Assembly (NCBI GenBank): GCA_965203905.1
Contig: CBDBDQ010000005.1
Span: 4,192,001-4,256,000 of the forward strand
Source of the DNA: Spirochaetia bacterium
GTDB lineage: Bacteria > Spirochaetota > Spirochaetia > SZUA-6 > Bin103
DNA: 64,000 nucleotides
Direction of reading: 5' to 3'
Shown here one piece after another: positions 1-64,000 of this stretch. Below the pieces are notes generated by a model that saw only the letters and a program-made list of their open reading frames with translations, did not search any database and had not been told where the DNA came from. How positions within the stretch are numbered: the first letter of the stretch is position 1; every line of letters begins with the position of its first letter. A program made the translations under genes and the position numbers.

Positions 1-681
1 TTGGCAGCATCCTGCTCCCGGCAGGTTCACGCGTATGGTGCGGATGGCGTGAAAACCTGGCGATTTCACGATCATCCCAGTACGGTCAGCGCGATCGCGT
101 GGTCCAGTGCAGAGGAGCTGGCGACGGCCTGCTACGGTCGGGTGACGTTCTTCGACGCGTCCACTGGGGAGCTTCGCCAGAAGCTGGAGTGGATGGGCTC
201 CCTGGTGTCGATGGTATTGAGCCCGGACGGAGAAATCGTGGCCTGCGGCAGCCAGGACAACTCGGTGCACTTCTGGCGTCGCTCCACGGAGCAGGACGCG
301 ATAATGTCAGGATATCCTGCGAAGCCGTCGGTCTTGGCATTCGATGACACCAGCACCCTCTTGGCCACCGGCGGAGGCGAGGCGGTGACGGTCTGGAGCT
401 TTCGGGGAAGTGGTCCCGAAGGCACGCGGCCCGGCGTTCTGGAACATCATGTTAAAACCGTTACCGCGCTCGCCTTCGCTCGCCGCGGTATGCGCTTGGC
501 CTCGGGAGCTCGGGATGGCGGCGTCGTGGTGTGGTCACTTGGGCGCGATGGGCAAGGCTATCCGATCGGATCTGCACCAGTGGCAGATGTGGTCGGCACC
601 TTGTACTGGCGACCGGATGGACGTGCGCTTGCTGCACTCGACGCTCAGGGTGGCGCAACGGTTTGGCGAGTGAACAACTAG
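1..681 (+). CDS. WD40-repeat beta-propeller protein (5' partial)
   Basis: Repeated WD-like units (HPSTVSAIAWS, SQDNSVHFW, HVKTVTALAF, ARDGGVVVW); ORF runs off the window start. Confidence 0.85.
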   Translation: MAASCSRQVHAYGADGVKTWRFHDHPSTVSAIAWSSAEELATACYGRVTFFDASTGELRQKLEWMGSLVSMVLSPDGEIVACGSQDNSVHFWRRSTEQDAIMSGYPAKPSVLAFDDTSTLLATGGGEAVTVWSFRGSGPEGTRPGVLEHHVKTVTALAFARRGMRLASGARDGGVVVWSLGRDGQGYPIGSAPVADVVGTLYWRPDGRALAALDAQGGATVWRVNN

Positions 682-742
682 TGAAGCACGGCCGCAACGG
701 GATGGTCCGATCCGGCATCCAGCAGACAAAGAAGGCACGTCC

Positions 743-1225
743 ATGAACGCTCAGACTCGCCGCATCCGCGAAACGCTCAGCAGACACGAACCAATGGTTA
801 CGGCCCGAGGCCGCGTTCTTGGGCAGATCGCGTTGTGCGAAGGCTGTTGCTGCGGTCGGACGGACAAGGGGTTCAAGCCGTTGCCCCGCGACTGGATCAA
901 GCAGCAGTGGAAAGACGAGAAACTCAACAAGTCAGTGCAACTGACGATCTCCGGATGCCTTGGCCCGTGCGATCTGGCCAATGTCATCTGCGTCATCTCG
1001 CCCAAGGGGATGCAGTGGTTTGGAGGCCTCCAGGAACAGTGGCAATTCGACTTGCTCCTGGATTGGGCCAAAGCCTCGCGTGATGCGGGTGTTCTACTCG
1101 AATTGCCTGCTGAACTGAATCGCCACCGGTTTGAACGGTTCGCTGTTGGGTGTGGCTCTTCTTGCACGGAGAGCGATCGTATTCAGGTTAATGGCAACGG
1201 ACACGCCGTCTTCGGTGCGCTGTGA
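743..1225 (+). CDS. Thioredoxin-like (2Fe-2S) ferredoxin-domain protein
   Basis: CEGCCCG and SGCLGPC motifs typical of this family, often found in cobalamin/metal-chaperone loci. Confidence 0.7.
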   Translation: MNAQTRRIRETLSRHEPMVTARGRVLGQIALCEGCCCGRTDKGFKPLPRDWIKQQWKDEKLNKSVQLTISGCLGPCDLANVICVISPKGMQWFGGLQEQWQFDLLLDWAKASRDAGVLLELPAELNRHRFERFAVGCGSSCTESDRIQVNGNGHAVFGAL

Positions 1226-1407
1226 GCGGGACGCTGTGAGCGGGAACAGCGTCCTGGTCAGTGTCCGGCGCCAGCTGCTCGCTCATGCGCCGGCCCCGAA
1301 ATTTGTGGGGCGGCCCGATAAAGCCGATCCTGCGACCGGTACACTCATTCGTCAACGGGGCGTCGTTTCCTGACGCGGCCACGGGTCGGCAAGTTGCTTG
1401 CCGGCGG

Positions 1408-1932
1408 TCAGCACGGCGGCCTCGCGAAGCTTGCCGGCCGCCAGCAGGGCGTCGACACGTTGCGCCGTGAGGTAGCCGGAATCGTCATCCACATCGGGGC
1501 CCGGTGGCGGTCCGAAGGTGCGGGCCGTTCGGCAACGTCCCGCTTGAAGTCGGGATCTCCGCGCAGGGTCATAATTGGTATCAGCTCGGGTGTGGCAGGT
1601 AATTTCGTGAAGGCAGATGAAGCAATAAGACTGTCCAGACGGCGCCGGGACTTCGCGACGTAGTGATCGACGGTGGGATCGGTCGGGATGCGGACGCAGA
1701 GGTAGGCGCACACCCGATCATAGGCAGCCTGGAGATCGCCGAGGGCGTGGCGCCAGTAGGGCGGGAAGCTCGTGGCCGGAATCATGTCCCTGGAGTCGGC
1801 AACCTGATCGAACGGTATGCCCGCGCGCCGCTGCGGCGTTTCCCCGACGAGTTCCGCGACAGCCCGCAATCCCGGCTGTCGGACAGTGCGGTCGAAGTCC
1901 GCCGGTTCCGGAGCCGGCGTTATCGGAATCAC
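1408..1932 (-). pseudogene. HNH endonuclease partner of the AAA ATPase, 3'-truncated near 1640 and fused to unrelated sequence
   Basis: GTG overlaps the ATPase stop (GTGA); MIPITPAPEPADFDRTVRQPG...CAYLC...PTVDHYVAKS, after which the expected Asn-containing half of the HNH motif is absent. Confidence 0.65.
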
Positions 1933-3257
1933 GGCGTGCCGCCGCACCGTTCGACAAATGCATTCCAGCGCACCCAGAACGTGTCCATGTCGGGCAGTGC
2001 CGCGCCCAGCGCTCTGTGCGCCGCCATGACGTCTGCCAACCGGGGTTCTGGCTCGCGCAGCAACGCCCGCGCGCGAACAATCGCCTCCTCTGCCTCGACA
2101 CTCCCGCGATCGGTCGGCAAGTCGAAGGCTTCGCTGGTGAGCCACGCACCGGCGCCGCCCTGGGGCAGGTAGTGGCGCTCCCGCAAGACGGCGTGCGGGG
2201 GATCACCCTCCAGATCGAGGTCGAACCAAGCGTCCTGCTCCGGGTCGAACCACGCCTCGGCGGAGGCCATCACCAGAGGCGAGTGTGTCGTCGCGACAAG
2301 CTGGAGGTTCGCGTTGCCCAGTAACTCGTTGCCGAGGTTGCGAAGCGAACTCAGAATCGTGCGCTGCCATCGCGGATGCAGGTGACTCTCGACCTCGTCG
2401 AACAGCATGACAACGCTGTCCGTCGCTCTTCGACCGAAATGGCGTGCCGCGAGGCGATGTTCGATCCACGCCCATGTGAGAATGTAGGCCAAGGCACACA
2501 CGCGACGTACGCCGGAAGCGGCGTGCACAATCGGGACTGCCCCGGCGTATGCAGTGAGAATGGTCGGGATGTCCCGGGAGTCCTGAATGCTCAGACGACG
2601 AGCCGGGCCCACGCTGAGGGGGTCGCCATCTGCGGGAGACAAAGTTTCAAGTGCGGCCCGCATGGCGTCGGCGTTACTCCGGTCGCGATCCTTGATCCAA
2701 CTGGACCAGTCGAACAGCAAGCCGTTGCAAGCAGGAACTCGGCGGCCGCGAGACTCTTCCCACAGGCCGTCCCAGACCTCGGACTCGGAGAACACATACG
2801 CGGGCCACTGGTCAACACCGCGAAGGCTGCGCTTCTCCAGACCCGGAGGAGTGTTGTTTTCGAGGCCGCCTAGGTAGTTACGTAACGGATCCCATACGGA
2901 CATGGAGCCATCCGCGTGGGCATACACAACCAAGCTCTCTCCCCCTGCGGCGGAACGGAGCCATCTCTCCTGCACCTGCGACCATTCTCCCGTGATGGCC
3001 CGCGCGTTCGCGGCCGCGCCGATTCTGGCTTCGATCGTCGCCGACGCTTCCATGTCCCCAGGTCTTGCCGGAAACCCTACGGTCAACCGTGGGTTCACAT
3101 CGTGAGGCCAATGCCCAGTAAGAACCCACCAAGCCGCATCCATGACGAAAGTCTTTCCCAGGCCGTTGTCGCCAGTGAGCAAGTTTACGCTGCGCCCATA
3201 CGCAAGTTCCATATCAGGAGCAGGTCCGACATTCCGGAGTCTCAGGTGGTCAAGCAT
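1929..3257 (-). CDS. AAA_21/ABC-like ATPase (Septu PtuA-like defence ATPase)
   Basis: Walker A GDNGLGKT, signature-like ASG, Walker B/D-loop FDEVESHLHP, H-loop TTHSP; coupled to the HNH gene. Confidence 0.8.
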   Translation of the reverse strand: MLDHLRLRNVGPAPDMELAYGRSVNLLTGDNGLGKTFVMDAAWWVLTGHWPHDVNPRLTVGFPARPGDMEASATIEARIGAAANARAITGEWSQVQERWLRSAAGGESLVVYAHADGSMSVWDPLRNYLGGLENNTPPGLEKRSLRGVDQWPAYVFSESEVWDGLWEESRGRRVPACNGLLFDWSSWIKDRDRSNADAMRAALETLSPADGDPLSVGPARRLSIQDSRDIPTILTAYAGAVPIVHAASGVRRVCALAYILTWAWIEHRLAARHFGRRATDSVVMLFDEVESHLHPRWQRTILSSLRNLGNELLGNANLQLVATTHSPLVMASAEAWFDPEQDAWFDLDLEGDPPHAVLRERHYLPQGGAGAWLTSEAFDLPTDRGSVEAEEAIVRARALLREPEPRLADVMAAHRALGAALPDMDTFWVRWNAFVERCGGTP

Positions 3258-3498
3258 GGTCCGAGCGCCGTGCCTTCTTCATCTGTTACCATCCGTCTTG
3301 CACGATCAGACGGGGACTCAAGAACCGTCATCCATACCCTTCGATGCCGGAGCAGCATGATGGACCGCATTCTATCTGAGTAGCCACGACGCAAGATTGC
3401 CACGACTGGACCGATAGGCGCGACACTTCAATCACGAGAAGCCGGTCCGGACATGTGTCGGCCACCGCGTGCATCGTTGCGAAGCAGGGACTGTGGGG

Positions 3499-3963
3499 TC
3501 AGCCGGTGCGGTCGGCGCGTTCGATGCGGGCGTAGGCGTCGTTGATGCGGGCGGCCTTGCGGGTGGCGGCAGCCTGTTTTCCGGGGTCGTTGGCGAAGCG
3601 GTCCGGGTGGTGCGCCCGCATGAGCCGCTTGTAGGCGCGTCTGACGTCACTCATCGGGGCGCCGAACGGCACCTCCAACGTCTGGTAGTCGGCGCGCAGG
3701 TGAGCGCGCGGATCCTTCTTGGCGGCGGTGCGGTCGCCGCCCGTGTCGCCGGGACGGTGCTGCCGGCGGCGCGCGCCGCCAGCGCCGGACGCGGGGTCGT
3801 CCGAGTCCAGGTAGTCCTCCAGCTCGTCCCAGGCGGCGGCTAGGTCGGGGTCGTCGATGTGGGACGGTCGGCCCGGGCGCCGGCCGCTGCCGGTAGTGGT
3901 GCCGCCGTCACCGCCGAGCACCGTTCGCAGCAGGTCGCCGAGGCGGTCGAAGAGCCGATCCAC
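3499..3963 (-). CDS. J-domain (DnaJ-like) protein
   Basis: C-terminal J domain with HPD motif (YKRLMRAHHPDRF...INDAY). Confidence 0.85.
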   Translation of the reverse strand: MDRLFDRLGDLLRTVLGGDGGTTTGSGRRPGRPSHIDDPDLAAAWDELEDYLDSDDPASGAGGARRRQHRPGDTGGDRTAAKKDPRAHLRADYQTLEVPFGAPMSDVRRAYKRLMRAHHPDRFANDPGKQAAATRKAARINDAYARIERADRTG

Positions 3964-4060
3964 GGCGTCATTCTACCGAATCGGCGGCCTCGGCCGAAAG
4001 CCGGACTCGCCAGCGCCCGCGCGGCGCGGGATCGCGGTGCGGACGGCCGCGCCGCGGCGC

Positions 4061-5248
4061 TCAGAAACGGGCTTTGCGCAGCAGCTCCGCGGCGCGCTCG
4101 GTGTCCGCCACCGACGGCACCAGGGCGAAGCGCACGTAGTCCGCGCCCGGGTTGGGCTGGCCGGGATTGGTCTCGGCGATCCACGATCCCGGGGTGGTGA
4201 CAATGCCGATCTCCGGGTGCAGCAGCGCGGTCGCGAACTCCACCGCCGACAGGTGCTCGGGCACGCGTTGCCACACGTACAGCGTCGCGGCCGGCGTGCA
4301 GTCGGGCAGGCCGGCCTCCACCAGCGCCGCGCACAGCAGGTCGCGCTTGTGCCGGTACTCCTCACGGAAGGCCTGCACGTGAGTCTCGTCGTTCAGGGCC
4401 GCCACCGCCCCGTCCTGGATGAAGGTCGGGGTACCGGAGTCGAGGTTGGTCTTCACCTGCCGGAACAGGTCCACCAGGTCGGGATCACCGGCCACCCAGC
4501 CCACGCGGTAGCAGGTCATCGCCGAGCGCTTGGACAACGAGTTGAACGCCAGCACCCGCTTCTTGCTCACGTTGAGCATCGACAGCGGGGGCTCGCCGAA
4601 GTAGATCTCGGAGTACGCCTCGTCGGAGGCGACGATCAGGTCGTGGCTGGCGGCGAACTCCAGCACCTCCTGCAGGAACGAGCGCGGCGCCACCGCCCCG
4701 GAGGGGGAGTTTGGGTAGTTGATCCACAGCACCTTGGCGCGGCGCGCCACCTCGGAGGGTACGGCGCCGAGGTCGAGCAGGAAGTCTCGCTCGGCCGGCA
4801 GCGGCAGGTGGTAGGGCTCGCCCTCGGCGAACAGGGTGCCGCGGCTGTAGGGCGGGTAGCCGGGCGTGGGACACAGCACCAGGTCGCCCGGATCCACCAC
4901 CGCCTCGTGGAAGTTGAACACCGCCTCCTTGGCGCCGGCGGTGGAGGAGACCTCGGTGGCCGGATCGAGCTGCACACCGAAGCGGCGTTCGCTCCAGGCG
5001 CTTACCGCTTCCCGGAACTCGTCGGCGCCGATGTAGCTGGGGTAGCCGGCGCTGCGCCGGGTCTCGATGCCCTCCGCGGTCGCCCGCCGCACCACCTCCG
5101 GGGTCGGTACCGTGGGGTCGCCGACGCCGAAGTCGATCGGCTCGATGCCGCGATCACGCAGCTTGGCCACCTCGCGGTCCACTTCCGCGAAGGCGTAGCT
5201 GCCGAGGCTGGCCAGCCGCCGGCTGGCGTAGCGGTCAGCGCTCGCCAT
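4061..5248 (-). CDS. dapL: LL-diaminopimelate aminotransferase (PLP class I/II)
   Basis: DFGVGDP, NYPNSPSG, DEAYSE, SLSK motifs; last gene of the lysine operon. Confidence 0.75.
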   Translation of the reverse strand: MASADRYASRRLASLGSYAFAEVDREVAKLRDRGIEPIDFGVGDPTVPTPEVVRRATAEGIETRRSAGYPSYIGADEFREAVSAWSERRFGVQLDPATEVSSTAGAKEAVFNFHEAVVDPGDLVLCPTPGYPPYSRGTLFAEGEPYHLPLPAERDFLLDLGAVPSEVARRAKVLWINYPNSPSGAVAPRSFLQEVLEFAASHDLIVASDEAYSEIYFGEPPLSMLNVSKKRVLAFNSLSKRSAMTCYRVGWVAGDPDLVDLFRQVKTNLDSGTPTFIQDGAVAALNDETHVQAFREEYRHKRDLLCAALVEAGLPDCTPAATLYVWQRVPEHLSAVEFATALLHPEIGIVTTPGSWIAETNPGQPNPGADYVRFALVPSVADTERAAELLRKARF

Positions 5249-6113
5249 GAGAATCCTCCTGCGTATCGTTCCAGTGGTAGGTGCCGCTGAACGCGTACTC
5301 CGCCGGCCCGGTCATGTAGACGTGGTTGTCGTCGGGGGTCCAGTGGATCTCCAGGTCGCCGCCCAGCAGGTGCAGCGTGACGCGCCGCTCGCTGCGGCCG
5401 GTCACCACCGCCGCCACCGCCGCTGCACAGGCGCCGGTGCCGCACGCCAGGGTCTCGCCGCTGCCGCGTTCCCACACCCGCATGCGCAGCCGGTCGCGGC
5501 TCAGGGGCACCACGAACTCGGTGTTGGTGCGCTGCGGGAAGCGCGGGTGGTGCTCGAACTTGCGGCCCAGGGCCGGCAGGTCGAAGTCCAGGTCGTCCAC
5601 GAACACCACGGCGTGGGGGTTGCCCATGCTCACCGGCGTGAACGCGTAGTCGGTGCCGTCGATGGTGAGGGTCTCGGGCGGCAGCGGCTCGGCGCACAGC
5701 TCGGCGGCGTGGTCGAAGGTGTGCGGCGCACCCATGTCGGCGCGCACGCGGCCGTCGGCGAGCATCTCCAGCGCGATGTCACGGCGCATGGTCTGCACGC
5801 TGAAGCTGGTGCGCTCCGCCAGGCCGTTGTCGCACGCATAACGCGCGACGCAGCGGATCGCGTTGCCGCACATCTCCGCCTCGGAGCCGTCGGCGTTGAA
5901 CATCCGCATCCGCAGCGGCTGGGTGTCGCCCGGCACGATCAGCACCAGGCCGTCGCCGCCGACGCCGAAGTGACGGTCGGCCATGCGCCGCGCCAGCTCG
6001 GGCAGCACGGCTTCTTGCAGCGCCGGGCCACCGTTGGCGCCGGCGCGGGGTACCTGGTCCAGGTACACGTAGTCGTTGCCGATGCCGTGCATCTTCACGA
6101 ACGGTATCTGCAT
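5235..6113 (-). CDS. dapF: Diaminopimelate epimerase
   Basis: KMHGIGNDY, NADGSEAEMCGN, ERGSGETLACGTG; ATG overlaps the lysA stop. Confidence 0.95.
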   Translation of the reverse strand: MQIPFVKMHGIGNDYVYLDQVPRAGANGGPALQEAVLPELARRMADRHFGVGGDGLVLIVPGDTQPLRMRMFNADGSEAEMCGNAIRCVARYACDNGLAERTSFSVQTMRRDIALEMLADGRVRADMGAPHTFDHAAELCAEPLPPETLTIDGTDYAFTPVSMGNPHAVVFVDDLDFDLPALGRKFEHHPRFPQRTNTEFVVPLSRDRLRMRVWERGSGETLACGTGACAAAVAAVVTGRSERRVTLHLLGGDLEIHWTPDDNHVYMTGPAEYAFSGTYHWNDTQEDSHGER

Positions 6114-7357
6114 CACACTTCCTCCTCCGCCGGCAGCGGCGGCACGTTGCTCAGGAGCTGGTCCAGCGTATCGCGGCGCCGGATCAGCGTCCCGCGTCCA
6201 TCCTCGACCAGCACCTCGGCGGGCAGCGGGAACGAATTGTAGCGCGAGGCCATCGAGAAGCCGTAGGCGCCGGCGTCGCGCAGCGCGACCAGGTCGCCCT
6301 CCTGGAGCGGCGGCAGGTCGCGTGGCTCGATACCCTCCTCGTCGCGGGTGAACACGTCGCCCGACTCGCAGATGTTGCCGGTCAGCACGGTGGGCCGGGT
6401 CGCGCCGGAGCGCGGCTGCACCGGTTCGATCTCGTGGTAGGAGCCGTACATCGCCGGCCGCACCAGGTGGTTGAAACCGCTGTCGGTGCCGACGAACAGG
6501 TACTTGCGCGCCTGGTTCACCGCCGTCACCCGGCACAGCAGGGTGCCGGAGCGCGCCACCAGGAACCGGCCCGGCTCCAGGCACAGCGCCGGACGGGCGC
6601 CGTATTCGGCGCAGAAGCGCTCGTACTCGGCGGTGAGCAGGGCGCCGAGCCGGTCGACCGCCAGTTCCTGCTGCTCCCGGCGGTAGGGGATGCCGATGCC
6701 GCCGCCGAAGTTGACCTGCTCCAGCCCCGGGAAGCGCCGCGCCACGGTCAGCAGGTTGGTCACCGCCTGCACGAACCGCTCCGCCTCCAGCACCCCGGAG
6801 CCGATGTGGCAGTGCACCCCGGCCACCCGCAGGCTCCCGGCCGCGGCCACCTCCTGCGCCTCGCCGGCCTGCTCCCAGTCGATGCCGAACTTGCTTTCCG
6901 GGCCGCCGGTGATGACGTGGGAGTGGTGGCCGCCGCCGACGTAGATGTTGAAGCGGATGCTGATGGCGGTGCCCGGTGCCAGCGCTCCCAGGCGCCGGAG
7001 CTGCGACAGCGACTCCACGTTGATGCGCACGCCCTGGTCCACGGCGGTGCGCATCTCCCCGTCGGAGGCGGAGTTGCCGTTGTACAGCAGGCGCCGCGGC
7101 GGGAACCCGGCGGTGCGCGCCATCAGGATCTCCCCCGGCGAGACCACGTCGGCCCAGGCGCCGGCACGGCGCAGGAGGCGCAGGATCCAGGGATTGGAGT
7201 TCGCCTTGGTGGCGAAGTGGATGCGCAGGTCGTCCACCGCGAAGGCGCGCGCCAGGGTATCGAAGGCGCCGCGGATGCGCGCCGCCTCGTAGACGTACAG
7301 CGGGCTGCCGTACTGGTTCACCAGGGTGGCCGCGGGGAGGCCGCCAAGTCTCAGCAT
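6113..7357 (-). CDS. lysA: Diaminopimelate decarboxylase
   Basis: GSPLYVY, FATKANS, HCHIGS, EPGR, CESGD, GAYG motifs; start at MLRLGG. Confidence 0.95.
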   Translation of the reverse strand: MLRLGGLPAATLVNQYGSPLYVYEAARIRGAFDTLARAFAVDDLRIHFATKANSNPWILRLLRRAGAWADVVSPGEILMARTAGFPPRRLLYNGNSASDGEMRTAVDQGVRINVESLSQLRRLGALAPGTAISIRFNIYVGGGHHSHVITGGPESKFGIDWEQAGEAQEVAAAGSLRVAGVHCHIGSGVLEAERFVQAVTNLLTVARRFPGLEQVNFGGGIGIPYRREQQELAVDRLGALLTAEYERFCAEYGARPALCLEPGRFLVARSGTLLCRVTAVNQARKYLFVGTDSGFNHLVRPAMYGSYHEIEPVQPRSGATRPTVLTGNICESGDVFTRDEEGIEPRDLPPLQEGDLVALRDAGAYGFSMASRYNSFPLPAEVLVEDGRGTLIRRRDTLDQLLSNVPPLPAEEEV

Positions 7358-8697
7358 GAGTGTTGCTCGAAGAATTTGCGGTGCAGCGAGCGCACCGCGG
7401 TCTCGGTGGCGGCGTCGGCCACCACCAGCGAAAGATTGATATCGGAGGAACCCAGGCACATCATCTTCAACGGCACGCCGTCGAGGGCGCCCATGGCGCC
7501 GGCCAGGAACCCCGGCTGCTCCCACAGGTCCTGGCCCACGATGGAGACCAGCCCGGCGTCGCCGTCCACGGTCACCGCGCCGACCTCCTCCAGGTCGGCG
7601 ACGATCGGCTCCAGCCGGGTGGCGTCGTCGATGGTCATCGACACCGACACTTCCGAGGTCGCCACCAGGTCCACCGCCGTGCGGTGATGCTCGAAGATCT
7701 CGAAGATGCGGCGCAGGAAGCCGTACGCCAGCAGCATGCGCGAGGAGGTGACGTTGATCAGGGTGATGCCGCGCTTGCAGGCGATCGCCTTGGCGCCCGC
7801 CTCCGCCTGCGCCACGATGCTGGTGCCGGCTTCCCGCGGCTGGCGCGTGTTGCGCACCGCCACCGGGATTCCGCCCTGCACCGCCGGCTGGATGGTAGCC
7901 GGATGGATCACGCGGGCGCCGAAGTAGGCCAGCTCCGCCGCCTCCTGGTAGCTGATCCGCGGCAGGGTGCGGGCCCCCGCAACCAGGCGCGGGTCGCAGG
8001 TCATGATGCCGGTCACGTCGGTCCAGATGATCACCTCGCCGGCCTCCAGCGCGGCCCCGAACAGGGTGGCGGTGTAGTCGGAGCCGCCGCGGCCCAGGGT
8101 GGTGGGGATGCCCTCCGCGGTGGCGGCGATGAAGCCCTGCGCCACCAGCAGCTCGCCCGCTGCCGGCCGCGCCTGCGCCCGGATCCGCCGGGCGGTCTCC
8201 GGCTGCGCCACGTTGGCGTGCATGAAGTGGTCGTCGGTGGCGATCAAGGCGCGGCAGTCCAGCAGCCGGGCGGCTACACCGCGCTGTCGAGCGCGCGCCG
8301 CCAGCAGCACCGTTACGGCGCGCTCGCCGAAGCCGAGCACGGCGTCGTTGCTGCGCGGCGTCCACTGCCGGAGCAGCACCATGCCGGTGACGATGGAGCG
8401 CAGCTCGTCGAACAGCTCCCGGAGCTGCGCGGTGGCACGCGCGTGCTCGGAGCCGTCCAGCAGCGCGTCCGCGGCGGCGAGGTGCTCACCGGCGAGCCGC
8501 TCCACCACCGCGTCGGCTTCCTGTCCTTCGCCGCGGCCGGCGGCATGCGCCGCCTGCTGCAGGTGATCGGTGGTGTCGCCCATGGCGGAGGCCACCAGGA
8601 CCACGCCTTGCTCCAGCGCACCGGAGGCGATCTCGAGTGCCCCTTCCAGCAGCTCGGCGGACGCCAGCGAGGTGCCGCCGAACTTCATCACCCTCAT
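7351..8697 (-). CDS. lysC: Aspartate kinase (with ACT domains)
   Basis: MKFGGTS, TTLGRGGSDYTA, IWTDVTG, C-terminal ACT (ATSEVSVS). Confidence 0.95.
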   Translation of the reverse strand: MRVMKFGGTSLASAELLEGALEIASGALEQGVVLVASAMGDTTDHLQQAAHAAGRGEGQEADAVVERLAGEHLAAADALLDGSEHARATAQLRELFDELRSIVTGMVLLRQWTPRSNDAVLGFGERAVTVLLAARARQRGVAARLLDCRALIATDDHFMHANVAQPETARRIRAQARPAAGELLVAQGFIAATAEGIPTTLGRGGSDYTATLFGAALEAGEVIIWTDVTGIMTCDPRLVAGARTLPRISYQEAAELAYFGARVIHPATIQPAVQGGIPVAVRNTRQPREAGTSIVAQAEAGAKAIACKRGITLINVTSSRMLLAYGFLRRIFEIFEHHRTAVDLVATSEVSVSMTIDDATRLEPIVADLEEVGAVTVDGDAGLVSIVGQDLWEQPGFLAGAMGALDGVPLKMMCLGSSDINLSLVVADAATETAVRSLHRKFFEQHSC

Positions 8698-9731
8698 GCT
8701 GGCAGCAGCTCCAGCTCCAGCATCGTCTCGGCGTTGAGCACGGCCGCCGCGGCCGCGCCGCGTACCAGGTTGTGACCCAGCACCAGCATCTTGATGGAAT
8801 ACACCGGGCAGCGGCGGATGCGCCCCACCGCGGCCACCATGCCGTCACCCAGGTTGGCGTCGAGGCGCGGCTGCGGCCGATCCTCCTGCGCGAACACCTC
8901 GATGGGACGCACGGGTGCGCTGTGCAGGGCGCGTTGCTGCGGCACGCCGCGGAACGCTTCCAGGGTGGCCGTCACCTCCGCCGGGTCGGGGTCGGCGGCC
9001 AGCCGCACGGACACGGTTTCGGTGTGGCCGTCGATCACCGGTACCCGGTTGCACTGGGCGCTGACCGGGAACGGCGCCGGCACCACCTGGTCGCCCGCGA
9101 GCCGGCCCAGCATCTTCTGCGTCTCCCGCTCCATCTTCTCCTCCTCGGCGGGCAGCGGAAACACGTTGCCGAGGATGTCCAGGCTGGCGACGCCGGGATA
9201 GCCGGCACCCGACACCGCCTGCATGGTGGTCACCTGCACCGCTTCCACCGTGTAGCGGCGATGCAACGGCGCCAGCGCCAGCGCCAGGAACATGGCGGCG
9301 CAGTTGCAGTTGGTGACGATGCCGCCGCTGGTGCCCTGGCAGCGCACCAGCGCCAGGTGATCGGCGTTCACTTCAGGGATCACCAGTGGTACGCGCGGGT
9401 CCATCCGGTGGCTGCTGGAGTTGCTGATCACCAGGTGTCCGGCGGCGGCGTACTGCTGCTCGATGGCGCCGGCAGGGCCGGAGGGCATGCTGGAGAACAC
9501 CACGCGGCTGTCCAGCGGAGTGCCCCCCTCCTTGAGGCGCAGGCTGCCGACCCGCGCCGGAAGCGGCGTGTCCAGGCGCCACGTGGTGGCCTCGGCGTAG
9601 CTCTTGCCGGCGGTGCGGGCAGAGGACGCGACCTCCTGCAGCTCGAATTGAGGATGATCCTCGAGCATGGCGATGATTCGCTGTCCCACCATGCCGGTGG
9701 CGCCGACGACGGCGGCCGGTATGCGTGCCAT
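8694..9731 (-). CDS. asd: Aspartate-semialdehyde dehydrogenase
   Basis: VVGATGMVGQ, PLVIPEVN, NCNC, QAVSGAG, HNLVRGAA; start ATG at 9731. Confidence 0.95.
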   Translation of the reverse strand: MARIPAAVVGATGMVGQRIIAMLEDHPQFELQEVASSARTAGKSYAEATTWRLDTPLPARVGSLRLKEGGTPLDSRVVFSSMPSGPAGAIEQQYAAAGHLVISNSSSHRMDPRVPLVIPEVNADHLALVRCQGTSGGIVTNCNCAAMFLALALAPLHRRYTVEAVQVTTMQAVSGAGYPGVASLDILGNVFPLPAEEEKMERETQKMLGRLAGDQVVPAPFPVSAQCNRVPVIDGHTETVSVRLAADPDPAEVTATLEAFRGVPQQRALHSAPVRPIEVFAQEDRPQPRLDANLGDGMVAAVGRIRRCPVYSIKMLVLGHNLVRGAAAAAVLNAETMLELELLPA

Positions 9732-9799
9732 GAAGCACCTCGCTTTGTAACGCTGCTGCGGGAGGGAGGGCACGGCTTTCCGGCCGTACCGGAAAGGGA

Positions 9800-9972
9800 C
9801 CACATAGCGCTCCACCCGCAGCGGGTGACAGTCCCGGGGATTTAGCCCCGGCAACCAGCAGCCTCCCGGAGTCGGCGGGCGACCGCTTCGGCGACCCATC
9901 CCTTTCGGTAATCCCGGACAGCGGATCCAACCATCCTCCGGGCCTACTGATGACGGCCGCGCCTCTACTGAT
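9800..9972 (-). ncRNA. Lysine riboswitch (L-box)
   Basis: Minus strand reads AGAGGCGCG...AGTA...GAAAGGG...CGCCGAA...CTGTCA...GGAGCGCTA, the conserved L-box motifs, directly upstream of the lysine operon. Confidence 0.9.
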
Positions 9973-10151
9973 CCTGTGAGGTGACCCATGAATACTACGC
10001 GCGCCGCCCAGGGTCAAGGCGAGTGCGGGCGCAGACCGCCGCCTTGGCGTCGCTCTGCGCCCAGCCTGACCTGGCGGTAGGAGCTTGTCGGTAGCCCGCC
10101 AAGCTCCTACAGTGAAGCTGGGCTATGGCGGGGGAGAGCGGCAGGCGGCCG

Positions 10152-12653
10152 ATGGAGGTGTCGGCGTGGCTGGCCGAGCCCGCCGTCGCCGGGCTGCGGG
10201 CCGCGATCCAGGAGGCGGGCGGCCGCGAGGTGTTCTGCGTGGGCAACGCCGGTGCCGGTGGCGTGGTGCACGAGGTCACCATCGCGGCGCGCGGCAACCG
10301 TCACGCGGTGGCAGTGCTCGCCCCTTACGTCGACGGCGCCGACCTGCTGATCCACAATCACCCCTCCGGCGAGCTGCAGCCGAGCGCTGCCGACCTCGCC
10401 GTCGCCGGCTACGTCGGCGACCAGGGCAAGGGGTTCTGCATCGTCGACAACGAAGTCACCCGGATCTACGTGGTCGCCGAGCCGGTGCCGCGACGGGAGC
10501 TGCAGCGCCTGGATACCCGTGAACTGGCGTCGACCCTGCGTGCCGGCGGCGCGCTGCAGCGGCTGCATCCCGGCTACGAACAGCGCGCGGGCCAGATCGC
10601 CCTGCTGCAGTCGGCGTGCGACGCCTTCAACGACGAGGTGATCGTGGCGGCCGAGGCCGGGACCGGCATCGGCAAGTCGCTGGCCTACCTGATCCCGGCG
10701 GTGGCGTGGGCCGCGGCCAACGATGAGCGGGTGGTGGTCTCGACCGCGACCATCAACCTGCAGCAGCAGTTGCTGGCCCAGGACCTGCCGTTGGTGCAAC
10801 GCATCCTGGGTACCCGGGTGAAGAGCTGCCTGGTGCTGGGGCGCAGCAACTACCTGTGCCTGCGCCGCCTGCGTGACGCCTACGCCGAGGCGCAGGGGAT
10901 GGCGAGCGCGACCGCGGCGGGCGCCGAGGAACCGCTGGACGAGTCCACCGCCGCCGAGGTGCGGGCGCTCTACGACTGGTCCCTGGCCAGCCCCACCGGT
11001 AGCCGCAACGACCTTCCGTTCTCCACCGCGGCGGCGTCCTGGGAGCTGGTGTGCTCGGAGGGAGATGCCTGCAGCGCCCTGCGCTGTCCCGATCGCGAAG
11101 CCTGTTTCGTGCTGCGGGCGCGGCGCGAGGCCGCCGCCGCCCGCCTGCTGGTGGTCAACCACCACCTGCTGTTTGCCGATCTTGCGGTGCGCCTCGCGGG
11201 TGCCCGGGGCAGGGGCGCCCTGCAGAGCGCCGCGGTGCTGCCCGGTTTCGCGCGTGTCGTGCTGGACGAAGCCCATGCCATCGAGAGCAGCGCCCAGTCG
11301 TTCTTCTCGGAACGACTCTCGCGCTCCGGCCTGGAGCGTCTGGCAGGGCGGCTGGTGAACCGTCACCGCGGGCGCCTCCGCGGCCTGGTCCCGCGTCGTG
11401 CCGACTGGTTCGTCGGCGCCGGGCAGGAGGTAGCCGCACTGGTCGCCGAGGTGGAACGGCTGCGCCGGCTGGGCCAGCGCCTGGAGCGAGCCGGCGGTGC
11501 ACTGCTGGCCGGTGCGCCGGCCGTGGTGCTGGGCGGACCGCACCTGGATGCGGTGTTGGAGTCGCTGGCGGCGGTGGCCGCGGCGGCGGCGCGGATCGCC
11601 GCCGCGGTGGTGGCGACATTGGACCACCTCGATCCCGCCGACCAGGAGAGCGGGGATGCGGTGGAGCTGCGCATCCAGGTACGCCGCCTGCGCGCCGTCG
11701 CACAACTCTGCGAGCAGCTTGCGGTCACCGCCGACGCGTCGCACGGCGCTCCGGCGGCGGCTGCCGATACGGTGCGCTGGGTGGAGGGCCGTCGCCGGCG
11801 CGACGGCAGCACGGCAGCCTGGCTGGTGATGACGCCGATAGAGGTGGCTCCGCTGCTGCGCGCGGCGTTGTTCGAACGCTACCCCAGCGTGGTGCTCACT
11901 TCGGCCACCCTGACGGTAGCCGGCGAGTTCGGATTCTGGTGCGGTCGGGTGGGGCTCGACGGCGAACTCGGCCGGGACGTGTTCACGGAGCAGTATCCGT
12001 CACCGTTCGCCTTCCGCGAGCAGGTGCTGCTCGGCATTCCGTTCGATGCACCGGAGCCCACCAGCGCCGATCATCAGGCCTGGCTGGGTCGCTACCTGGT
12101 GCCGGCCCTGCGCGCCAGTCGCGGCCGGGCGCTGGTGCTGTTCACTTCCTACGCCATGCTGGAGCGATGCTACGCCACGGTGCGGGGAGCGCTGGCCCGG
12201 GACGGCATCGTCGTGTTGCGGCAGGGGGAGGAAGATCGCCATCGCCTGCTGCGGCGCTTCCGCGAGGACACCGCCAGCGTGTTGCTGGCCACCGATTCGT
12301 TCTGGGAAGGGATCGACGCCCCGGGCGAGACCCTGAGCCTGGTGGCGATCTGCCGCCTGCCGTTCGAGGTGCCCACCCATCCGGTGGCCGTGGCCCAGAT
12401 GGCGCGCGTTGCGGCGACGGGCGCGGACCCCTTTGCCGGCCTGACGCTGCCGCGTGCGGTGATGCGCGTGCGGCAGGGCTTCGGACGCCTGATTCGGCGC
12501 CACGACGATCGCGGGGTGGTGCTGCTGCTGGATGCCCGGCTGGCGCGTCGCGGCTACGGCGAGGTGTTCCTGCGGTCGCTGCCGGAGGTACAGTTGGAAG
12601 TTGCTCCGGGAGCAGAGCTGCTGCACCGCGTACAGGCCTTCTTCGAACGCTGA
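10152..12653 (+). CDS. DinG/YoaA-family helicase with N-terminal JAB/MPN-like domain
   Basis: HNHPSG...S..D (JAB), EAGTGIGKS, Fe-S cysteines (NYLC...C...C...C), DEAH, FWEGID, QGFGRLIR. Confidence 0.9.
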   Translation: MEVSAWLAEPAVAGLRAAIQEAGGREVFCVGNAGAGGVVHEVTIAARGNRHAVAVLAPYVDGADLLIHNHPSGELQPSAADLAVAGYVGDQGKGFCIVDNEVTRIYVVAEPVPRRELQRLDTRELASTLRAGGALQRLHPGYEQRAGQIALLQSACDAFNDEVIVAAEAGTGIGKSLAYLIPAVAWAAANDERVVVSTATINLQQQLLAQDLPLVQRILGTRVKSCLVLGRSNYLCLRRLRDAYAEAQGMASATAAGAEEPLDESTAAEVRALYDWSLASPTGSRNDLPFSTAAASWELVCSEGDACSALRCPDREACFVLRARREAAAARLLVVNHHLLFADLAVRLAGARGRGALQSAAVLPGFARVVLDEAHAIESSAQSFFSERLSRSGLERLAGRLVNRHRGRLRGLVPRRADWFVGAGQEVAALVAEVERLRRLGQRLERAGGALLAGAPAVVLGGPHLDAVLESLAAVAAAAARIAAAVVATLDHLDPADQESGDAVELRIQVRRLRAVAQLCEQLAVTADASHGAPAAAADTVRWVEGRRRRDGSTAAWLVMTPIEVAPLLRAALFERYPSVVLTSATLTVAGEFGFWCGRVGLDGELGRDVFTEQYPSPFAFREQVLLGIPFDAPEPTSADHQAWLGRYLVPALRASRGRALVLFTSYAMLERCYATVRGALARDGIVVLRQGEEDRHRLLRRFREDTASVLLATDSFWEGIDAPGETLSLVAICRLPFEVPTHPVAVAQMARVAATGADPFAGLTLPRAVMRVRQGFGRLIRRHDDRGVVLLLDARLARRGYGEVFLRSLPEVQLEVAPGAELLHRVQAFFER

Positions 12654-12688
12654 AGCTGGCCGGCGAACCCTACCGGGCCCGGAAGCAC

Positions 12689-12719
12689 AAAAAAGCCCGG
12701 CCGCGGAAGGACCGAGCTT
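12689..12719 (-). terminator. Rho-independent terminator of groES
   Basis: Minus strand AAGCTCGGTC-loop-GGCCGGGC followed by TTTTTT, just after the groES stop. Confidence 0.7.
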
Positions 12720-12737
12720 CAATGACGAAGGACAGGC

Positions 12738-13001
12738 TTAGCTGTAGACGGCGAGAATGTCCGCGGCCTTGAGAATGAGCTGTTCCTCGTCGTTCACCTT
12801 CACGCTGGTGCCGGCGTACTTGTCGTAGATGATCTTGTCATCCACCTTGACCGTGATCTCTTCGTCGTCTCCAACGGCGAGAACCACCCCGTTCTGGGTC
12901 TTTTCCTGCGCCGTATCCGGAATGTAGATACCGCCGGCGGTCTTCTGGTCCGCTTCCTCGACCTTGACCAGAACGCGATCACCGAGAGGCTTGATGGTCA
13001 T
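12738..13001 (-). CDS. groES: Co-chaperonin GroES (no adjacent groEL)
   Basis: MTIKPLGDRVLV...TAGGIYIPDTAQEK...KYAGT; GGAGG RBS before ATG 13001. Confidence 0.95.
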   Translation of the reverse strand: MTIKPLGDRVLVKVEEADQKTAGGIYIPDTAQEKTQNGVVLAVGDDEEITVKVDDKIIYDKYAGTSVKVNDEEQLILKAADILAVYS

Positions 13002-13055
13002 GGTAGATCCTCCTGTGAACAATGAGAAGTTCTTTGTGTTTTGGGGTTCGGGCGC

Positions 13056-13085
13056 AATATACCGATGGAGCGAATTTGGGGTCAA
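13056..13085 (-). promoter_or_regulatory. Sigma70-type promoter for groES
   Basis: TTGACC-N18-TATATT on the minus strand. Confidence 0.55.
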
Positions 13086-13174
13086 CCGGAACCGGCGTTT
13101 GCTTTCCAGGTCCCCGGAGCCCCCGGAGCAGGGTCGGGTGGCCGCCGGACACCGGTGCTCAGTATCTTCAGCCG

Positions 13175-13858
13175 GTGACGGCGCCACGTCGCAGTCCGCG
13201 CTGGCGGCAGCAGTTCAACAACGGCCGGCGCGCTCTCCGCGGCCATCGCAACCGCCGCGCCCTGGAGTTTCTCACCGCCGCGCTGGCCTCGTGCCCGGCT
13301 TCCGGGCGCGCCGATCTGGCCGCCGTGCTCCGGTCGCTGGGCTTCGCCTGTGCCCGTCTGGGACGCCGGGATGCCGCGTTGCGCTGCTGGGTGGATGCAC
13401 AGCGGACGCACAAGGATCCGCATCTGGCGCGCCTGATTCGCGCCTGCAGCAACGATCACGGCATGGCCCGCCAGGGCCACCGCCTGCTCGACGACTGGCG
13501 GGCGTTCCATTCGCTGCAGCTTGCCCGTTACGTTCGCGCCAAGGCACGCCCCCGTCTCGGCGCGGCGGAGACCGACATGCTGCGTGACCTGCTGTGGGGC
13601 CACTTCACCGAGCTGGTGCGGAGCGGCGTGCTGCACGGCCGGACCGCCGAGCAGCGGCGCCGGCTGTTCGCCGGCATGCAGATCTCGTTGCCGCTGCTGC
13701 TGCCGGCGGCGACCGACGCCGAGCGCGTCGTGGCGGTCGATTTCGTGCGCCGCCGGCGTGCGCTGGACGCCGATCCGTGCGTCTGCGGCAGCGGATTGCC
13801 CTACGTGGTATGTTGTGGGCGCATTCCTACCAGCGAAGAGATCGCGATTGGTTCATAA
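13175..13858 (+). CDS. TPR-like protein with C-terminal SEC-C motif (start uncertain)
   Basis: Helical TPR-like segment and DPCVCGSGLPYVVCCG SEC-C motif. Confidence 0.7.
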   Translation: MTAPRRSPRWRQQFNNGRRALRGHRNRRALEFLTAALASCPASGRADLAAVLRSLGFACARLGRRDAALRCWVDAQRTHKDPHLARLIRACSNDHGMARQGHRLLDDWRAFHSLQLARYVRAKARPRLGAAETDMLRDLLWGHFTELVRSGVLHGRTAEQRRRLFAGMQISLPLLLPAATDAERVVAVDFVRRRRALDADPCVCGSGLPYVVCCGRIPTSEEIAIGS

Positions 13859-14000
13859 TGCGCCACATTCCACCTGCAGTCGGGCCAAGTGGGTCGCTTT
13901 GACCCACTTGCGGCACCCCCTTCCGTCGCAACGTTTCTTAAACCTCTCAGTAATTCTTTCCGATATAATAAAATAAGCAACACTGAACGACGCAAATAAG

Positions 14001-14017
14001 TTGGTACGGAAATTGCA
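14001..14017 (+). promoter_or_regulatory. Sigma54 (RpoN) -24/-12 promoter
   Basis: TTGGTACGGAAATTGCA matches TGGYAC-N5-TTGCA about 30 nt before the sigma-factor ATG; AT-rich tract upstream. Confidence 0.75.
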
Positions 14018-14046
14018 TACAAGTGAGCGAACGAGTTAGTATCATC

Positions 14047-14946
14047 ATGTCTCAGACGTCAAAATCCAAGCGCACCACCGGAACCCGGCTGCGCACGACC
14101 ACCGATCACGGTGACGACAGCGTCCTGTCGCTGTACCTGCGGGACATCAACCGCATTCCGCTGCTCACCCGCGAGCAGGAGATCGACTTCGCCACCCGCG
14201 CCCGCGATGGTGACGAGGCCGCCAAGGAGCACCTGGTTCGGGCCAATCTCCGCTTCGTCGTCAATGTGGCCAAGAAGTATCAGAACCAGGGACTGCCCCT
14301 CACTGACCTGATCAGCGAGGGCAACATCGGGCTGATGAACGCCGTCGAGCGTTTCGACGTGACCAAGGGCTACCACTTCATCTCCTACGCGGTGTGGTGG
14401 ATACGGCAGGCTATCCTCAAGGCGGTGTGCGAGAAGTCGCGCATGATCCGGTTGCCGCTCAACCGGGCCAACGAGCTGGTGCAGATCGAGAAGGCGCGCA
14501 AGCAACTCCAGGGCGACCGCTCCGCGGAACCCAAGCTGGCGGCGGTGGCGAAGGCGGTGGACATGCCCTCCACGCACGTCGAGTCGCTGGTCAGCATCTC
14601 GCGCGACCTGGTGTCCCTGGACAGCCCGGTAGGCGTGGATCGCGACGCCTCGACCATCGGCGACTTCGTGGCCGACACCGACTACCAGTCTCCGGAGGAG
14701 CAGGCCCAGGACAGCGCCCTGAAGGACCAGATCAACAAGGTGCTGGCAACCCTGACCGAGAAGGAAGCCGACATCATCGTGCGCCGCTTCGGTCTCAACG
14801 GCAAGCAGCCGCTGTCGCTGAAGGAGATCGGCGCCCGCTACCGGCTGACCAAGGAGCGCATCCGCCAGATCGAGAAGAAGGCGTTGCGCCGCCTGCGCCA
14901 CCCCTCGCGCAGCCAGTACCTGGAAGCGTTCGCCTCCTCCGCCTGA
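14047..14946 (+). CDS. RNA polymerase sigma-70 family factor, short RpoS/SigA-like
   Basis: Region 1.2 LYLRDINRIPLL, region 2 ANLRFVV/DLISEGNIGL/YAVWWIRQAI, region 4 LKEIG...ERIRQIE; no region 1.1. Confidence 0.9.
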   Translation: MSQTSKSKRTTGTRLRTTTDHGDDSVLSLYLRDINRIPLLTREQEIDFATRARDGDEAAKEHLVRANLRFVVNVAKKYQNQGLPLTDLISEGNIGLMNAVERFDVTKGYHFISYAVWWIRQAILKAVCEKSRMIRLPLNRANELVQIEKARKQLQGDRSAEPKLAAVAKAVDMPSTHVESLVSISRDLVSLDSPVGVDRDASTIGDFVADTDYQSPEEQAQDSALKDQINKVLATLTEKEADIIVRRFGLNGKQPLSLKEIGARYRLTKERIRQIEKKALRRLRHPSRSQYLEAFASSA

Positions 14947-15019
14947 ACTCCTATGCCAGCCGCTCCTTGGTGATGCGGCTGGCATAGGCTTGCCAGAATC
15001 CGATTCTGCGTCCGCCGGC

Positions 15020-15769
15020 ATGGAACTGTATCTCATCAGACACGGACAGTCGGCCAACAACCGGCGCAAGGCCCGGCTGGCTGAAGGAGCACTACCCAGG
15101 TCCGAGCAGCGCCGGTCCGAGCAGCGCCGGTCCGAGGCCTTTCCGAAGCCCGAGCCCCGGATCCCCGACCCGGAGTTGACCCCCCTTGGGGAACGACAGG
15201 CACGTTTGGCCGGTGAGTGGCTCAAGGGAGAGGGGATCACCAGACTCTACTGCGGGCCGATGTTGCGCACGTTGCAGACGGCACGGATCATCGGCGACAT
15301 AGTCGATTCCCCGCCGCATGTCTTCGTTGGGCTGCATGAGTGGGCAGGCGTATGGCAGTTCCCGGGCAAACAAGGCAGTGCTCAACTGTACGGGCTGACC
15401 CGAGGAGAAATGAGCACGATGTTCCTCGGTTTCGTGTTGCCTGACGAAGTCACCGACCGGGGTTGGTGGTTCCACGACTGGGATGGCGACCGGGCGATGC
15501 TGGACCTCGCCCATCGCAACGCGTTGTCCTTCATTGCCCATCTGGAGACACACCACATCGATTCAGAGGAACGGGTCGCTGCTGTACTGCACGGTGGGTC
15601 CGGCTCCAGTCTCGTCGGCGCGCTACTGGGTGTCCCTCAGGATGTGAAGTATGCGCGGTTCAACCATGATAACACCGGGGTGAGCCGGATCTCGATCACC
15701 CCGGAACGCCGGCAACTGCGCTACCTGAACCGCATCGATCACCTGAGCGACACGGCCGCGCGGTCGTAA
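15020..15769 (+). CDS. Histidine phosphatase (phosphoglycerate mutase family) protein
   Basis: LIRHGQS, PELTPLG, GPMLRTLQTA, LHE, VLHG motifs. Confidence 0.85.
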   Translation: MELYLIRHGQSANNRRKARLAEGALPRSEQRRSEQRRSEAFPKPEPRIPDPELTPLGERQARLAGEWLKGEGITRLYCGPMLRTLQTARIIGDIVDSPPHVFVGLHEWAGVWQFPGKQGSAQLYGLTRGEMSTMFLGFVLPDEVTDRGWWFHDWDGDRAMLDLAHRNALSFIAHLETHHIDSEERVAAVLHGGSGSSLVGALLGVPQDVKYARFNHDNTGVSRISITPERRQLRYLNRIDHLSDTAARS

Positions 15770-15876
15770 CGTCAGAACGTAAGCGTCAGTCAGTTCCGTC
15801 CCACCGTTGGGAGTAGCGTGGTGCCGTAGCGTATCAACGGGAGCCGACGACGGCGCGCGCGGTGAGCATCGCGCCA

Positions 15877-17424
15877 TCAGGCGGGAGCCACGTCGAAGGC
15901 CGTGATGTCGCGGCTTTCGGCGCTGACTTCCACGCCGATCAGATGCACCGCTCGGCCCGGGGAGCGGTGCTTGTCGGCATACCTCCGCGCCTTGAGTTGC
16001 GTCAGCGCGGCGCCTCGTTCCGACCGCTCCGCCACCTTGAACTCGAACAGACACGCGTTGCCATTGATCCGTACCGCCAGGTCCAGCCGGCCGCGGCTCG
16101 ACGCGTCCTCCACCGACACGTAGTCCAGCGACGCCTGGAAGAAGGCGTAGAACACGCTCGCCCAGTACCCTTCGTAGCGGGCGATGTCGTTGCGGCGGTG
16201 CCAGTCGTGGGGGATGCCCGCCAGCAGCGTGCGCAACAGCGCCTCCAAGCCCGGCCAGTCCTCCGCCGCCAGCAGTCGCCGCAGCGCCCCGCCGTCCGCA
16301 GCGCGCCGCCAGTTCGGCGCCAGCGCGTCGAGCAGGCTCCCGTTCAGGCCCCGTCTCACTTCCCGGTTGGGATACCCCAGACGATACCGCAACGGGCCGC
16401 CGTTCCGCTCCACGTCCACGATCGTCAGATAGCCGGTCTGAAACAGCAGCGCCTCCGGGGCGATGTGGTCGATGTCGAAGGACGACAGCAGGGCGGAGTC
16501 GGCAAGGACGTGTTCCAGGTCCGGGGCGGTGAAGCCGCGCCGAATCAGCGTCTCCACCAGGAATCTCGGCGTCGCGGTCTCGAACCAATGCTCTTCGAAC
16601 TCGCGGCTGCGGAACAGCTTGAGCAGGCCGTAGGGGTTGTAGACCGGCTCGGCGCCCCGCCAGCAGTAGCCGTTGTACCACGCGCGGATAGCGTCCCGGT
16701 CCAGGCCCGGCAGCTCGGGCGCGAACACCGCGTCCAGGTCCGCCTCCGTGTAGCCGCAGATCGCCGAGTAGGCCGGGTCCAGGGTGAGATCGGTAAGGTT
16801 GTTCAGGTCCGAGAACAGGCTCACCTTGCTGAACTTGCTCACGCCGGTGATGAAGGTAAGCTCCACGTAGGCGTCGCACGCCTTGATCGTCCCGTACAGA
16901 CCGCGCAGGTCGTCGCGGTTGGTGCGCGCGATCTCCGGCTCGTCCATCGCATCCAGGATCGGCTTGTCGTACTCGTCCACCAGCACGACTACCCGCCGGC
17001 CGGCGTGCTCGCTCAGCGCTTCGATCAGGCGGCGGAACCGCACCGGGGCGCTGATGCCGGGCGCATCGACGCCGGCCCGCCGACCCGTGTCCTCGATCTG
17101 CGCGACCGCGCTCTCCTCCAGGACGCCGGGCCGCTTGAAGTTGCCGCTGCTGAAGTCCAGCCGCACCACCGGATGGCGTCTGGACCATTCCCAGCCAGCG
17201 TGGACGGCCAGGCCGCGGAACAGCGCCTCGCTGCCCTCGAACAGCTCCTTGAGCGTGTCGACGAACAGGCTCTTGCCGAACCGGCGGGGGCGCGACAGGA
17301 AGAAGTGCTTGCCGCCTTCGTCCACGAGTTGGCGCGCGTAGGCGGTCTTGTCGACGTAGTAGTAGTCTTCCTCGCGGATACGTCGGAAGGTCTGGATGCC
17401 GATGGGGAGCCTGCGTCTGCCCAT
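15877..17424 (-). CDS. AAA-ATPase-like plus PD-(D/E)XK nuclease protein
   Basis: LPIGIQTF, YYVDKT, RPRRFGKS, LVDEYDKP; C-terminal GRLDL...FEFK. Confidence 0.9.
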   Translation of the reverse strand: MGRRRLPIGIQTFRRIREEDYYYVDKTAYARQLVDEGGKHFFLSRPRRFGKSLFVDTLKELFEGSEALFRGLAVHAGWEWSRRHPVVRLDFSSGNFKRPGVLEESAVAQIEDTGRRAGVDAPGISAPVRFRRLIEALSEHAGRRVVVLVDEYDKPILDAMDEPEIARTNRDDLRGLYGTIKACDAYVELTFITGVSKFSKVSLFSDLNNLTDLTLDPAYSAICGYTEADLDAVFAPELPGLDRDAIRAWYNGYCWRGAEPVYNPYGLLKLFRSREFEEHWFETATPRFLVETLIRRGFTAPDLEHVLADSALLSSFDIDHIAPEALLFQTGYLTIVDVERNGGPLRYRLGYPNREVRRGLNGSLLDALAPNWRRAADGGALRRLLAAEDWPGLEALLRTLLAGIPHDWHRRNDIARYEGYWASVFYAFFQASLDYVSVEDASSRGRLDLAVRINGNACLFEFKVAERSERGAALTQLKARRYADKHRSPGRAVHLIGVEVSAESRDITAFDVAPA

Positions 17425-17915
17425 GGCGGCACCCTACGCCGTTCGATCAGCCTCCGCAACCAATACGCCCACGTGGCCGCGTGAGGAAGCCGCCACCTCA
17501 CTTGAGTCAGCACGGTCACTCCGTGACACGGAGAGACCATGAAAACGGCGCATGGGGCCAGTGCACGGTGGCCGCCATTTTCGGACCAGGGCACAGTGTG
17601 CAAGTAGAGAGTTCCGACGACCGTACGGCGCACGATTACCGGATGCCAGCGCGCCTTCTCCCGGTGCCGGTAGCGGGAGACGCGCGCGGACGGGAACGAC
17701 TCACGAGTTGCAACGCAAGGGCGGAACCAGGGGACAGTCAGGCACTCAGGCAGGTGTTACCCCATTATGTGGCACCGGCGTGATGCAGGGGCATTCGGCC
17801 CGCTATGCTGCGCTGGCGGCGGCTCCATAAGCGAGTTGCCACGTTTTGGGGTCGCATCCCACTCAGGCAAGTCTTGACAGGGGCGTTTCAGAACTCCGAC
17901 TCTTCGTCCGCCGGC

Positions 17916-18668
17916 ATGGAACTGTATCTCATCAGACACGGGCAGTCGGCCAACAACCTGAGAAAGCAGGCCTTAGCAAAACAGGCACTGGCCGAGCACC
18001 CGCGCACTTCGCCCGCGACATCCGTGCCGCGCATGGCTGACCCGCCGCTAACGGATCTCGGCGAGCTGCAGGCGCGATTGGCCGGCGAGTCACTCAGGGA
18101 CGAGGGGATCACCAGACTGTACTGCGGGCCGATGCTGCGAACCCTGAAGACGGCGCAGATCATCGGCCGCTACCCAAGCTCTCCCCCCACGTGTTCGTTG
18201 GACTTCACGAGTGGGCGGCGTGTGGGAACCGCGCGACGCCGCCAACAGCGTTCAGCTCCCCGGACTAACCCGGAAGGAAATGAGCGCGCTGTTTCCCGGC
18301 TTCGCGCTACCCGCCGACGTCACCGACCGCGGCTGGTGGTTCCACAACTGGGAGGGCGACCGGGCGATGCTGGACCTCACCCATCGCAATGCGCTGGCGT
18401 TCGTCGCCCACCGGAAGCCCACCACATCGACACGGAGGAACGGGTAGCCGCGATCCTGCACGGAGGGTCCGGGTCAAGTCTCGTCAGTGCGCTGTTCGGC
18501 ATCCCGGCGAAGTGGCCGGGCAGTGCGAACGTGGAGACGGCCTCGCGCTACGCACGCTTCGTCCACGAAAACGCCGGGGCGAGCCGGATCTCGATCACCT
18601 TGGAATGCCGGCAGCTGCGCTACCTGAACCGCATCGATCACCTGAGCGATACGGCGCTGCAGTCGTAA
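17916..18668 (+). pseudogene. Second histidine phosphatase paralog, frameshifted (near 18180 and 18415)
   Basis: Paralog of 15020-15769 (same MELYLIRHGQSANN start and YLNRIDHLSDT end), but the middle part lies in another frame; could be sequencing error. Confidence 0.7.
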
Positions 18669-19234
18669 CCGCTACAGCCGGGGATAGATTAGGATGTGCG
18701 GTTGCCGGATCGGAGGACAGGTTGCCGTGGCTTCAGCCGCGCCTATGATCGTCGTCCTTCCGAGCGCATCTATCGATCGGGAACGGTAGATGCGGTTCTG
18801 CAGGACTGCTCGGTCGAGATCTGCGACGGCACGCTGCGCAGGTTCATGCGTCCCTCAGATGTCAGTGACCGCGACGTAACGGTTCTGCGCCGGAGGCACC
18901 CAGTGCTGGCGCACTTTTTGGATCACGCAGTTCGGGCGTAATCCTGCGAACTGCGAGGTCATGTCCCAGGCGCTCTTTTTCACGCATATAGAGGCTGAGT
19001 TTCCATCACCCGAGTACTCGGCGCTCGGCGGACACTACTCATCCCCCGATGACTATGGGGCGGAGTAGAGGAGTTCAACGATTGGTGTGCGGAGTTGGCC
19101 CGTGTGTTATGTGCGCTCTGTGAGATGATGGGAGTTCCGGGAATTACATATTGGTCGTAACAGCCAGGGACGAAATTCAGCACTTGACGGCACCGGAAGG
19201 ACTTGCTGGTCTGGAGCACCGACAGTGCTGCACG

Positions 19235-19264
19235 TTGACCTAATCCGTGGGGACGGGCTACGAT
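19235..19264 (+). promoter_or_regulatory. Putative sigma70 promoter for the tRNA-like gene
   Basis: TTGACC-N18-TACGAT about 36 nt upstream of the tRNA-like sequence. Confidence 0.45.
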
Positions 19265-19300
19265 AGGAGACGGTCGGGGAAGTAAAGTCCCCGGCACGAG

Positions 19301-19376
19301 ACGCCCGTAGCTCAAACGGACGGAGCAACGTGGATTTACGACCCGTAGGTTGCAGGTTTGAGCCCTGCCGGGCGTG
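19301..19376 (+). tRNA. Degenerate tRNA-Arg-like gene (pseudo-tRNA) with distorted anticodon arm
   Basis: Acceptor ACGCCCG/CGGGCGT, D-arm GCTC/GAGC, T-arm GCAGG-TTTGAGC-CCTGC; anticodon arm is 19 nt instead of 17 (ACGTGGATTTACGACCCGT); T-loop TTT instead of TTC. Confidence 0.7.
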
Positions 19377-19469
19377 TCGCCTGACCAGACCATATCAGAC
19401 CGGTCGATTCATGTCAGGCCAGAACCGCTGGGAAGGCTGCCGGGAAGCCGACCGGGAGATGAAGAACAG

Positions 19470-19652
19470 GTGCAACACACATTATCGAGGAAAGCTGCCC
19501 AAGTCGTGACATGTCGTAAGTGTCGGGCCGAGAGCCGGATAAAATACCAACCGTACGACGGGACGATCAGCATGCCGTGCTGGTCGTGTGGAACATCGCT
19601 TGAGATAGACCTTGGGGTGCCAGTGATACCATGGCCAAAATCTCGAAAGTAA
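19470..19652 (+). CDS. Small Zn-ribbon protein
   Basis: CRKC...CWSC pair in a 60-aa ORF; GTG start. Confidence 0.5.
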   Translation: MQHTLSRKAAQVVTCRKCRAESRIKYQPYDGTISMPCWSCGTSLEIDLGVPVIPWPKSRK

Positions 19653-19681
19653 ACTGACGCTCTACCGTCCTGGCCTCCCAC

Positions 19682-19710
19682 TTGACACTTTGACGCCCGT
19701 CTGATAAGGT
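19682..19710 (+). promoter_or_regulatory. Sigma70 promoter for the HsdR_N-domain gene
   Basis: TTGACA-N17-TAAGGT. Confidence 0.55.
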
Positions 19711-19768
19711 GGACGCATGATCGAAAACAGCAATACCACCGCGCTCATCACGTTCGGAGGTTGAGATT

Positions 19769-20899
19769 GTGGACCCTGCCCTTGAAGGGATAGACTTGGT
19801 CGATCGCATGACCGAGGTCTCTAAACGTATGCGTGCGCGTCTGGATCGCGTGAGCACCGAGGAGGCAACTAAGAATGCGTTGGTGATGCCGTTCATCAAC
19901 AACGTGCTGGGTTACAACGTTTTCGATCCACATGAGGTTGTTCCGGAATACACTACCGACGTCGGTACCAAGAAGGGCGAGAAGGTAGATTACGCCCTCA
20001 TGCAGGATGACGATCCGATCGTGCTGTTCGAATGCAAGAAGTATCAGACCAACCTGGATGATGAGCCGGCATCGCAACTTTATCGATACTTCAGCGTTTC
20101 GCAAGCACGGTTTGGGGTGCTGACTGATGGTGTCGTCTATCGGTTTTTTGCTGATCTTGATGAAGCCAACAAGATGGACCCGAAGCCGTTCTTTGAGATC
20201 AATATGCTGGATTTCACCGACGCGGAGGTCGAAGGTCTGAGACGGTTCACGAAGCCGTTCTTTAACTTGGATCAGATACTCAGCACTGCCAAGGATCTGA
20301 AGTACACCCGTGAGATCAAGCGCATTCTAACTAACGAGTGGTCCGACCCGTCAGAAGAGTTCGTGCGGTTTATTGCGGGTCAGGTCTACTCGGGACCGAG
20401 GACAAAGGCTATCATCGAGCAATTCTCTCGCATCACCAAGCGTGCTCTTAGTCAGTTCCTTAACGAACGTATAAACGCACGCCTTACGTCGGCGCTACAA
20501 GAAGCACCAGCAGAACCACCAAGTGAAGATGATGTGAAGCCAGATTCTGAAACTCCGGATGAGGATGACGGAATCATCACCACTGAGGATGAATGGCAGG
20601 CATTCTTCATCCTAAAGGCAATCTTGATGTCAGAGGTGTCTCCTGATCGTGTAACCATCAGAGACCGTAAGACCTACTGCGGGATCTTGCTCGACAATAA
20701 TACCCGCAAGCCGATCTGTCGACTCTACTTCAACCGTAAGCAGAAGTACATACGTCTCTTCGACGGAGAGTCTCAAGAACGCGTATCGATCGATTCCTTA
20801 GATGATCTCTTTCGATACGGCGATAGGTTCAAGGCCACATTGAAGTCGTACGAAACCGCCGATTCCGATTCTGAGACAGCTACCAGAGGGGACAACTAA
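19769..20899 (+). CDS. Type I restriction enzyme HsdR N-terminal-domain (restriction-endonuclease-like) protein, prophage-associated type
   Basis: TEEATKNALVMPF, EVVPEY, KKGEKVDYA, FECK, QLYRYF, LTDG, C-terminal LLDNNTRKPICRLYFN. Confidence 0.85.
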   Translation: MDPALEGIDLVDRMTEVSKRMRARLDRVSTEEATKNALVMPFINNVLGYNVFDPHEVVPEYTTDVGTKKGEKVDYALMQDDDPIVLFECKKYQTNLDDEPASQLYRYFSVSQARFGVLTDGVVYRFFADLDEANKMDPKPFFEINMLDFTDAEVEGLRRFTKPFFNLDQILSTAKDLKYTREIKRILTNEWSDPSEEFVRFIAGQVYSGPRTKAIIEQFSRITKRALSQFLNERINARLTSALQEAPAEPPSEDDVKPDSETPDEDDGIITTEDEWQAFFILKAILMSEVSPDRVTIRDRKTYCGILLDNNTRKPICRLYFNRKQKYIRLFDGESQERVSIDSLDDLFRYGDRFKATLKSYETADSDSETATRGDN

Positions 20900-21228
20900 A
20901 TGAGCAAACTAGAACGGGTCGGCAAGGCTTGCGTCCAACATCGGCAAGCATGTAAGAGGCTTGAGGATGCACGCAAGAATATGAAGAATTTGGGCGAGGA
21001 AATGAAGCAACTGCAAGCACACTCCATGACATAGCCGACGTGCCAGATAGCCTAGTGTCAACAGGCAGCAACCTCGAACGAAAAGGGACAAACGGCGGTT
21101 GGACCAACGTAGCATCTTACCCGTCATTTGAGGAATTGAAAGCCGCCGCCGACGCGGTTCGGGACGCCACGAACGCTCTTGCGGATGCCGACAGCAGATT
21201 TGAACATGAGCTAAGTGTCATAGAATAA
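20900..21228 (+). pseudogene. Small coiled-coil hypothetical protein, frameshifted
   Basis: ATG right after the HsdR_N stop (MSKLERVGKAC...); continues in another frame (VPDSLVS...ELSVIE). Confidence 0.4.
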
Positions 21229-21289
21229 CACCTAAGCCGGCAGGAGCCAGCATGTTGGTTGCATGCTGGAGGGCCGGCCGTCCACCAAG

Positions 21290-21480
21290 CAGTGCGATAC
21301 GCCCGAATCTACCAGAGGATGGCGACCTGCAACAACATCGTACTGGCGCTGATCCTGCACCACCGCCGCTGGGACAACGCCGCGCAGGCTCTGCGCTACT
21401 TCAGCCTTCAAGGCGCTGCTGGCGCACGTCTGAGGCGACCTCAGAACACCGCTACGCCAAGTCCCGCCAGCGACCTCTTC
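21290..21480 (+). mobile_element. Possible ISAs1-family transposase C-terminal fragment
   Basis: MATCNNIVLALILHHRRWDNAAQALRYF resembles ISAs1 transposase ends; recognition from memory only. Confidence 0.35.
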
Positions 21481-21751
21481 TGCTTCCGAATCCTACATTG
21501 CGCCAGCACTCTGAAGCAGTAGCGCTCCCGCACGCCTCTTTGATCCACACTCTGCTGCTACCGGCCCCAGTTACTGCTATTGGGGGCGCCACAGCACGTC
21601 CCGAATCCCCGAATCGTCCACTGCATCCGTCAGTTCCATCTCGCCAAGCCTCAGTGCCCTACTCGGCCACCTTCTTGCCGATGTTCGCATCAGTGCGCTC
21701 GTCACTCAGCCAAAGCATGGGATCGCCGTGGGATGATCCGGGGATCGGTGC

Positions 21752-22090
21752 CTACCGCAGGCCGAATTGGGCTTTGGAGACCACCCGACGATTCTGGAGC
21801 ATGACGTTCATGTTGCCGCCGTCACTGTTCTCCCACTGAATCATGACGGTAACGTGGCCGAGCATCTCAGACTCCGCTATGACCTCCCCCGGTGCCCCGA
21901 TGATCGCGGTTACCTGGCTGCGCGTCATACCCATCTTGATCTGGTTGAACTCGGCGAGCGTTGCGACTTGAGGAATGAGCCGCGCCTGTTACTCGGCTTC
22001 CAACTGTCGTTGGAACCGCTCCCAAGCGGCGTCCGCCTCCCTGTTTCCACAGGCTGCCAGCAACAGCCTGGCGGGACCGAGAACAATCCG
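21752..22090 (-). pseudogene. DUF3862/BLIP-like lipoprotein, internal stop and 5' end cut by the IS
   Basis: LLLAAC lipobox, in-frame TAA, then TLAEFNQIKMGMTRSQVTAIIGAPG...KAQFGL. Confidence 0.6.
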
Positions 22091-22096
22091 GTGAAG

Positions 22097-23075
22097 CAAC
22101 TGTCTACTGGGCCGCACGGATACGCCCGGGGGCGTTCACGACCGCGACATCCCCGTACCGGAGTCGTTTCCCCACGATCCCGAGCATCTGGACCTCGGTG
22201 TCCGCGTCACGTTGGTTGTGCCGACCGGCGAACTCGTTCACGTACCGCTGCCGGTGCGCCGGGCTCATCCGGTGGTGGGTGCCGTAGTAGCCCCGCTTCA
22301 ACATCGACCAGAACGACTCGACCCCGTTGATGTGCGCCTGCTCGTTCACGTACTCCCCGACGCTGTACCGGACTGTCCGGCGCTGGAACGGGAGTCTACG
22401 GTAAGCAGTGTTGTCGTCCGTGAAGATCTCCGCTCCCTCATCGGCCGTATCCATCACGAAGTTCTGCAGCACCCACGCGGTAGTGTCCGGCATCACCCTG
22501 GCGGTGATCTGGCCTGAAGCCTGATCGCGGGCGGCCGCGACGGCCGTCCGCCACTCAGTCCGAGTCGCTTGCTGGAGTGCTTGTTCTTTTCGAGCCCGCC
22601 GAAGAACGCCTCGTCGACCTCGACCGGTCCAGTTCGCCCCTGCCCCCAGCAAGCCCGGATCCGCATCGCCATGAACCAAGCGGACTTCTGGGTGATCCCG
22701 AGATCCCGGTGGACGTACATGCTGCTGGTGCCTTTTAGGTTCGTGGCCATCAGGTAGAGCGCGAACACTCACTTCTGGAGACCGATGTTGCTACTCTCCA
22801 TCACGGTCACAACCTTCACGCTGAAGAACGGCCGGCACTTACTGCAGTGGTACGTCATGCTGGCGTGGGTCCGACGGTGAACCGTCTCGGTCTGGTGGCG
22901 GTGGGGGCAGCGGGGACCGCAGGCCAACGACCCTCACTGAACCAGCGTTCCGCAGCTGCATCGTCCGGGAACATCCTGGCGAGCTCAATCAGGGAGATGC
23001 CCTTCGATAGGCTCGGCCGGGTCCCTTCGAGCTCTCGATTGTTGAGGCTCATCGACAGCGACTGTCAGACAGTTG
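22097..23075 (-). mobile_element. IS1595-family (ISXO2-like) element, degraded transposase
   Basis: MFPDDAAAERWF, HRDLGITQKSAWFM, VEVDE, IFTDD, HINGVESFWSMLKRGYYGT, YVNEFAGRHN across several frames; short candidate IR CAACTGTCT/AGACAGTTG. Confidence 0.85.
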
Positions 23076-23103
23076 GAACGCTACGGCGGCTCGCGCGTAA
23101 CCG

Positions 23104-25782
<2,679 letters not shown>

Positions 25783-25868
25783 CGGGTTACCTCGTCTTCG
25801 TCATGGTGGGATTGCGCGTTAGAGACGTGGGAGAGTGGGCGCGGTTTCGCGCCTGTCACGCTGCACGG

Positions 25869-25897
25869 AACCTAAAGAAACCGCTGCTCTCTGTCAA
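25869..25897 (-). promoter_or_regulatory. Sigma70 promoter for ppdK
   Basis: TTGACA-N17-TAGGTT on the minus strand. Confidence 0.55.
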
Positions 25898-25917
25898 ATG
25901 CGGCCGCGTGACCCAAG

Positions 25918-28056
25918 TCAACCGGAGCCGAGGCGGCGCTTGAGGTCGGCGAACAGGGCACTGACCTGCTCGGGCGCCAGTTCCTCCTCGTCCGTGGCGC
26001 CGTCCACCAGGTCCGCGGGGATCTCCTGCAGAAAGCGTGATGGCTCGGTGGCGAACTCCTCGGGGCGGCCGCCGCCGACCCGCCGCCGGCGCGTGCCGGG
26101 GCAGGTGATGAACAGGCGGCGGCGGGCGCGGGTGGCGGCCACGTAGAACAGGCGCCGCTCCTCCTCGAGGTTCGCCTCGCTGTCCGCCAGCGAGCGCGCG
26201 TGCGGGATGGAGCCGTCGTCGGCGCCGGCGATGAACACGGTGTCGAACTCCAGCCCCTTGGCGGCGTGGATGGTCATGAGCTGCACCCGGCCGCGCGCGT
26301 CGCCGCCGCGGTCGGGGGAGTCGTCGTCCCGGCTCACCAGCGCGGTGCGCGCCAGGTAGTCCGCCAGGGTGGGCTCGATCCGGTCGGGGTGCTTCTCGAA
26401 GTCGGCCAGCGAGTCGATCACCGCGTCGACGTTGGCCAGCTTCCAGCGCGCCACGTCGAGACGGGTGCCGTCCAGCAGGTGGTTGCGGTACTGCAGCTCT
26501 TCCACCAGCTCCGCGAGCACCGGCGCCATGGCCCGGCTCCGCTCGGCGCCGCGGATGCGCGCCGCGTAGCGTTCCAGCAGCTCGACCAGCTCCCCGGTCA
26601 AGGTCGCCAATCTTGCCTGCGCACTCGCCACCTTGCCGCTGCCGAGCAGCACCATGGCCGAGAACAACGAGCAGTCGTGCGCCGCCGCGGTTGCGGCGAT
26701 GTGCTCCAAGGCTGCGGCGCCGAGACCGCGGCGCGGCGTGTTGACGATGCGCCGCATGCTGACGTCGTCGTCCGGGTTGGCGAGCACCCGCAGGTAGGCG
26801 ACCAGGTCGCGCACCTCGCGGCGGCTGAAGAAGCTCATGCCCCCGGACACCTGGTAGGCGATGTTTTCGCGCAGCAGCACCTCCTCCAGGGCGCGGGTGA
26901 GGCTGTTGGCGCGCACCAGCACCGCGCAGTCGGCGTAGCGCAGCCCGCTGCCCAGCGCCAGGCTGCGTATCTGCCGCACGATCCACTCCGCCTCCTCGGT
27001 GTCGCTTTCGGGGTACTCCGCCACCACCCGCGCGCCGGCGCCGCCCCTGCTCCACAGCCGTTTCGGCCGGCGCGCGCTGTTGTGGCTGATGATGGCGTTG
27101 GCGAACGCCAGTATCGATCCCGTCGAGCGGTAGTTCTGCTCCAGCTTGACCTCCAGCCGTTCCGGGAAGTCGCGGCTGAAGTGGTCGAAATTCGCGGCCT
27201 CCGCACCGCGCCAGGAGTAGATCGACTGGTCGTCGTCGCCCACCACGCAGACATTGCGCGCTGCCGCGGTGAAGGCATGCAGGAGCTGGTACTGGCGCCG
27301 CGAAGTATCCTGGAACTCGTCCACCATCACGTGGCTGTAGCGCGCGCGAATGGCGTCGCCGGCGGTTCCGCTCAGCAACTCCAGCGGCAGCAGGATCAGG
27401 TCGTCGAAATCCACCGCCTGGTGCAGGCGCAGCCGGCGGCGGTAGGCGGCGACCAGTCCGCGCAGTTGCTCGCTCGCGGCTTCCAGATCAGGGATGTTGG
27501 CGCCGGCGCCCATGCGCAGACCCGACACCAGCCGCTGCAGCAGCGCGGGGTCGGCGTCCGCGAGATCGGCATCGAGGCGCAGGTCGCCGGCCACCTCGCG
27601 CAGGAGCTGCGCGCTGTCCTGCTGATCGTACACGGTTACCGGCGTCGCGGCGCTGCCGGCGCGGAACCCCAGCTCGGCGCTGTAGCGGCGCACCAACTGC
27701 AGGCCGAAGGCGTGGAAGGTGCACACCGTCGGGACCGCCCGCCGCGCCCGCCGCGAGATGCCGGCCCGTTCGCGCATCTCGGCCGCGGCCTTGTTGGTGA
27801 AGGTCAGGGCGACGATCGCGCGCGGGTCGATTCCGCGCTGCAACAGGCGCGCGAGGCGCGCCGTGATGACGCGGGTCTTGCCCGATCCGGCTCCGGCCAG
27901 CACCATCACCGGCCCGTCAACGGTGTTTACCGCCCGATCCTGTTCCGGATTGAGAGGCACACCGCGGCCGGACAGCGGCGCACCATGGCGGTGCGCGCCG
28001 GCGCGGGTTGCTGCCCGTTCCTGCTCCGGATTGAGGGTCACACCGTGGCCGGACAC
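25918..28056 (-). CDS. UvrD/Rep/PcrA-family DNA helicase
   Basis: LNPEQ, AGAGSGKT, TFTNKAA, DEFQD, GDDDQSIY, NYRS, TIHAAKGLEF, EERRLFYVA. Confidence 0.95.
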   Translation of the reverse strand: MSGHGVTLNPEQERAATRAGAHRHGAPLSGRGVPLNPEQDRAVNTVDGPVMVLAGAGSGKTRVITARLARLLQRGIDPRAIVALTFTNKAAAEMRERAGISRRARRAVPTVCTFHAFGLQLVRRYSAELGFRAGSAATPVTVYDQQDSAQLLREVAGDLRLDADLADADPALLQRLVSGLRMGAGANIPDLEAASEQLRGLVAAYRRRLRLHQAVDFDDLILLPLELLSGTAGDAIRARYSHVMVDEFQDTSRRQYQLLHAFTAAARNVCVVGDDDQSIYSWRGAEAANFDHFSRDFPERLEVKLEQNYRSTGSILAFANAIISHNSARRPKRLWSRGGAGARVVAEYPESDTEEAEWIVRQIRSLALGSGLRYADCAVLVRANSLTRALEEVLLRENIAYQVSGGMSFFSRREVRDLVAYLRVLANPDDDVSMRRIVNTPRRGLGAAALEHIAATAAAHDCSLFSAMVLLGSGKVASAQARLATLTGELVELLERYAARIRGAERSRAMAPVLAELVEELQYRNHLLDGTRLDVARWKLANVDAVIDSLADFEKHPDRIEPTLADYLARTALVSRDDDSPDRGGDARGRVQLMTIHAAKGLEFDTVFIAGADDGSIPHARSLADSEANLEEERRLFYVAATRARRRLFITCPGTRRRRVGGGRPEEFATEPSRFLQEIPADLVDGATDEEELAPEQVSALFADLKRRLGSG

Positions 28057-28085
28057 CGGCGCACCTTAGCGGCGCCGGCCGGCGC
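27932..28085. repeat. Imperfect 81-bp tandem duplication of the helicase start region
   Basis: Two copies encoding SGHGVTLNPEQERA and SGRGVPLNPEQDRA. Confidence 0.8.
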
Positions 28086-28123
28086 TGGTCAAACCTTCCC
28101 GCACGCGCAACAATGGCGCCGCG

Positions 28124-28891
28124 ATGCATACGGTCGAGTTGCGCGGCGTGAGCTACGCCTACCCCGAAGGCACGGAGCTCGTGTTCCACGATCTATCCCT
28201 GCGCCTGCCGGCGGGAGTAGTGGCCCTGGTGGGCCAGAACGGCACCGGGAAGTCGACCCTGATGCTGCTGGCCAGCGGCATTGCGGTGCCCAGCGACGGC
28301 ACGGTGCTGCTGCGCGGCATCGACACCCAGCGGCTGCGCGATCCGCACACGCGCCAGCGCCACGTGTCCTTGATCCACCAGAACATGGAGTTCGAGACCG
28401 AGCAGTCGATCGGCGATCTGATCGCCTACGTGTACCGCACGGGGTATCACGAGCAGCACAGCGAGGAGTTCGTGCGCGAGCTGGTGGACGTGTTCGAGTT
28501 GCGCGAGGTGCTCCACAAGCGCACCCAGGAAGTGAGCAAGGGCGAGCTGCAGCGCACCCTGTTGGCGTTCTGCCTGCTCTACGGGTCGCGCGTGCTGATG
28601 ATGGACGAGCCGGTGTTCGCACTCGAGGAGCGCCAGAAGCGCATCGTGATGGGCTACCTGTACGAGTATGCCCATCGCGAGCAACTGAGCTGGTACTACT
28701 CGGTGCACGAGCTGGAGCTGTCGCAGGAGTTCTCGGACTACGTGGGGCTGTTCCGTCCCGATCAGCCGCCGCTGATCGGGCCCACCGCCGAGATCCACAC
28801 GCGCGACCGGCTGGAACGCGCCTACGACGTGCCCTACGACTTCCTCAAGCGCCGCGAGGCTCTCTACCGGCAGGCCCTCCGCGGCCTGTAA
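28124..28891 (+). CDS. ABC-type ATP-binding protein
   Basis: GQNGTGKS, atypical signature VSKGE, MMDEP, H-loop SVH. Confidence 0.85.
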   Translation: MHTVELRGVSYAYPEGTELVFHDLSLRLPAGVVALVGQNGTGKSTLMLLASGIAVPSDGTVLLRGIDTQRLRDPHTRQRHVSLIHQNMEFETEQSIGDLIAYVYRTGYHEQHSEEFVRELVDVFELREVLHKRTQEVSKGELQRTLLAFCLLYGSRVLMMDEPVFALEERQKRIVMGYLYEYAHREQLSWYYSVHELELSQEFSDYVGLFRPDQPPLIGPTAEIHTRDRLERAYDVPYDFLKRREALYRQALRGL

Positions 28892-28910
28892 CGCCAGACA
28901 ATTACCGGCA

Positions 28911-28950
28911 TTCATACAAATCTGGCGTAGCGCTCACAATACCCTAACAA
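28911..28950 (+). promoter_or_regulatory. Candidate Pho box
   Basis: TTCATA (28911), CTCACA (28933), CTAACA (28944) in 11-bp phase just before pstC. Confidence 0.45.
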
Positions 28951-28953
28951 TCG

Positions 28954-29952
28954 ATGCCGAAACTTGGCGCGGAGGTGCCGTTGTCCACGACGGAGAGGGC
29001 CGAATCGACCAGTGCCCCGCGCGTGAGCGGCGCTACGTCCAGCAGGCGCGCTCACGCGCTCTCTCGCAGGCCCCGGCCCGGTGAGGCCATCATTCAGGTC
29101 TTACTGTTCTTCTGCGGCGCCCTGTCGATCTTCGTCACCGTGGGCATCGTCATCGTGCTCGGCCGCGAGTCGATCGTGTTCTTCCGCAATGATGCGGTGA
29201 ACCTGTGGATGTTCCTCACCACCACGGAGTGGCAGCCCGCGATAGGCAGGTTCGGGATCATCCCCCTGGTCAACGCTACCCTGATGACCAGCCTCACGGC
29301 GATGCTGGTGGCGGTGCCGATCGGCATGAGCGTGGCGATCTACCTCAGCGAGTACGCCCACCCGCGGATGCGCGCCTTCCTCAAGCCGATCCTGGAGGTC
29401 CTTGCCGGCATCCCCACCGTCGTGTATGGCTACTTCGCCCTCACCTTCATGACTCCGTTGCTGCGCGGCGTGTTCGGCGTGGAGGTGGTGCAGATCTACA
29501 ACACCGCGTCCGCCGGCATCGTGATCGGCATCCTGATCCTGCCGCTGATCTCCTCCATGGCCGAGGACGCGCTGTCGGCGGTGCCGCGGTCCCTGCGCGA
29601 GGCGGCGCTGGGGCTGGGAGCGACCCGTCTGGAGACGGCGGTCAAGATCGTGGTGCCGGCGGCGTTCTCCGGCATCGCCGCCGCCTTCATCATCGGGCTG
29701 TCGCGGGCCGTCGGCGAGACCATGATCGTGGCCCTGGCTGCCGGCGCCGGATCGGCCTTCACTTTCAACCCGTTCCACGCCGCCGAGACCATGACCGGCC
29801 ACATCGTGCGCATCAGCGGCGGCGACCTGAGCTATCAGTCGATCGACTACAACAGCATCTACTCGATCGGCCTGGTGCTGTTCTTCATCACCCTGGGACT
29901 GAACATGCTCAGCCGCCGTATCGTGCGGCGCTTCCGCGAGGTATACGAGTGA
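28954..29952 (+). CDS. pstC: Phosphate ABC transporter permease
   Basis: AIYLSEYA, EVLAGIPTVVYG, SRAVGETMIV. Confidence 0.95.
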   Translation: MPKLGAEVPLSTTERAESTSAPRVSGATSSRRAHALSRRPRPGEAIIQVLLFFCGALSIFVTVGIVIVLGRESIVFFRNDAVNLWMFLTTTEWQPAIGRFGIIPLVNATLMTSLTAMLVAVPIGMSVAIYLSEYAHPRMRAFLKPILEVLAGIPTVVYGYFALTFMTPLLRGVFGVEVVQIYNTASAGIVIGILILPLISSMAEDALSAVPRSLREAALGLGATRLETAVKIVVPAAFSGIAAAFIIGLSRAVGETMIVALAAGAGSAFTFNPFHAAETMTGHIVRISGGDLSYQSIDYNSIYSIGLVLFFITLGLNMLSRRIVRRFREVYE

Positions 29953-31181
29953 GCGACACCACGGCCAACCTGGCGGCGCGCCACCGGATGGGGCTGGTCT
30001 GGCGGCTGGTGTTTCACGTGGCCACCGCGGTGGCGATCGTGATGCTCACGGCACTGCTGCTTACGGTCGCCAACCGCGCCTTCGGCCTGGTGGCGATCCA
30101 GAACGCGATCGAGCCGCAGGAACTTGCCCGCGACGGCGTTGCCCTGGAGCGCATGGACAAGGAGACGCTGCGGGCCGTGCTGGGCGAGCATGTTTCGCGC
30201 GGCCTGATGCGGCGCTTCGAGCGCGAACGACCGTTCGCCGAACGCAGCCGCGACGAGGTCTACGCGCTGGTGATCGAGCGGGTGGTGGATCCGTCGGTGG
30301 TGCAGGCGTGGCCGCTGTGGGACTCGCTGTTCCGGCGCCAGGCGGTGGTCGAGGAGGCGACGGCCAGGTATCCCCAGGCGCACGTGGCGTTCCGTTCCTG
30401 GCTCACGGGTACGTTCATCAGCCGGGCCCAGTCCAGCCGGCCTGACGACGCCGGCGTACGGGCGGCCATCAAGGGTTCGCTGTGGACCATCCTCGTCACC
30501 GTGCTGTTCGCCTTTCCGGTGGGTGTCGGCGCCGCGATCTACCTGGAGGAGTACGCGCAGGATACGCGGCTGAACCGGGCCATACAGACCAACATCAACA
30601 ACCTGGCGGGGGTACCGTCCATCATCTACGGGATGCTCGGGCTGACGGTGTTCGTGCGCGCCATGGAGCAGGTCACCAGCGGTGCCGTGTTCGGGCTGGC
30701 CAGCGACGCCAGCGCCAGCGGCCGCACCATCCTCTCCGCGGGGCTTACCCTCGGCCTGCTGATCCTCCCGGTGATCATCATCAACGCCCAGGAGGCGATC
30801 AAGGCGGTGCCCGACAGTCTGCGCCAGTCGAGCTACGGGCTCGGCGCGAGCAAGTGGCAGACCATTCGCTATCATGTGCTGCCCGGCTGCTTCGACCGCA
30901 TCATGACCGGCACCATCCTGGCCGTTTCCCGCGCCATCGGCGAGACCGCTCCCATGGTGGTGGTCGGCGCCTCCACGCTGGTGACGCTGGATCCCACCGG
31001 CCCGTTCTCCAAGTTCACCACGCTGCCGATCCAGATCTACCAGTGGACGGCACGGCCGCAGGCGGAGTTTCGCAACGCGGCGGCGGCGGCCATCCTGGTG
31101 CTGCTGGTACTGTTGTTGACGCTGAACGCCACGGCGATCCTGTTGCGCAACCACTACGCCAGGAAGCGGCGGGTCGCCTGA
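29949..31181 (+). CDS. pstA: Phosphate ABC transporter permease
   Basis: [29 protein letters not shown]; GTG overlaps the pstC stop. Confidence 0.93.
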
Positions 31182-31215
31182 TGGATCGCGTTTCCGTCGC
31201 GCCGGGAAGGAGCCG

Positions 31216-32031
31216 ATGTCTACCCAGGTAACCTCGCATCCCGCGGACCTGCCGGTCCCGTCCGCCGAGTCCAGCGCCCTGTCGGTGGATGCCCTGCACG
31301 TCTCTTACGGCAGCTTTCTGGCGGTGCGAGACATCGGCATGAGCTTCGGCACGCGCCGCATCACCGCGCTGATCGGCCCCTCCGGCTGCGGCAAGACCAC
31401 AATGCTGCGCTCCCTGAATCGGATGAACGAACTGGTGCCCACGGCGCGCACGCAGGGCTCGGTGCTGTTTCACGGACGCAACATCTATGACGCGGACGTG
31501 GATCCGGTCGAGGTGCGGCGGCGCATCGGCATGGTGTTCCAGAAGCCCAACCCGTTTCCCAAGTCGATCTACGAGAACATCGCCTGGGGCGCACGCATCA
31601 ACGGTCTGAACGGCAACATGGACGAGCTGGTGGAGAAATCGCTGACCCAGGCCGCGCTGTGGGACGACGTGAAGGACAAGCTGCAGGACAGCGGCCTGAG
31701 TCTTTCCGGCGGCCAGCAGCAACGCTTGTGCATCGCGCGTGCCATCGCGGTGGAGCCCGAAATCATTCTCATGGACGAACCCTGCTCGGCGCTGGATCCC
31801 ATTGCCACGCTACGCATCGAGGACCTGATGAAGGAACTGGCGGCACGGTTTACCATCATCATCGTCACCCACAACATGCAGCAGGCGGCGCGGGTGTCCG
31901 ACTACACCGCCTTCTTCATGATGGACGAAGAGCGGGCCGGCTACCTCGTAGAGTACGGGCCCACCGGCCGCATCTTCACCAATCCCGACGAGCAGAGCAC
32001 GGAGGACTACATCTCCGGCCGCTTCGGATAG
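31216..32031 (+). CDS. pstB: Phosphate ABC transporter ATPase
   Basis: [43 protein letters not shown]. Confidence 0.97.
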
Positions 32032-32042
32032 GGAGGAACCAG

Positions 32043-32708
32043 ATGACACCGCCACTGCGCGCCCAATACGTCCATGCCTTCGACGAGCTGCGGGAAGCGC
32101 TCACGACCATGGGAACGCAGGTGGAGCGGGGAATACGCGGCTCGGTGCGCGCGCTGGCGGAGCACGACGTGAGCCGCGCGGAACTGGTATTGCGCGACGA
32201 GGACACCGTCAACCGCATGCACCACGACATCGACGACTCCTGCCTGCGGCTGCTGGCCACCGAGCAGCCGGTAGCCACCGACCTGCGCCAGATCGTCGGC
32301 ACGCTCAACGTGATCGCGCAACTGGAACGGATCGGCGACCTGGCGGTGCACGTGGCGCGGGTGGCGCAGCGGCTGGCCTCCGAGCAGCTGATCAAGGAAC
32401 TGATCGCCATCCCGTTGATGGCCGACGAGACCTGCGCCATGCTGCGCGACTCGGTGCGCAGCTTCGTGACCCTGGACAGCGCCCTGGCGGAGCAGGTGAG
32501 CGCCCGCGACAACAAGGTGGACGAGATCTACTCGCAGTTGTTTCGCGAGCTGCTCACCTACATGATGGAGACGCCGCGGAACATCACCCAGGCGTCGTCA
32601 CTGCTGTTCGTGGCCAAGCAACTGGAGCGGGCGGGCGACCACACCACCAACATCTGCGAGGCGGCGATCTTCGTGATCACCGGCAAGCACGTCGACCTGA
32701 ACCGCTGA
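32043..32708 (+). CDS. phoU: Phosphate signalling protein PhoU
   Basis: QPVATDLR, LERIGD, LERAGDHTTNICE. Confidence 0.95.
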   Translation: MTPPLRAQYVHAFDELREALTTMGTQVERGIRGSVRALAEHDVSRAELVLRDEDTVNRMHHDIDDSCLRLLATEQPVATDLRQIVGTLNVIAQLERIGDLAVHVARVAQRLASEQLIKELIAIPLMADETCAMLRDSVRSFVTLDSALAEQVSARDNKVDEIYSQLFRELLTYMMETPRNITQASSLLFVAKQLERAGDHTTNICEAAIFVITGKHVDLNR

Positions 32709-32731
32709 CCGTCTGACCCCCTGACCGCATC

Positions 32732-32755
32732 AGCGGCCCCGCGCACGGGGCCGCT
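32732..32755. terminator. GC-rich hairpin between convergent phoU and amtB
   Basis: AGCGGCCCCG-CGCA-CGGGGCCGCT perfect stem; no U tract. Confidence 0.5.
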
Positions 32756-32841
32756 CGGTCACTCTACTCCAAAACCATGTCCGGCAGACGAACCAAGTGC
32801 ACCGGGTTTCGTGGCCTCGGCGCCACGGGGGACCTTGCGTG

Positions 32842-34200
32842 CTACTCGGTGGAGAATACCTGGAAGCCGCCGTACGCGTCGGCGCCGTGCTCGGCGACGT
32901 CCAGACCCTTGAGCTCCTCGTCGCGCGGCACGCGCAGGCCCATGACCACGTCGATCAGCTTGAAGATCAGTCCCATCACCACGATGATGAACACGCTCAC
33001 GGTGACCGTACCGAGGAGCTGGATTCCGAGCTGGGCGAAGCCGCCGCCGAACCACAGCCCGTTATTGGGAACTCCGAGAGCGGCCTGGCCCCAGATTCCC
33101 ACGGCCAGGGTGCCCCAGATGCCGTTCATGCCGTGCACGGCGATGGCGCCCACCGGGTCGTCGACGCGGCGGCGATCGAGGAAAATCACCCCGAACACGA
33201 CGATCACGCCGCCCACCAGTCCGATCAGTATCGCGTGCCCGGGTTCCACGAACGCGCACGGCGCCGTGATCGCCACCAGGCCGGCCAGGGCGCCGTTCAT
33301 CCCCATGGTGAGGTCGGGCTTGCCCGCCACCATCCACACGGTGGCGGTAGCGGCGATCGCGCCGGCGGCCGCGGCGAGGTTGGTGTTGGCGGCGACGCGG
33401 GCGATGAGGGAGCCGTCGCCCACGCCCAGGGTCGAGCCGGGATTGAAGCCGAACCAGCCGAACCAGAGCAGGAACATCCCCAGGGAGGCCAGCGGCAGGG
33501 AGTGGCCCTCCAGCACGTTGGGCTTGCCGTCCGGCCCGTACTTGCCGATGCGCGGTCCCAGCACCTTGGTGCCGATGAAGGCCGCCCAGCCGCCCACGGC
33601 ATGCACCACGGTGGAGCCGGCGAAGTCGGTGAAGCCGATGCCCGCGAGCCAGCCGCCGCCCCAGATCCAGTGGCCCACCACCGGGTACACGAAGGCGGAG
33701 ATCAGGAAGGAGTAGACCACGTAGGCGGGAAACTTCATCCGCTCGGCCATGCCGCCGGCCACGATGGTGGCGGCGGCGCCGACGAACACCGCCTGGAACA
33801 GCCAGAAGGCGAACAACGGCACGTCGGCCCCGGACTCGGCGCCGAGCAGCATCCAGCCCGAGGTCCCGAACAGGGCGTTGCCGGAGCCGAACATGATGGC
33901 GTAGCCGAAGATGAAGAAGCCGATCGACGCCATGCAGAAGTCCATCAGGTTCTTCATCAGGATGTTGGCGGTGTTCTTGGCGCGGATCAGGCCCGCCTCC
34001 AGCATGCCGAACCCGGCCTGCATCAGGAACACGAGGAACGCCGCCATCAGCACCCACATCGTGTCGATGCCGGTGATGATGTCGGCGATCTGGGTCGCCA
34101 CCGACGCGTCCTGGGCGAACGCGGGAGCGCCGGCCAACAATCCAAACAGAGCCACGAGGCTCGAAACCCGAGCCCAGCGGCTCGCTCTCAGCTTATTCAT
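32842..34200 (-). CDS. amtB: Ammonium transporter
   Basis: MQAGF, DFAGSTVVH, LWFGWFGFN, NGALAGLVAITA, DDPVGAIAVHG. Confidence 0.95.
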   Translation of the reverse strand: MNKLRASRWARVSSLVALFGLLAGAPAFAQDASVATQIADIITGIDTMWVLMAAFLVFLMQAGFGMLEAGLIRAKNTANILMKNLMDFCMASIGFFIFGYAIMFGSGNALFGTSGWMLLGAESGADVPLFAFWLFQAVFVGAAATIVAGGMAERMKFPAYVVYSFLISAFVYPVVGHWIWGGGWLAGIGFTDFAGSTVVHAVGGWAAFIGTKVLGPRIGKYGPDGKPNVLEGHSLPLASLGMFLLWFGWFGFNPGSTLGVGDGSLIARVAANTNLAAAAGAIAATATVWMVAGKPDLTMGMNGALAGLVAITAPCAFVEPGHAILIGLVGGVIVVFGVIFLDRRRVDDPVGAIAVHGMNGIWGTLAVGIWGQAALGVPNNGLWFGGGFAQLGIQLLGTVTVSVFIIVVMGLIFKLIDVVMGLRVPRDEELKGLDVAEHGADAYGGFQVFSTE

Positions 34201-34350
34201 CGCCGGTTAATTTACGTCCTGGGGCGCAAGTGGACAACGCCCGCCAAGCCAAACCCGGACTATCCCACGCTACAAGCCTGCTGCAATCGTAACTCCCGTT
34301 GCCCTCCGACCGACGCCCAACTGCCCAACTCGCACCCCGGCGAGTGCCGA

Positions 34351-35937
34351 TCACGGGGCCTCGCCTGGCGACGGCCCGTACTCCCGATGCCGGAAGCGAT
34401 TGTGAGCAGCACAGAGCACACGGAGATTCCCCGGCTCAGCGCTGCCGCCCAGCGCGAAGGGAACGATGTGGTCGAGCTCCAGCAGAAAGCGGGAGCCGCA
34501 GCGCCGCCCGCTGTGCGGATCGACGTAACTACAGCGGCCACCGTCGCGGCACCACACCTCGCGCTTCACTGTTGCCGGGATGTAGCGGGATCGACGCGCC
34601 CGGTGGGGCGGCTGCGCGCTGCCTCCGGACGGGCCGGCAGCCGCCGGCCGCGCCCGCGAACGGCCATCGAGCTGCGCCGCCGCTGCCGGCTTCGCTGGCG
34701 AAGGAGCGTTGCGACCGCGATCGGCCGCTGCCAGCGCGGTCGGTATTCTCTGGTCTGCCGGTGGCGTCGGCCGTGGCGTCGGTACGGTGGCGTGGGACCC
34801 ACGATCTGCCACCGACTTCGCCGCCGAAGCAGCGGAGCCGGGCGCAGTCGCCGCTGGCTTGGCACTCACCGGGGTGCTGCTGCCGCAAGTCTCGCGCCCC
34901 GACGGCGGCGCGGGCAGCGCTGCCACCGCCGGGGTGCCGGCGTGGCGGATCCCGCGCGTGGGTTTCTCTGCGGACAGCGCTGCCGGCGCCGGGGTGTTGC
35001 CACCGGTGATCGTGCCCTCCGGCGGCGCCGGCGGCGCTCCGGGTTGCTCTTGCGCGTCCCGCTTCGCCGGCGAAGCCGGCGCGCCTTCCGGCCCTTGCTG
35101 CGCCTGCGGCTCCGGCGCCTGGCCCGCGTTTGCCTCCGGGCGCCCGCCTCTGCGCCCGCGCGGCGGTCGTCCCGGGTCGTAGCGCTGCAGGCCGTCCTGC
35201 ACCAGCCGCTCTACCAGCTGCCCCAGCGTCAGGTGCGGGTCCACGTGTGACAGCAGTGCCCGTAGCTGCTCGATCCCGCACTGACACGCCGCGTCGATCA
35301 CCACCTTCAGCTCCCAGCGGCCGTCGCCCAGCGCCCGCATGCGATCCGCCGGCCGCGCCAGCTCGGGAGCCACCCCGGCCAACAACTGCTTCACCTCGCG
35401 GGTGCTCTTGCCGCTCGCCTGCGCCACCAGCTCCTGCCGCTGCGCCGCGTTCAGCGCCGGCACCGGTCGCGCCGGCGCCGCTGCCCCGGCCCCCGAAGCC
35501 CCAGGCCCCCGCGCCGTCCCCGTGCCGAGCGGCAGCAGCTCCGGTGCCGTGGGTGCCGCGCCGGGGTCCGCGGCGGCGGTCGCCGTGCGCTGCAGGAGAT
35601 CGAAGGTGTTCTGCAACTGCGCCGCCGCGCTCAGGGAGAGCGAGCCGTCCTGCAGCCGTTCGCGCGACCCGGCGGTATCGGAGCACAGGCGCATGGCTTT
35701 GATACGGCGCCAAGCGGCGCCTTCGCTGTAGCCCAGTTCGCGTACCGCGTAGTCGAACAGGCTGGAGAACCCGAGGCGCAGGTGCAGATGGCGCGCGTGG
35801 ATCTCACGCAGGTGATCGAGGACGGCAAGCTGCAGCGCCTGCTCGTGCAGGACGAGGGACCTGGTATGCGCCAGCAGCACTTGGTCGGGGAGCCCGGAGA
35901 GCGAGGAGGAGAAGCTGGTGGCGGTCGCGGCAGCCAT
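34351..35937 (-). CDS. Large HNH endonuclease (helical N-terminus, Ala/Pro-rich linker, C-terminal HNH)
   Basis: HLREI..R.LHL.LGFSSLFDY...LGYSEGAAWRRI; C-terminal RDGGRCSY...C...ELDHIVP...NLRVLCAAHN. Confidence 0.85.
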   Translation of the reverse strand: MAAATATSFSSSLSGLPDQVLLAHTRSLVLHEQALQLAVLDHLREIHARHLHLRLGFSSLFDYAVRELGYSEGAAWRRIKAMRLCSDTAGSRERLQDGSLSLSAAAQLQNTFDLLQRTATAAADPGAAPTAPELLPLGTGTARGPGASGAGAAAPARPVPALNAAQRQELVAQASGKSTREVKQLLAGVAPELARPADRMRALGDGRWELKVVIDAACQCGIEQLRALLSHVDPHLTLGQLVERLVQDGLQRYDPGRPPRGRRGGRPEANAGQAPEPQAQQGPEGAPASPAKRDAQEQPGAPPAPPEGTITGGNTPAPAALSAEKPTRGIRHAGTPAVAALPAPPSGRETCGSSTPVSAKPAATAPGSAASAAKSVADRGSHATVPTPRPTPPADQRIPTALAAADRGRNAPSPAKPAAAAQLDGRSRARPAAAGPSGGSAQPPHRARRSRYIPATVKREVWCRDGGRCSYVDPHSGRRCGSRFLLELDHIVPFALGGSAEPGNLRVLCAAHNRFRHREYGPSPGEAP

Positions 35938-36384
35938 GGCGTAAATATAAGCATGACTGAGAAATGCCCGGTTGCGGCGAGTCCCGGACCGGCACCGGAA
36001 AGGGTGCAGGGCGGCGCTGGCGGTGTGCTGACGGGCCTGGAGGGCGTGGCGGGATGTTCGAAGGGGTCGGAGGGGCCGGAACGTGCGTCAGGAGGCCGTT
36101 ACGAGCAGCGCCATACCCGTCAAGTGCTCAGCGCACTTTTTTGGCATTTTTTTCACAATCCTGCCCCGCGACGCCGACGTGGAAGCAACGCATCGGCGGA
36201 GACCGGCGTGGCGGGTGGGCGGCGACCCGATCATTCCTGGACACATCGTACAGGAACCGAACCACGCACCCCTGAAGGTGGTGATCTGGCCGCCGCCGGG
36301 CCATCACCGCGGCTCGGCCACACATGGGGATGCAGACGTCGTTCAGCATGGGACGTTCTTGGGCCAACCGCGCGGCCGCCGGGT

Positions 36385-36413
36385 TTGACAGCCGGTCGCC
36401 GAGCGGATAGCGT
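36385..36413 (+). promoter_or_regulatory. Sigma70 promoter for tRNA-Val
   Basis: TTGACA-N17-TAGCGT. Confidence 0.6.
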
Positions 36414-36468
36414 GCAGCGCAACGGGTGAGGCGCGGGGCCGGTGTCGGCCGGATCGCGGCCTGTTCGC

Positions 36469-36541
36469 GGGCGGTTAGCTCAGTTGGTAGAGCACTTGGT
36501 TTACACCCAAGTGGTCGGCGGTTCGAGCCCGTCACCGCCCA
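36469..36541 (+). tRNA. tRNA-Val(TAC)
   Basis: GGGCGGT/ACCGCCC acceptor, GCTC/GAGC D-arm, CTTGG-TTTACAC-CCAAG anticodon arm, GTTCGA T-loop. Confidence 0.95.
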
Positions 36542-36556
36542 GCCAAGACTGCGGAC

Positions 36557-37336
36557 ATGGTAACCGAGGCGGAGATCGCACAGTACGAGGAGCGGGGCCA
36601 CGTAACGATTCGCAACCTGCTGCCGCGCACCGACGTGGAGCGGCTGGTGGAACGGCTCGACGGGATGCTGGACGGAGGCTACCCCAGCGACGGCTTCGTG
36701 TGCGGGCCGGCATCCTGGGAGACCCCGGACGATCCGGGCCGCTTCATCCTGCAGGTCATGGCCACCCGGTTTCCGATCAACGACCCGGTGCTGGCCGCGC
36801 TGCACAACAACCGCCGCCTGCGGGAGGCGGCCGCCGCGCTGATGCGCTCCGAGCACGCCACCGTGTTCCAGCAGCAGGCGCTGATCAAGGGGACCGACGC
36901 GGCCAACGCCACCCCCTGGCACCAGGACGACCACTACTGGCAGTTGCAGCGCGCCGGCTTCACCGCGGTGACGGCGTGGATGCCGTTGCGCCGCACCACC
37001 GCCCAAGGCGGCACCATGTGGCTGCTGCCCGGCAGCCACCGCCACCGCATCCATCAGCACGAATGGACCCACGGCGTGAGCATGTTCAAGACCATCACCG
37101 GCGGCGTCCCGGTGCAGGACCTGATTCCCCTGGAGCTGGAGCCCGGTGACGTAAGCTTCCATCACAAGAACATGGTGCACGGCGCGTTCGCCAACCGCGG
37201 CGTGGAGCGCCGGGTGGCGATCGCCCAGCACTACCACAACGCCCCCGAACGAGCCGCCGCCTTCGCCCACCGCCGCGCCGACCCGGTACCGTGGAAGTAC
37301 CAAGTGAAGAAGCGCGTGCGCAGCGGCCGCGCTTAG
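36557..37336 (+). CDS. Phytanoyl-CoA dioxygenase (PhyH) family protein
   Basis: TPWHQD, TAWMPL, LLPGSH, PGDVSFHH...HGAFAN. Confidence 0.9.
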   Translation: MVTEAEIAQYEERGHVTIRNLLPRTDVERLVERLDGMLDGGYPSDGFVCGPASWETPDDPGRFILQVMATRFPINDPVLAALHNNRRLREAAAALMRSEHATVFQQQALIKGTDAANATPWHQDDHYWQLQRAGFTAVTAWMPLRRTTAQGGTMWLLPGSHRHRIHQHEWTHGVSMFKTITGGVPVQDLIPLELEPGDVSFHHKNMVHGAFANRGVERRVAIAQHYHNAPERAAAFAHRRADPVPWKYQVKKRVRSGRA

Positions 37337-37441
37337 AACGCCACCTCCGGAGAGCTTGCTACCGGCGCCGCGGCCGCGTCTGGTGGTTTGACGCCGCGCG
37401 CGGGGGCGCCGTACTGTAGCCACGTCCGGAGGAGAGGGAGC

Positions 37442-39352
37442 ATGGGGCAGTCTGAGCGCCTGACCATGGGGCAGGCACTGGTGAAGTACCTGGCGGTTCA
37501 GTACAGCGAGCTGGACGGTACGCGGCGGCGGCTGATACCCGCCGTCTTCGGCATCTTCGGCCACGGCAACGTGTGCGGCCTGGGGCAGGCGCTGGAGCAG
37601 GGTGGGGGAGCGCTGCCCTACTACCAGACCCGCAACGAGCAGTCGATGGTGCACACCGCGGCCGGCTTCGCGCGCGCCATGCGGCGCACCCAGACCCTGG
37701 CCTGCACCAGCTCCATCGGGCCAGGAGCCACCAACATGGTGACCGGCGCCGCCACCGCCACCATCAACCGCATGCCGGTGCTGCTGCTGGCCTCCGACTA
37801 CTACGCCACCCGCCACCAGGGGCCGGTGCTGCAGCAGCTGGAGCACCCCTCCGAGGCCGACGTCAGCGTCAACGACTGCTTCCGGCCCGTGAGCCGTTTT
37901 TTCGATCGCATCACCCGGCCGGAGCAGCTCCTCACCGCGCTGCCGCAGGCGATGCGAGTGCTGACCGATCCGGCCGAGACCGGCACCGTGACCCTGTCGC
38001 TGCCGCAGGACGTGCAGGCGCACGCCTACGACTACCCGAGCAGCTTCTTCGCGGAGCGCACCTGGCGCATCGAGCGGCGTCCGCCCTCCCCGGAGCGCAT
38101 CGCCGAGGCGGCGGCGCTGCTCAAGGCCGCGCGCCGGCCGCTGATCATTGCCGGCGGCGGGGTCCATTACTCGGAGGCGTGGGACGCGCTGCACGCCGTG
38201 TCCACCACCTTTGGCATTCCGGTGAGCGAGACCCACGCCGGCAAGGGCGTGCTGCGCGGCGCTCCTGAGTGGTCGCTGGGCGGGCACGGGGTGGAGGGCA
38301 CCTCCGCCTCCGCGCGGCTGGCCGAGGAGGCGGACCTGGTCATCGCCGTCGGCACCCGCATGAGCGACTTCGTCACCGCCTCGCAGAGCCTGTTCCATCA
38401 CCCCGAGGTACGCTTCATCGGCATCAACGTGTGCGCGATGGACGCCTTCAAGCAGGGCGCGGTGCCGGTGGTGGCCGACGCCCGGCTGGCCCTTGAGGCG
38501 CTGCTGGAGGCGGGCCGTGCCGCCGGGGCGGCGTTCCCCGGGTACGAGAAGGACGTGGCCGAGGCGCAGGCGAACTGGGACAAGGTGGTGCGCACCGAGG
38601 CCTATGGCGACCACCCGGGCGAGGTGATGAGCGAGGGCCAGGTGATCGAGGTGCTCAACCAGCAGTCCCAGGGCGCCGATACCGTGGTTGCCGCCGCCGG
38701 CGGGCCGCCCGGCAACATCCTCAAGCTGTGGGACGTGAGCAACGGCAGCCGCTGCCACATCGAGTTCGGCTATTCCTGCATGGGCTACGAATTGCCGGCC
38801 GGCATCGGCGTCCGTATGGCGACCGGCGACGAGGGCGAGGTGTACGTGTACGTGGGCGACGGCACCTTCCTGCTCAACCCGATGGAGCTGATCACCGCGC
38901 TGCAGGAGCGGCTCAAGGTGACCGTGGTGGTGATCGACAACCACGGCTTCCAGGTGATCCGCCGGCTGCAGATGTGGCGTTCCGGGCACGCCTTCGGCAA
39001 CGAGTTCCGCGCCCGCGGCGGAGGCGAGGACAACGGCGGAGGTGACGACAACGGCGGAGCGCGGCTGGAGGGCGAGTACCTGCCGCTCGACATCGGCAAG
39101 ATCGCGGAGGGCATGGGCGCGCGTACCTGGCACGCGTTTACCCCCGACGAGGTGCGCGGCGCGCTGCGCGAGGCGCGGGCCGAGACGCGCTCCTGCGTCG
39201 TGGTGTGCGACGTGGAGAAGCACCGCTACGTGCCCGGCTCCGAGACCTGGTGGGACGTGGCACCGGCCGAGGTGAGCCGCAGCGAGGTGACCCAGACCCT
39301 GCGTTCCGAGTATGAGCGCGACCGCGCCGAGCTGCAGCGCTTCCACTACTGA
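37442..39352 (+). CDS. iolD: TPP-dependent trihydroxycyclohexane-1,2-dione acylhydrolase
   Basis: LTMGQALVKYL, GIFGHGNV, RNEQSM, TSSIGPGATNM, PVLQQLE, EFGYSCMGYE, GDGTF, WWDV. Confidence 0.9.
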   Translation: MGQSERLTMGQALVKYLAVQYSELDGTRRRLIPAVFGIFGHGNVCGLGQALEQGGGALPYYQTRNEQSMVHTAAGFARAMRRTQTLACTSSIGPGATNMVTGAATATINRMPVLLLASDYYATRHQGPVLQQLEHPSEADVSVNDCFRPVSRFFDRITRPEQLLTALPQAMRVLTDPAETGTVTLSLPQDVQAHAYDYPSSFFAERTWRIERRPPSPERIAEAAALLKAARRPLIIAGGGVHYSEAWDALHAVSTTFGIPVSETHAGKGVLRGAPEWSLGGHGVEGTSASARLAEEADLVIAVGTRMSDFVTASQSLFHHPEVRFIGINVCAMDAFKQGAVPVVADARLALEALLEAGRAAGAAFPGYEKDVAEAQANWDKVVRTEAYGDHPGEVMSEGQVIEVLNQQSQGADTVVAAAGGPPGNILKLWDVSNGSRCHIEFGYSCMGYELPAGIGVRMATGDEGEVYVYVGDGTFLLNPMELITALQERLKVTVVVIDNHGFQVIRRLQMWRSGHAFGNEFRARGGGEDNGGGDDNGGARLEGEYLPLDIGKIAEGMGARTWHAFTPDEVRGALREARAETRSCVVVCDVEKHRYVPGSETWWDVAPAEVSRSEVTQTLRSEYERDRAELQRFHY

Positions 39353-39359
39353 CCTGCCA

Positions 39360-40439
39360 GTGAACGCCGCCAACTACCGCAGTCCGCTGCACGAAATGAC
39401 GTGCACCACGCCGACCGCGTACTGGAACGACTCCTGCTCGCCGCGCGAGCTGCGCTACGCGCTGGAGCATGGCGCGGTGGGCGCGACCAGCAACCCGGTG
39501 ATCGTGGGGACCGTGCTGCAGCAGGATCTGGACCACTGGCGCGAGCCGGTCCGCGAGCTGGTGCGCGAGATGGCGTGCGCCACCGAGGACGAGCTGGCGT
39601 GGCGCGTATGCGAGCGGGTCACCCTGCACGGCGCCCGGTTACTTGAGGAAATATTCGCCCGCGGCGGCGGGCAGGACGGCCGCATGTCGATTCAGGTCGA
39701 CCCGCGCTGCTACCGCGACGCCGGACGCATGGTGGCGCAGGCGGAACACTTCGCGGCTCTGGCGCCCAACCTGATCGTCAAGCTGCCGGTTACCGCCGCC
39801 GGCCTGACCGCGATCGAGGAGGCCACCAGCCGCGGCATCAGCGTCAACGGCACGGTTTCCTTTTCCGTGTCGCAGGCGGTAGCGGTCGCCGAGGCGGTGG
39901 AGCGCGGCCTGAAGCGGCGCGAGGCGGAGGGTCGGCCGGTCGCGGAGATGGGGCCGATCGCGACCATCATGGTGGGGCGGCTGGACGACTGGCTGAAGGC
40001 GGTGATGGAGCGTGACGACATCATCACCAACCCCGGCTACCTGGAGTGGGCCGGGGTCGCGGTGATCAAGCGTGCCTACCGCATCTTCCGCGAGCGCGGC
40101 TATCGCCTGCGGCTGCTGGCGGCGGCCTACCGCAACCACCTGCACTGGTCGGAGCTGATCGGCGGGGAGCTGGTCGTGTCGATGCCGCACCAGTGGCAGG
40201 TGCGGTTCAACGCCAGCGACGTGGCGGTGACCACGCGTATCGACGATCCCGTGGACCCCGCGATCCTGGACGCGCTGCTGAGCAAGTTTCCGGACTTCCG
40301 ACGCGCCTACGAGGAGCAGGGGCTGGGTGCCGCCGAGTTCGACGGCTTCGGGCCCACGGTGCGCACCCTGCGCCAGTTCATCGCCGGCTATCACGAGCTG
40401 GTGGCGACGGTGCGCGACTTCATGCTGAAGGAGGAATGA
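39360..40439 (+). CDS. Transaldolase-family protein
   Basis: YWNDS, GATSNP, SIQVDP, Schiff-base Lys in LIVKLP, MVGRLDD. Confidence 0.85.
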   Translation: MNAANYRSPLHEMTCTTPTAYWNDSCSPRELRYALEHGAVGATSNPVIVGTVLQQDLDHWREPVRELVREMACATEDELAWRVCERVTLHGARLLEEIFARGGGQDGRMSIQVDPRCYRDAGRMVAQAEHFAALAPNLIVKLPVTAAGLTAIEEATSRGISVNGTVSFSVSQAVAVAEAVERGLKRREAEGRPVAEMGPIATIMVGRLDDWLKAVMERDDIITNPGYLEWAGVAVIKRAYRIFRERGYRLRLLAAAYRNHLHWSELIGGELVVSMPHQWQVRFNASDVAVTTRIDDPVDPAILDALLSKFPDFRRAYEEQGLGAAEFDGFGPTVRTLRQFIAGYHELVATVRDFMLKEE

Positions 40440-41164
40440 CGATGAGCGTATCGATCATGGAGGCGCGGCGCAGCGGCCGCGGACCCGCCATCTGGCTGGC
40501 CGGCGATCCCGCCGACCTGGGGAAGTGGCTGGAGCGCGGCGCCGTGGGCATCGTCACGAACACGGTGGTGCTGAACGAGATGGTGCAGAAGTACGGCCAG
40601 CTCCTGGACGTGGTGCGCCGCTACCTGGACATCACCGACAAGCCGGTGGTGGTTGAGGTGGAAGGCCATTCCACCCAGGAGCTGCTCGACGTCAGCCACG
40701 TGTTCACCGCCCTGTCGCCGCAGGTGGTGATCAAGATCCCGTGTACCGTGGCCGGCCTCGGCGCTTTCCGCGCCCTGGAGCAGGAGGGGGTGACCACGTT
40801 CTGCACCACGGTGTTCTCGCTGGCGCAGGCGGCGGCGGTGGCACAGGCCGGCGCCAGCCACGTGCTGCCGTTCTGCGAGCCGGTGCGGCAGATGGGCGGC
40901 GACCCCGGCAAGCTGGTACGCGAGTGCGTCGCCATGTTCGCCGGCTGGGAACAGCGGCCCTACGTCACTGCCGCCCTGGTGCGTACGGTGGAGACGGCGT
41001 ACGCGGCACTGCGCAACGGCGCCGACGGCATCATCGTGTTCTGGCCGATCTTCCGCGACATGATGGAACATCCGCTCACCGACACCTGGAACCAGACCTT
41101 CGCCGGCGAGTGGCAGCAGATGCAGGACGCCGGCCTGCTGCAGGGCGTGGTGTCACAGGGGTGA
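40436..41164 (+). CDS. Short transaldolase/FSA-family protein
   Basis: GIVTNT, VVIKIP, TTVFSLAQA, HPLTD. Confidence 0.8.
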   Translation: MTMSVSIMEARRSGRGPAIWLAGDPADLGKWLERGAVGIVTNTVVLNEMVQKYGQLLDVVRRYLDITDKPVVVEVEGHSTQELLDVSHVFTALSPQVVIKIPCTVAGLGAFRALEQEGVTTFCTTVFSLAQAAAVAQAGASHVLPFCEPVRQMGGDPGKLVRECVAMFAGWEQRPYVTAALVRTVETAYAALRNGADGIIVFWPIFRDMMEHPLTDTWNQTFAGEWQQMQDAGLLQGVVSQG

Positions 41165-42702
41165 ACGCGACGCCGCCGGCGGCGCTCCCATCCGAGGGCC
41201 GGCCGACCACGCCCGGCCGGCCCAACATCCTGCTGCTGATGACCGACGAGCACGGCGCGCAGTTCAGCGGCACCTACGGCCATCCCTTTGTCCGCACCCC
41301 GGCGATGGACCGGCTGGCGGCGGAGGGGGTGACCTTCGACGCCGCCTACTGCAACAACCCGCTGTGCGTGCCGTCGCGCCTCTCCTTCATGACCGGCCGC
41401 CACACCCACCACTGCGCCGGCTGGGACAACGCCACCCCGCTGGCGCCCGACGCGGTGACTTGGCCGCACCTGCTGCGCGCCCAGGGCTACGACGTGGCGC
41501 TGTCGGGCAAGATGCACCTGATCGGCGACGACCACCTGCACGGCTTCCAGGAGCAGTTGGCGCGCGACCTGCACAGCGAGCTGGAGCACCCGATCTTCCC
41601 GTGGGAGCGGGGGATACCGGAGGCGCGGGAGCCCTGGCCCGGGGTGGTGCGCACCGAGTCCCGGGTACCGCCGGGCCCGGACGGCGAAGAGGTGGAGACC
41701 GCGGCCGAGGAGGCGGCCACCCCGCCCACCGGGCCGGGACGCACCCCGGAGATCGATGCCGACGACGCGGCGGTGGAAGCGGCGCTGGCGTTTCTGCGGC
41801 AGCGGGCGCACGGGAGCGCCGAGCGCCCCTTCGCGCTCTGCGTGGGCCTCATCGCCCCCCACTTCCCATTCGTGGTGCCGGAACCATTCTTCTCGCAGTA
41901 CTTCCCGCGCCACGCCGACCTGCCGCGCCTGCCCGAGGGGCATCTGGAGGCGCTGCCGCCGGCGGCGCAGCGGCTGAGGCGGGCGTTCGGCTTTGGTGGC
42001 CACACGGAGCCACAAGTGCGCCGCGCCCGCGCCGCCTACTACGGGCTGGTCAGCTACGCCGACGACAAGCTGCGCCAGCTCCTGGAGGCGCTCGACCAGC
42101 TCGGCCTGGCCGACGACACCCTGGTGATCCACACCAGCGACCACGGCGAGATGCTCGGCGAGCACGGCCTGTGGCGCAAGATGAGCTTCTACGAGCAGTC
42201 GGCGCGCGTGCCGCTGCAGGTGCGCTGGCCCGGCCGTGCCGCGGCGGGCCGCCGCGTGCGCGAGTGCGTCTCCCTGGTGGACGTGACCGCCACCATCGTG
42301 GCGGCGGCCGGCGCGGCGTCCGCGGCAGCGCCCATGGACGGCCACAACCTGGCGAAGCTGCTGGCCGGTGCCGATCCGGAGTGGCGCGACGAGGCCTTCG
42401 CCGAGCACACCGCCCACGGCACCGACCGCCCGCGGGCGATGCTGCGCCAGGGCAACTGGAAGCTGTGCCTGTCCGGCGGCGGCGACCTGGAGCCGGAGCT
42501 GTACGACCTGGAGGCGGACCCGCGCGAGCTGGTCAACCGCGGCGGCGACCCGGCCGTCGTCGCGGTGGAGGAGCGACTGCGCGCTGCGTTGCTGGCACGT
42601 TGGGACTGGCGCCGCATCGACCGGGAGGTGCGCGCCAGCCAGCAGCGCCGGCAACTGATCCGCACGGTCGCTGCAACAGGTCGGCCGCGCCGCGCTCCGT
42701 AG
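41161..42702 (+). CDS. Sulfatase (choline-sulfatase-like)
   Basis: RPNILLLMTDEH, CVPSR (CxPxR), GKMH, PHFP, TSDHGEMLG. Confidence 0.9.
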   Translation: MNATPPAALPSEGRPTTPGRPNILLLMTDEHGAQFSGTYGHPFVRTPAMDRLAAEGVTFDAAYCNNPLCVPSRLSFMTGRHTHHCAGWDNATPLAPDAVTWPHLLRAQGYDVALSGKMHLIGDDHLHGFQEQLARDLHSELEHPIFPWERGIPEAREPWPGVVRTESRVPPGPDGEEVETAAEEAATPPTGPGRTPEIDADDAAVEAALAFLRQRAHGSAERPFALCVGLIAPHFPFVVPEPFFSQYFPRHADLPRLPEGHLEALPPAAQRLRRAFGFGGHTEPQVRRARAAYYGLVSYADDKLRQLLEALDQLGLADDTLVIHTSDHGEMLGEHGLWRKMSFYEQSARVPLQVRWPGRAAAGRRVRECVSLVDVTATIVAAAGAASAAAPMDGHNLAKLLAGADPEWRDEAFAEHTAHGTDRPRAMLRQGNWKLCLSGGGDLEPELYDLEADPRELVNRGGDPAVVAVEERLRAALLARWDWRRIDREVRASQQRRQLIRTVAATGRPRRAP

Positions 42703-42782
42703 CCGATGGCGTGAACGCGTAGTCGCCGACCGGAATCGCCACCCCGTAGGTGAAATTCGGCGTCGACAGCCACAGGACGTGA

Positions 42783-43160
42783 CATGCGCGACGTATCTGG
42801 CGCTGACGTGGCGCCGACGTCCGAACGGTTGACGGCCTGCCGTGCACGTGCGACAGTCTGACGCTCGGGGTTCGACGGATACGGAATGAAGCGCCGCGAC
42901 GACAGCCAGCGCCGTGACCGGTTTCATACTGATCGCGCAGGCGGATTCCGTCTTACCTTTGTCATCTGGCAGGGCACCCCATGGCCCTGAAAACGAGCCG
43001 CAAGAGGATACTCAAAGAACCCATACGAGCGCGGCGTGCGCCCGTCGAGTCACGCGCCGCGCGATTCAATTCGGAACTTGCCGCCTCTGTTAGACCGCCG
43101 GCGTTACGGGCACGAGAGTAGGCGGGGAACGGCAATTCACCATGCTATACTCTCAAGAAT
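42783..43160 (+). promoter_or_regulatory. Conserved SBP-operon leader, copy A (promoter motif, short ORF 42886-42990, hairpin)
   Basis: Aligns by eye with 57227-57385 plus 57807-58010 and with 51100-51240. Confidence 0.65.
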
Positions 43161-43182
43161 CAAAGGTACGGTGTTACGAGAC

Positions 43183-45123
43183 ATGACAAGAGTGTCGATT
43201 CTCATTTTGTGCATTGCCCTGCCAGGCTCTCTGCTGTGGGCAGCAGCCGCGACCGAAGAAGAGCAGGGATCCCAGACCGCAGCCGCGGTTCCCACTGGCA
43301 GATACCTGGAGTCTCCGCTGCTGACTGCGCGAGTAAGCTCTGGAGAACTGCCTCCGGTGGAAGAGCGACTTCCGGATCAACCGGTGGTGTTCGACGCTTC
43401 CTGGAACGACGTTCCGACCGAAGACCTGGACTTTCAGGTAGGCAGGTACGGCGGAACCCTGAGAGCGGTTCGTACCCACCCCAACTGGGATGCCGACGTG
43501 TGGGCGATGTTGAAAGAGACCCTGGTAGCGTCCCCCGGTTGGATGGATGCAAATCCCAAGGACCTGCGGGGCAACGTCATCCTGGACTACGAGATTTCCG
43601 CGGATGGAACGACCTTCACCTTCACCATGCGGGAAGGGCTGAAATGGTCGGACGGTGTTCCCGTTACCACGGAAGACGTGCGCTTCACCTACGAAGACGT
43701 GCACATGAACGATGAGCTGCAGGAATTCGGCTGGGACATCCTGCAACAGTGGATGAGGGCAAGGAATCAGCCGGACGGAGAACCGATGCTGGTGGAGGTC
43801 ATTGACGACTACACCTTCCAGGTGAGCTTTCCGGAGCCCTATCCCGGCTTCATCAATAGCCTGGCAGTGTTCTGGGGCACCTACCGCGACTTTCTGAAGC
43901 CGAAGCATCACCTGATGAATTTTCACCCCGAGTATACTTCCTCGGACAAGCTCAAGGAGGCGCTGGCCGAGGCAGGATTGGAAGACAATGAATGGTACAA
44001 GCTGTTTCTCCAGGAGGACCACAACACCTGGGAGAAGACCAACACCACCGCGGTCGATTTCCCGAGCCTCTGTCCCTGGATCATTTCCGAGGTGACCCCT
44101 ACCGTAACTCTGTGGGAACGGAATCCGTACTACTTCAAGGTCGACTCGGACGGGCAACAGCTCCCCTACATCGACCTGGTGAGGTCGGAGTACGTAACCG
44201 ACAGAGAGACCATAAACCTGAAAATCGTTGCCGGTGAGCTGGATATTGTCGAACGCGAGGCAGGTGGTCCGAATCTACCGTTATTCAAGGAGAACGAGGA
44301 GCGGGGCGGCTATAACGTGACCCTGCTGCAGCAACACTTCGCGCCGGTCGACATATACCTGAACATGACCCATGCGGACCCGGTGTGGCGAGGGCTCGCA
44401 CAGGACGTCCGGTTTCGCCAGGCGCTGAATATGGCGATCAACCGCCAGGACATCATCGACAAGGTGTTTTACGGGTTTGCGTCGCTGCCTGAGGTGGTGC
44501 CCAGCGCCTACGATCCGGCGCGAGCGAATGAGCTCCTGGATGAGATCGGATTGACCGCGCGGGATGGCGACGGCAACCGACTGGGACCGGACGGCGAGCC
44601 GCTCCTGATACCGATCGAGTGGGCGCCGGAGTCCCCGGACTTTCAGCCGGTGGTCGAGCTGCTGACCCGGGACTGGACGGAACTGGACCTCGACGTGACG
44701 CCGAAAGAGCTGCAGCAGGACTTGCTCCATGAGCGCGAGCGCTCGAACGAGATCAAGATCAGCCTGAACTGGGACGACCTGGAGAAGTGGTGGCTGTTCG
44801 CCACCATCTGGGGCTCGCCGAGATTCGCTACCCATTCGTGGCACCTGTGGTATACCAGCGGCGGCGAATCGGGGGAGCAGGGTCCCGACTGGGTGTACGA
44901 GTTCTTCGACCAGATCGCGGAGGTACGGTCGTCCTCCTATGAGGACGCGCAGCGGCTGGTGAAGGGCGCTCAGCAGATCATGTATGACAACATCCTCTAC
45001 ATTCCGACCGTGCAGAAACTGAGGAAGCCGCTATTGACTTCCGTCAAGCTGGGGAATGTACCTACCAGTGGCATGGTCCTGGTCGGCGTCAACAGCGGCG
45101 AGCAGCTCTTTTTCAGAGAGTAG
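43183..45123 (+). CDS. Family-5 ABC substrate-binding protein
   Basis: Signal peptide LWAAAATEEE; ELPPVEERLP, YGGTL, KWSDGVP, ERNPYYFKVD..GQQLPYID. Confidence 0.9.
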   Translation: MTRVSILILCIALPGSLLWAAAATEEEQGSQTAAAVPTGRYLESPLLTARVSSGELPPVEERLPDQPVVFDASWNDVPTEDLDFQVGRYGGTLRAVRTHPNWDADVWAMLKETLVASPGWMDANPKDLRGNVILDYEISADGTTFTFTMREGLKWSDGVPVTTEDVRFTYEDVHMNDELQEFGWDILQQWMRARNQPDGEPMLVEVIDDYTFQVSFPEPYPGFINSLAVFWGTYRDFLKPKHHLMNFHPEYTSSDKLKEALAEAGLEDNEWYKLFLQEDHNTWEKTNTTAVDFPSLCPWIISEVTPTVTLWERNPYYFKVDSDGQQLPYIDLVRSEYVTDRETINLKIVAGELDIVEREAGGPNLPLFKENEERGGYNVTLLQQHFAPVDIYLNMTHADPVWRGLAQDVRFRQALNMAINRQDIIDKVFYGFASLPEVVPSAYDPARANELLDEIGLTARDGDGNRLGPDGEPLLIPIEWAPESPDFQPVVELLTRDWTELDLDVTPKELQQDLLHERERSNEIKISLNWDDLEKWWLFATIWGSPRFATHSWHLWYTSGGESGEQGPDWVYEFFDQIAEVRSSSYEDAQRLVKGAQQIMYDNILYIPTVQKLRKPLLTSVKLGNVPTSGMVLVGVNSGEQLFFRE

Positions 45124-45204
45124 TCGGAGTTCGCCTGCTGGTTACCGCGTGGCGCTGCGGCCGGGAGCCTCGGCGCCACGCCTTCAGCAACATCGTAGCG
45201 CAGC

Positions 45205-46203
45205 ATGGTAGGATATATTCTCGGCCGTATCCTTCAGGTGGTGCCGCTGTTGATCGCTCTGTCCATCGTCAGCTTTCTCATCATCGAGCTTCCCCCCGGC
45301 GATTATCTGACTTCCCTCATCTTGCGCCTGGAGCAGTCCGGCAAGCAACTCAACGACGAAGAGGTGCTGCGGCTGAAGAAACAGTACGGTCTGGATAGAC
45401 CTGCGGTCGTCCGTTACTCCATGTGGATATGGAATATTCTCAGCGACGGGGACTTTGGCAGATCCTTTACCTGGCAGAGACCGGTAGCCGAAGTAATCAC
45501 CGAGCGCATCGTCTTGACCATGGTCATATCGATAGCTACCCTGCTGTTCACCTGGGTGGTGGCGGTCCCGGCGGGTATCTATTCGGCGCTCCGGCAGTAC
45601 TCTCCATTCGACTACGTTACCACGTTCTTCGGCTTCATCGGGTTGTCGACTCCCAACTTTCTGCTGGCGCTGATCCTGATGTGGTTGGCCTTCAACCATC
45701 TCGGTGTGGCAGTGACGGGGCTGTTCTCTCCCGAGTATGCGGATTCCGCCTGGAGCCTGGCCAAGGTAGGGAACATGCTCAGCCACATCTGGGTACCCAT
45801 TCTGGTCATAGGCACGGCCGGTACCGCAGGGATTATCCGCGTGATGCGGGGATGCCTGCTGGATGAGCTCCGCAAGCAGTACGTAGTCACCTCGCGCGCC
45901 AAGGGGTTGGCCGAGACCAGGTTGGTGTTCAAGTATCCGGTGCGGGTCGCGGTCAATCCGCTGATCAGCACCATTGGTTGGCTGTTGCCGGCGATTATCT
46001 CCGGAGAAACCATAACGGCGATTGTCCTGAACCTTCCGACTTCCGGCCCGATGTTGTTCCAGGCGCTGCTCGCTCAGGATACCTACCTTGCCGCGAGCTT
46101 CGTGTTGATCCTGGCATTCTTGACCATAATCGGAACCTTGATCTCGGATCTTCTGCTGGTCTGGCTGGATCCCAGAATCAGATACCAGGGTGTTGCCAAG
46201 TGA
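45205..46203 (+). CDS. ABC permease (DppB/OppB-like)
   Basis: YILGRIL, GDFGRSF, STPNF, YVVTSRAKGL, LDPRIRY. Confidence 0.9.
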   Translation: MVGYILGRILQVVPLLIALSIVSFLIIELPPGDYLTSLILRLEQSGKQLNDEEVLRLKKQYGLDRPAVVRYSMWIWNILSDGDFGRSFTWQRPVAEVITERIVLTMVISIATLLFTWVVAVPAGIYSALRQYSPFDYVTTFFGFIGLSTPNFLLALILMWLAFNHLGVAVTGLFSPEYADSAWSLAKVGNMLSHIWVPILVIGTAGTAGIIRVMRGCLLDELRKQYVVTSRAKGLAETRLVFKYPVRVAVNPLISTIGWLLPAIISGETITAIVLNLPTSGPMLFQALLAQDTYLAASFVLILAFLTIIGTLISDLLLVWLDPRIRYQGVAK

Positions 46204-47312
46204 CTGCGACCGAGGTCGCAAGAGATCGCGAAGAACGCTACTATGTCGCCTCGCAATGGCAACTTATCTGGAGGAACTTCAAGAAACACAGGCTCGGATT
46301 GGCCGCATTGCCGGTACTTGGTTGTCTCTATTTCCTGGCCGTATTTGGCGAGTTTGTCAGTGCCTACACCCCGTTGACCTACTTTCGGGATCGCGAGAAC
46401 GTGCCGCCGCAGAGGATCCACTTCGTGCGCCCGGACGGTACCTTTCAACTGCGCCCGTTCATCTACGGGTTGCAACAGGAGATGGATCCCGACACGTTTC
46501 GGCAGGTGTACCGGCACGATACCACAAGCATCGTTCCTCTGCGCTTCTTCGTGACGGGTGAACCGTACAAGATGTGGAACCTGTTCCACGCCGACAAGCA
46601 CCTCTTCGGAACCGATGGAGAAGCTGTCTTTCTGCTCGGCACGGACCGCTTGGGGCGGGATCTCTTGTCGCGGGTGATATATGCGTCACGCATCTCTCTG
46701 ACCGTGGGTCTGGTCGGGGTGATAATGACGTTCGTGTTCGGACTCGTGCTCGGCGGCGTGTCCGGCTACTTCGGCGGCGTGATCGATACGGTGGTAATGA
46801 GAGCGATTGACTTCGTAATATCGTTGCCGACCATTCCCCTGTGGATGGCGCTGGCGGCGGCGCTTCCGGAGAGCTGGAGCTCGATTCAGGTCTATTTCGC
46901 CATTACCCTCATCTTTTCGATCATCGGTTGGGCCGGCCTGGCGCGCGTAATCAGGGGAAAGCTCCTGGCGTTGCGAGAAGAGGACTTCGTGATGGCGGCG
47001 AAGATCTCCGGAGCCTCCAACGCCAGCATTATCGGCAGGCATCTGCTGCCATCGTTTGCCAGCTATCTCATTGTAAACCTGACGATCGCGGTACCCTCGA
47101 TGATCCTCGGCGAAACCGCCTTGAGTTTTCTGGGTCTGGGGATTCGCCCTCCCTCGGTAAGCTGGGGTACGTTGCTGCAGGACGCCCAAAAGCTACAGGT
47201 ATTGGCCCATCAACCCTGGCTGCTGATACCGTGCATCTTCGTGATCGTTACGGTATTGATGTACAATTTTCTCGGTGACGGACTGCGCGATGCCGCTGAT
47301 CCCTATCGATGA
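46200..47312 (+). CDS. ABC permease (DppC/OppC-like)
   Basis: LGTDRLGRDL, REEDFV.AA, ETALSFLGLG, LGDGLRDAADP. Confidence 0.9.
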   Translation: MTATEVARDREERYYVASQWQLIWRNFKKHRLGLAALPVLGCLYFLAVFGEFVSAYTPLTYFRDRENVPPQRIHFVRPDGTFQLRPFIYGLQQEMDPDTFRQVYRHDTTSIVPLRFFVTGEPYKMWNLFHADKHLFGTDGEAVFLLGTDRLGRDLLSRVIYASRISLTVGLVGVIMTFVFGLVLGGVSGYFGGVIDTVVMRAIDFVISLPTIPLWMALAAALPESWSSIQVYFAITLIFSIIGWAGLARVIRGKLLALREEDFVMAAKISGASNASIIGRHLLPSFASYLIVNLTIAVPSMILGETALSFLGLGIRPPSVSWGTLLQDAQKLQVLAHQPWLLIPCIFVIVTVLMYNFLGDGLRDAADPYR

Positions 47313-47338
47313 ATCGCTGAATCGCCGAGGTTTGAGGA

Positions 47339-48901
47339 GTGAGCACGTTGACGGCGAATGATGACAACGTTTCCGGACAGATCGAAAGAATGTCGAGCCT
47401 TGTTCCCCGGGCGCGCGAGCTGCGTGAGAGATACCAACGGGATCCGCACCGGCCGGCGTATCATTTCGTTGCCCCGGAAGGTATCTGCCACCCGTTCGAT
47501 CCGCAGGGCTGCATCTATTGGAAAGGGAGGTGCCACCTGTTCTACGCATACCAGGTGGAGGGCGTGGGCGTGTGGGGACACGCCTCCAGTGCCGACCTGG
47601 TGCACTGGATCCATCACCCGATCCCGTTGGGAGTGTCGCCCGGGGACCCGGAGGAACAGGTCTACGCCGGCGGCTCGCTGGTAAACAAGGATGGCGTGCC
47701 GACCATGATCTACCACGGGGTGAACGCCGGCACGTGCATTGCCACCAGTGAGGACGACGAATTGATCCATTGGACCAAGCATCCGGCAAATCCGGTGATC
47801 CCCAAGCCCAGGGAGGGTGATGATGGCTATGGCAAATACCATGTCTGGGACACCTGCGGCTGGCTCCACGAGGATACCTACTACTCCATTTGCGGGAACC
47901 ATCCGTTCGAGCTTCCCGAATCGGACGGCGACACAGCCTACCTGTTCCGCTCTCACGACCTGGTCAACTGGGAGTATGTCCATCCGTTTTATCAATCCGA
48001 CCGGCGCTGGACGGAGGCGAACGAAGACTGCTCCTGTCCCGATTTCTTTCCGATCGGGAACAAGCACATGCTCATGTTCATCAGCCATACCCACGGCACC
48101 CAGTACTACCTGGGCAGCTACGACGGGGAGAGATTCGTGCCCGAGCGCCATGCTCGGATGAGCTGGGCGGGCGGACCCCTGTTCGCGCAGGAGAGCCTGC
48201 TGGCTGGAGACGGCAGGCGCATCTTCTGGGCCTGGGTGTTCGAGTCCCGGTCGCGGAACGCGCAACTGTCCGCCGGCTGGGCGGGGGTGATGAGTCTTCC
48301 TCGGGTGCTGTCCCTCGGCCAGGATGGCACTTTGCTTATCGAACCTGCCGAGGAGCTGCAGATGCTCAGGCGGAACTACCGCCGGCAGGAAGGTGTCGGC
48401 CTTGCGGACGGGTCGGAAATGAGATTGAAGGGGATGGAAGGGGACTGCCTGGAGCTCGCTCTCGAGGTAGACGATCCCCGTGGGCAGCAGCTCGGGGTGA
48501 TGGTGCGTTGTTCTCCGGATTGCGAGGAGCACACCGTGATTCTGTTCGACGACGAGGCACGGACGCTGCAGGTGGACACCTCGCGCTCCAGCTTGAGCCC
48601 GGAAATCGTGCAACCGTGGCCTCAACACGGCACCTCCTTCTCGCCCAATCCGCTGGACGGGCGGGAAGATGTCCGGGTCCAGAAGGCGCCCTTCGAACTG
48701 GCGCCCGGTGAGCCGCTCAGACTGCGGATCTTCCTTGACCGCTCGATTCTGGAGGTGTTTGCCAACAGCCGGCAGTGCGTGACGCAGAGAATCTACCCGA
48801 CGCGAAGCGACAGCATGGGGGTAAGGCTGTTCAGCCGAAAGGGCCGCATCTCGGTGCGGTCCATCGAAGCCTGGGATATCACCGCGGCCAACCCCTGGTA
48901 A
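47339..48901 (+). CDS. Glycoside hydrolase family 32-like protein
   Basis: RPAYHF, FDPQG, WGHASSADLVHW, CPDFF, SLPR, IFLDRSILEVF. Confidence 0.85.
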   Translation: MSTLTANDDNVSGQIERMSSLVPRARELRERYQRDPHRPAYHFVAPEGICHPFDPQGCIYWKGRCHLFYAYQVEGVGVWGHASSADLVHWIHHPIPLGVSPGDPEEQVYAGGSLVNKDGVPTMIYHGVNAGTCIATSEDDELIHWTKHPANPVIPKPREGDDGYGKYHVWDTCGWLHEDTYYSICGNHPFELPESDGDTAYLFRSHDLVNWEYVHPFYQSDRRWTEANEDCSCPDFFPIGNKHMLMFISHTHGTQYYLGSYDGERFVPERHARMSWAGGPLFAQESLLAGDGRRIFWAWVFESRSRNAQLSAGWAGVMSLPRVLSLGQDGTLLIEPAEELQMLRRNYRRQEGVGLADGSEMRLKGMEGDCLELALEVDDPRGQQLGVMVRCSPDCEEHTVILFDDEARTLQVDTSRSSLSPEIVQPWPQHGTSFSPNPLDGREDVRVQKAPFELAPGEPLRLRIFLDRSILEVFANSRQCVTQRIYPTRSDSMGVRLFSRKGRISVRSIEAWDITAANPW

Positions 48902-48926
48902 CCGCGGCATCAAGAGATCAGTTCAA

Positions 48927-50441
48927 ATGGAATCACCTCGGTACTATGACCGGCCCGACATGGCGCCATGTTCGACGCTTCACTTCCGCCCGGAAGGGGC
49001 ATTGGTCGGGGATGCGTCGTTCTTTCGGCACGGCGATGAGTGTCACATCTTCTACCTGAGCAAGCGCAACGACGATCCGCCGCGCCTGCCGACGTGTCAG
49101 CTCGATCATGCGGTCAGCAAGGACCTCCTGCATTGGGAAAGATTGCCCACGGCTCTGTTTCCGGGAGAACCGGGGGAGCCTGATGACGATGGCATCGGCG
49201 GATGTTCCATCGTGTGTCGGGACGGCAGGTTTCACATGTTCTACGCTGGAACCAATCCCCAGGTGACCTACCATGCGGAGAGCCGTGACCTCATCGAGTG
49301 GCGGAAGGATGACCCGCTGAAGCCGGTCATCGTTCCCGATCCGCGCTGGTACATGGCGCACGACGCGGCGGTGCAGGATCCGTACAACGAGCGGGGTTGG
49401 CGGGATCCGTTTCTGTTTCATGACGACAAGCAAGGACGCTACGTGATGACGGTGACGGCCAGGCGCAACCAGGGACCATGGCGCGAGCGGGGCTGCGTTG
49501 CCTGGGTGGTCAGCAGCGACCTCGTCGACTGGCAGGTGCAGGCGCCTCTCTACGCTCCTTCGCTGGGAATGAACCTGGAGGTCACCGAGCTGTTCGAGAT
49601 GGATGGTCGCTACTTCCTGATTTTCTGTCATGGAGAGACCAATACGACCCGTTACCGGGTGGCGGATCGGTTGGAGGGTCCCTACCGGTGTCCGGCGGAT
49701 GACGTCCTGCTGCCGAACTACCTGTACGCGCCGCGGACGATTGAACGGCTTGGAAAGCGGTACCTGATCCCATGGGTGGCGGATCGCCTCAACGGCAGCG
49801 ACGACAATCGGTCGGAGTTCGGCGCCGAAGGAGTTACCTGGGGCGGCGCCTTGGGCACGCCCCAGGAAATGCGCTGCCTCGCGGACGGCAGACTTGCGCT
49901 GTTCTTCCCGGACATCGTGACAGGGCTGGCCGGCACGCAGACGCTGGGTGCAGGCAGCCTCGACCATCTGCGGACCGAGCGCGGCGAATGGAAGCGGCAG
50001 GGAGAGACGCTACTGGCGTCGTCCGATCAGGGAATGGCACGCGGACTGGTGGCCGTGCGCGGACACGACTTCCTGCTCTCGTGCCGTATCAGGATTGGCC
50101 GTGGCGTAGCCGCGGGATTGATCCTGCGCGCCAGTGAAGACGGCGCGGCCGGCTACTACTTGCGCCTGGAGCCTGCACTGAAGAACGTCTCCCTGTGGAG
50201 GTATCCGCGGCCGTGGTTCTGTGCCAGGCCAATGGCGTTCCGGGTAATCCCGGAGCTGGACCATGGGCAAACCATAGAGGTGAAGGTAATCCTGCACCGG
50301 CACGTGCTCGACGTATACCTGGATGACCGCCAGGTGTTGAGTCGCGCCGTGTACGACTACCGGGAAGGGCAGTTCGGATTGTTCGTCGAAGACGCGGCGG
50401 CAGAGTTCGGACCTCTCGCAGCGAACACCCTCAAGGAGTGA
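48927..50441 (+). CDS. GH32/clan GH-J five-bladed propeller glycoside hydrolase
   Basis: VGDASF, HAVSKDLLHW, WRDPF, SSDLVDW, LEVTELF. Confidence 0.8.
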   Translation: MESPRYYDRPDMAPCSTLHFRPEGALVGDASFFRHGDECHIFYLSKRNDDPPRLPTCQLDHAVSKDLLHWERLPTALFPGEPGEPDDDGIGGCSIVCRDGRFHMFYAGTNPQVTYHAESRDLIEWRKDDPLKPVIVPDPRWYMAHDAAVQDPYNERGWRDPFLFHDDKQGRYVMTVTARRNQGPWRERGCVAWVVSSDLVDWQVQAPLYAPSLGMNLEVTELFEMDGRYFLIFCHGETNTTRYRVADRLEGPYRCPADDVLLPNYLYAPRTIERLGKRYLIPWVADRLNGSDDNRSEFGAEGVTWGGALGTPQEMRCLADGRLALFFPDIVTGLAGTQTLGAGSLDHLRTERGEWKRQGETLLASSDQGMARGLVAVRGHDFLLSCRIRIGRGVAAGLILRASEDGAAGYYLRLEPALKNVSLWRYPRPWFCARPMAFRVIPELDHGQTIEVKVILHRHVLDVYLDDRQVLSRAVYDYREGQFGLFVEDAAAEFGPLAANTLKE

Positions 50442-50511
50442 ACTTGCGACGATGTAGTTCTCGACCAGCGCCCTGCGCAGGTGGCGTTCGTCCGCCATGC
50501 GGTGCCCCGGT

Positions 50512-50901
50512 TCAGAGTTGCTCCTCGATCCACCTGCCATCGTGCGCGGGGTTGTAGATGAGACCGCGCTGCATGTCCACGGCCAGGTCCAGTAACTCCA
50601 TGACCATATGGCCGACCAGCACCGGCGTACCGTCGGGGAGGTTGGTAACTTCGAGCGTGCCGGACCGTCCCAGGACGGTGAATCTGACCTCCGAATAGGC
50701 GGTCAAGGAACGCGTCGTGCCGACCGGCGTGAGCCCCAACTGGGAGATCAGATTTTGAGGCAACGAGAGCCGGGTGGCACCGGTGTCGACCAACGCATCG
50801 CGCACTTCCAGACTCCGCACTCTCGCGCGCTCGATGATGCCGCTCTCAGCCCGGATTTCATCGGCTCGATTGACCAACGTGATTTCCGTCGTATGGCGCA
50901 T
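50512..50901 (-). CDS. Clan AA (retropepsin-like) aspartyl protease
   Basis: ALVDTGA motif and VLVG...L.LAVD tail. Confidence 0.8.
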   Translation of the reverse strand: MRHTTEITLVNRADEIRAESGIIERARVRSLEVRDALVDTGATRLSLPQNLISQLGLTPVGTTRSLTAYSEVRFTVLGRSGTLEVTNLPDGTPVLVGHMVMELLDLAVDMQRGLIYNPAHDGRWIEEQL

Positions 50902-51099
50902 GGATGCGCCAGGAACGTACCATCTCGGCCAGGGGCAGGCAACCGAGCCCGCTCCGGCGATCGCGTGACCGGGCGGCTGACATCTTCCTGATCAGCAATC
51001 GCTCGAGCGCTTCGACCTCGCGGTCGTGATCTTGCGTCCCCGTAAGAGATTCGCCGAGCTGCCGTGAAACGCGGCTTGGCTCGCTCGGCTCACGCGCGC

Positions 51100-51335
51100 T
51101 TGACGGTTGGCGGTCGTGTGGTACAGTGACTGCTTCGGGAGTCGGAAAGCCGCTCATGAAGCGCAGTGACACATCCCACCGCAGCCGCCGGTTCGCTCCA
51201 ACGCAACCGGTGCGTCCCCCCCGGCAGGCAGTCGCGTAAGCCACGCACAAGTAAGCAATAGCGTTACCCAACCCGGGCTGCGTGCAGCCTTGCGGCAGTA
51301 CCCGACACCTCCAATCCTCCGGCGTTGCCGGACCT
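51100..51335 (+). promoter_or_regulatory. Conserved SBP-operon leader, copy C (promoter motif plus short ORF 51156-51239)
   Basis: TTGACG-N16-TACAGT then ATGAAGCGC; peptide MKRSDTSHRSRRFAPTQPVRPP aligns with copy B. Confidence 0.5.
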
Positions 51336-51564
51336 GGGAGCGAAGCGCTGGCGACCGGCCGGTCCGTGCAAGGGGGTGTCCGTGACGAGATAGACCACGC
51401 CACGGGACCCGCGTAACGCCGCGTCGCGCACGCAGTTCCCGAGTAGCACATGGGCTGCCCGCCTCGCTAATGGCCGCCTGCGGTCGATGTAGGCAACGAG
51501 AGCAGGCGAGGGGCCGGGCCGTGAGATCGGAGAATGCTCTCGAACGAGATCGGAGGTAATTCGC

Positions 51565-53098
51565 CCCGGTAGTCGAGAAACTCGTCATCGGCGACTGGGC
51601 GATCGGCGGGAGCGAGCATAACTGGCGCAGCTATAACGTGCCGTTCTCGGTCATGCAAGGACAGTTGGCGGAGAGTTGGGAAACGCCGGACGCCACCACG
51701 ATCATCGTCAAGGTCCGCCCGGGCGTTTACTGGCACGACAAGCCACCGATGAACGGTCGGGAGCTGACCGCCAGCGATATCGAGTTCAACTATCATCGCC
51801 TCTTGGGGCTCGGCAGCGGTTTCAGCGAACCCACGCCGTTCAGTTGGACACTCCCTGCCGTCACATCCGTGACGGCCACCGACAAATCGACGGTAGTCTT
51901 CAAGCTGACGAGGCCAGACCTCTTTGGGGTGCGCAAGGCATTCGACACGTGGGATACGTGGATCTACCCTCCGGAGGTCATCCAGCAACACGGCGACATG
52001 AAGGATTGCAGGAATCTGGTGGGCACCGGGCCCATGGAGCTGACGGACCTGGTGGAAGGCAGCTCTTGGACGTGGACCCGGGTTCCCGACTACTGGGGGT
52101 TCGACGAGAAGTTCCCGGACAACCGCCTGCCCTACGTCGACGAGCTGAACGCCCTGGTCATGCCGGATGCGGCGGCGCGGATCGCGGCCCTGCGCTCGGG
52201 TCAACTCGATATGTTGGCGACTCTCGGCGACTCTCAAATGAGGTCACTCGACCAGGTGGAGAGCCTGCGCCGGACCGATCCCGACATCAGGATGTGGGAG
52301 ATCGCGTTTCGGTCCGACAACGCATTCTCCTTCGTAAACCAGCAGAATCCGCCTTTCGATGACATCCGGGTACGCCGCGCCATGCAGATGGCTCTGGACC
52401 TGGAGACGATTGCGAACACCTACTTCAAGGGTTTGGCCGATCCGACGCCACAGGGAATGATCCACAGCGACAATGCCGGAACTGGCACGCCGTTCGACGA
52501 GTGGCCGGAGGAGGTCAAGCAGTACTACCGCTACGATCCGGAACGGGCCAAGCAGCTTCTGGCCGAGGCGGGCTATCCCGATGGCTTCAAGACCCGGCTG
52601 GACTATGGGAACCGCTTCGATGCGAACTACGCAGAGCTCGTCATTGGCTACTGGGGTGAGATTGGCGTCGACGTCGAGCTGTCCGTTAAACCCGGGCCGG
52701 AGATGGTAGCCATCCAGCGGGGGCATACGACGGACGGAATGATGCACTTTTCCAGCGCTGCCACCTACGCCGATGCCGGCACGCTGAAGGCGGTTTTCAC
52801 CTCCGGCTCCACCAGCAACTTTGGCAACATCAACGACCCGGATTTCGACGCTCTGATCGAACGCGCAGAGGCAGCCACGACGCTGGAGGAACGGAATCGG
52901 CTCACCAAAGAGGCGAATCTGTACGCCATAGCCCAGCACTGGGAAGCCGTGGGTCCGACCAGCCCGCAGTTCAACGTCGCCCAGCCGTGGGTCAAAGGCT
53001 ATGACGGGGAGATATCGCTCGGCATGCAGGGCCAGTTCTTGACGCTGACGGCCCGCGTCTGGATCGATCAGGATCTGAAGCGGGAGATGGGATTCTGA
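51565..53098 (+). pseudogene. Family-5 ABC substrate-binding protein, 5'-truncated (no signal peptide)
   Basis: Homology to the SBP at 58029 starts mid-protein (VVEKLVIGDWAI...GQLAESWE); the rest of the frame is intact. Confidence 0.75.
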
Positions 53099-53121
53099 TT
53101 TAGCTGTTGGCACATGACGAA

Positions 53122-53151
53122 GTGGGATGGCGGCGCAGGCCGCCGTCCCAC
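53122..53151 (+). other. Intergenic stem-loop after the SBP gene (copy at 62319-62348)
   Basis: GTGGGATGGCGGC-GCAG-GCCGCCGTCCCAC. Confidence 0.65.
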
Positions 53152-53168
53152 ACCCGAGCCCGCCTGCA

Positions 53169-54134
53169 ATGCGAACCTACATCATCCGCCGCGTCCTGCT
53201 GCTGATCCCGACGTTCCTGCTGCTGACGGTCCTGGTGTTTCTCTCGGTGCGCTTCCTCCCCGGCGACGTCGTCGACGCCATGATGGACCGGCTGTCGAGG
53301 CGCGAAGGCGGGATGGAGCACTTCGACCGCGAGCGGGTCGAGCGCATGCTCGGGCTCGACGTGCCGGCGCCGGTGCAGTACGTGCGCTGGCTGGGCGGCA
53401 TCTTCCTGCACGGCACCCTGGGCGAGTCACTCCTTGGCGGAGTTGCGGTCGAAGAAAAGATCATCGGCCGGCTGGCGATCACCGTCGAGTTGGGCGTGCT
53501 GTCCATCCTCATCGGCCTGGTGATCGCGGTGCCGGTGGGCATCTACTCGGCGGTGCGGCAGGACACCGCGGGCGACTACGCCGGCCGTTCCATCGCCATC
53601 ATCGGCCTGGCCACGCCCAACTTCTGGCTCGCCACCCTGGTGCTGACCTTTCCCGCAATCTGGTGGGCGTGGGCGCCGCCGCTGCGCATGGTGGCGTTTG
53701 TCGACGACCCGCTGCGCAACCTCGGCCACATGCTCATTCCCAGCCTCATACTGGGCACCTACCTGTCGGCTACCGTGATGCGCATGACGCGCACCATGAT
53801 GCTGGAGGTGCTGCGCCAGGACTTCATCCGCACCGCCTGGGCGAAGGGACTGAAGGAGCGGGTGATCATCCTGCGGCACGTGATCAAGAACGCGCTGATC
53901 CCGGTGGTGACGCTGATCGGGCTGCAGTTGCCGATCCTGGTCGGCGGCTCGGTGATCATGGAGAACATGTTCGCGCTGCCGGGTCTGGGGCGGCTGATGC
54001 TGGAGGCCCTCACCGCGCGCGACTACCCGGTGGTGTCGGGCATCAACCTGTTCTTCGCGACCGCGGTGATGACGATCAACCTGTTGATCGACATCCTCTA
54101 CGGCTACCTGGACCCGCGGGTCCAGTACCGCTAG
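53169..54134 (+). CDS. ABC permease (DppB-like)
   Basis: MRTYIIRRVLLLIP, ATPNFW, QDFIRTAWAKGL, LDPRVQY. Confidence 0.9.
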   Translation: MRTYIIRRVLLLIPTFLLLTVLVFLSVRFLPGDVVDAMMDRLSRREGGMEHFDRERVERMLGLDVPAPVQYVRWLGGIFLHGTLGESLLGGVAVEEKIIGRLAITVELGVLSILIGLVIAVPVGIYSAVRQDTAGDYAGRSIAIIGLATPNFWLATLVLTFPAIWWAWAPPLRMVAFVDDPLRNLGHMLIPSLILGTYLSATVMRMTRTMMLEVLRQDFIRTAWAKGLKERVIILRHVIKNALIPVVTLIGLQLPILVGGSVIMENMFALPGLGRLMLEALTARDYPVVSGINLFFATAVMTINLLIDILYGYLDPRVQYR

Positions 54135-54228
54135 GAGGCTGGCGCGTGCGACAGACTCCTAGCGGACGGTGGGGATGGGCCGAAAGCGGCGCCGTGGCGA
54201 CGGTAGCGGGGCGGTGAGGGGGCCATCG

Positions 54229-55194
54229 ATGGGCGACCCATCCAGACCGCAGTCCAAACCCCGGCCCTTTCTGGTCGACCTGCTGCGGCGGCTGGTGCGG
54301 GAGCGCCCGCTGGGGGCGGCGAGCGCGGTGGTCATCCTGCTGCTGGCGGTGGTCGCCATCCTGGCCGACGTCCTGGCGCCCTTCCCGTTCGCCGAGATGC
54401 ACCTGGTCGACCGGCTGGGCGACCCGTCGGCTACCTACCTGCTGGGCACCGACCAGCTCGGCCGCGACGTGTTGAGCCGGCTGGTGTACGGCGCCCGCAC
54501 CTCGCTCGGGGTGGGCTTTGCCGCCACCCTGCTCAGCACCCTGGTGGCGCTGCTGGTCGGCGGCGTGGCCGGCTTCGTCGGCGGCAAGCTGGACATTCTC
54601 GTGCAGCGCTTCGTCGACGCCTGGATGTCCTTCCCCGGCCTGTTGCTGCTGCTGACGATCATCACCATCGTCGGCCAGGGCATCCTGCAGATCATCGTCG
54701 TGCTCGGCGTCACCTCCGGCATCGGCAACTCGCGCGTGATCCGCAGTGCCGTGATCGGCATCAAGGAGAACCCCTACTTCGAGGCCGCGCGCGCCATCGG
54801 CAGCGCTCCCTGGCACATCCTGAAGCACCACGTGTGGCCGAACATCACCGCGCCGGTGATCGTCGTGTTCTCGATCACGATCGGCGGCATCATCATCGCG
54901 GAGGCGTCGTTGAGCTTCCTGGGGTTCGGCCTGCCGACCACGGTGCCGAGCTGGGGCGGCATGCTGAGCCGCGAGGGGCGTCAATTCATGGAGATGGCGC
55001 CGCGTCTGGCGATGTGGCCGGGGGTGTGCCTGACGGTGGTGGTGTACTGCCTGAACATGTTCGGCGACGCGGTGCGCGACCTGCTCGACCCGCGGCTGCG
55101 GGGCGGTGGCGGCGGCGCCGGCCTCGGCAGCGGCGGCATGAGCGCCCGCGCCATCGAAGGCGCCCGCCGCGCCCTGCACAAGGCGGCGGGGTAG
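54229..55194 (+). CDS. ABC permease (DppC-like)
   Basis: LGTDQLGRDV, YFEAARAIG, EASLSFLGFG, GDAVRDLLDPR. Confidence 0.9.
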   Translation: MGDPSRPQSKPRPFLVDLLRRLVRERPLGAASAVVILLLAVVAILADVLAPFPFAEMHLVDRLGDPSATYLLGTDQLGRDVLSRLVYGARTSLGVGFAATLLSTLVALLVGGVAGFVGGKLDILVQRFVDAWMSFPGLLLLLTIITIVGQGILQIIVVLGVTSGIGNSRVIRSAVIGIKENPYFEAARAIGSAPWHILKHHVWPNITAPVIVVFSITIGGIIIAEASLSFLGFGLPTTVPSWGGMLSREGRQFMEMAPRLAMWPGVCLTVVVYCLNMFGDAVRDLLDPRLRGGGGGAGLGSGGMSARAIEGARRALHKAAG

Positions 55195-55203
55195 GCGGGC
55201 CGT

Positions 55204-55275
55204 ACCTGTTGCCTCACCCAAACATCCACACGAAATAAAACGGGTGCCTCATGCAAATATCCACACGAAACAGGT
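55204..55275. repeat. Two imperfect 26-bp direct repeats within short inverted ends
   Basis: TGCCTCACCCAAACATCCACACGAAA and TGCCTCATGCAAATATCCACACGAAA, bounded by ACCTGTT/AACAGGT. Confidence 0.6.
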
Positions 55276-55414
55276 GGCGGTAAAGGGGTGGGTGATCCTC
55301 ATCGAACTCCCCCAACTGCCTCGATCCAGGCGAGCGCCTCGGCAAGAGCCGAATCGAGACCGGAGACCGACTGCGCTACTCGGGTCTAACCGCCGCAAGG
55401 CTCGCGAACCCCGA

Positions 55415-55786
55415 TCACGGCCGCGTTGCGACCCGGCGGAGTCTTATGCGTCCGGCGCGATAGACGGCGATAATCGGTGGCGTCCAGTCGATCTCTTCCG
55501 CTATTAGCGCGTCGATATCAGCTATCACGTCATCCGGTCGACGCCCTCCAGGTCTCATATACAAGATCCCCGTGAACGGTTCACCGCGATGCACGGCCAA
55601 TGTCCCAAAATCTGAATCATGGGTGATCACGAATCGAGACAGTGCGTACGCCCTTGCCAATATCTCGCTGTCAGTGGAATGGCCCCACCGCTCCTCGTGA
55701 GCCGAGATGACTGCGACGCCCCGTTCCCGGAGGAAGTGAACGACCGGAACCGCGATATTCATGTCAGCCACAAGTGGCGGCAGCAC
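55415..55786 (-). CDS. DUF5615 PIN-like toxin
   Basis: ADMNI, DSEIL, ITHDSDFG. Confidence 0.85.
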   Translation of the reverse strand: MLPPLVADMNIAVPVVHFLRERGVAVISAHEERWGHSTDSEILARAYALSRFVITHDSDFGTLAVHRGEPFTGILYMRPGGRRPDDVIADIDALIAEEIDWTPPIIAVYRAGRIRLRRVATRP

Positions 55787-55787
55787 A

Positions 55788-56039
55788 CTAACGAACCGCC
55801 CCCGCCCGTTTCACTTCGATTATGACATCATTGTGAATTGCCTCTGCTGCGTATTGGATCGCTGATGTAACGTCGTCAATCGTGAGTTCAGGATACGAAT
55901 CAACGATCTCGTGCTGCGACATCCCATCAGCCAGCAAGCCCAGGATATGATCAACACTCAGGCGGGTTCCTTCGATAGTCGGCTTACCACCAAGGATTTC
56001 CGGATTGAGTACAATGCGGCGCACGGCTCCAACCTCCAC
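55788..56039 (-). CDS. DUF433 antitoxin
   Basis: NPEILGGKPTIEGTRLSV...YPEL..DDV. Confidence 0.9.
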   Translation of the reverse strand: MEVGAVRRIVLNPEILGGKPTIEGTRLSVDHILGLLADGMSQHEIVDSYPELTIDDVTSAIQYAAEAIHNDVIIEVKRAGAVR

Positions 56040-56124
56040 CGGACAGTACTACGGACACGTGAACACAATGTAGCATACCGGTGGCATATTCGCTCGGCAC
56101 GGGCAGGCCGGCTGAGGCCGGCAG

Positions 56125-56549
56125 CCGCTGGGGGCGGCGAGCGCGGTGGTGATCCTGCTGCTGGCGGTGGTCGCCATCCTGGCCGACGTCCTTGGCGCCC
56201 TTCCCGTTCGCCGAGATGCACCTGGTCGACCGGCTGGGCGACCCGTCGGCCACCTACCTGCTCGGCACCGACCAGTTCGGCCGCGACGTGCTGAGCCGGC
56301 TGGTGTACGGCGTCCGCACCTCGCTCGGGGTGGGCTTTGCCGCCACCCTGCTCAGCACCGTGGTGGCGCTGCTGGTGGGCGGCGTGGCCGGCTTCGTCGG
56401 CGGCAAGCTGGACATTCTCGTGCAGCGCTTCGTCGACGCCTGGATGACCTTCCCCGGCCTGTTGCTGCTGCTGACGATCATCACCATCGTCGGCCAGGGC
56501 ATCCTGCAGATCATCGTCGTGCTCGGCGTTACCTCCGGCATCGGCAACT
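56125..56549 (+). pseudogene. Internal fragment copy of the DppC-like permease (54307-54730)
   Basis: Near-identical DNA with one extra T near 56191; ends at GGCAACT. Confidence 0.85.
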
Positions 56550-56588
56550 ATCTTTCGCCAGGCTGGGTGGGACTGGAGAGAACGATGA
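56547..56588 (+). pseudogene. 3' remnant of a HicA-like toxin gene
   Basis: TIFRQAGWDWRER* resembles HicA C-termini; its stop overlaps the hicB start (ATGA). Confidence 0.65.
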
Positions 56589-57001
56589 ACTACCCGGTCG
56601 TGATCCACGAGGATGCGGACAGTGACTTTGGCGTGACAGTGCCGGATCTCCCGGGCTGTTTTTCCGTTGGCCAAACGATGGACGATGCCCTTACGAATGC
56701 CGCCGAGGCCATCATCACTCATGTAGAGGGGCTTCTCCTGGATGGCGAGCCCATTCCGGAGCCAACAAAGATCGAATCACATCGGGCCAACGCTGACTAT
56801 AGCGACGGCACATGGGCCATGGTGACCTTGGACCTCTCACGGGTGAGTGGCAAAGCACGGCGCATCAACGTCACCATTCCCGAACGAGTTCTGTCACGGG
56901 TGGACGACTATGCGAAGGAGACAGGTGATTCTCGATCGGGTCTGATGGCCGCCGCGGTGCTGGAATATATCAGCCAACGGCTCGAGAAAGAGGTGAGCTG
57001 A
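56585..57001 (+). CDS. hicB: HicB-family antitoxin
   Basis: YPVVIH, GVTVPDLPGCFS.G, EAI..H, C-terminal RHH (RINVTIP). Confidence 0.9.
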   Translation: MNYPVVIHEDADSDFGVTVPDLPGCFSVGQTMDDALTNAAEAIITHVEGLLLDGEPIPEPTKIESHRANADYSDGTWAMVTLDLSRVSGKARRINVTIPERVLSRVDDYAKETGDSRSGLMAAAVLEYISQRLEKEVS

Positions 57002-57226
57002 CAGATCCGGCTGCAAACCAGTCGCCCGAGGAGGCCAATTCCTCGGTCGCGCCGCTTCGGCAACGGTTTCGTGCGAAGCGACCGACGAGAGGCATTGGCA
57101 CGGTGGCAGGAGCGGTGGCGGTTCCCTGAGGGCCGCTGGGCTGAATCGTCGCGGACTCCGGACGCCGCGCCCCAAGCTGTCCAGAGCACAGCCGCCGTGC
57201 ACAGGGCAGCCGCGGGCTCGCTCGCC

Positions 57227-58010
57227 ATGGCGCGGCGACGTTTCGATCTACGCCCAGCGCAAGGCGGTCACGTTTGGTGAGCTCCGAGTCGTTGACAGGG
57301 CGCCGCGCCCATGCAAGCATGCTTGGCCTGGGGTCGACGGATGCCCATGAAGCGCCATGATGACAGTCAGCGCAGTGACGGGTTGGCGGTGACGCAGCCG
57401 ATGCACCCCCCCCCACCCACACTTTTCGAACCGACGAACAACTAACCGCTCCGGCTGATCGCCCCGTACGCAACCCCGCGCACGCCGTCGCCTTCACTAC
57501 CGCCGTAGCTGTCGGTGGCACCGGCTCCGTCCATCGCCGAACCGGCATGCGGGCCGCCCGCACCGTTATCGTCGACCGCGACCGTGCCGGATCCGCGCCC
57601 GCGACTGACTGCCGGCAAAACCCACCTCCGGCGTCGCCGGTCAATCAGACTCGCTGCTTCGCCGACCACCGCCGCGCGGGCGTTGTGACGCAGGTCCCGA
57701 CCTCCGGCGAGCGGTCGGCGTTTGCACGATCGGGCGCCCACCCGCTGCGCGCACCGCACCCCATCTTACGTCTATTGCCCACCCGAGACAGGCAGCTTCC
57801 GTCACGCATCTGGCAGGGCACCCTGTGCCCCAAGAGAGAGAGGTGCAAAATGATACTCAAAGAATCTCACGCGCGCGCGGCGTGAGCCCGGGTGAACCCG
57901 GCTGAGTCACACGCCGCGCGCTTCACAAATTGACTCAGACTGGCCGTCCGCGTTGCGGGCCCGAGAGTAGCCAGGGAGCGGCAGTCCGCTCCGCAATACT
58001 CCAAAAAACC
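57227..58010 (+). promoter_or_regulatory. Conserved SBP-operon leader, copy B (longest; short ORF 57347-57445)
   Basis: Shares blocks with copy A (e.g. CATCTGGCAGGGCACC, GATACTCAAAGAA, GCGCGGCGTG hairpin, CGAGAGTAG, ATACTC) and with copy C. Confidence 0.65.
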
Positions 58011-58028
58011 TGATTTATGGAGAAAACC

Positions 58029-59858
58029 ATGAATGTTATCGTAAGCATCACCAGGAGCTTCGCAGTTGCGTTGGTCCTGGTGCTGGCCGCGACCGGCCTC
58101 TGGGCCGCTGGCGCTGAAGAGCAGCCGGCAGCCGCTGCCGACAAGAAGTATGTGACCGACCCCGCCACCGGCGAGGTGGTGGTGGCGCCACAGTACGGCG
58201 GGACATTGACCATCGCCCTGACGTCAACGCCCCCGGAAGTGGACAGCTGGTACGGGCATCCTTCGATGAGCGCCTACACTGGCGATGTAGAGAGGCTAGG
58301 CATCGCGAACTGGGGAATAGATAGGAGCGTGAATGATCTTAAAGGCACCTTCAGGTCTCCAGAAGTCCTCGTAGGGTTGCTGGCTGAAAGCTGGGATATT
58401 TCCCCGGACGGCCTCACCTATACCTTCCACATCCGCAAGGGCGTTCACTGGCATAATGAGGCGCCGGTGAACGGTCGGGAGCTAACTGCCTATGATATCG
58501 AATATAACTATCACCGCTATTTAGGTCTGGGCAGCGGCTTCACCGAAGGTAGCCCCTTTCTTGCCCAGTGGGAAGCACTTGACGATGTGGGAATCGAATC
58601 GATAACGGCCACCGACAACTATACGGTTGTTTTCAAGCTGGCGCGGCCACACCTCGATGCGCTGAAGGTTATCGTGATCACCAACCCTGCTGTTATCAAT
58701 GCTCCCGAGGTAATCAAGGAATATATAACTACTGAGGAGCCACACGGCCCTATTCCGGATTACAGGGCCCTGGTCGGCACCGGGCCCTTTATGCTGATTG
58801 ACTTGATCGAGGACACATCTATGACCTGGACCAAGAATCCTGACTACTGGCGCTACGACGAAAAGTACCCGGAGAACCGCTTGCCCTATGTCGACGAGAT
58901 AAGGGCCCTGGTTATACCAGAAGAAACAACACGTCTGGCGGCACTGCGCTCGGCTAAGATTGATCACATGGGTTGGATGTTTGGTAGTAATATTTCTATC
59001 GAGGTGGCAGAGGGCCTCAAGCGGACCAACCCGGAACTCCTGCTGCACGAGACTTCATTAGGTTCAATGAGTACTGCTTTTTTCAACACGCGCATTCCAC
59101 CCACTAACGACATCAGGGTGCGCCACGCAATGCAAATGGCACTGGACCTCGAGACCATTAACAATACCTACTTTAAGGGTGAAGCAAGTACGACACCTGA
59201 GGGGTGGTTAGGGAGAGGTTTGGTCGGGTATGTCACCGCATTTGAAGACTGGCCGGAAGACATCAAGCAATACTACAGGTATGACCCGGAAGGCGCAGAA
59301 GCGTTGCTTGATGAGGCTGGATATCCGCGCGGTGCCGACGGCATTAGATTCGGGACCGACTTGGAGGTCAGGTGGGATCCGGCGGGATTTTCATATGATT
59401 TGGGCTTTTTTGAAGTAGCCGCGCCATACTGGAAAGAGATTGGCATTGATGTAGAGGTGAAGCCGCTCGAAACGGCTGTTTGGGCCGCTCATATACGAGA
59501 AGCTACTTATGAAGGTCTCACCAGTCATAGCAACATGGAGTTCAGCCCTATCATTCCGCTAACACTACTTCTCTCGACCTCAACATGGAACATGCCCTTA
59601 ACACAGGACCCGGTTTATGACGCTATGGTTGAAGCCGTCCTCGACGCTACCACCCATGAGGAGCAGCAGAGGCTGGTTAGTGAGGCAAATATGTACATTA
59701 CAACAAACCACTGGCAGTTGTGGGGTCCTAGAGTACCTCAGTATAGAGTGAGCCAGCCGTGGCTCATCGGTTATAACGGTGAAGTGCCAGTGCAAGGTCT
59801 TAACATCCTCGCCCGCCTCTGGATTGACTCAGAGCTGAAGGCAGCAATGGGTCATTAG
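58029..59858 (+). CDS. Family-5 ABC substrate-binding protein
   Basis: Signal LWAAGAEE, PQYGGTLT, LAESW, GTGPF, ENRLPYVD, DIRVRHAM. Confidence 0.9.
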   Translation: MNVIVSITRSFAVALVLVLAATGLWAAGAEEQPAAAADKKYVTDPATGEVVVAPQYGGTLTIALTSTPPEVDSWYGHPSMSAYTGDVERLGIANWGIDRSVNDLKGTFRSPEVLVGLLAESWDISPDGLTYTFHIRKGVHWHNEAPVNGRELTAYDIEYNYHRYLGLGSGFTEGSPFLAQWEALDDVGIESITATDNYTVVFKLARPHLDALKVIVITNPAVINAPEVIKEYITTEEPHGPIPDYRALVGTGPFMLIDLIEDTSMTWTKNPDYWRYDEKYPENRLPYVDEIRALVIPEETTRLAALRSAKIDHMGWMFGSNISIEVAEGLKRTNPELLLHETSLGSMSTAFFNTRIPPTNDIRVRHAMQMALDLETINNTYFKGEASTTPEGWLGRGLVGYVTAFEDWPEDIKQYYRYDPEGAEALLDEAGYPRGADGIRFGTDLEVRWDPAGFSYDLGFFEVAAPYWKEIGIDVEVKPLETAVWAAHIREATYEGLTSHSNMEFSPIIPLTLLLSTSTWNMPLTQDPVYDAMVEAVLDATTHEEQQRLVSEANMYITTNHWQLWGPRVPQYRVSQPWLIGYNGEVPVQGLNILARLWIDSELKAAMGH

Positions 59859-59954
59859 CGTTTTCACACCTTTGTGGCTTAGCAAAAAGGGTGTCAGGGA
59901 GGTTGCGTGCGGAGCGCGCCTCCCGGCCCCTCACTTATTGAATAGGATGGCCCC

Positions 59955-60914
59955 GTGAAAGCCTATGTCATCAGGCGGTTATTGCTGATAATCCCCACCC
60001 TGTTTATATTGACCGTCCTGGTCTTTCTCTCGGTGCGCTTCATCCCGGGCGATGCAATAGACTTGATCTTTGCTGAGATGGGAGGCAGAAGTCAAAATAC
60101 GGACCGTGAAGCTCTTTTGCATATGCTGGGATTAGACGTTCCTGTCCACGTGCAGTATGGACGCTGGATAGGAGATATTTTTCTGCACGGCACCCTTGGC
60201 GAATCATTGTTTGGCGGCTATTATTCGATAGAGGAGAGGATATTACTTAGATTGCCGGTGACCATTGAGCTTGGCGTCTTGGCACTCGTAATCGGGCTAG
60301 CGATAGCGCTGCCAGTCGGCATCTACTCGGCAATTCGCCAGGATACTGCCGCCGACTACTTGGGGCGCTCCGTCGCCATCATGGGCCTGGCAACGCCTAA
60401 CTTCTGGCTGGGAATCATGGTCATGATCTACCCGGCAATCTGGTGGGGCTGGTCGCCACCGATGGAGTGGGTTCCTTTCACGGAAGACCTGCTGGGGAAT
60501 CTCGGGATTCTCATCATTCCCAGCCTGATTCTGGGGACGGCACTTTCCGCGGCCACCGTGCGGATAACGCGCACCATGATGCTGGAGGTGCTCAGGCAGG
60601 ACTATATCAGGACGGCCTGGTCAAAGGGTCTCAAGGAGAGGGTAGTTGTTATGAGACACGCCGTCAAGAATGCGCTCATCCCGATAGTCACCCTAATAGG
60701 TCTGCAGTTGCCGATCCTGGTCGGAGGCGCCGTGATCGTGGAGAGTATCTTCAACCTGCCCGGGATCGGTCGTCTCTTGGTGAATGCACTCCAAAGGAGA
60801 GACTACCCGGTGGTCTCCGGAGTAAACCTGTTCTTCGCCACCGGGGTCGTAGTGATCAATCTGATGATCGACCTTGTCTATACTTTCTTGGACCCCAGGG
60901 TCCGTTATAAATAG
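59955..60914 (+). CDS. ABC permease (DppB-like)
   Basis: Lower-GC paralog of 53169-54134. Confidence 0.9.
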   Translation: MKAYVIRRLLLIIPTLFILTVLVFLSVRFIPGDAIDLIFAEMGGRSQNTDREALLHMLGLDVPVHVQYGRWIGDIFLHGTLGESLFGGYYSIEERILLRLPVTIELGVLALVIGLAIALPVGIYSAIRQDTAADYLGRSVAIMGLATPNFWLGIMVMIYPAIWWGWSPPMEWVPFTEDLLGNLGILIIPSLILGTALSAATVRITRTMMLEVLRQDYIRTAWSKGLKERVVVMRHAVKNALIPIVTLIGLQLPILVGGAVIVESIFNLPGIGRLLVNALQRRDYPVVSGVNLFFATGVVVINLMIDLVYTFLDPRVRYK

Positions 60915-61859
60915 ATGGAAATAACAGGTATGAGTGAGGCCACGGGGATAGCATCAGGAGTAAGGGAGCCAAAGAGACGTGCCGGTCTGGCTGATTTCTT
61001 TATCAGGCTGGTCAAGGAGAAGCCATTGGGTACTGCCAGTGGGATTATCATAATGCTCTTGATTCTTGTCGCTATCTTTGCTGATGTTGTGGCCCCTCAA
61101 TATAATGAACACCACCTCGAAGACATAATGAAGGGCCCGTCAGCCCGGTATCTCCTGGGCACCGACCACTATGGGCGAGACTTCTTGGGCCGCCTAATCC
61201 ACGGGGCTCGCATTTCGTTACTTGTCGGTCTGGCCGCGACCGCTCTCAATGTTGTGGTCGCTACCCTGATAGGCGGCACTTCCGGATTCCTTGGTGGTAA
61301 ATTGGACATCGCTGTGCAGAGATTTGTCGATGCCTGGATGGCTTTCCCGGGACTGCTCCTGTTGTTGACCATAATGTCCATAGTGGGGCGGGGCATACCA
61401 CAGATAATACTGGTCCTGGGAATATCAGGAGGGATCGGCGGCTCAAGATTGGTCAGAGGTGCCGTTATCGGCATTAAAGAGAGTGTTTATTTTCAGGCGG
61501 CGGAGGCGATTGGCTCCTCAAAATGGAGAACACTTATCCGACGCGTGCTGCCCAATATCATGCCTGTCATAATTATCATATTCAGCATAAGCATAGGGGG
61601 CGTGATCCTCTCTGTGGCTTCTCTGAGCTTCCTCGGATACGGTCTGCCGATCGACGTTCCTGACTGGGGAGGTATGCTTAGCCGGGAAGGGCGTAGGTAC
61701 ATGGAGTTGGCCCCAAGGCTGGCTCTCTTGCCTGGTCTTTGCCTGACTATTACCGTTTACTGTCTAAACATGTTCGGCGACGCGGTGCGGGACCTCGTTG
61801 ATCCAAGGCTAAGGGGTGCTGTCGGACGTTTCGGCGCTGACAGCGCCACGTCGCTTTAG
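60915..61859 (+). CDS. ABC permease (DppC-like)
   Basis: LGTDHYGRDF, ASLSFLGYG, GDAVRDLVDPR. Confidence 0.9.
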   Translation: MEITGMSEATGIASGVREPKRRAGLADFFIRLVKEKPLGTASGIIIMLLILVAIFADVVAPQYNEHHLEDIMKGPSARYLLGTDHYGRDFLGRLIHGARISLLVGLAATALNVVVATLIGGTSGFLGGKLDIAVQRFVDAWMAFPGLLLLLTIMSIVGRGIPQIILVLGISGGIGGSRLVRGAVIGIKESVYFQAAEAIGSSKWRTLIRRVLPNIMPVIIIIFSISIGGVILSVASLSFLGYGLPIDVPDWGGMLSREGRRYMELAPRLALLPGLCLTITVYCLNMFGDAVRDLVDPRLRGAVGRFGADSATSL

Positions 61860-61949
61860 GGCCGGCGCAAATATAAATCCACGTAGATAGACGTAATCAA
61901 GCCGTTATCGGTACGCTGGATGGCGGTATGGACGCGGTAGGACGGTTTG

Positions 61950-62197
61950 TTGTGGCGTTTCTGGCTACTACACTCTTGATGAACTCATCGACTTCGGCCA
62001 ACACGGGCTGTGGTCGTTCCACGACGTGCGGTTCTCGGCCGCCGGTACCCTGCTGGCCACCACCACAGCGGTGGTCAGCGCTGCGCCAGCGGGACAGTTC
62101 AGCGAGGAGTTGGACAACCTGCTGCACGTCGGTATTCAGGATGCCTGCGCAAGCTCGTCCAGCAGCGCAAGCTGACGCGCCAGAAGGTTGGCGGGCT
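61950..62197 (+). mobile_element. Fragment of a transposase-associated (ISAzo13-like accessory) ORF at the duplication junction
   Basis: YYTLDELIDFGQHGLWSFHDVRFS..GTLLAT...ELDNLLHV..QDA/LRKLV; family recognised from memory. Confidence 0.45.
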
Positions 62198-62365
62198 ATA
62201 ACGGGGAGATATCGCTCGGCATGCAGGGCCAGTTCTTGACGCTGACGGCCCGCGTCTGGATCGATCAGGATCTGAAGCGGGAGATGGGATTCTGATTTAG
62301 CTGTTGGCACATGACGAAGTGGGATGGCGGCGCAGGCCGCCGTCCCACACCCGAGCCCGCCTGCA

Positions 62366-63331
62366 ATGCGAACCTACATCATCCGCCGCGTCCTGCTGCT
62401 GATTCCGACGTTCCTGCTGCTGACGGTCCTGGTGTTTCTCTCGGTGCGCTTCCTGCCCGGCGACGTCGTCGACGCCATGATGGACCGGCTGTCGAGGCGC
62501 GAAGGCGGGATGGAGCACTTCGACCGCGAGCGGGTCGAGCGCATGCTCGGGCTCGATGTGCCGGCGCCGGTGCAGTACGTACGCTGGCTGGGCGGCATCT
62601 TCCTGCACGGCACCCTGGGCGAGTCACTCCTTGGCGGAGTTGCGGTCGAAGAAAAGATCATCGGCCGGCTGGCGATCACCGTCGAGTTGGGCGTGCTGTC
62701 CATCCTCATCGGCCTGGTGATCGCGGTGCCGGTGGGCATCTACTCGGCGGTGCGGCAGGACACCGCGGGCGACTACGCCGGCCGTTCCATCGCCATCATC
62801 GGCCTGGCCACGCCCAACTTCTGGCTCGCCACCCTGGTGCTGACCTTTCCCGCAATCTGGTGGGCGTGGGCGCCGCCGCTGCGCATGGTGGCGTTCGCCG
62901 ACGATCCGCTGCGCAACCTCGGTCACCTGTTCATTCCCAGCCTCATACTGGGCACCTACCTGTCGGCCACCGTGATGCGCATGACGCGCACCATGATGCT
63001 GGAGGTGCTGCGCCAGGACTTCATCCGCACCGCCTGGGCGAAGGGACTGCGGGAGCGGGTGATCATCCTGCGGCACGTGATCAAGAACGCGCTGATCCCG
63101 GTGGTGACGCTGATCGGGCTGCAGTTGCCGATCCTGGTCGGCGGCTCGGTGATCATGGAGAACATGTTCGCGCTGCCGGGTCTTGGGCGGCTGATGCTGG
63201 AGGCGCTCACCGCGCGCGACTACCCGGTGGTGTCGGGCGTCAACCTGTTCTTCGCGACCGCGGTGATGACGATCAACCTGTTGATCGACATCCTGTACGG
63301 CTACCTGGACCCGCGGGTGCAGTACCGTTAG
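62366..63331 (+). CDS. ABC permease (DppB-like), duplicate of 53169-54134
   Basis: Protein differs by only a few residues. Confidence 0.9.
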   Translation: MRTYIIRRVLLLIPTFLLLTVLVFLSVRFLPGDVVDAMMDRLSRREGGMEHFDRERVERMLGLDVPAPVQYVRWLGGIFLHGTLGESLLGGVAVEEKIIGRLAITVELGVLSILIGLVIAVPVGIYSAVRQDTAGDYAGRSIAIIGLATPNFWLATLVLTFPAIWWAWAPPLRMVAFADDPLRNLGHLFIPSLILGTYLSATVMRMTRTMMLEVLRQDFIRTAWAKGLRERVIILRHVIKNALIPVVTLIGLQLPILVGGSVIMENMFALPGLGRLMLEALTARDYPVVSGVNLFFATAVMTINLLIDILYGYLDPRVQYR

Positions 63332-63376
63332 GAGGCTGGCGCGTGCGACAGACTCCTGACGAACGGTGGGGAAGGG

Positions 63377-63406
63377 CCGAAAGCGGCGCCGTGGCGCCGC
63401 TTTCGG
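63377..63406. other. Perfect palindromic hairpin just before the permease start
   Basis: CCGAAAGCGGCGCC-GT-GGCGCCGCTTTCGG. Confidence 0.65.
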
Positions 63407-63410
63407 GGCG

Positions 63411-64000
63411 ATGAACCAGTCCAAACCCCGGCCCTTCCTGCTCGACCTGGTGCGGCGGCTGGCGGCGGAGCGGCCGCTGGGGGCGGCGAGCGCGGTGGTC
63501 GTCCTGCTGCTGGTGGTGATCGCCATCTTCGCCGACCTCCTGGCACCCTTTCCGTTCGCCGAGATGCACCTGATCGACCGGCTCAGCGGCCCGTCGGCCA
63601 CCTACCTGCCGGGCACGGACCAGCTCGGCCGCGACGTGTTGAGCCGGCTGGTGTACGGCGCCCGCACCTCGCTCGGGGTGGGCTTTGCCGCCACCATACT
63701 GAGCACACTGGTGGCGCTGCTGGTGGGCGGCGTGGCCGGCTTCGTGGGCGGCAAGCTGGACATGTTGCTGCAGCGCGGCGTCGACGCCTGGATGTCGTTC
63801 CCCGGCCTGTTGCTGCTGCTGACCATCATGACCGTGGTGGGGCAGGGCATCCCGCAGATCATCGTGGTGCTCGGGGTGACCTCCGGCATCGGCAACTCGC
63901 GGGTGATCCGCAGCGCGGTGATCGGCATCAAGGAGAACGCCTACTTCGAGAGCGCGCGCGCCATCGGCGGCACCGCGTGGCACACGCTGCGGCGCCACGT
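63411..64000 (+). CDS. ABC permease (DppC-like), 3' partial
   Basis: MNQSKPRPFLLDLVRRL...GTDQLGRDV; runs off the window. Confidence 0.85.
   Translation, partial: MNQSKPRPFLLDLVRRLAAERPLGAASAVVVLLLVVIAIFADLLAPFPFAEMHLIDRLSGPSATYLPGTDQLGRDVLSRLVYGARTSLGVGFAATILSTLVALLVGGVAGFVGGKLDMLLQRGVDAWMSFPGLLLLLTIMTVVGQGIPQIIVVLGVTSGIGNSRVIRSAVIGIKENAYFESARAIGGTAWHTLRRH

Follow-up and report, generated by a model that had tools for sequence, protein, structure and literature searches.

Genes and leader copies at the locus

In the window, the whole 64,000-nt stretch of DNA analyzed here, three genes encoding solute-binding proteins (SBPs) of the Pfam SBP_bac_5 family (PF00496) are preceded by copies of a shared leader, designated A, B, and C (Table 1). 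Copy B comprises three modules: M1, with a TTGAC promoter motif and an MKR micro-ORF; M2, a C-rich spacer of ~300 nt; and M3, of ~190 nt, which adjoins the start codon of the SBP gene. Two permease genes follow this gene. Copy A combines M1 with a degenerate M3, and two permease genes and two GH32 genes lie downstream of its SBP gene. A sequence-only reading of the window had described the DNA before the three SBP genes as homologous. This holds for A and B, which are alike over about 200 nt beside the gene (69% identity over 203 nt by blastn, E 6.6e-15), with about 400 nt of B absent from A as it had noted, whereas C shares the promoter/MKR module only. The TTGAC(G/A) motifs, the shared ATGAAGCGC at 42886, 51156, and 57347, and the micro-ORF lengths were recovered as it had reported them. 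The SBPs of A and B are only 23% identical, in keeping with its assignment of the first SBPs to differing subfamilies. The SBP start positions that it gave are right for A and B but not for C, where the gene is 5' truncated: the homology begins at residue 87 of the copy B protein, the first start codon lies at 51638, and an in-frame stop at 51557-51559 precedes the homologous region. The copy C gene is probably a remnant.

Table 1. Coordinates of leader and gene features of copies A, B, and C in the window
Feature	Position	Strand	Evidence or remark
Copy A M1	42820..42925	+	nhmmer E 2.3e-18
Copy A M1 -35, TTGACG	42829-42834	+	
Copy A M1 -10-like, GACAGT	42852-42857	+	
Copy A micro-ORF 1	42886-42990	+	34 codons; begins in M1 and extends past it
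Copy A M3, degenerate type	42993..43182	+	Covariance model R1, 105.6 bits
Copy A SBP_bac_5 gene	43183..45123	+	Pfam PF00496; another subfamily than that of B
Copy C M1 only	51093..51239	+	nhmmer E 7.4e-7
Copy C M1 -35, TTGACG	51100-51105	+	
Copy C M1 -10-like, TACAGT	51122-51127	+	
Copy C micro-ORF 1	51156-51239	+	27 codons
Copy C SBP_bac_5 gene	51572..53098	+	tblastn, frame reading, Pfam; lacks first ~86 codons, including signal peptide
Copy B M1	57282..57412	+	nhmmer E 6.3e-35
Copy B M1 -35, TTGACA	57292-57297	+	
Copy B M1 -10-like, AAGCAT	57315-57320	+	
Copy B micro-ORF 1, MKRHDDSQRSDGLAVTQPMHPPPPTLFEPTNN then stop	57347-57445	+	32 codons; weak codon signal
Copy B C run	about 57405-57413	+	
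Copy B M2	57424..57780	+	nhmmer E 3.4e-88; C-rich spacer, neither coding nor clearly folded
Copy B M3 core	57838..58031	+	Covariance model R1, 206 bits; structured RNA up to SBP start codon
Copy B Shine-Dalgarno-like motif of mini-ORF 2, GAGAGGTG	57838-57845	+	
Copy B mini-ORF 2, MILKESHARAA then stop	57850..57885	+	Family consensus MILKEPHARAA then stop
Copy B hairpin P1	57873..57921	+	12 G-C-rich pairs (57873-57884 with 57910-57921) around an inner hairpin
Copy B mini-ORF 2 stop, TGA	57883-57885	+	Inside 5' arm of P1
Copy B helix P1'	57902..57938	+	CTGAGTCA (57902-57909) with TGACTCAG (57931-57938)
Copy B helix P2	within 57946..58003	+	57946-57951 with 57955-57960
Copy B helix P3	within 57946..58003	+	57963-57969 with 57997-58003
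Copy B helix P4	within 57946..58003	+	57975-57981 with 57986-57992
Copy B SBP Shine-Dalgarno motif, GGAG	58019-58022	+	
Copy B SBP_bac_5 gene	58029..59858	+	Pfam PF00496, E 4.4e-68
Two permease genes after copy B SBP	59955-60914 and 60915-61859		

A genome-wide leader family

The copies belong to a family that is not limited to three members. An nhmmer search of the genome identified 51 loci built from the three collinear modules, with 43 matches to M1, 33 to M2, and 36 to M3, far above chance. All copies are oriented toward the gene and lie directly upstream of it, with M3 ending exactly at the start codon, and each of the 30 loci that have at least two kinds of module keeps the order M1, M2, M3 toward the gene. 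SBP_bac_5 ORFs directly follow 42 of the 51 loci, so the copies are not randomly placed with respect to SBP genes. In four further loci, the SBP gene lies one or two genes downstream, and one locus each precedes an SBP_bac_1 gene and a permease gene; most of the loci that do not directly precede an SBP_bac_5 gene lie within ABC operons. M1 alone was found 5' of an SBP_bac_1 gene and a homocysteine S-methyltransferase gene. The genome has about 133 Pfam SBP_bac_5 matches, and 42 of its 188 SBP-like ORFs bear the leader, including 38 of the 47 members of the top-scoring clade. This bears out the earlier proposal of a cis element shared across a regulon and linked to the expansion of the SBPs. 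With the M3 covariance model, 7 of the 10 other genomes searched in the genus yielded 1 to 84 copies, whereas 13 genomes of the sister genus yielded none; five searched genomes carry 33 to 84 copies each, with 33 in the present one. This long, modular, non-coding leader, which stands before dozens of nutrient-uptake operons here and in close relatives, probably controls them together.

Candidate promoter, micro-ORF 1, and spacer

TTGAC occurs in 40 of the 43 M1 copies, and in 34 of these 40 an NANNNT hexamer lies 16 to 19 nt later. M1 appears to carry a candidate sigma-70-like promoter from which the leader would be transcribed. A consensus promoter scanner called no sites in M1 of copies A and B because the -10 element is weak. 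The MKR frame that comes next runs into a C tract read as prolines, after which lies the C-rich, unfolded M2. In 31 copies, the M2 composition is 0.34 to 0.48 C and 0.21 to 0.34 G, with no period-3 pattern and no consensus fold (alifold energy, -5.4). Sequences similar to M1, M2, and M3 at 88% identity or more occur among the contigs of RNA libraries, a weak indication as DNA carry-over is possible.

Mini-ORF 2 and RNA structure of M3

M3 opens with an 11-codon mini-ORF (MILKEP-x-ARAA) preceded by a Shine-Dalgarno motif. It lies in the GATACTCAAAGAA block, which the sequence-only reading had recognized as conserved DNA while missing the ORF. Of 76 copies, 68 begin this frame with ATG, GTG, or TTG. 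A Shine-Dalgarno motif precedes the frame in 63 of the copies, and in 59 of these 63 it stands 5 to 6 nt from the start. Synonymous substitutions make up 47 of 68 in this frame versus 3 and 8 in the other frames, and codons 2 to 6 are constrained at the amino acid level. The conserved micro-ORF previously proposed was the one in the MKRxDxSxR frame; codon-level selection does exist in the leader, but it is strong in the MILKEP frame and weak in the MKR frame.

Codons 8 to 11 and the stop codon of mini-ORF 2 form the 5' arm of the 12-bp GC hairpin P1, the arms of which are 12 nt long and 100% complementary in copy B. Across the M3 helices, 92.5% of 3,570 cells are paired, and 38 cells show changes on both sides, compared with 11 ± 2.9 in shuffles and 11 to 20 in slid controls, in an alignment that mixes paralogues and relatives, which are not independent. 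In P1, 96.5% of cells are paired, and three pairs change on both sides; four pairs do so in P1'. An unbiased scan of column pairs puts the same helices first, with P2, P3, and P4 top ranked. Covariation is moderate because most helix positions are nearly invariant. The U-G and G-U pairs of the sense strand are frequent (30, 19, and 23 sequences) and would be mismatches if the other strand were read. P1' is predicted to coexist with P1 as a pseudoknot or to replace it as an alternative helix, and it appears in the minimum-energy fold once mini-ORF 2 is masked. It is weak in 7 of 8 copies without a canonical mini-ORF start versus 6 of 68 with one (Fisher P = 6e-6), with the 7 copies that lost both features coming from only two or three lineages. 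Copy A is such a variant: its M3 has no Shine-Dalgarno motif and has AGG where the mini-ORF 2 start would be, and it retains P1 (10 of 12 pairs) with a weak P1' (4 of 7 pairs). The same variant stands 5' of the orthologous SBP (87% amino acid identity) in another species. The persistence of start-less variants across species indicates that mini-ORF 2 is not indispensable.

P1 lies about 135 nt from the SBP Shine-Dalgarno motif. When 15 copies were folded with and without the mini-ORF masked, the predicted accessibility of the ribosome-binding site of the SBP gene did not change consistently, rising in some copies and falling in others. These results give no support to a classic mechanism in which P1 sequesters this site. 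Neither P1 nor P1' is followed by a U-rich tract, and therefore no intrinsic terminator is evident. M3 resembles the cis-regulatory RNAs of Rfam in being a conserved, structured 5' untranslated region (UTR) element at a fixed position before genes. However, none of the 4,227 Rfam families, including known riboswitches and other cis-regulatory RNAs, matched window positions 42000 to 59000 at an E value of up to 1, in agreement with the earlier remark that no known RNA family was recognizable.

Conservation and portability of the modules

Over 406 locus pairs, the mean identity is 0.70 for M3, 0.56 for coding nucleotides, and 0.51 for four-fold sites, and M3 identity exceeds gene identity in 95% of the pairs. 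In the orthologous pair of copy A, M3 is 80% identical, compared with 69.5% at third codon positions. M2 of copy B is 79 to 90% identical to the best loci of other species, and its M3 is 94% identical to copies in other species versus 89% at best within its own genome, which argues against within-genome homogenization. M2 and M3 of copy B are also 79 to 95% identical to those of loci whose SBPs are just 54 to 55% identical. Similarity in M3 and similarity in the SBP are barely correlated (Spearman, 0.24), and the nearest neighbors agree in only 2 of 29 loci. In addition, copy A, whose eight nearest SBP paralogues all lack the leader, and loci loc10, loc13, and loc27 are isolated leader-bearing members of otherwise leaderless SBP subfamilies. 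The histories of leader and gene are therefore decoupled, and the module is portable, as the sequence-only reading had supposed.

Proposed function and alternative explanations

On balance, the evidence leans toward a lineage-specific, modular family of ribosome-sensing, cis-regulatory 5' leaders of ABC importer mRNAs. M1 would supply the promoter and the first transcribed bases, M2 is an unfolded spacer, and M3 is a folded RNA that opens with a strong ribosome-binding site and the mini-ORF and extends to the SBP start codon. A ribosome that translates mini-ORF 2, or pauses there, would melt P1 and free its loop to pair with the downstream octamer as P1'. Translation of the mini-ORF would thereby decide which of two folds the leader adopts, and this switch would set the amount of full-length, stable SBP mRNA. 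The module is kept by selection, and it spreads both when SBP genes are duplicated and when recombination places it before unrelated genes. A further and more tentative proposal, possible though doubtful, is that MILKEP is a new short arrest peptide whose ribosome senses a global cue, for example a metabolite inside the exit tunnel or the availability of charged tRNA or EF-P (an EF-P gene is present in the genome), and that the P1/P1' switch thereby coordinates dozens of importer operons, with the leader acting as a recombinationally portable cassette that recruits genes.

Translation attenuation by leader peptides is known from cat-86, cmlA, and ermC. As in these systems, the present leader has a short ORF with few conserved codons and its own Shine-Dalgarno motif, a stable hairpin that overlaps the ORF end and whose 5' arm would be melted by the ribosome, and an alternative pairing. 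In contrast, the ribosome-binding site of the regulated gene lies outside the hairpin here, the genes are importers rather than resistance determinants, and the leader is present in 33 to 84 copies in each of five genomes. Another class of attenuators is represented by tnaC, speFL, mgtL, and cruR, in which, as described in PMC12360218, a ribosome translating or stalled on the leader upstream ORF masks or unmasks a Rho loading site, with cruR and tnaC controlling importer genes. Micro-ORF 1 with its C tract and the C-rich, unfolded M2 may resemble this arrangement, and a rho gene is present (PF07497 match, 116 bits, in a 573-amino-acid frame). However, the coding support for micro-ORF 1 is weak, and the well-supported mini-ORF 2 precedes RNA that is folded and not C rich. 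Leader peptide translation also governs the BmrCD ABC transporter operon through ribosome-mediated transcription attenuation (PMC4191407). That system is a single exporter locus with intrinsic termination, whereas dozens of importer loci with no evident terminator are involved here.

It is rather unlikely that M3, and perhaps M2, instead serves as a docking platform. Such a platform could be bound in trans by a small RNA or an RNA-binding protein, or it could bind a riboswitch ligand that reports global nutrient status; in each case, the operons would form a post-transcriptional regulon in which the mini-ORF is secondary. Many unpaired M3 blocks are conserved beyond what helices or coding explain, including a motif that occurs twice, as AUACUCAAAGAA in the mini-ORF and as AAUACUCUCAAGAA just 5' of the SBP ribosome-binding site. 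The cross-species conservation of M2, with neither coding nor folding signals, and the persistence of variants without a mini-ORF start also fit this explanation. The small RNAs GcvB of enterobacteria and AbcR1/2 of alphaproteobacteria likewise regulate numerous SBP mRNAs by way of sites that these have in common in their 5' UTRs, and here too a common 5' UTR element would tie many paralogous or unrelated SBP mRNAs together. The sites of GcvB and AbcR1/2, however, are short single-stranded motifs, whereas the present element folds over ~190 nt, contains an ORF, and is accompanied by up to ~500 nt of further shared leader. Against a docking platform, the Rfam search of the same window region at E values of up to 1 found no family, a search for a CsrA gene found none, and the strong synonymous substitution pattern of mini-ORF 2 would be left unexplained. 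Somewhat less probable still is a constitutive booster, in which the ribosome-binding site, mini-ORF, and hairpins guard the mRNA against decay from its 5' end and sustain an SBP output that is high compared with that of the permeases, with no switching. The SBP gene is first in each leader-preceded operon, M3 has a strong Shine-Dalgarno motif and very stable hairpins near its 5' part and an A-rich stretch just ahead of the SBP Shine-Dalgarno motif, mini-ORF occupancy has no bearing on how accessible the ribosome-binding site is predicted to be, and STAB-SD and ermC-type 5' stabilizers offer a precedent. Yet a stabilizer requires no specific peptide, and codons 2 to 6 are constrained at the amino acid level; moreover, P1' is conserved with compensatory changes, and full copies carry several hundred nucleotides of M1 and M2 upstream of the supposed protector.

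Explanations without a regulatory function fare worse. If the copies were functionless remnants of duplicated operons whose similarity is maintained by gene conversion between paralogues, the high frequency of the leader in the top SBP clade would be expected from inheritance with the duplications, and gene conversion could decouple leader from gene. This explanation is very improbable in view of the conservation of M3 beyond that of four-fold and third-codon sites, even in the between-species orthologous pair, the closer match of the copy B M3 to other species than to its own genome, and the fixed order and orientation of the modules; in addition, both strand-specific helix covariation and a period-3 substitution pattern were detected. 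The least credible explanation, to which we assign hardly any weight, is a mobile repeat (a miniature inverted-repeat transposable element, an insertion sequence remnant, or a Correia-type promoter-bearing element) inserting 5' of genes. Copy numbers that are high and vary from 1 to 84 between species, the occurrence before unrelated genes, and tandem arrays of up to four M1 units would fit such an element. However, no transposase remnants were found, no terminal inverted repeats bound the element, the inverted repeats found being internal hairpins, and the six ORFs overlapping copies A to C have no Pfam match at E values of up to 0.1. The single orientation directly 5' of the gene and the exact end of M3 at the start codon also argue against insertion.

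If the proposed regulatory function is correct, a single leader cassette, repeatedly copied and reshuffled, would have given one uncultured genus a very large post-transcriptional regulon, with the cassette standing before genes of a hugely expanded set of solute-binding proteins. M3 would be a new structured RNA family for Rfam, and MILKEP would be a candidate new regulatory nascent peptide with six conserved residues. The family would also provide a natural case of regulatory modules moving between genes via recombination rather than transposition, and "intergenic" regions of 400 to 900 nt would represent conserved functional leaders that annotation pipelines miss.

Leader modules and their copies in the genome

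The sequence-only reading had described a shared leader in front of three different SBP operons, and on inspection of the sequence the three intergenic regions (copies A, B, and C) were all found as it described them. Copy B was split into the modules M1, M2, and M3 for searches, and when the whole 7.99-Mb genome was searched with nhmmer in two rounds, 43 M1, 33 M2, and 36 M3 matches were obtained, grouped into 51 loci; the similarity of the intergenic leaders is real, and the genome-wide search extends it from three copies to 51 loci. Wherever a locus has more than one kind of module (30 loci), the modules run M1, M2, M3 towards the gene. Tandem arrays of M1 are common, comprising as many as four units that repeat about every 125 to 135 nt, and copy C has only M1. 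In the loci with M3 alone, the upstream noncoding region is still long and belongs to other shared types, indicating that the middle part exists in several versions.

Features of the leader and of its surroundings in the window
Feature	Position in the window	Description
SBP gene of copy A	43183	leader copy A upstream
SBP gene of copy C	51565	leader copy C upstream
SBP gene of copy B	58029	leader copy B upstream
M1 of copy B	57264-57420	promoter motif and MKR frame
M2 of copy B	57421-57780	middle part
M3 of copy B	57781-58030	gene-proximal part
P1		12 GC-rich pairs enclosing a variable inner hairpin
P1'		CUGAGUCA pairs with UGACUCAG
P2		GCCCGC pairs with GCGGGC
P3		GAGAGUA pairs with UACUCUC
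P4		GGAGCGG pairs with CCGCUCC
Inverted repeat in M1	57270-57284	GTCAC-N5-GTGAC
Sulfatase gene	40741-42702	upstream of copy A's operon
Two GH32 genes	47339-50441	fructan or sucrose hydrolase family
Segmental duplication	52997-54673, 62194-63840, 56069-56492
Further duplicated fragment	56193-56492	97% identical; start of the ORF 56192-57001
ORF	56192-57001	C-terminal part is a HicB-like antitoxin domain

Genes downstream of the leader

Copies A, B, and C each precede a PF00496 gene followed by two permease genes according to Pfam, in agreement with the ABC-SBP operons of the sequence-only reading; the SBP gene of copy C is without about its first 86 codons. The genome contains about 133 Pfam SBP_bac_5 matches and 188 SBP-like ORFs, the latter found with a profile built from the SBP protein of copy B. 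A leader module lies on the same strand at most 1.5 kb upstream in 42 of these 188 ORFs, and it precedes 38 of the 47 best-scoring ones, which form one clade. Nine of the 51 leader loci are not directly before SBP-like ORFs. In four of them, an SBP gene lies 1.6 to 2.2 kb downstream and another gene comes first, these intermediate genes being two ABC ATPases, one reverse transcriptase, and two unknown ORFs, and the others precede an SBP_bac_1 gene with a permease gene (one locus), a permease gene (one), a homocysteine S-methyltransferase gene (one), and ORFs without a Pfam match (two). A comparison of the SBP genes with NCBIfam gave no SBP equivalog above the cut-off.

The reverse transcriptase gene (L143, G000:C5:4844956-4848456, ORF 666-1772; PF00078, E 1.3e-34) directly follows an M3 copy that ends mid-module, at profile position 152 of about 240, with the SBP gene about 2.2 kb downstream, and the arrangement resembles the insertion of a retroelement into a leader. 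At two other loci, the leader comprises M1-M1-M2 and the first ~60 positions of M3, and related-looking ORFs of 650 and 504 aa without a Pfam match (L144:179-2128 and L149:1827-3338) sit between leader and SBP gene. The operon of copy A continues with two GH32 genes and has a sulfatase gene upstream, and because of these genes its family-5 SBP may serve the uptake of sugar rather than peptide.

M3 as a folded RNA

Five helices (P1, P1', P2, P3, and P4) are kept in an alignment that combines 28 M3 copies of this genome with 48 from seven relatives (76 in all), and together with an additional CUGGC/GCCAG pairing, 92.5% of 3570 cells are paired. Changes on both sides of a pair affect 16 pairs and 38 cells, compared with 11 ± 2.9 cells in column shuffles, 0 of 500 of which reached the observed number, and 11 to 20 cells in slid controls; the CUGGC/GCCAG pairing has no both-sided change among the 76 copies. 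In a scan of all column pairs, independent of the proposed helices, P3, P2, P1', and P1 ranked first. As the sequences are related and most positions show little variation, the covariation is moderate. Three positions often have U-G or G-U pairs (in 30, 19, and 23 sequences); on the opposite strand these would be mismatches, which assigns the fold to the sense RNA. P1' has its 5' arm in the loop of P1, directly beside the 3' arm of P1, and therefore P1 and P1' are either a pseudoknot or alternatives. No known RNA family had been recognized from the sequence alone, and Rfam likewise gave no match to the leader at permissive thresholds.

A mini-ORF within M3

M3 begins with AGGAGGUG, and five to six bases later starts the frame AUG AUA CUC AAA GAA CCG, which continues with one variable codon and then GCG CGC GCG GCG UGA. 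This mini-ORF, MILKEP(H)ARAA, is absent from the sequence-only reading. It has an AUG, GUG, or UUG start in 68 of the 76 copies (CUG in 4, none in 4) and a Shine-Dalgarno motif in 63 of 76, and it is 11 codons long in most copies and 6 codons long (MILKEP-stop) in 6. Codons 2 to 6 have third-position variants in 6, 8, 7, 17, and 11 of 76 sequences and at most 4 at other positions, and of 68 substitutions, 47 are synonymous in this frame, compared with 3 and 8 in the two other frames. The mini-ORF motif UACUC could pair with GAGUA of P3; this possible pairing is 91% canonical, with no covariation. The string MILKEP did not occur in the literature searched; searches on leader attenuation returned general attenuation papers and none on this element, and those on sponges and spirochaetes returned nothing useful.

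The 5' arm of P1 consists of codons 8 to 11 and the stop codon of the mini-ORF, and therefore a ribosome on the conserved codons or at the stop codon has to open P1. In copy B, P1' forms in the minimum-energy fold once the mini-ORF stretch is forced to be single-stranded. P1' is weak in 7 of the 8 copies that lack a canonical start, copy A being one of these degenerate variants, versus 6 of the 68 with one; since the copies concerned come from only two or three lineages, this link is no more than suggestive.

M1, M2, and matches in RNA libraries

TTGAC is present in 40 of 43 M1 copies, followed 16 to 19 nt further on by a NANNNT hexamer in 34 of these 40, and a strict consensus scan of copies A and B gave no promoter. 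Two minus-strand terminator-like sites in the scan of these copies were rejected: one is P1 and the other a short M2 hairpin, each read in the reverse direction. One M1 subfamily, in the window and in many other M1 copies, has the inverted repeat GTCAC-N5-GTGAC directly upstream of the -35 element; its GTGAC half-sites recur within the MKR frame, and tandem M1 units break at GTGAC sites. This repeat may be an operator for a DNA-binding regulator.

The MKRHDDSQR frame (micro-ORF 1) has an ATG or GTG start codon in 35 of 43 copies. The codon signal looked for in this proposed peptide is weak: codons 2 to 8 are mildly enriched in synonymous changes (73 of 205 versus 40 and 43 in the other frames), with no enrichment beyond them. 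The frame enters a C run of 6 to 20 nt, read as prolines, whose length does not go by multiples of three, and it is not kept afterwards, a stop at the conserved AAC-AAC-TAA being reached in just 6 of 43 copies; after the run, the frame is unreliable, and such assemblies may misstate the length of homopolymers. Downstream of the promoter, M1 has no consensus RNA fold (alifold 0.0), and its one 7-bp helix has almost no covariation. M2 is C-rich (C, 0.34 to 0.48; G, 0.21 to 0.34), and neither coding nor clearly folded: it lacks a period-3 signal and has hardly any consensus fold. The review PMC12360218 describes Rho loading sites with such a C-rich, G-poor composition after a small ORF in the tnaC, speFL, mgtL, and cruR leaders, which M2 behind micro-ORF 1 resembles. 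The genome has rho and efp genes, and we infer from this analogy that M2 might be a Rho loading site.

Contigs from four RNA libraries (two studies) matched M1, M2, M3, and the SBP gene at at least 88% identity. Among the records listed, they cover 57275-57375, 57499-57620, 57596-57718, 57840-57960, and 57903-58001, depth not being comparable between leader parts; the bin 57200-57260 has no cover, and none of these records spans leader and gene together. The matches fit with leaders of this family being transcribed and do not prove it, because the libraries may contain DNA and the matches come from relatives and paralogues.

Constraint on the leader and its history relative to the genes

Across 29 loci (406 pairs), M3 has a mean pairwise identity of 0.70, compared with 0.56 in CDS nucleotides, 0.51 at four-fold sites, and 0.43 in the protein, and M3 exceeds the four-fold sites in 95% of the pairs. 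The leader variant of copy A is also present at its orthologue in another species of the genus (SBP 87% identical over 488 residues), with identities of 80.2% in M3, 69.5% at third codon positions, and 90 to 94% at first and second positions. Copy B shares 79 to 90% of M2 and 88 to 95% of M3 with loci in three other species whose SBPs are just 54 to 55% identical to its own; M1 is much less conserved than M2 and M3 (50 to 65%). The leader is under constraint.

M3 identity correlates weakly with SBP identity (Spearman, 0.24; Mantel P, 0.044), and the nearest neighbors by M3 and by SBP coincide in 2 of 29 loci; two loci, for example, have 94% identical M3 and only 48% identical SBPs. The SBPs behind copy A and three other leader loci (loc10, loc13, and loc27) come from subfamilies that are otherwise leaderless. 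M3 of copy B is 94% identical to copies in other species versus 89% at best within its own genome, which speaks against simple within-genome homogenization. From these observations, we conclude that leaders were reassorted between genes via recombination, and the portable module of the sequence-only reading is supported by the decoupled histories of leader and gene. The suggested check for decayed transposases or IS ends found no terminal inverted repeats and no transposase remnants. A segmental duplication is present in the window: a stretch comprising the end of the SBP gene of copy C and both of that copy's permease genes occurs again behind copy B's operon at 91 to 99% identity, a further fragment of it starts the ORF with the HicB-like domain, and the duplicated region is recombinationally active.

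Distribution across genomes

Of 10 other genomes of the genus, 7 have M3 according to BLAST; of 30 further genomes of the order, none does. A covariance model finds it in the same 7 genomes and in 0 of 13 sister-genus genomes. By the covariance model, there are 33 copies here and 43, 62, 84, 35, 5, 2, and 1 in the relatives, including 84 in a 4.9-Mb genome (G005) and 62 in a 6.5-Mb genome (G004). Three genomes of the genus (81%, 95%, and 95% complete) gave no M3, an absence that holds among the genomes searched. The M3 copy number changes fast within the genus.

A motif scan gave 0 matches in JGI metagenome contigs and 27 stretches in species genomes, 25 of them in three records titled "MAG: Spirochaetia bacterium" and one, with a full M3 (200 bits), in a 4-kb contig of a MAG titled Acidobacteriota. 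The last, L123:290-345 in a MAG titled Armatimonadota, is the sole match to the motif (23 specified bases) outside M3 copies; it was rejected as an M3 copy, lying in a long stop-free stretch and having no covariance-model match, and is read as coding sequence and a chance match. Its translation, ...FEILKDPARRAAYDQ..., looks like the end of a J domain. It resembles the mini-ORF peptide MILKEPHARAA at the protein and DNA levels, a likeness that may be coincidental or may point to an origin of the mini-ORF.

Possible mode of action

The data show that the leader is selected, belongs to the sense strand, and is structured, with a mini-ORF that looks translated and forms part of a strong hairpin. 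Its closest working analogues are leader-peptide attenuators. In the cat/erm type, the hairpin holds the ribosome-binding site of the regulated gene, whereas P1 does not, and the predicted folds show no coupling between P1 or the mini-ORF and the SBP ribosome-binding site; membership in this type thus fails on one defining feature. We therefore favor a P1/P1' switch that acts on transcript completion or stability. The first rival to such a switch is a platform for a trans-acting factor or ligand, and the second is a constitutive stabilizer. We give the ribosome-sensing structural switch, P1 against P1', a little better than an even chance: a ribosome on the mini-ORF would open P1, and P1' would form instead, with an effect on the completion or stability of the transcript.
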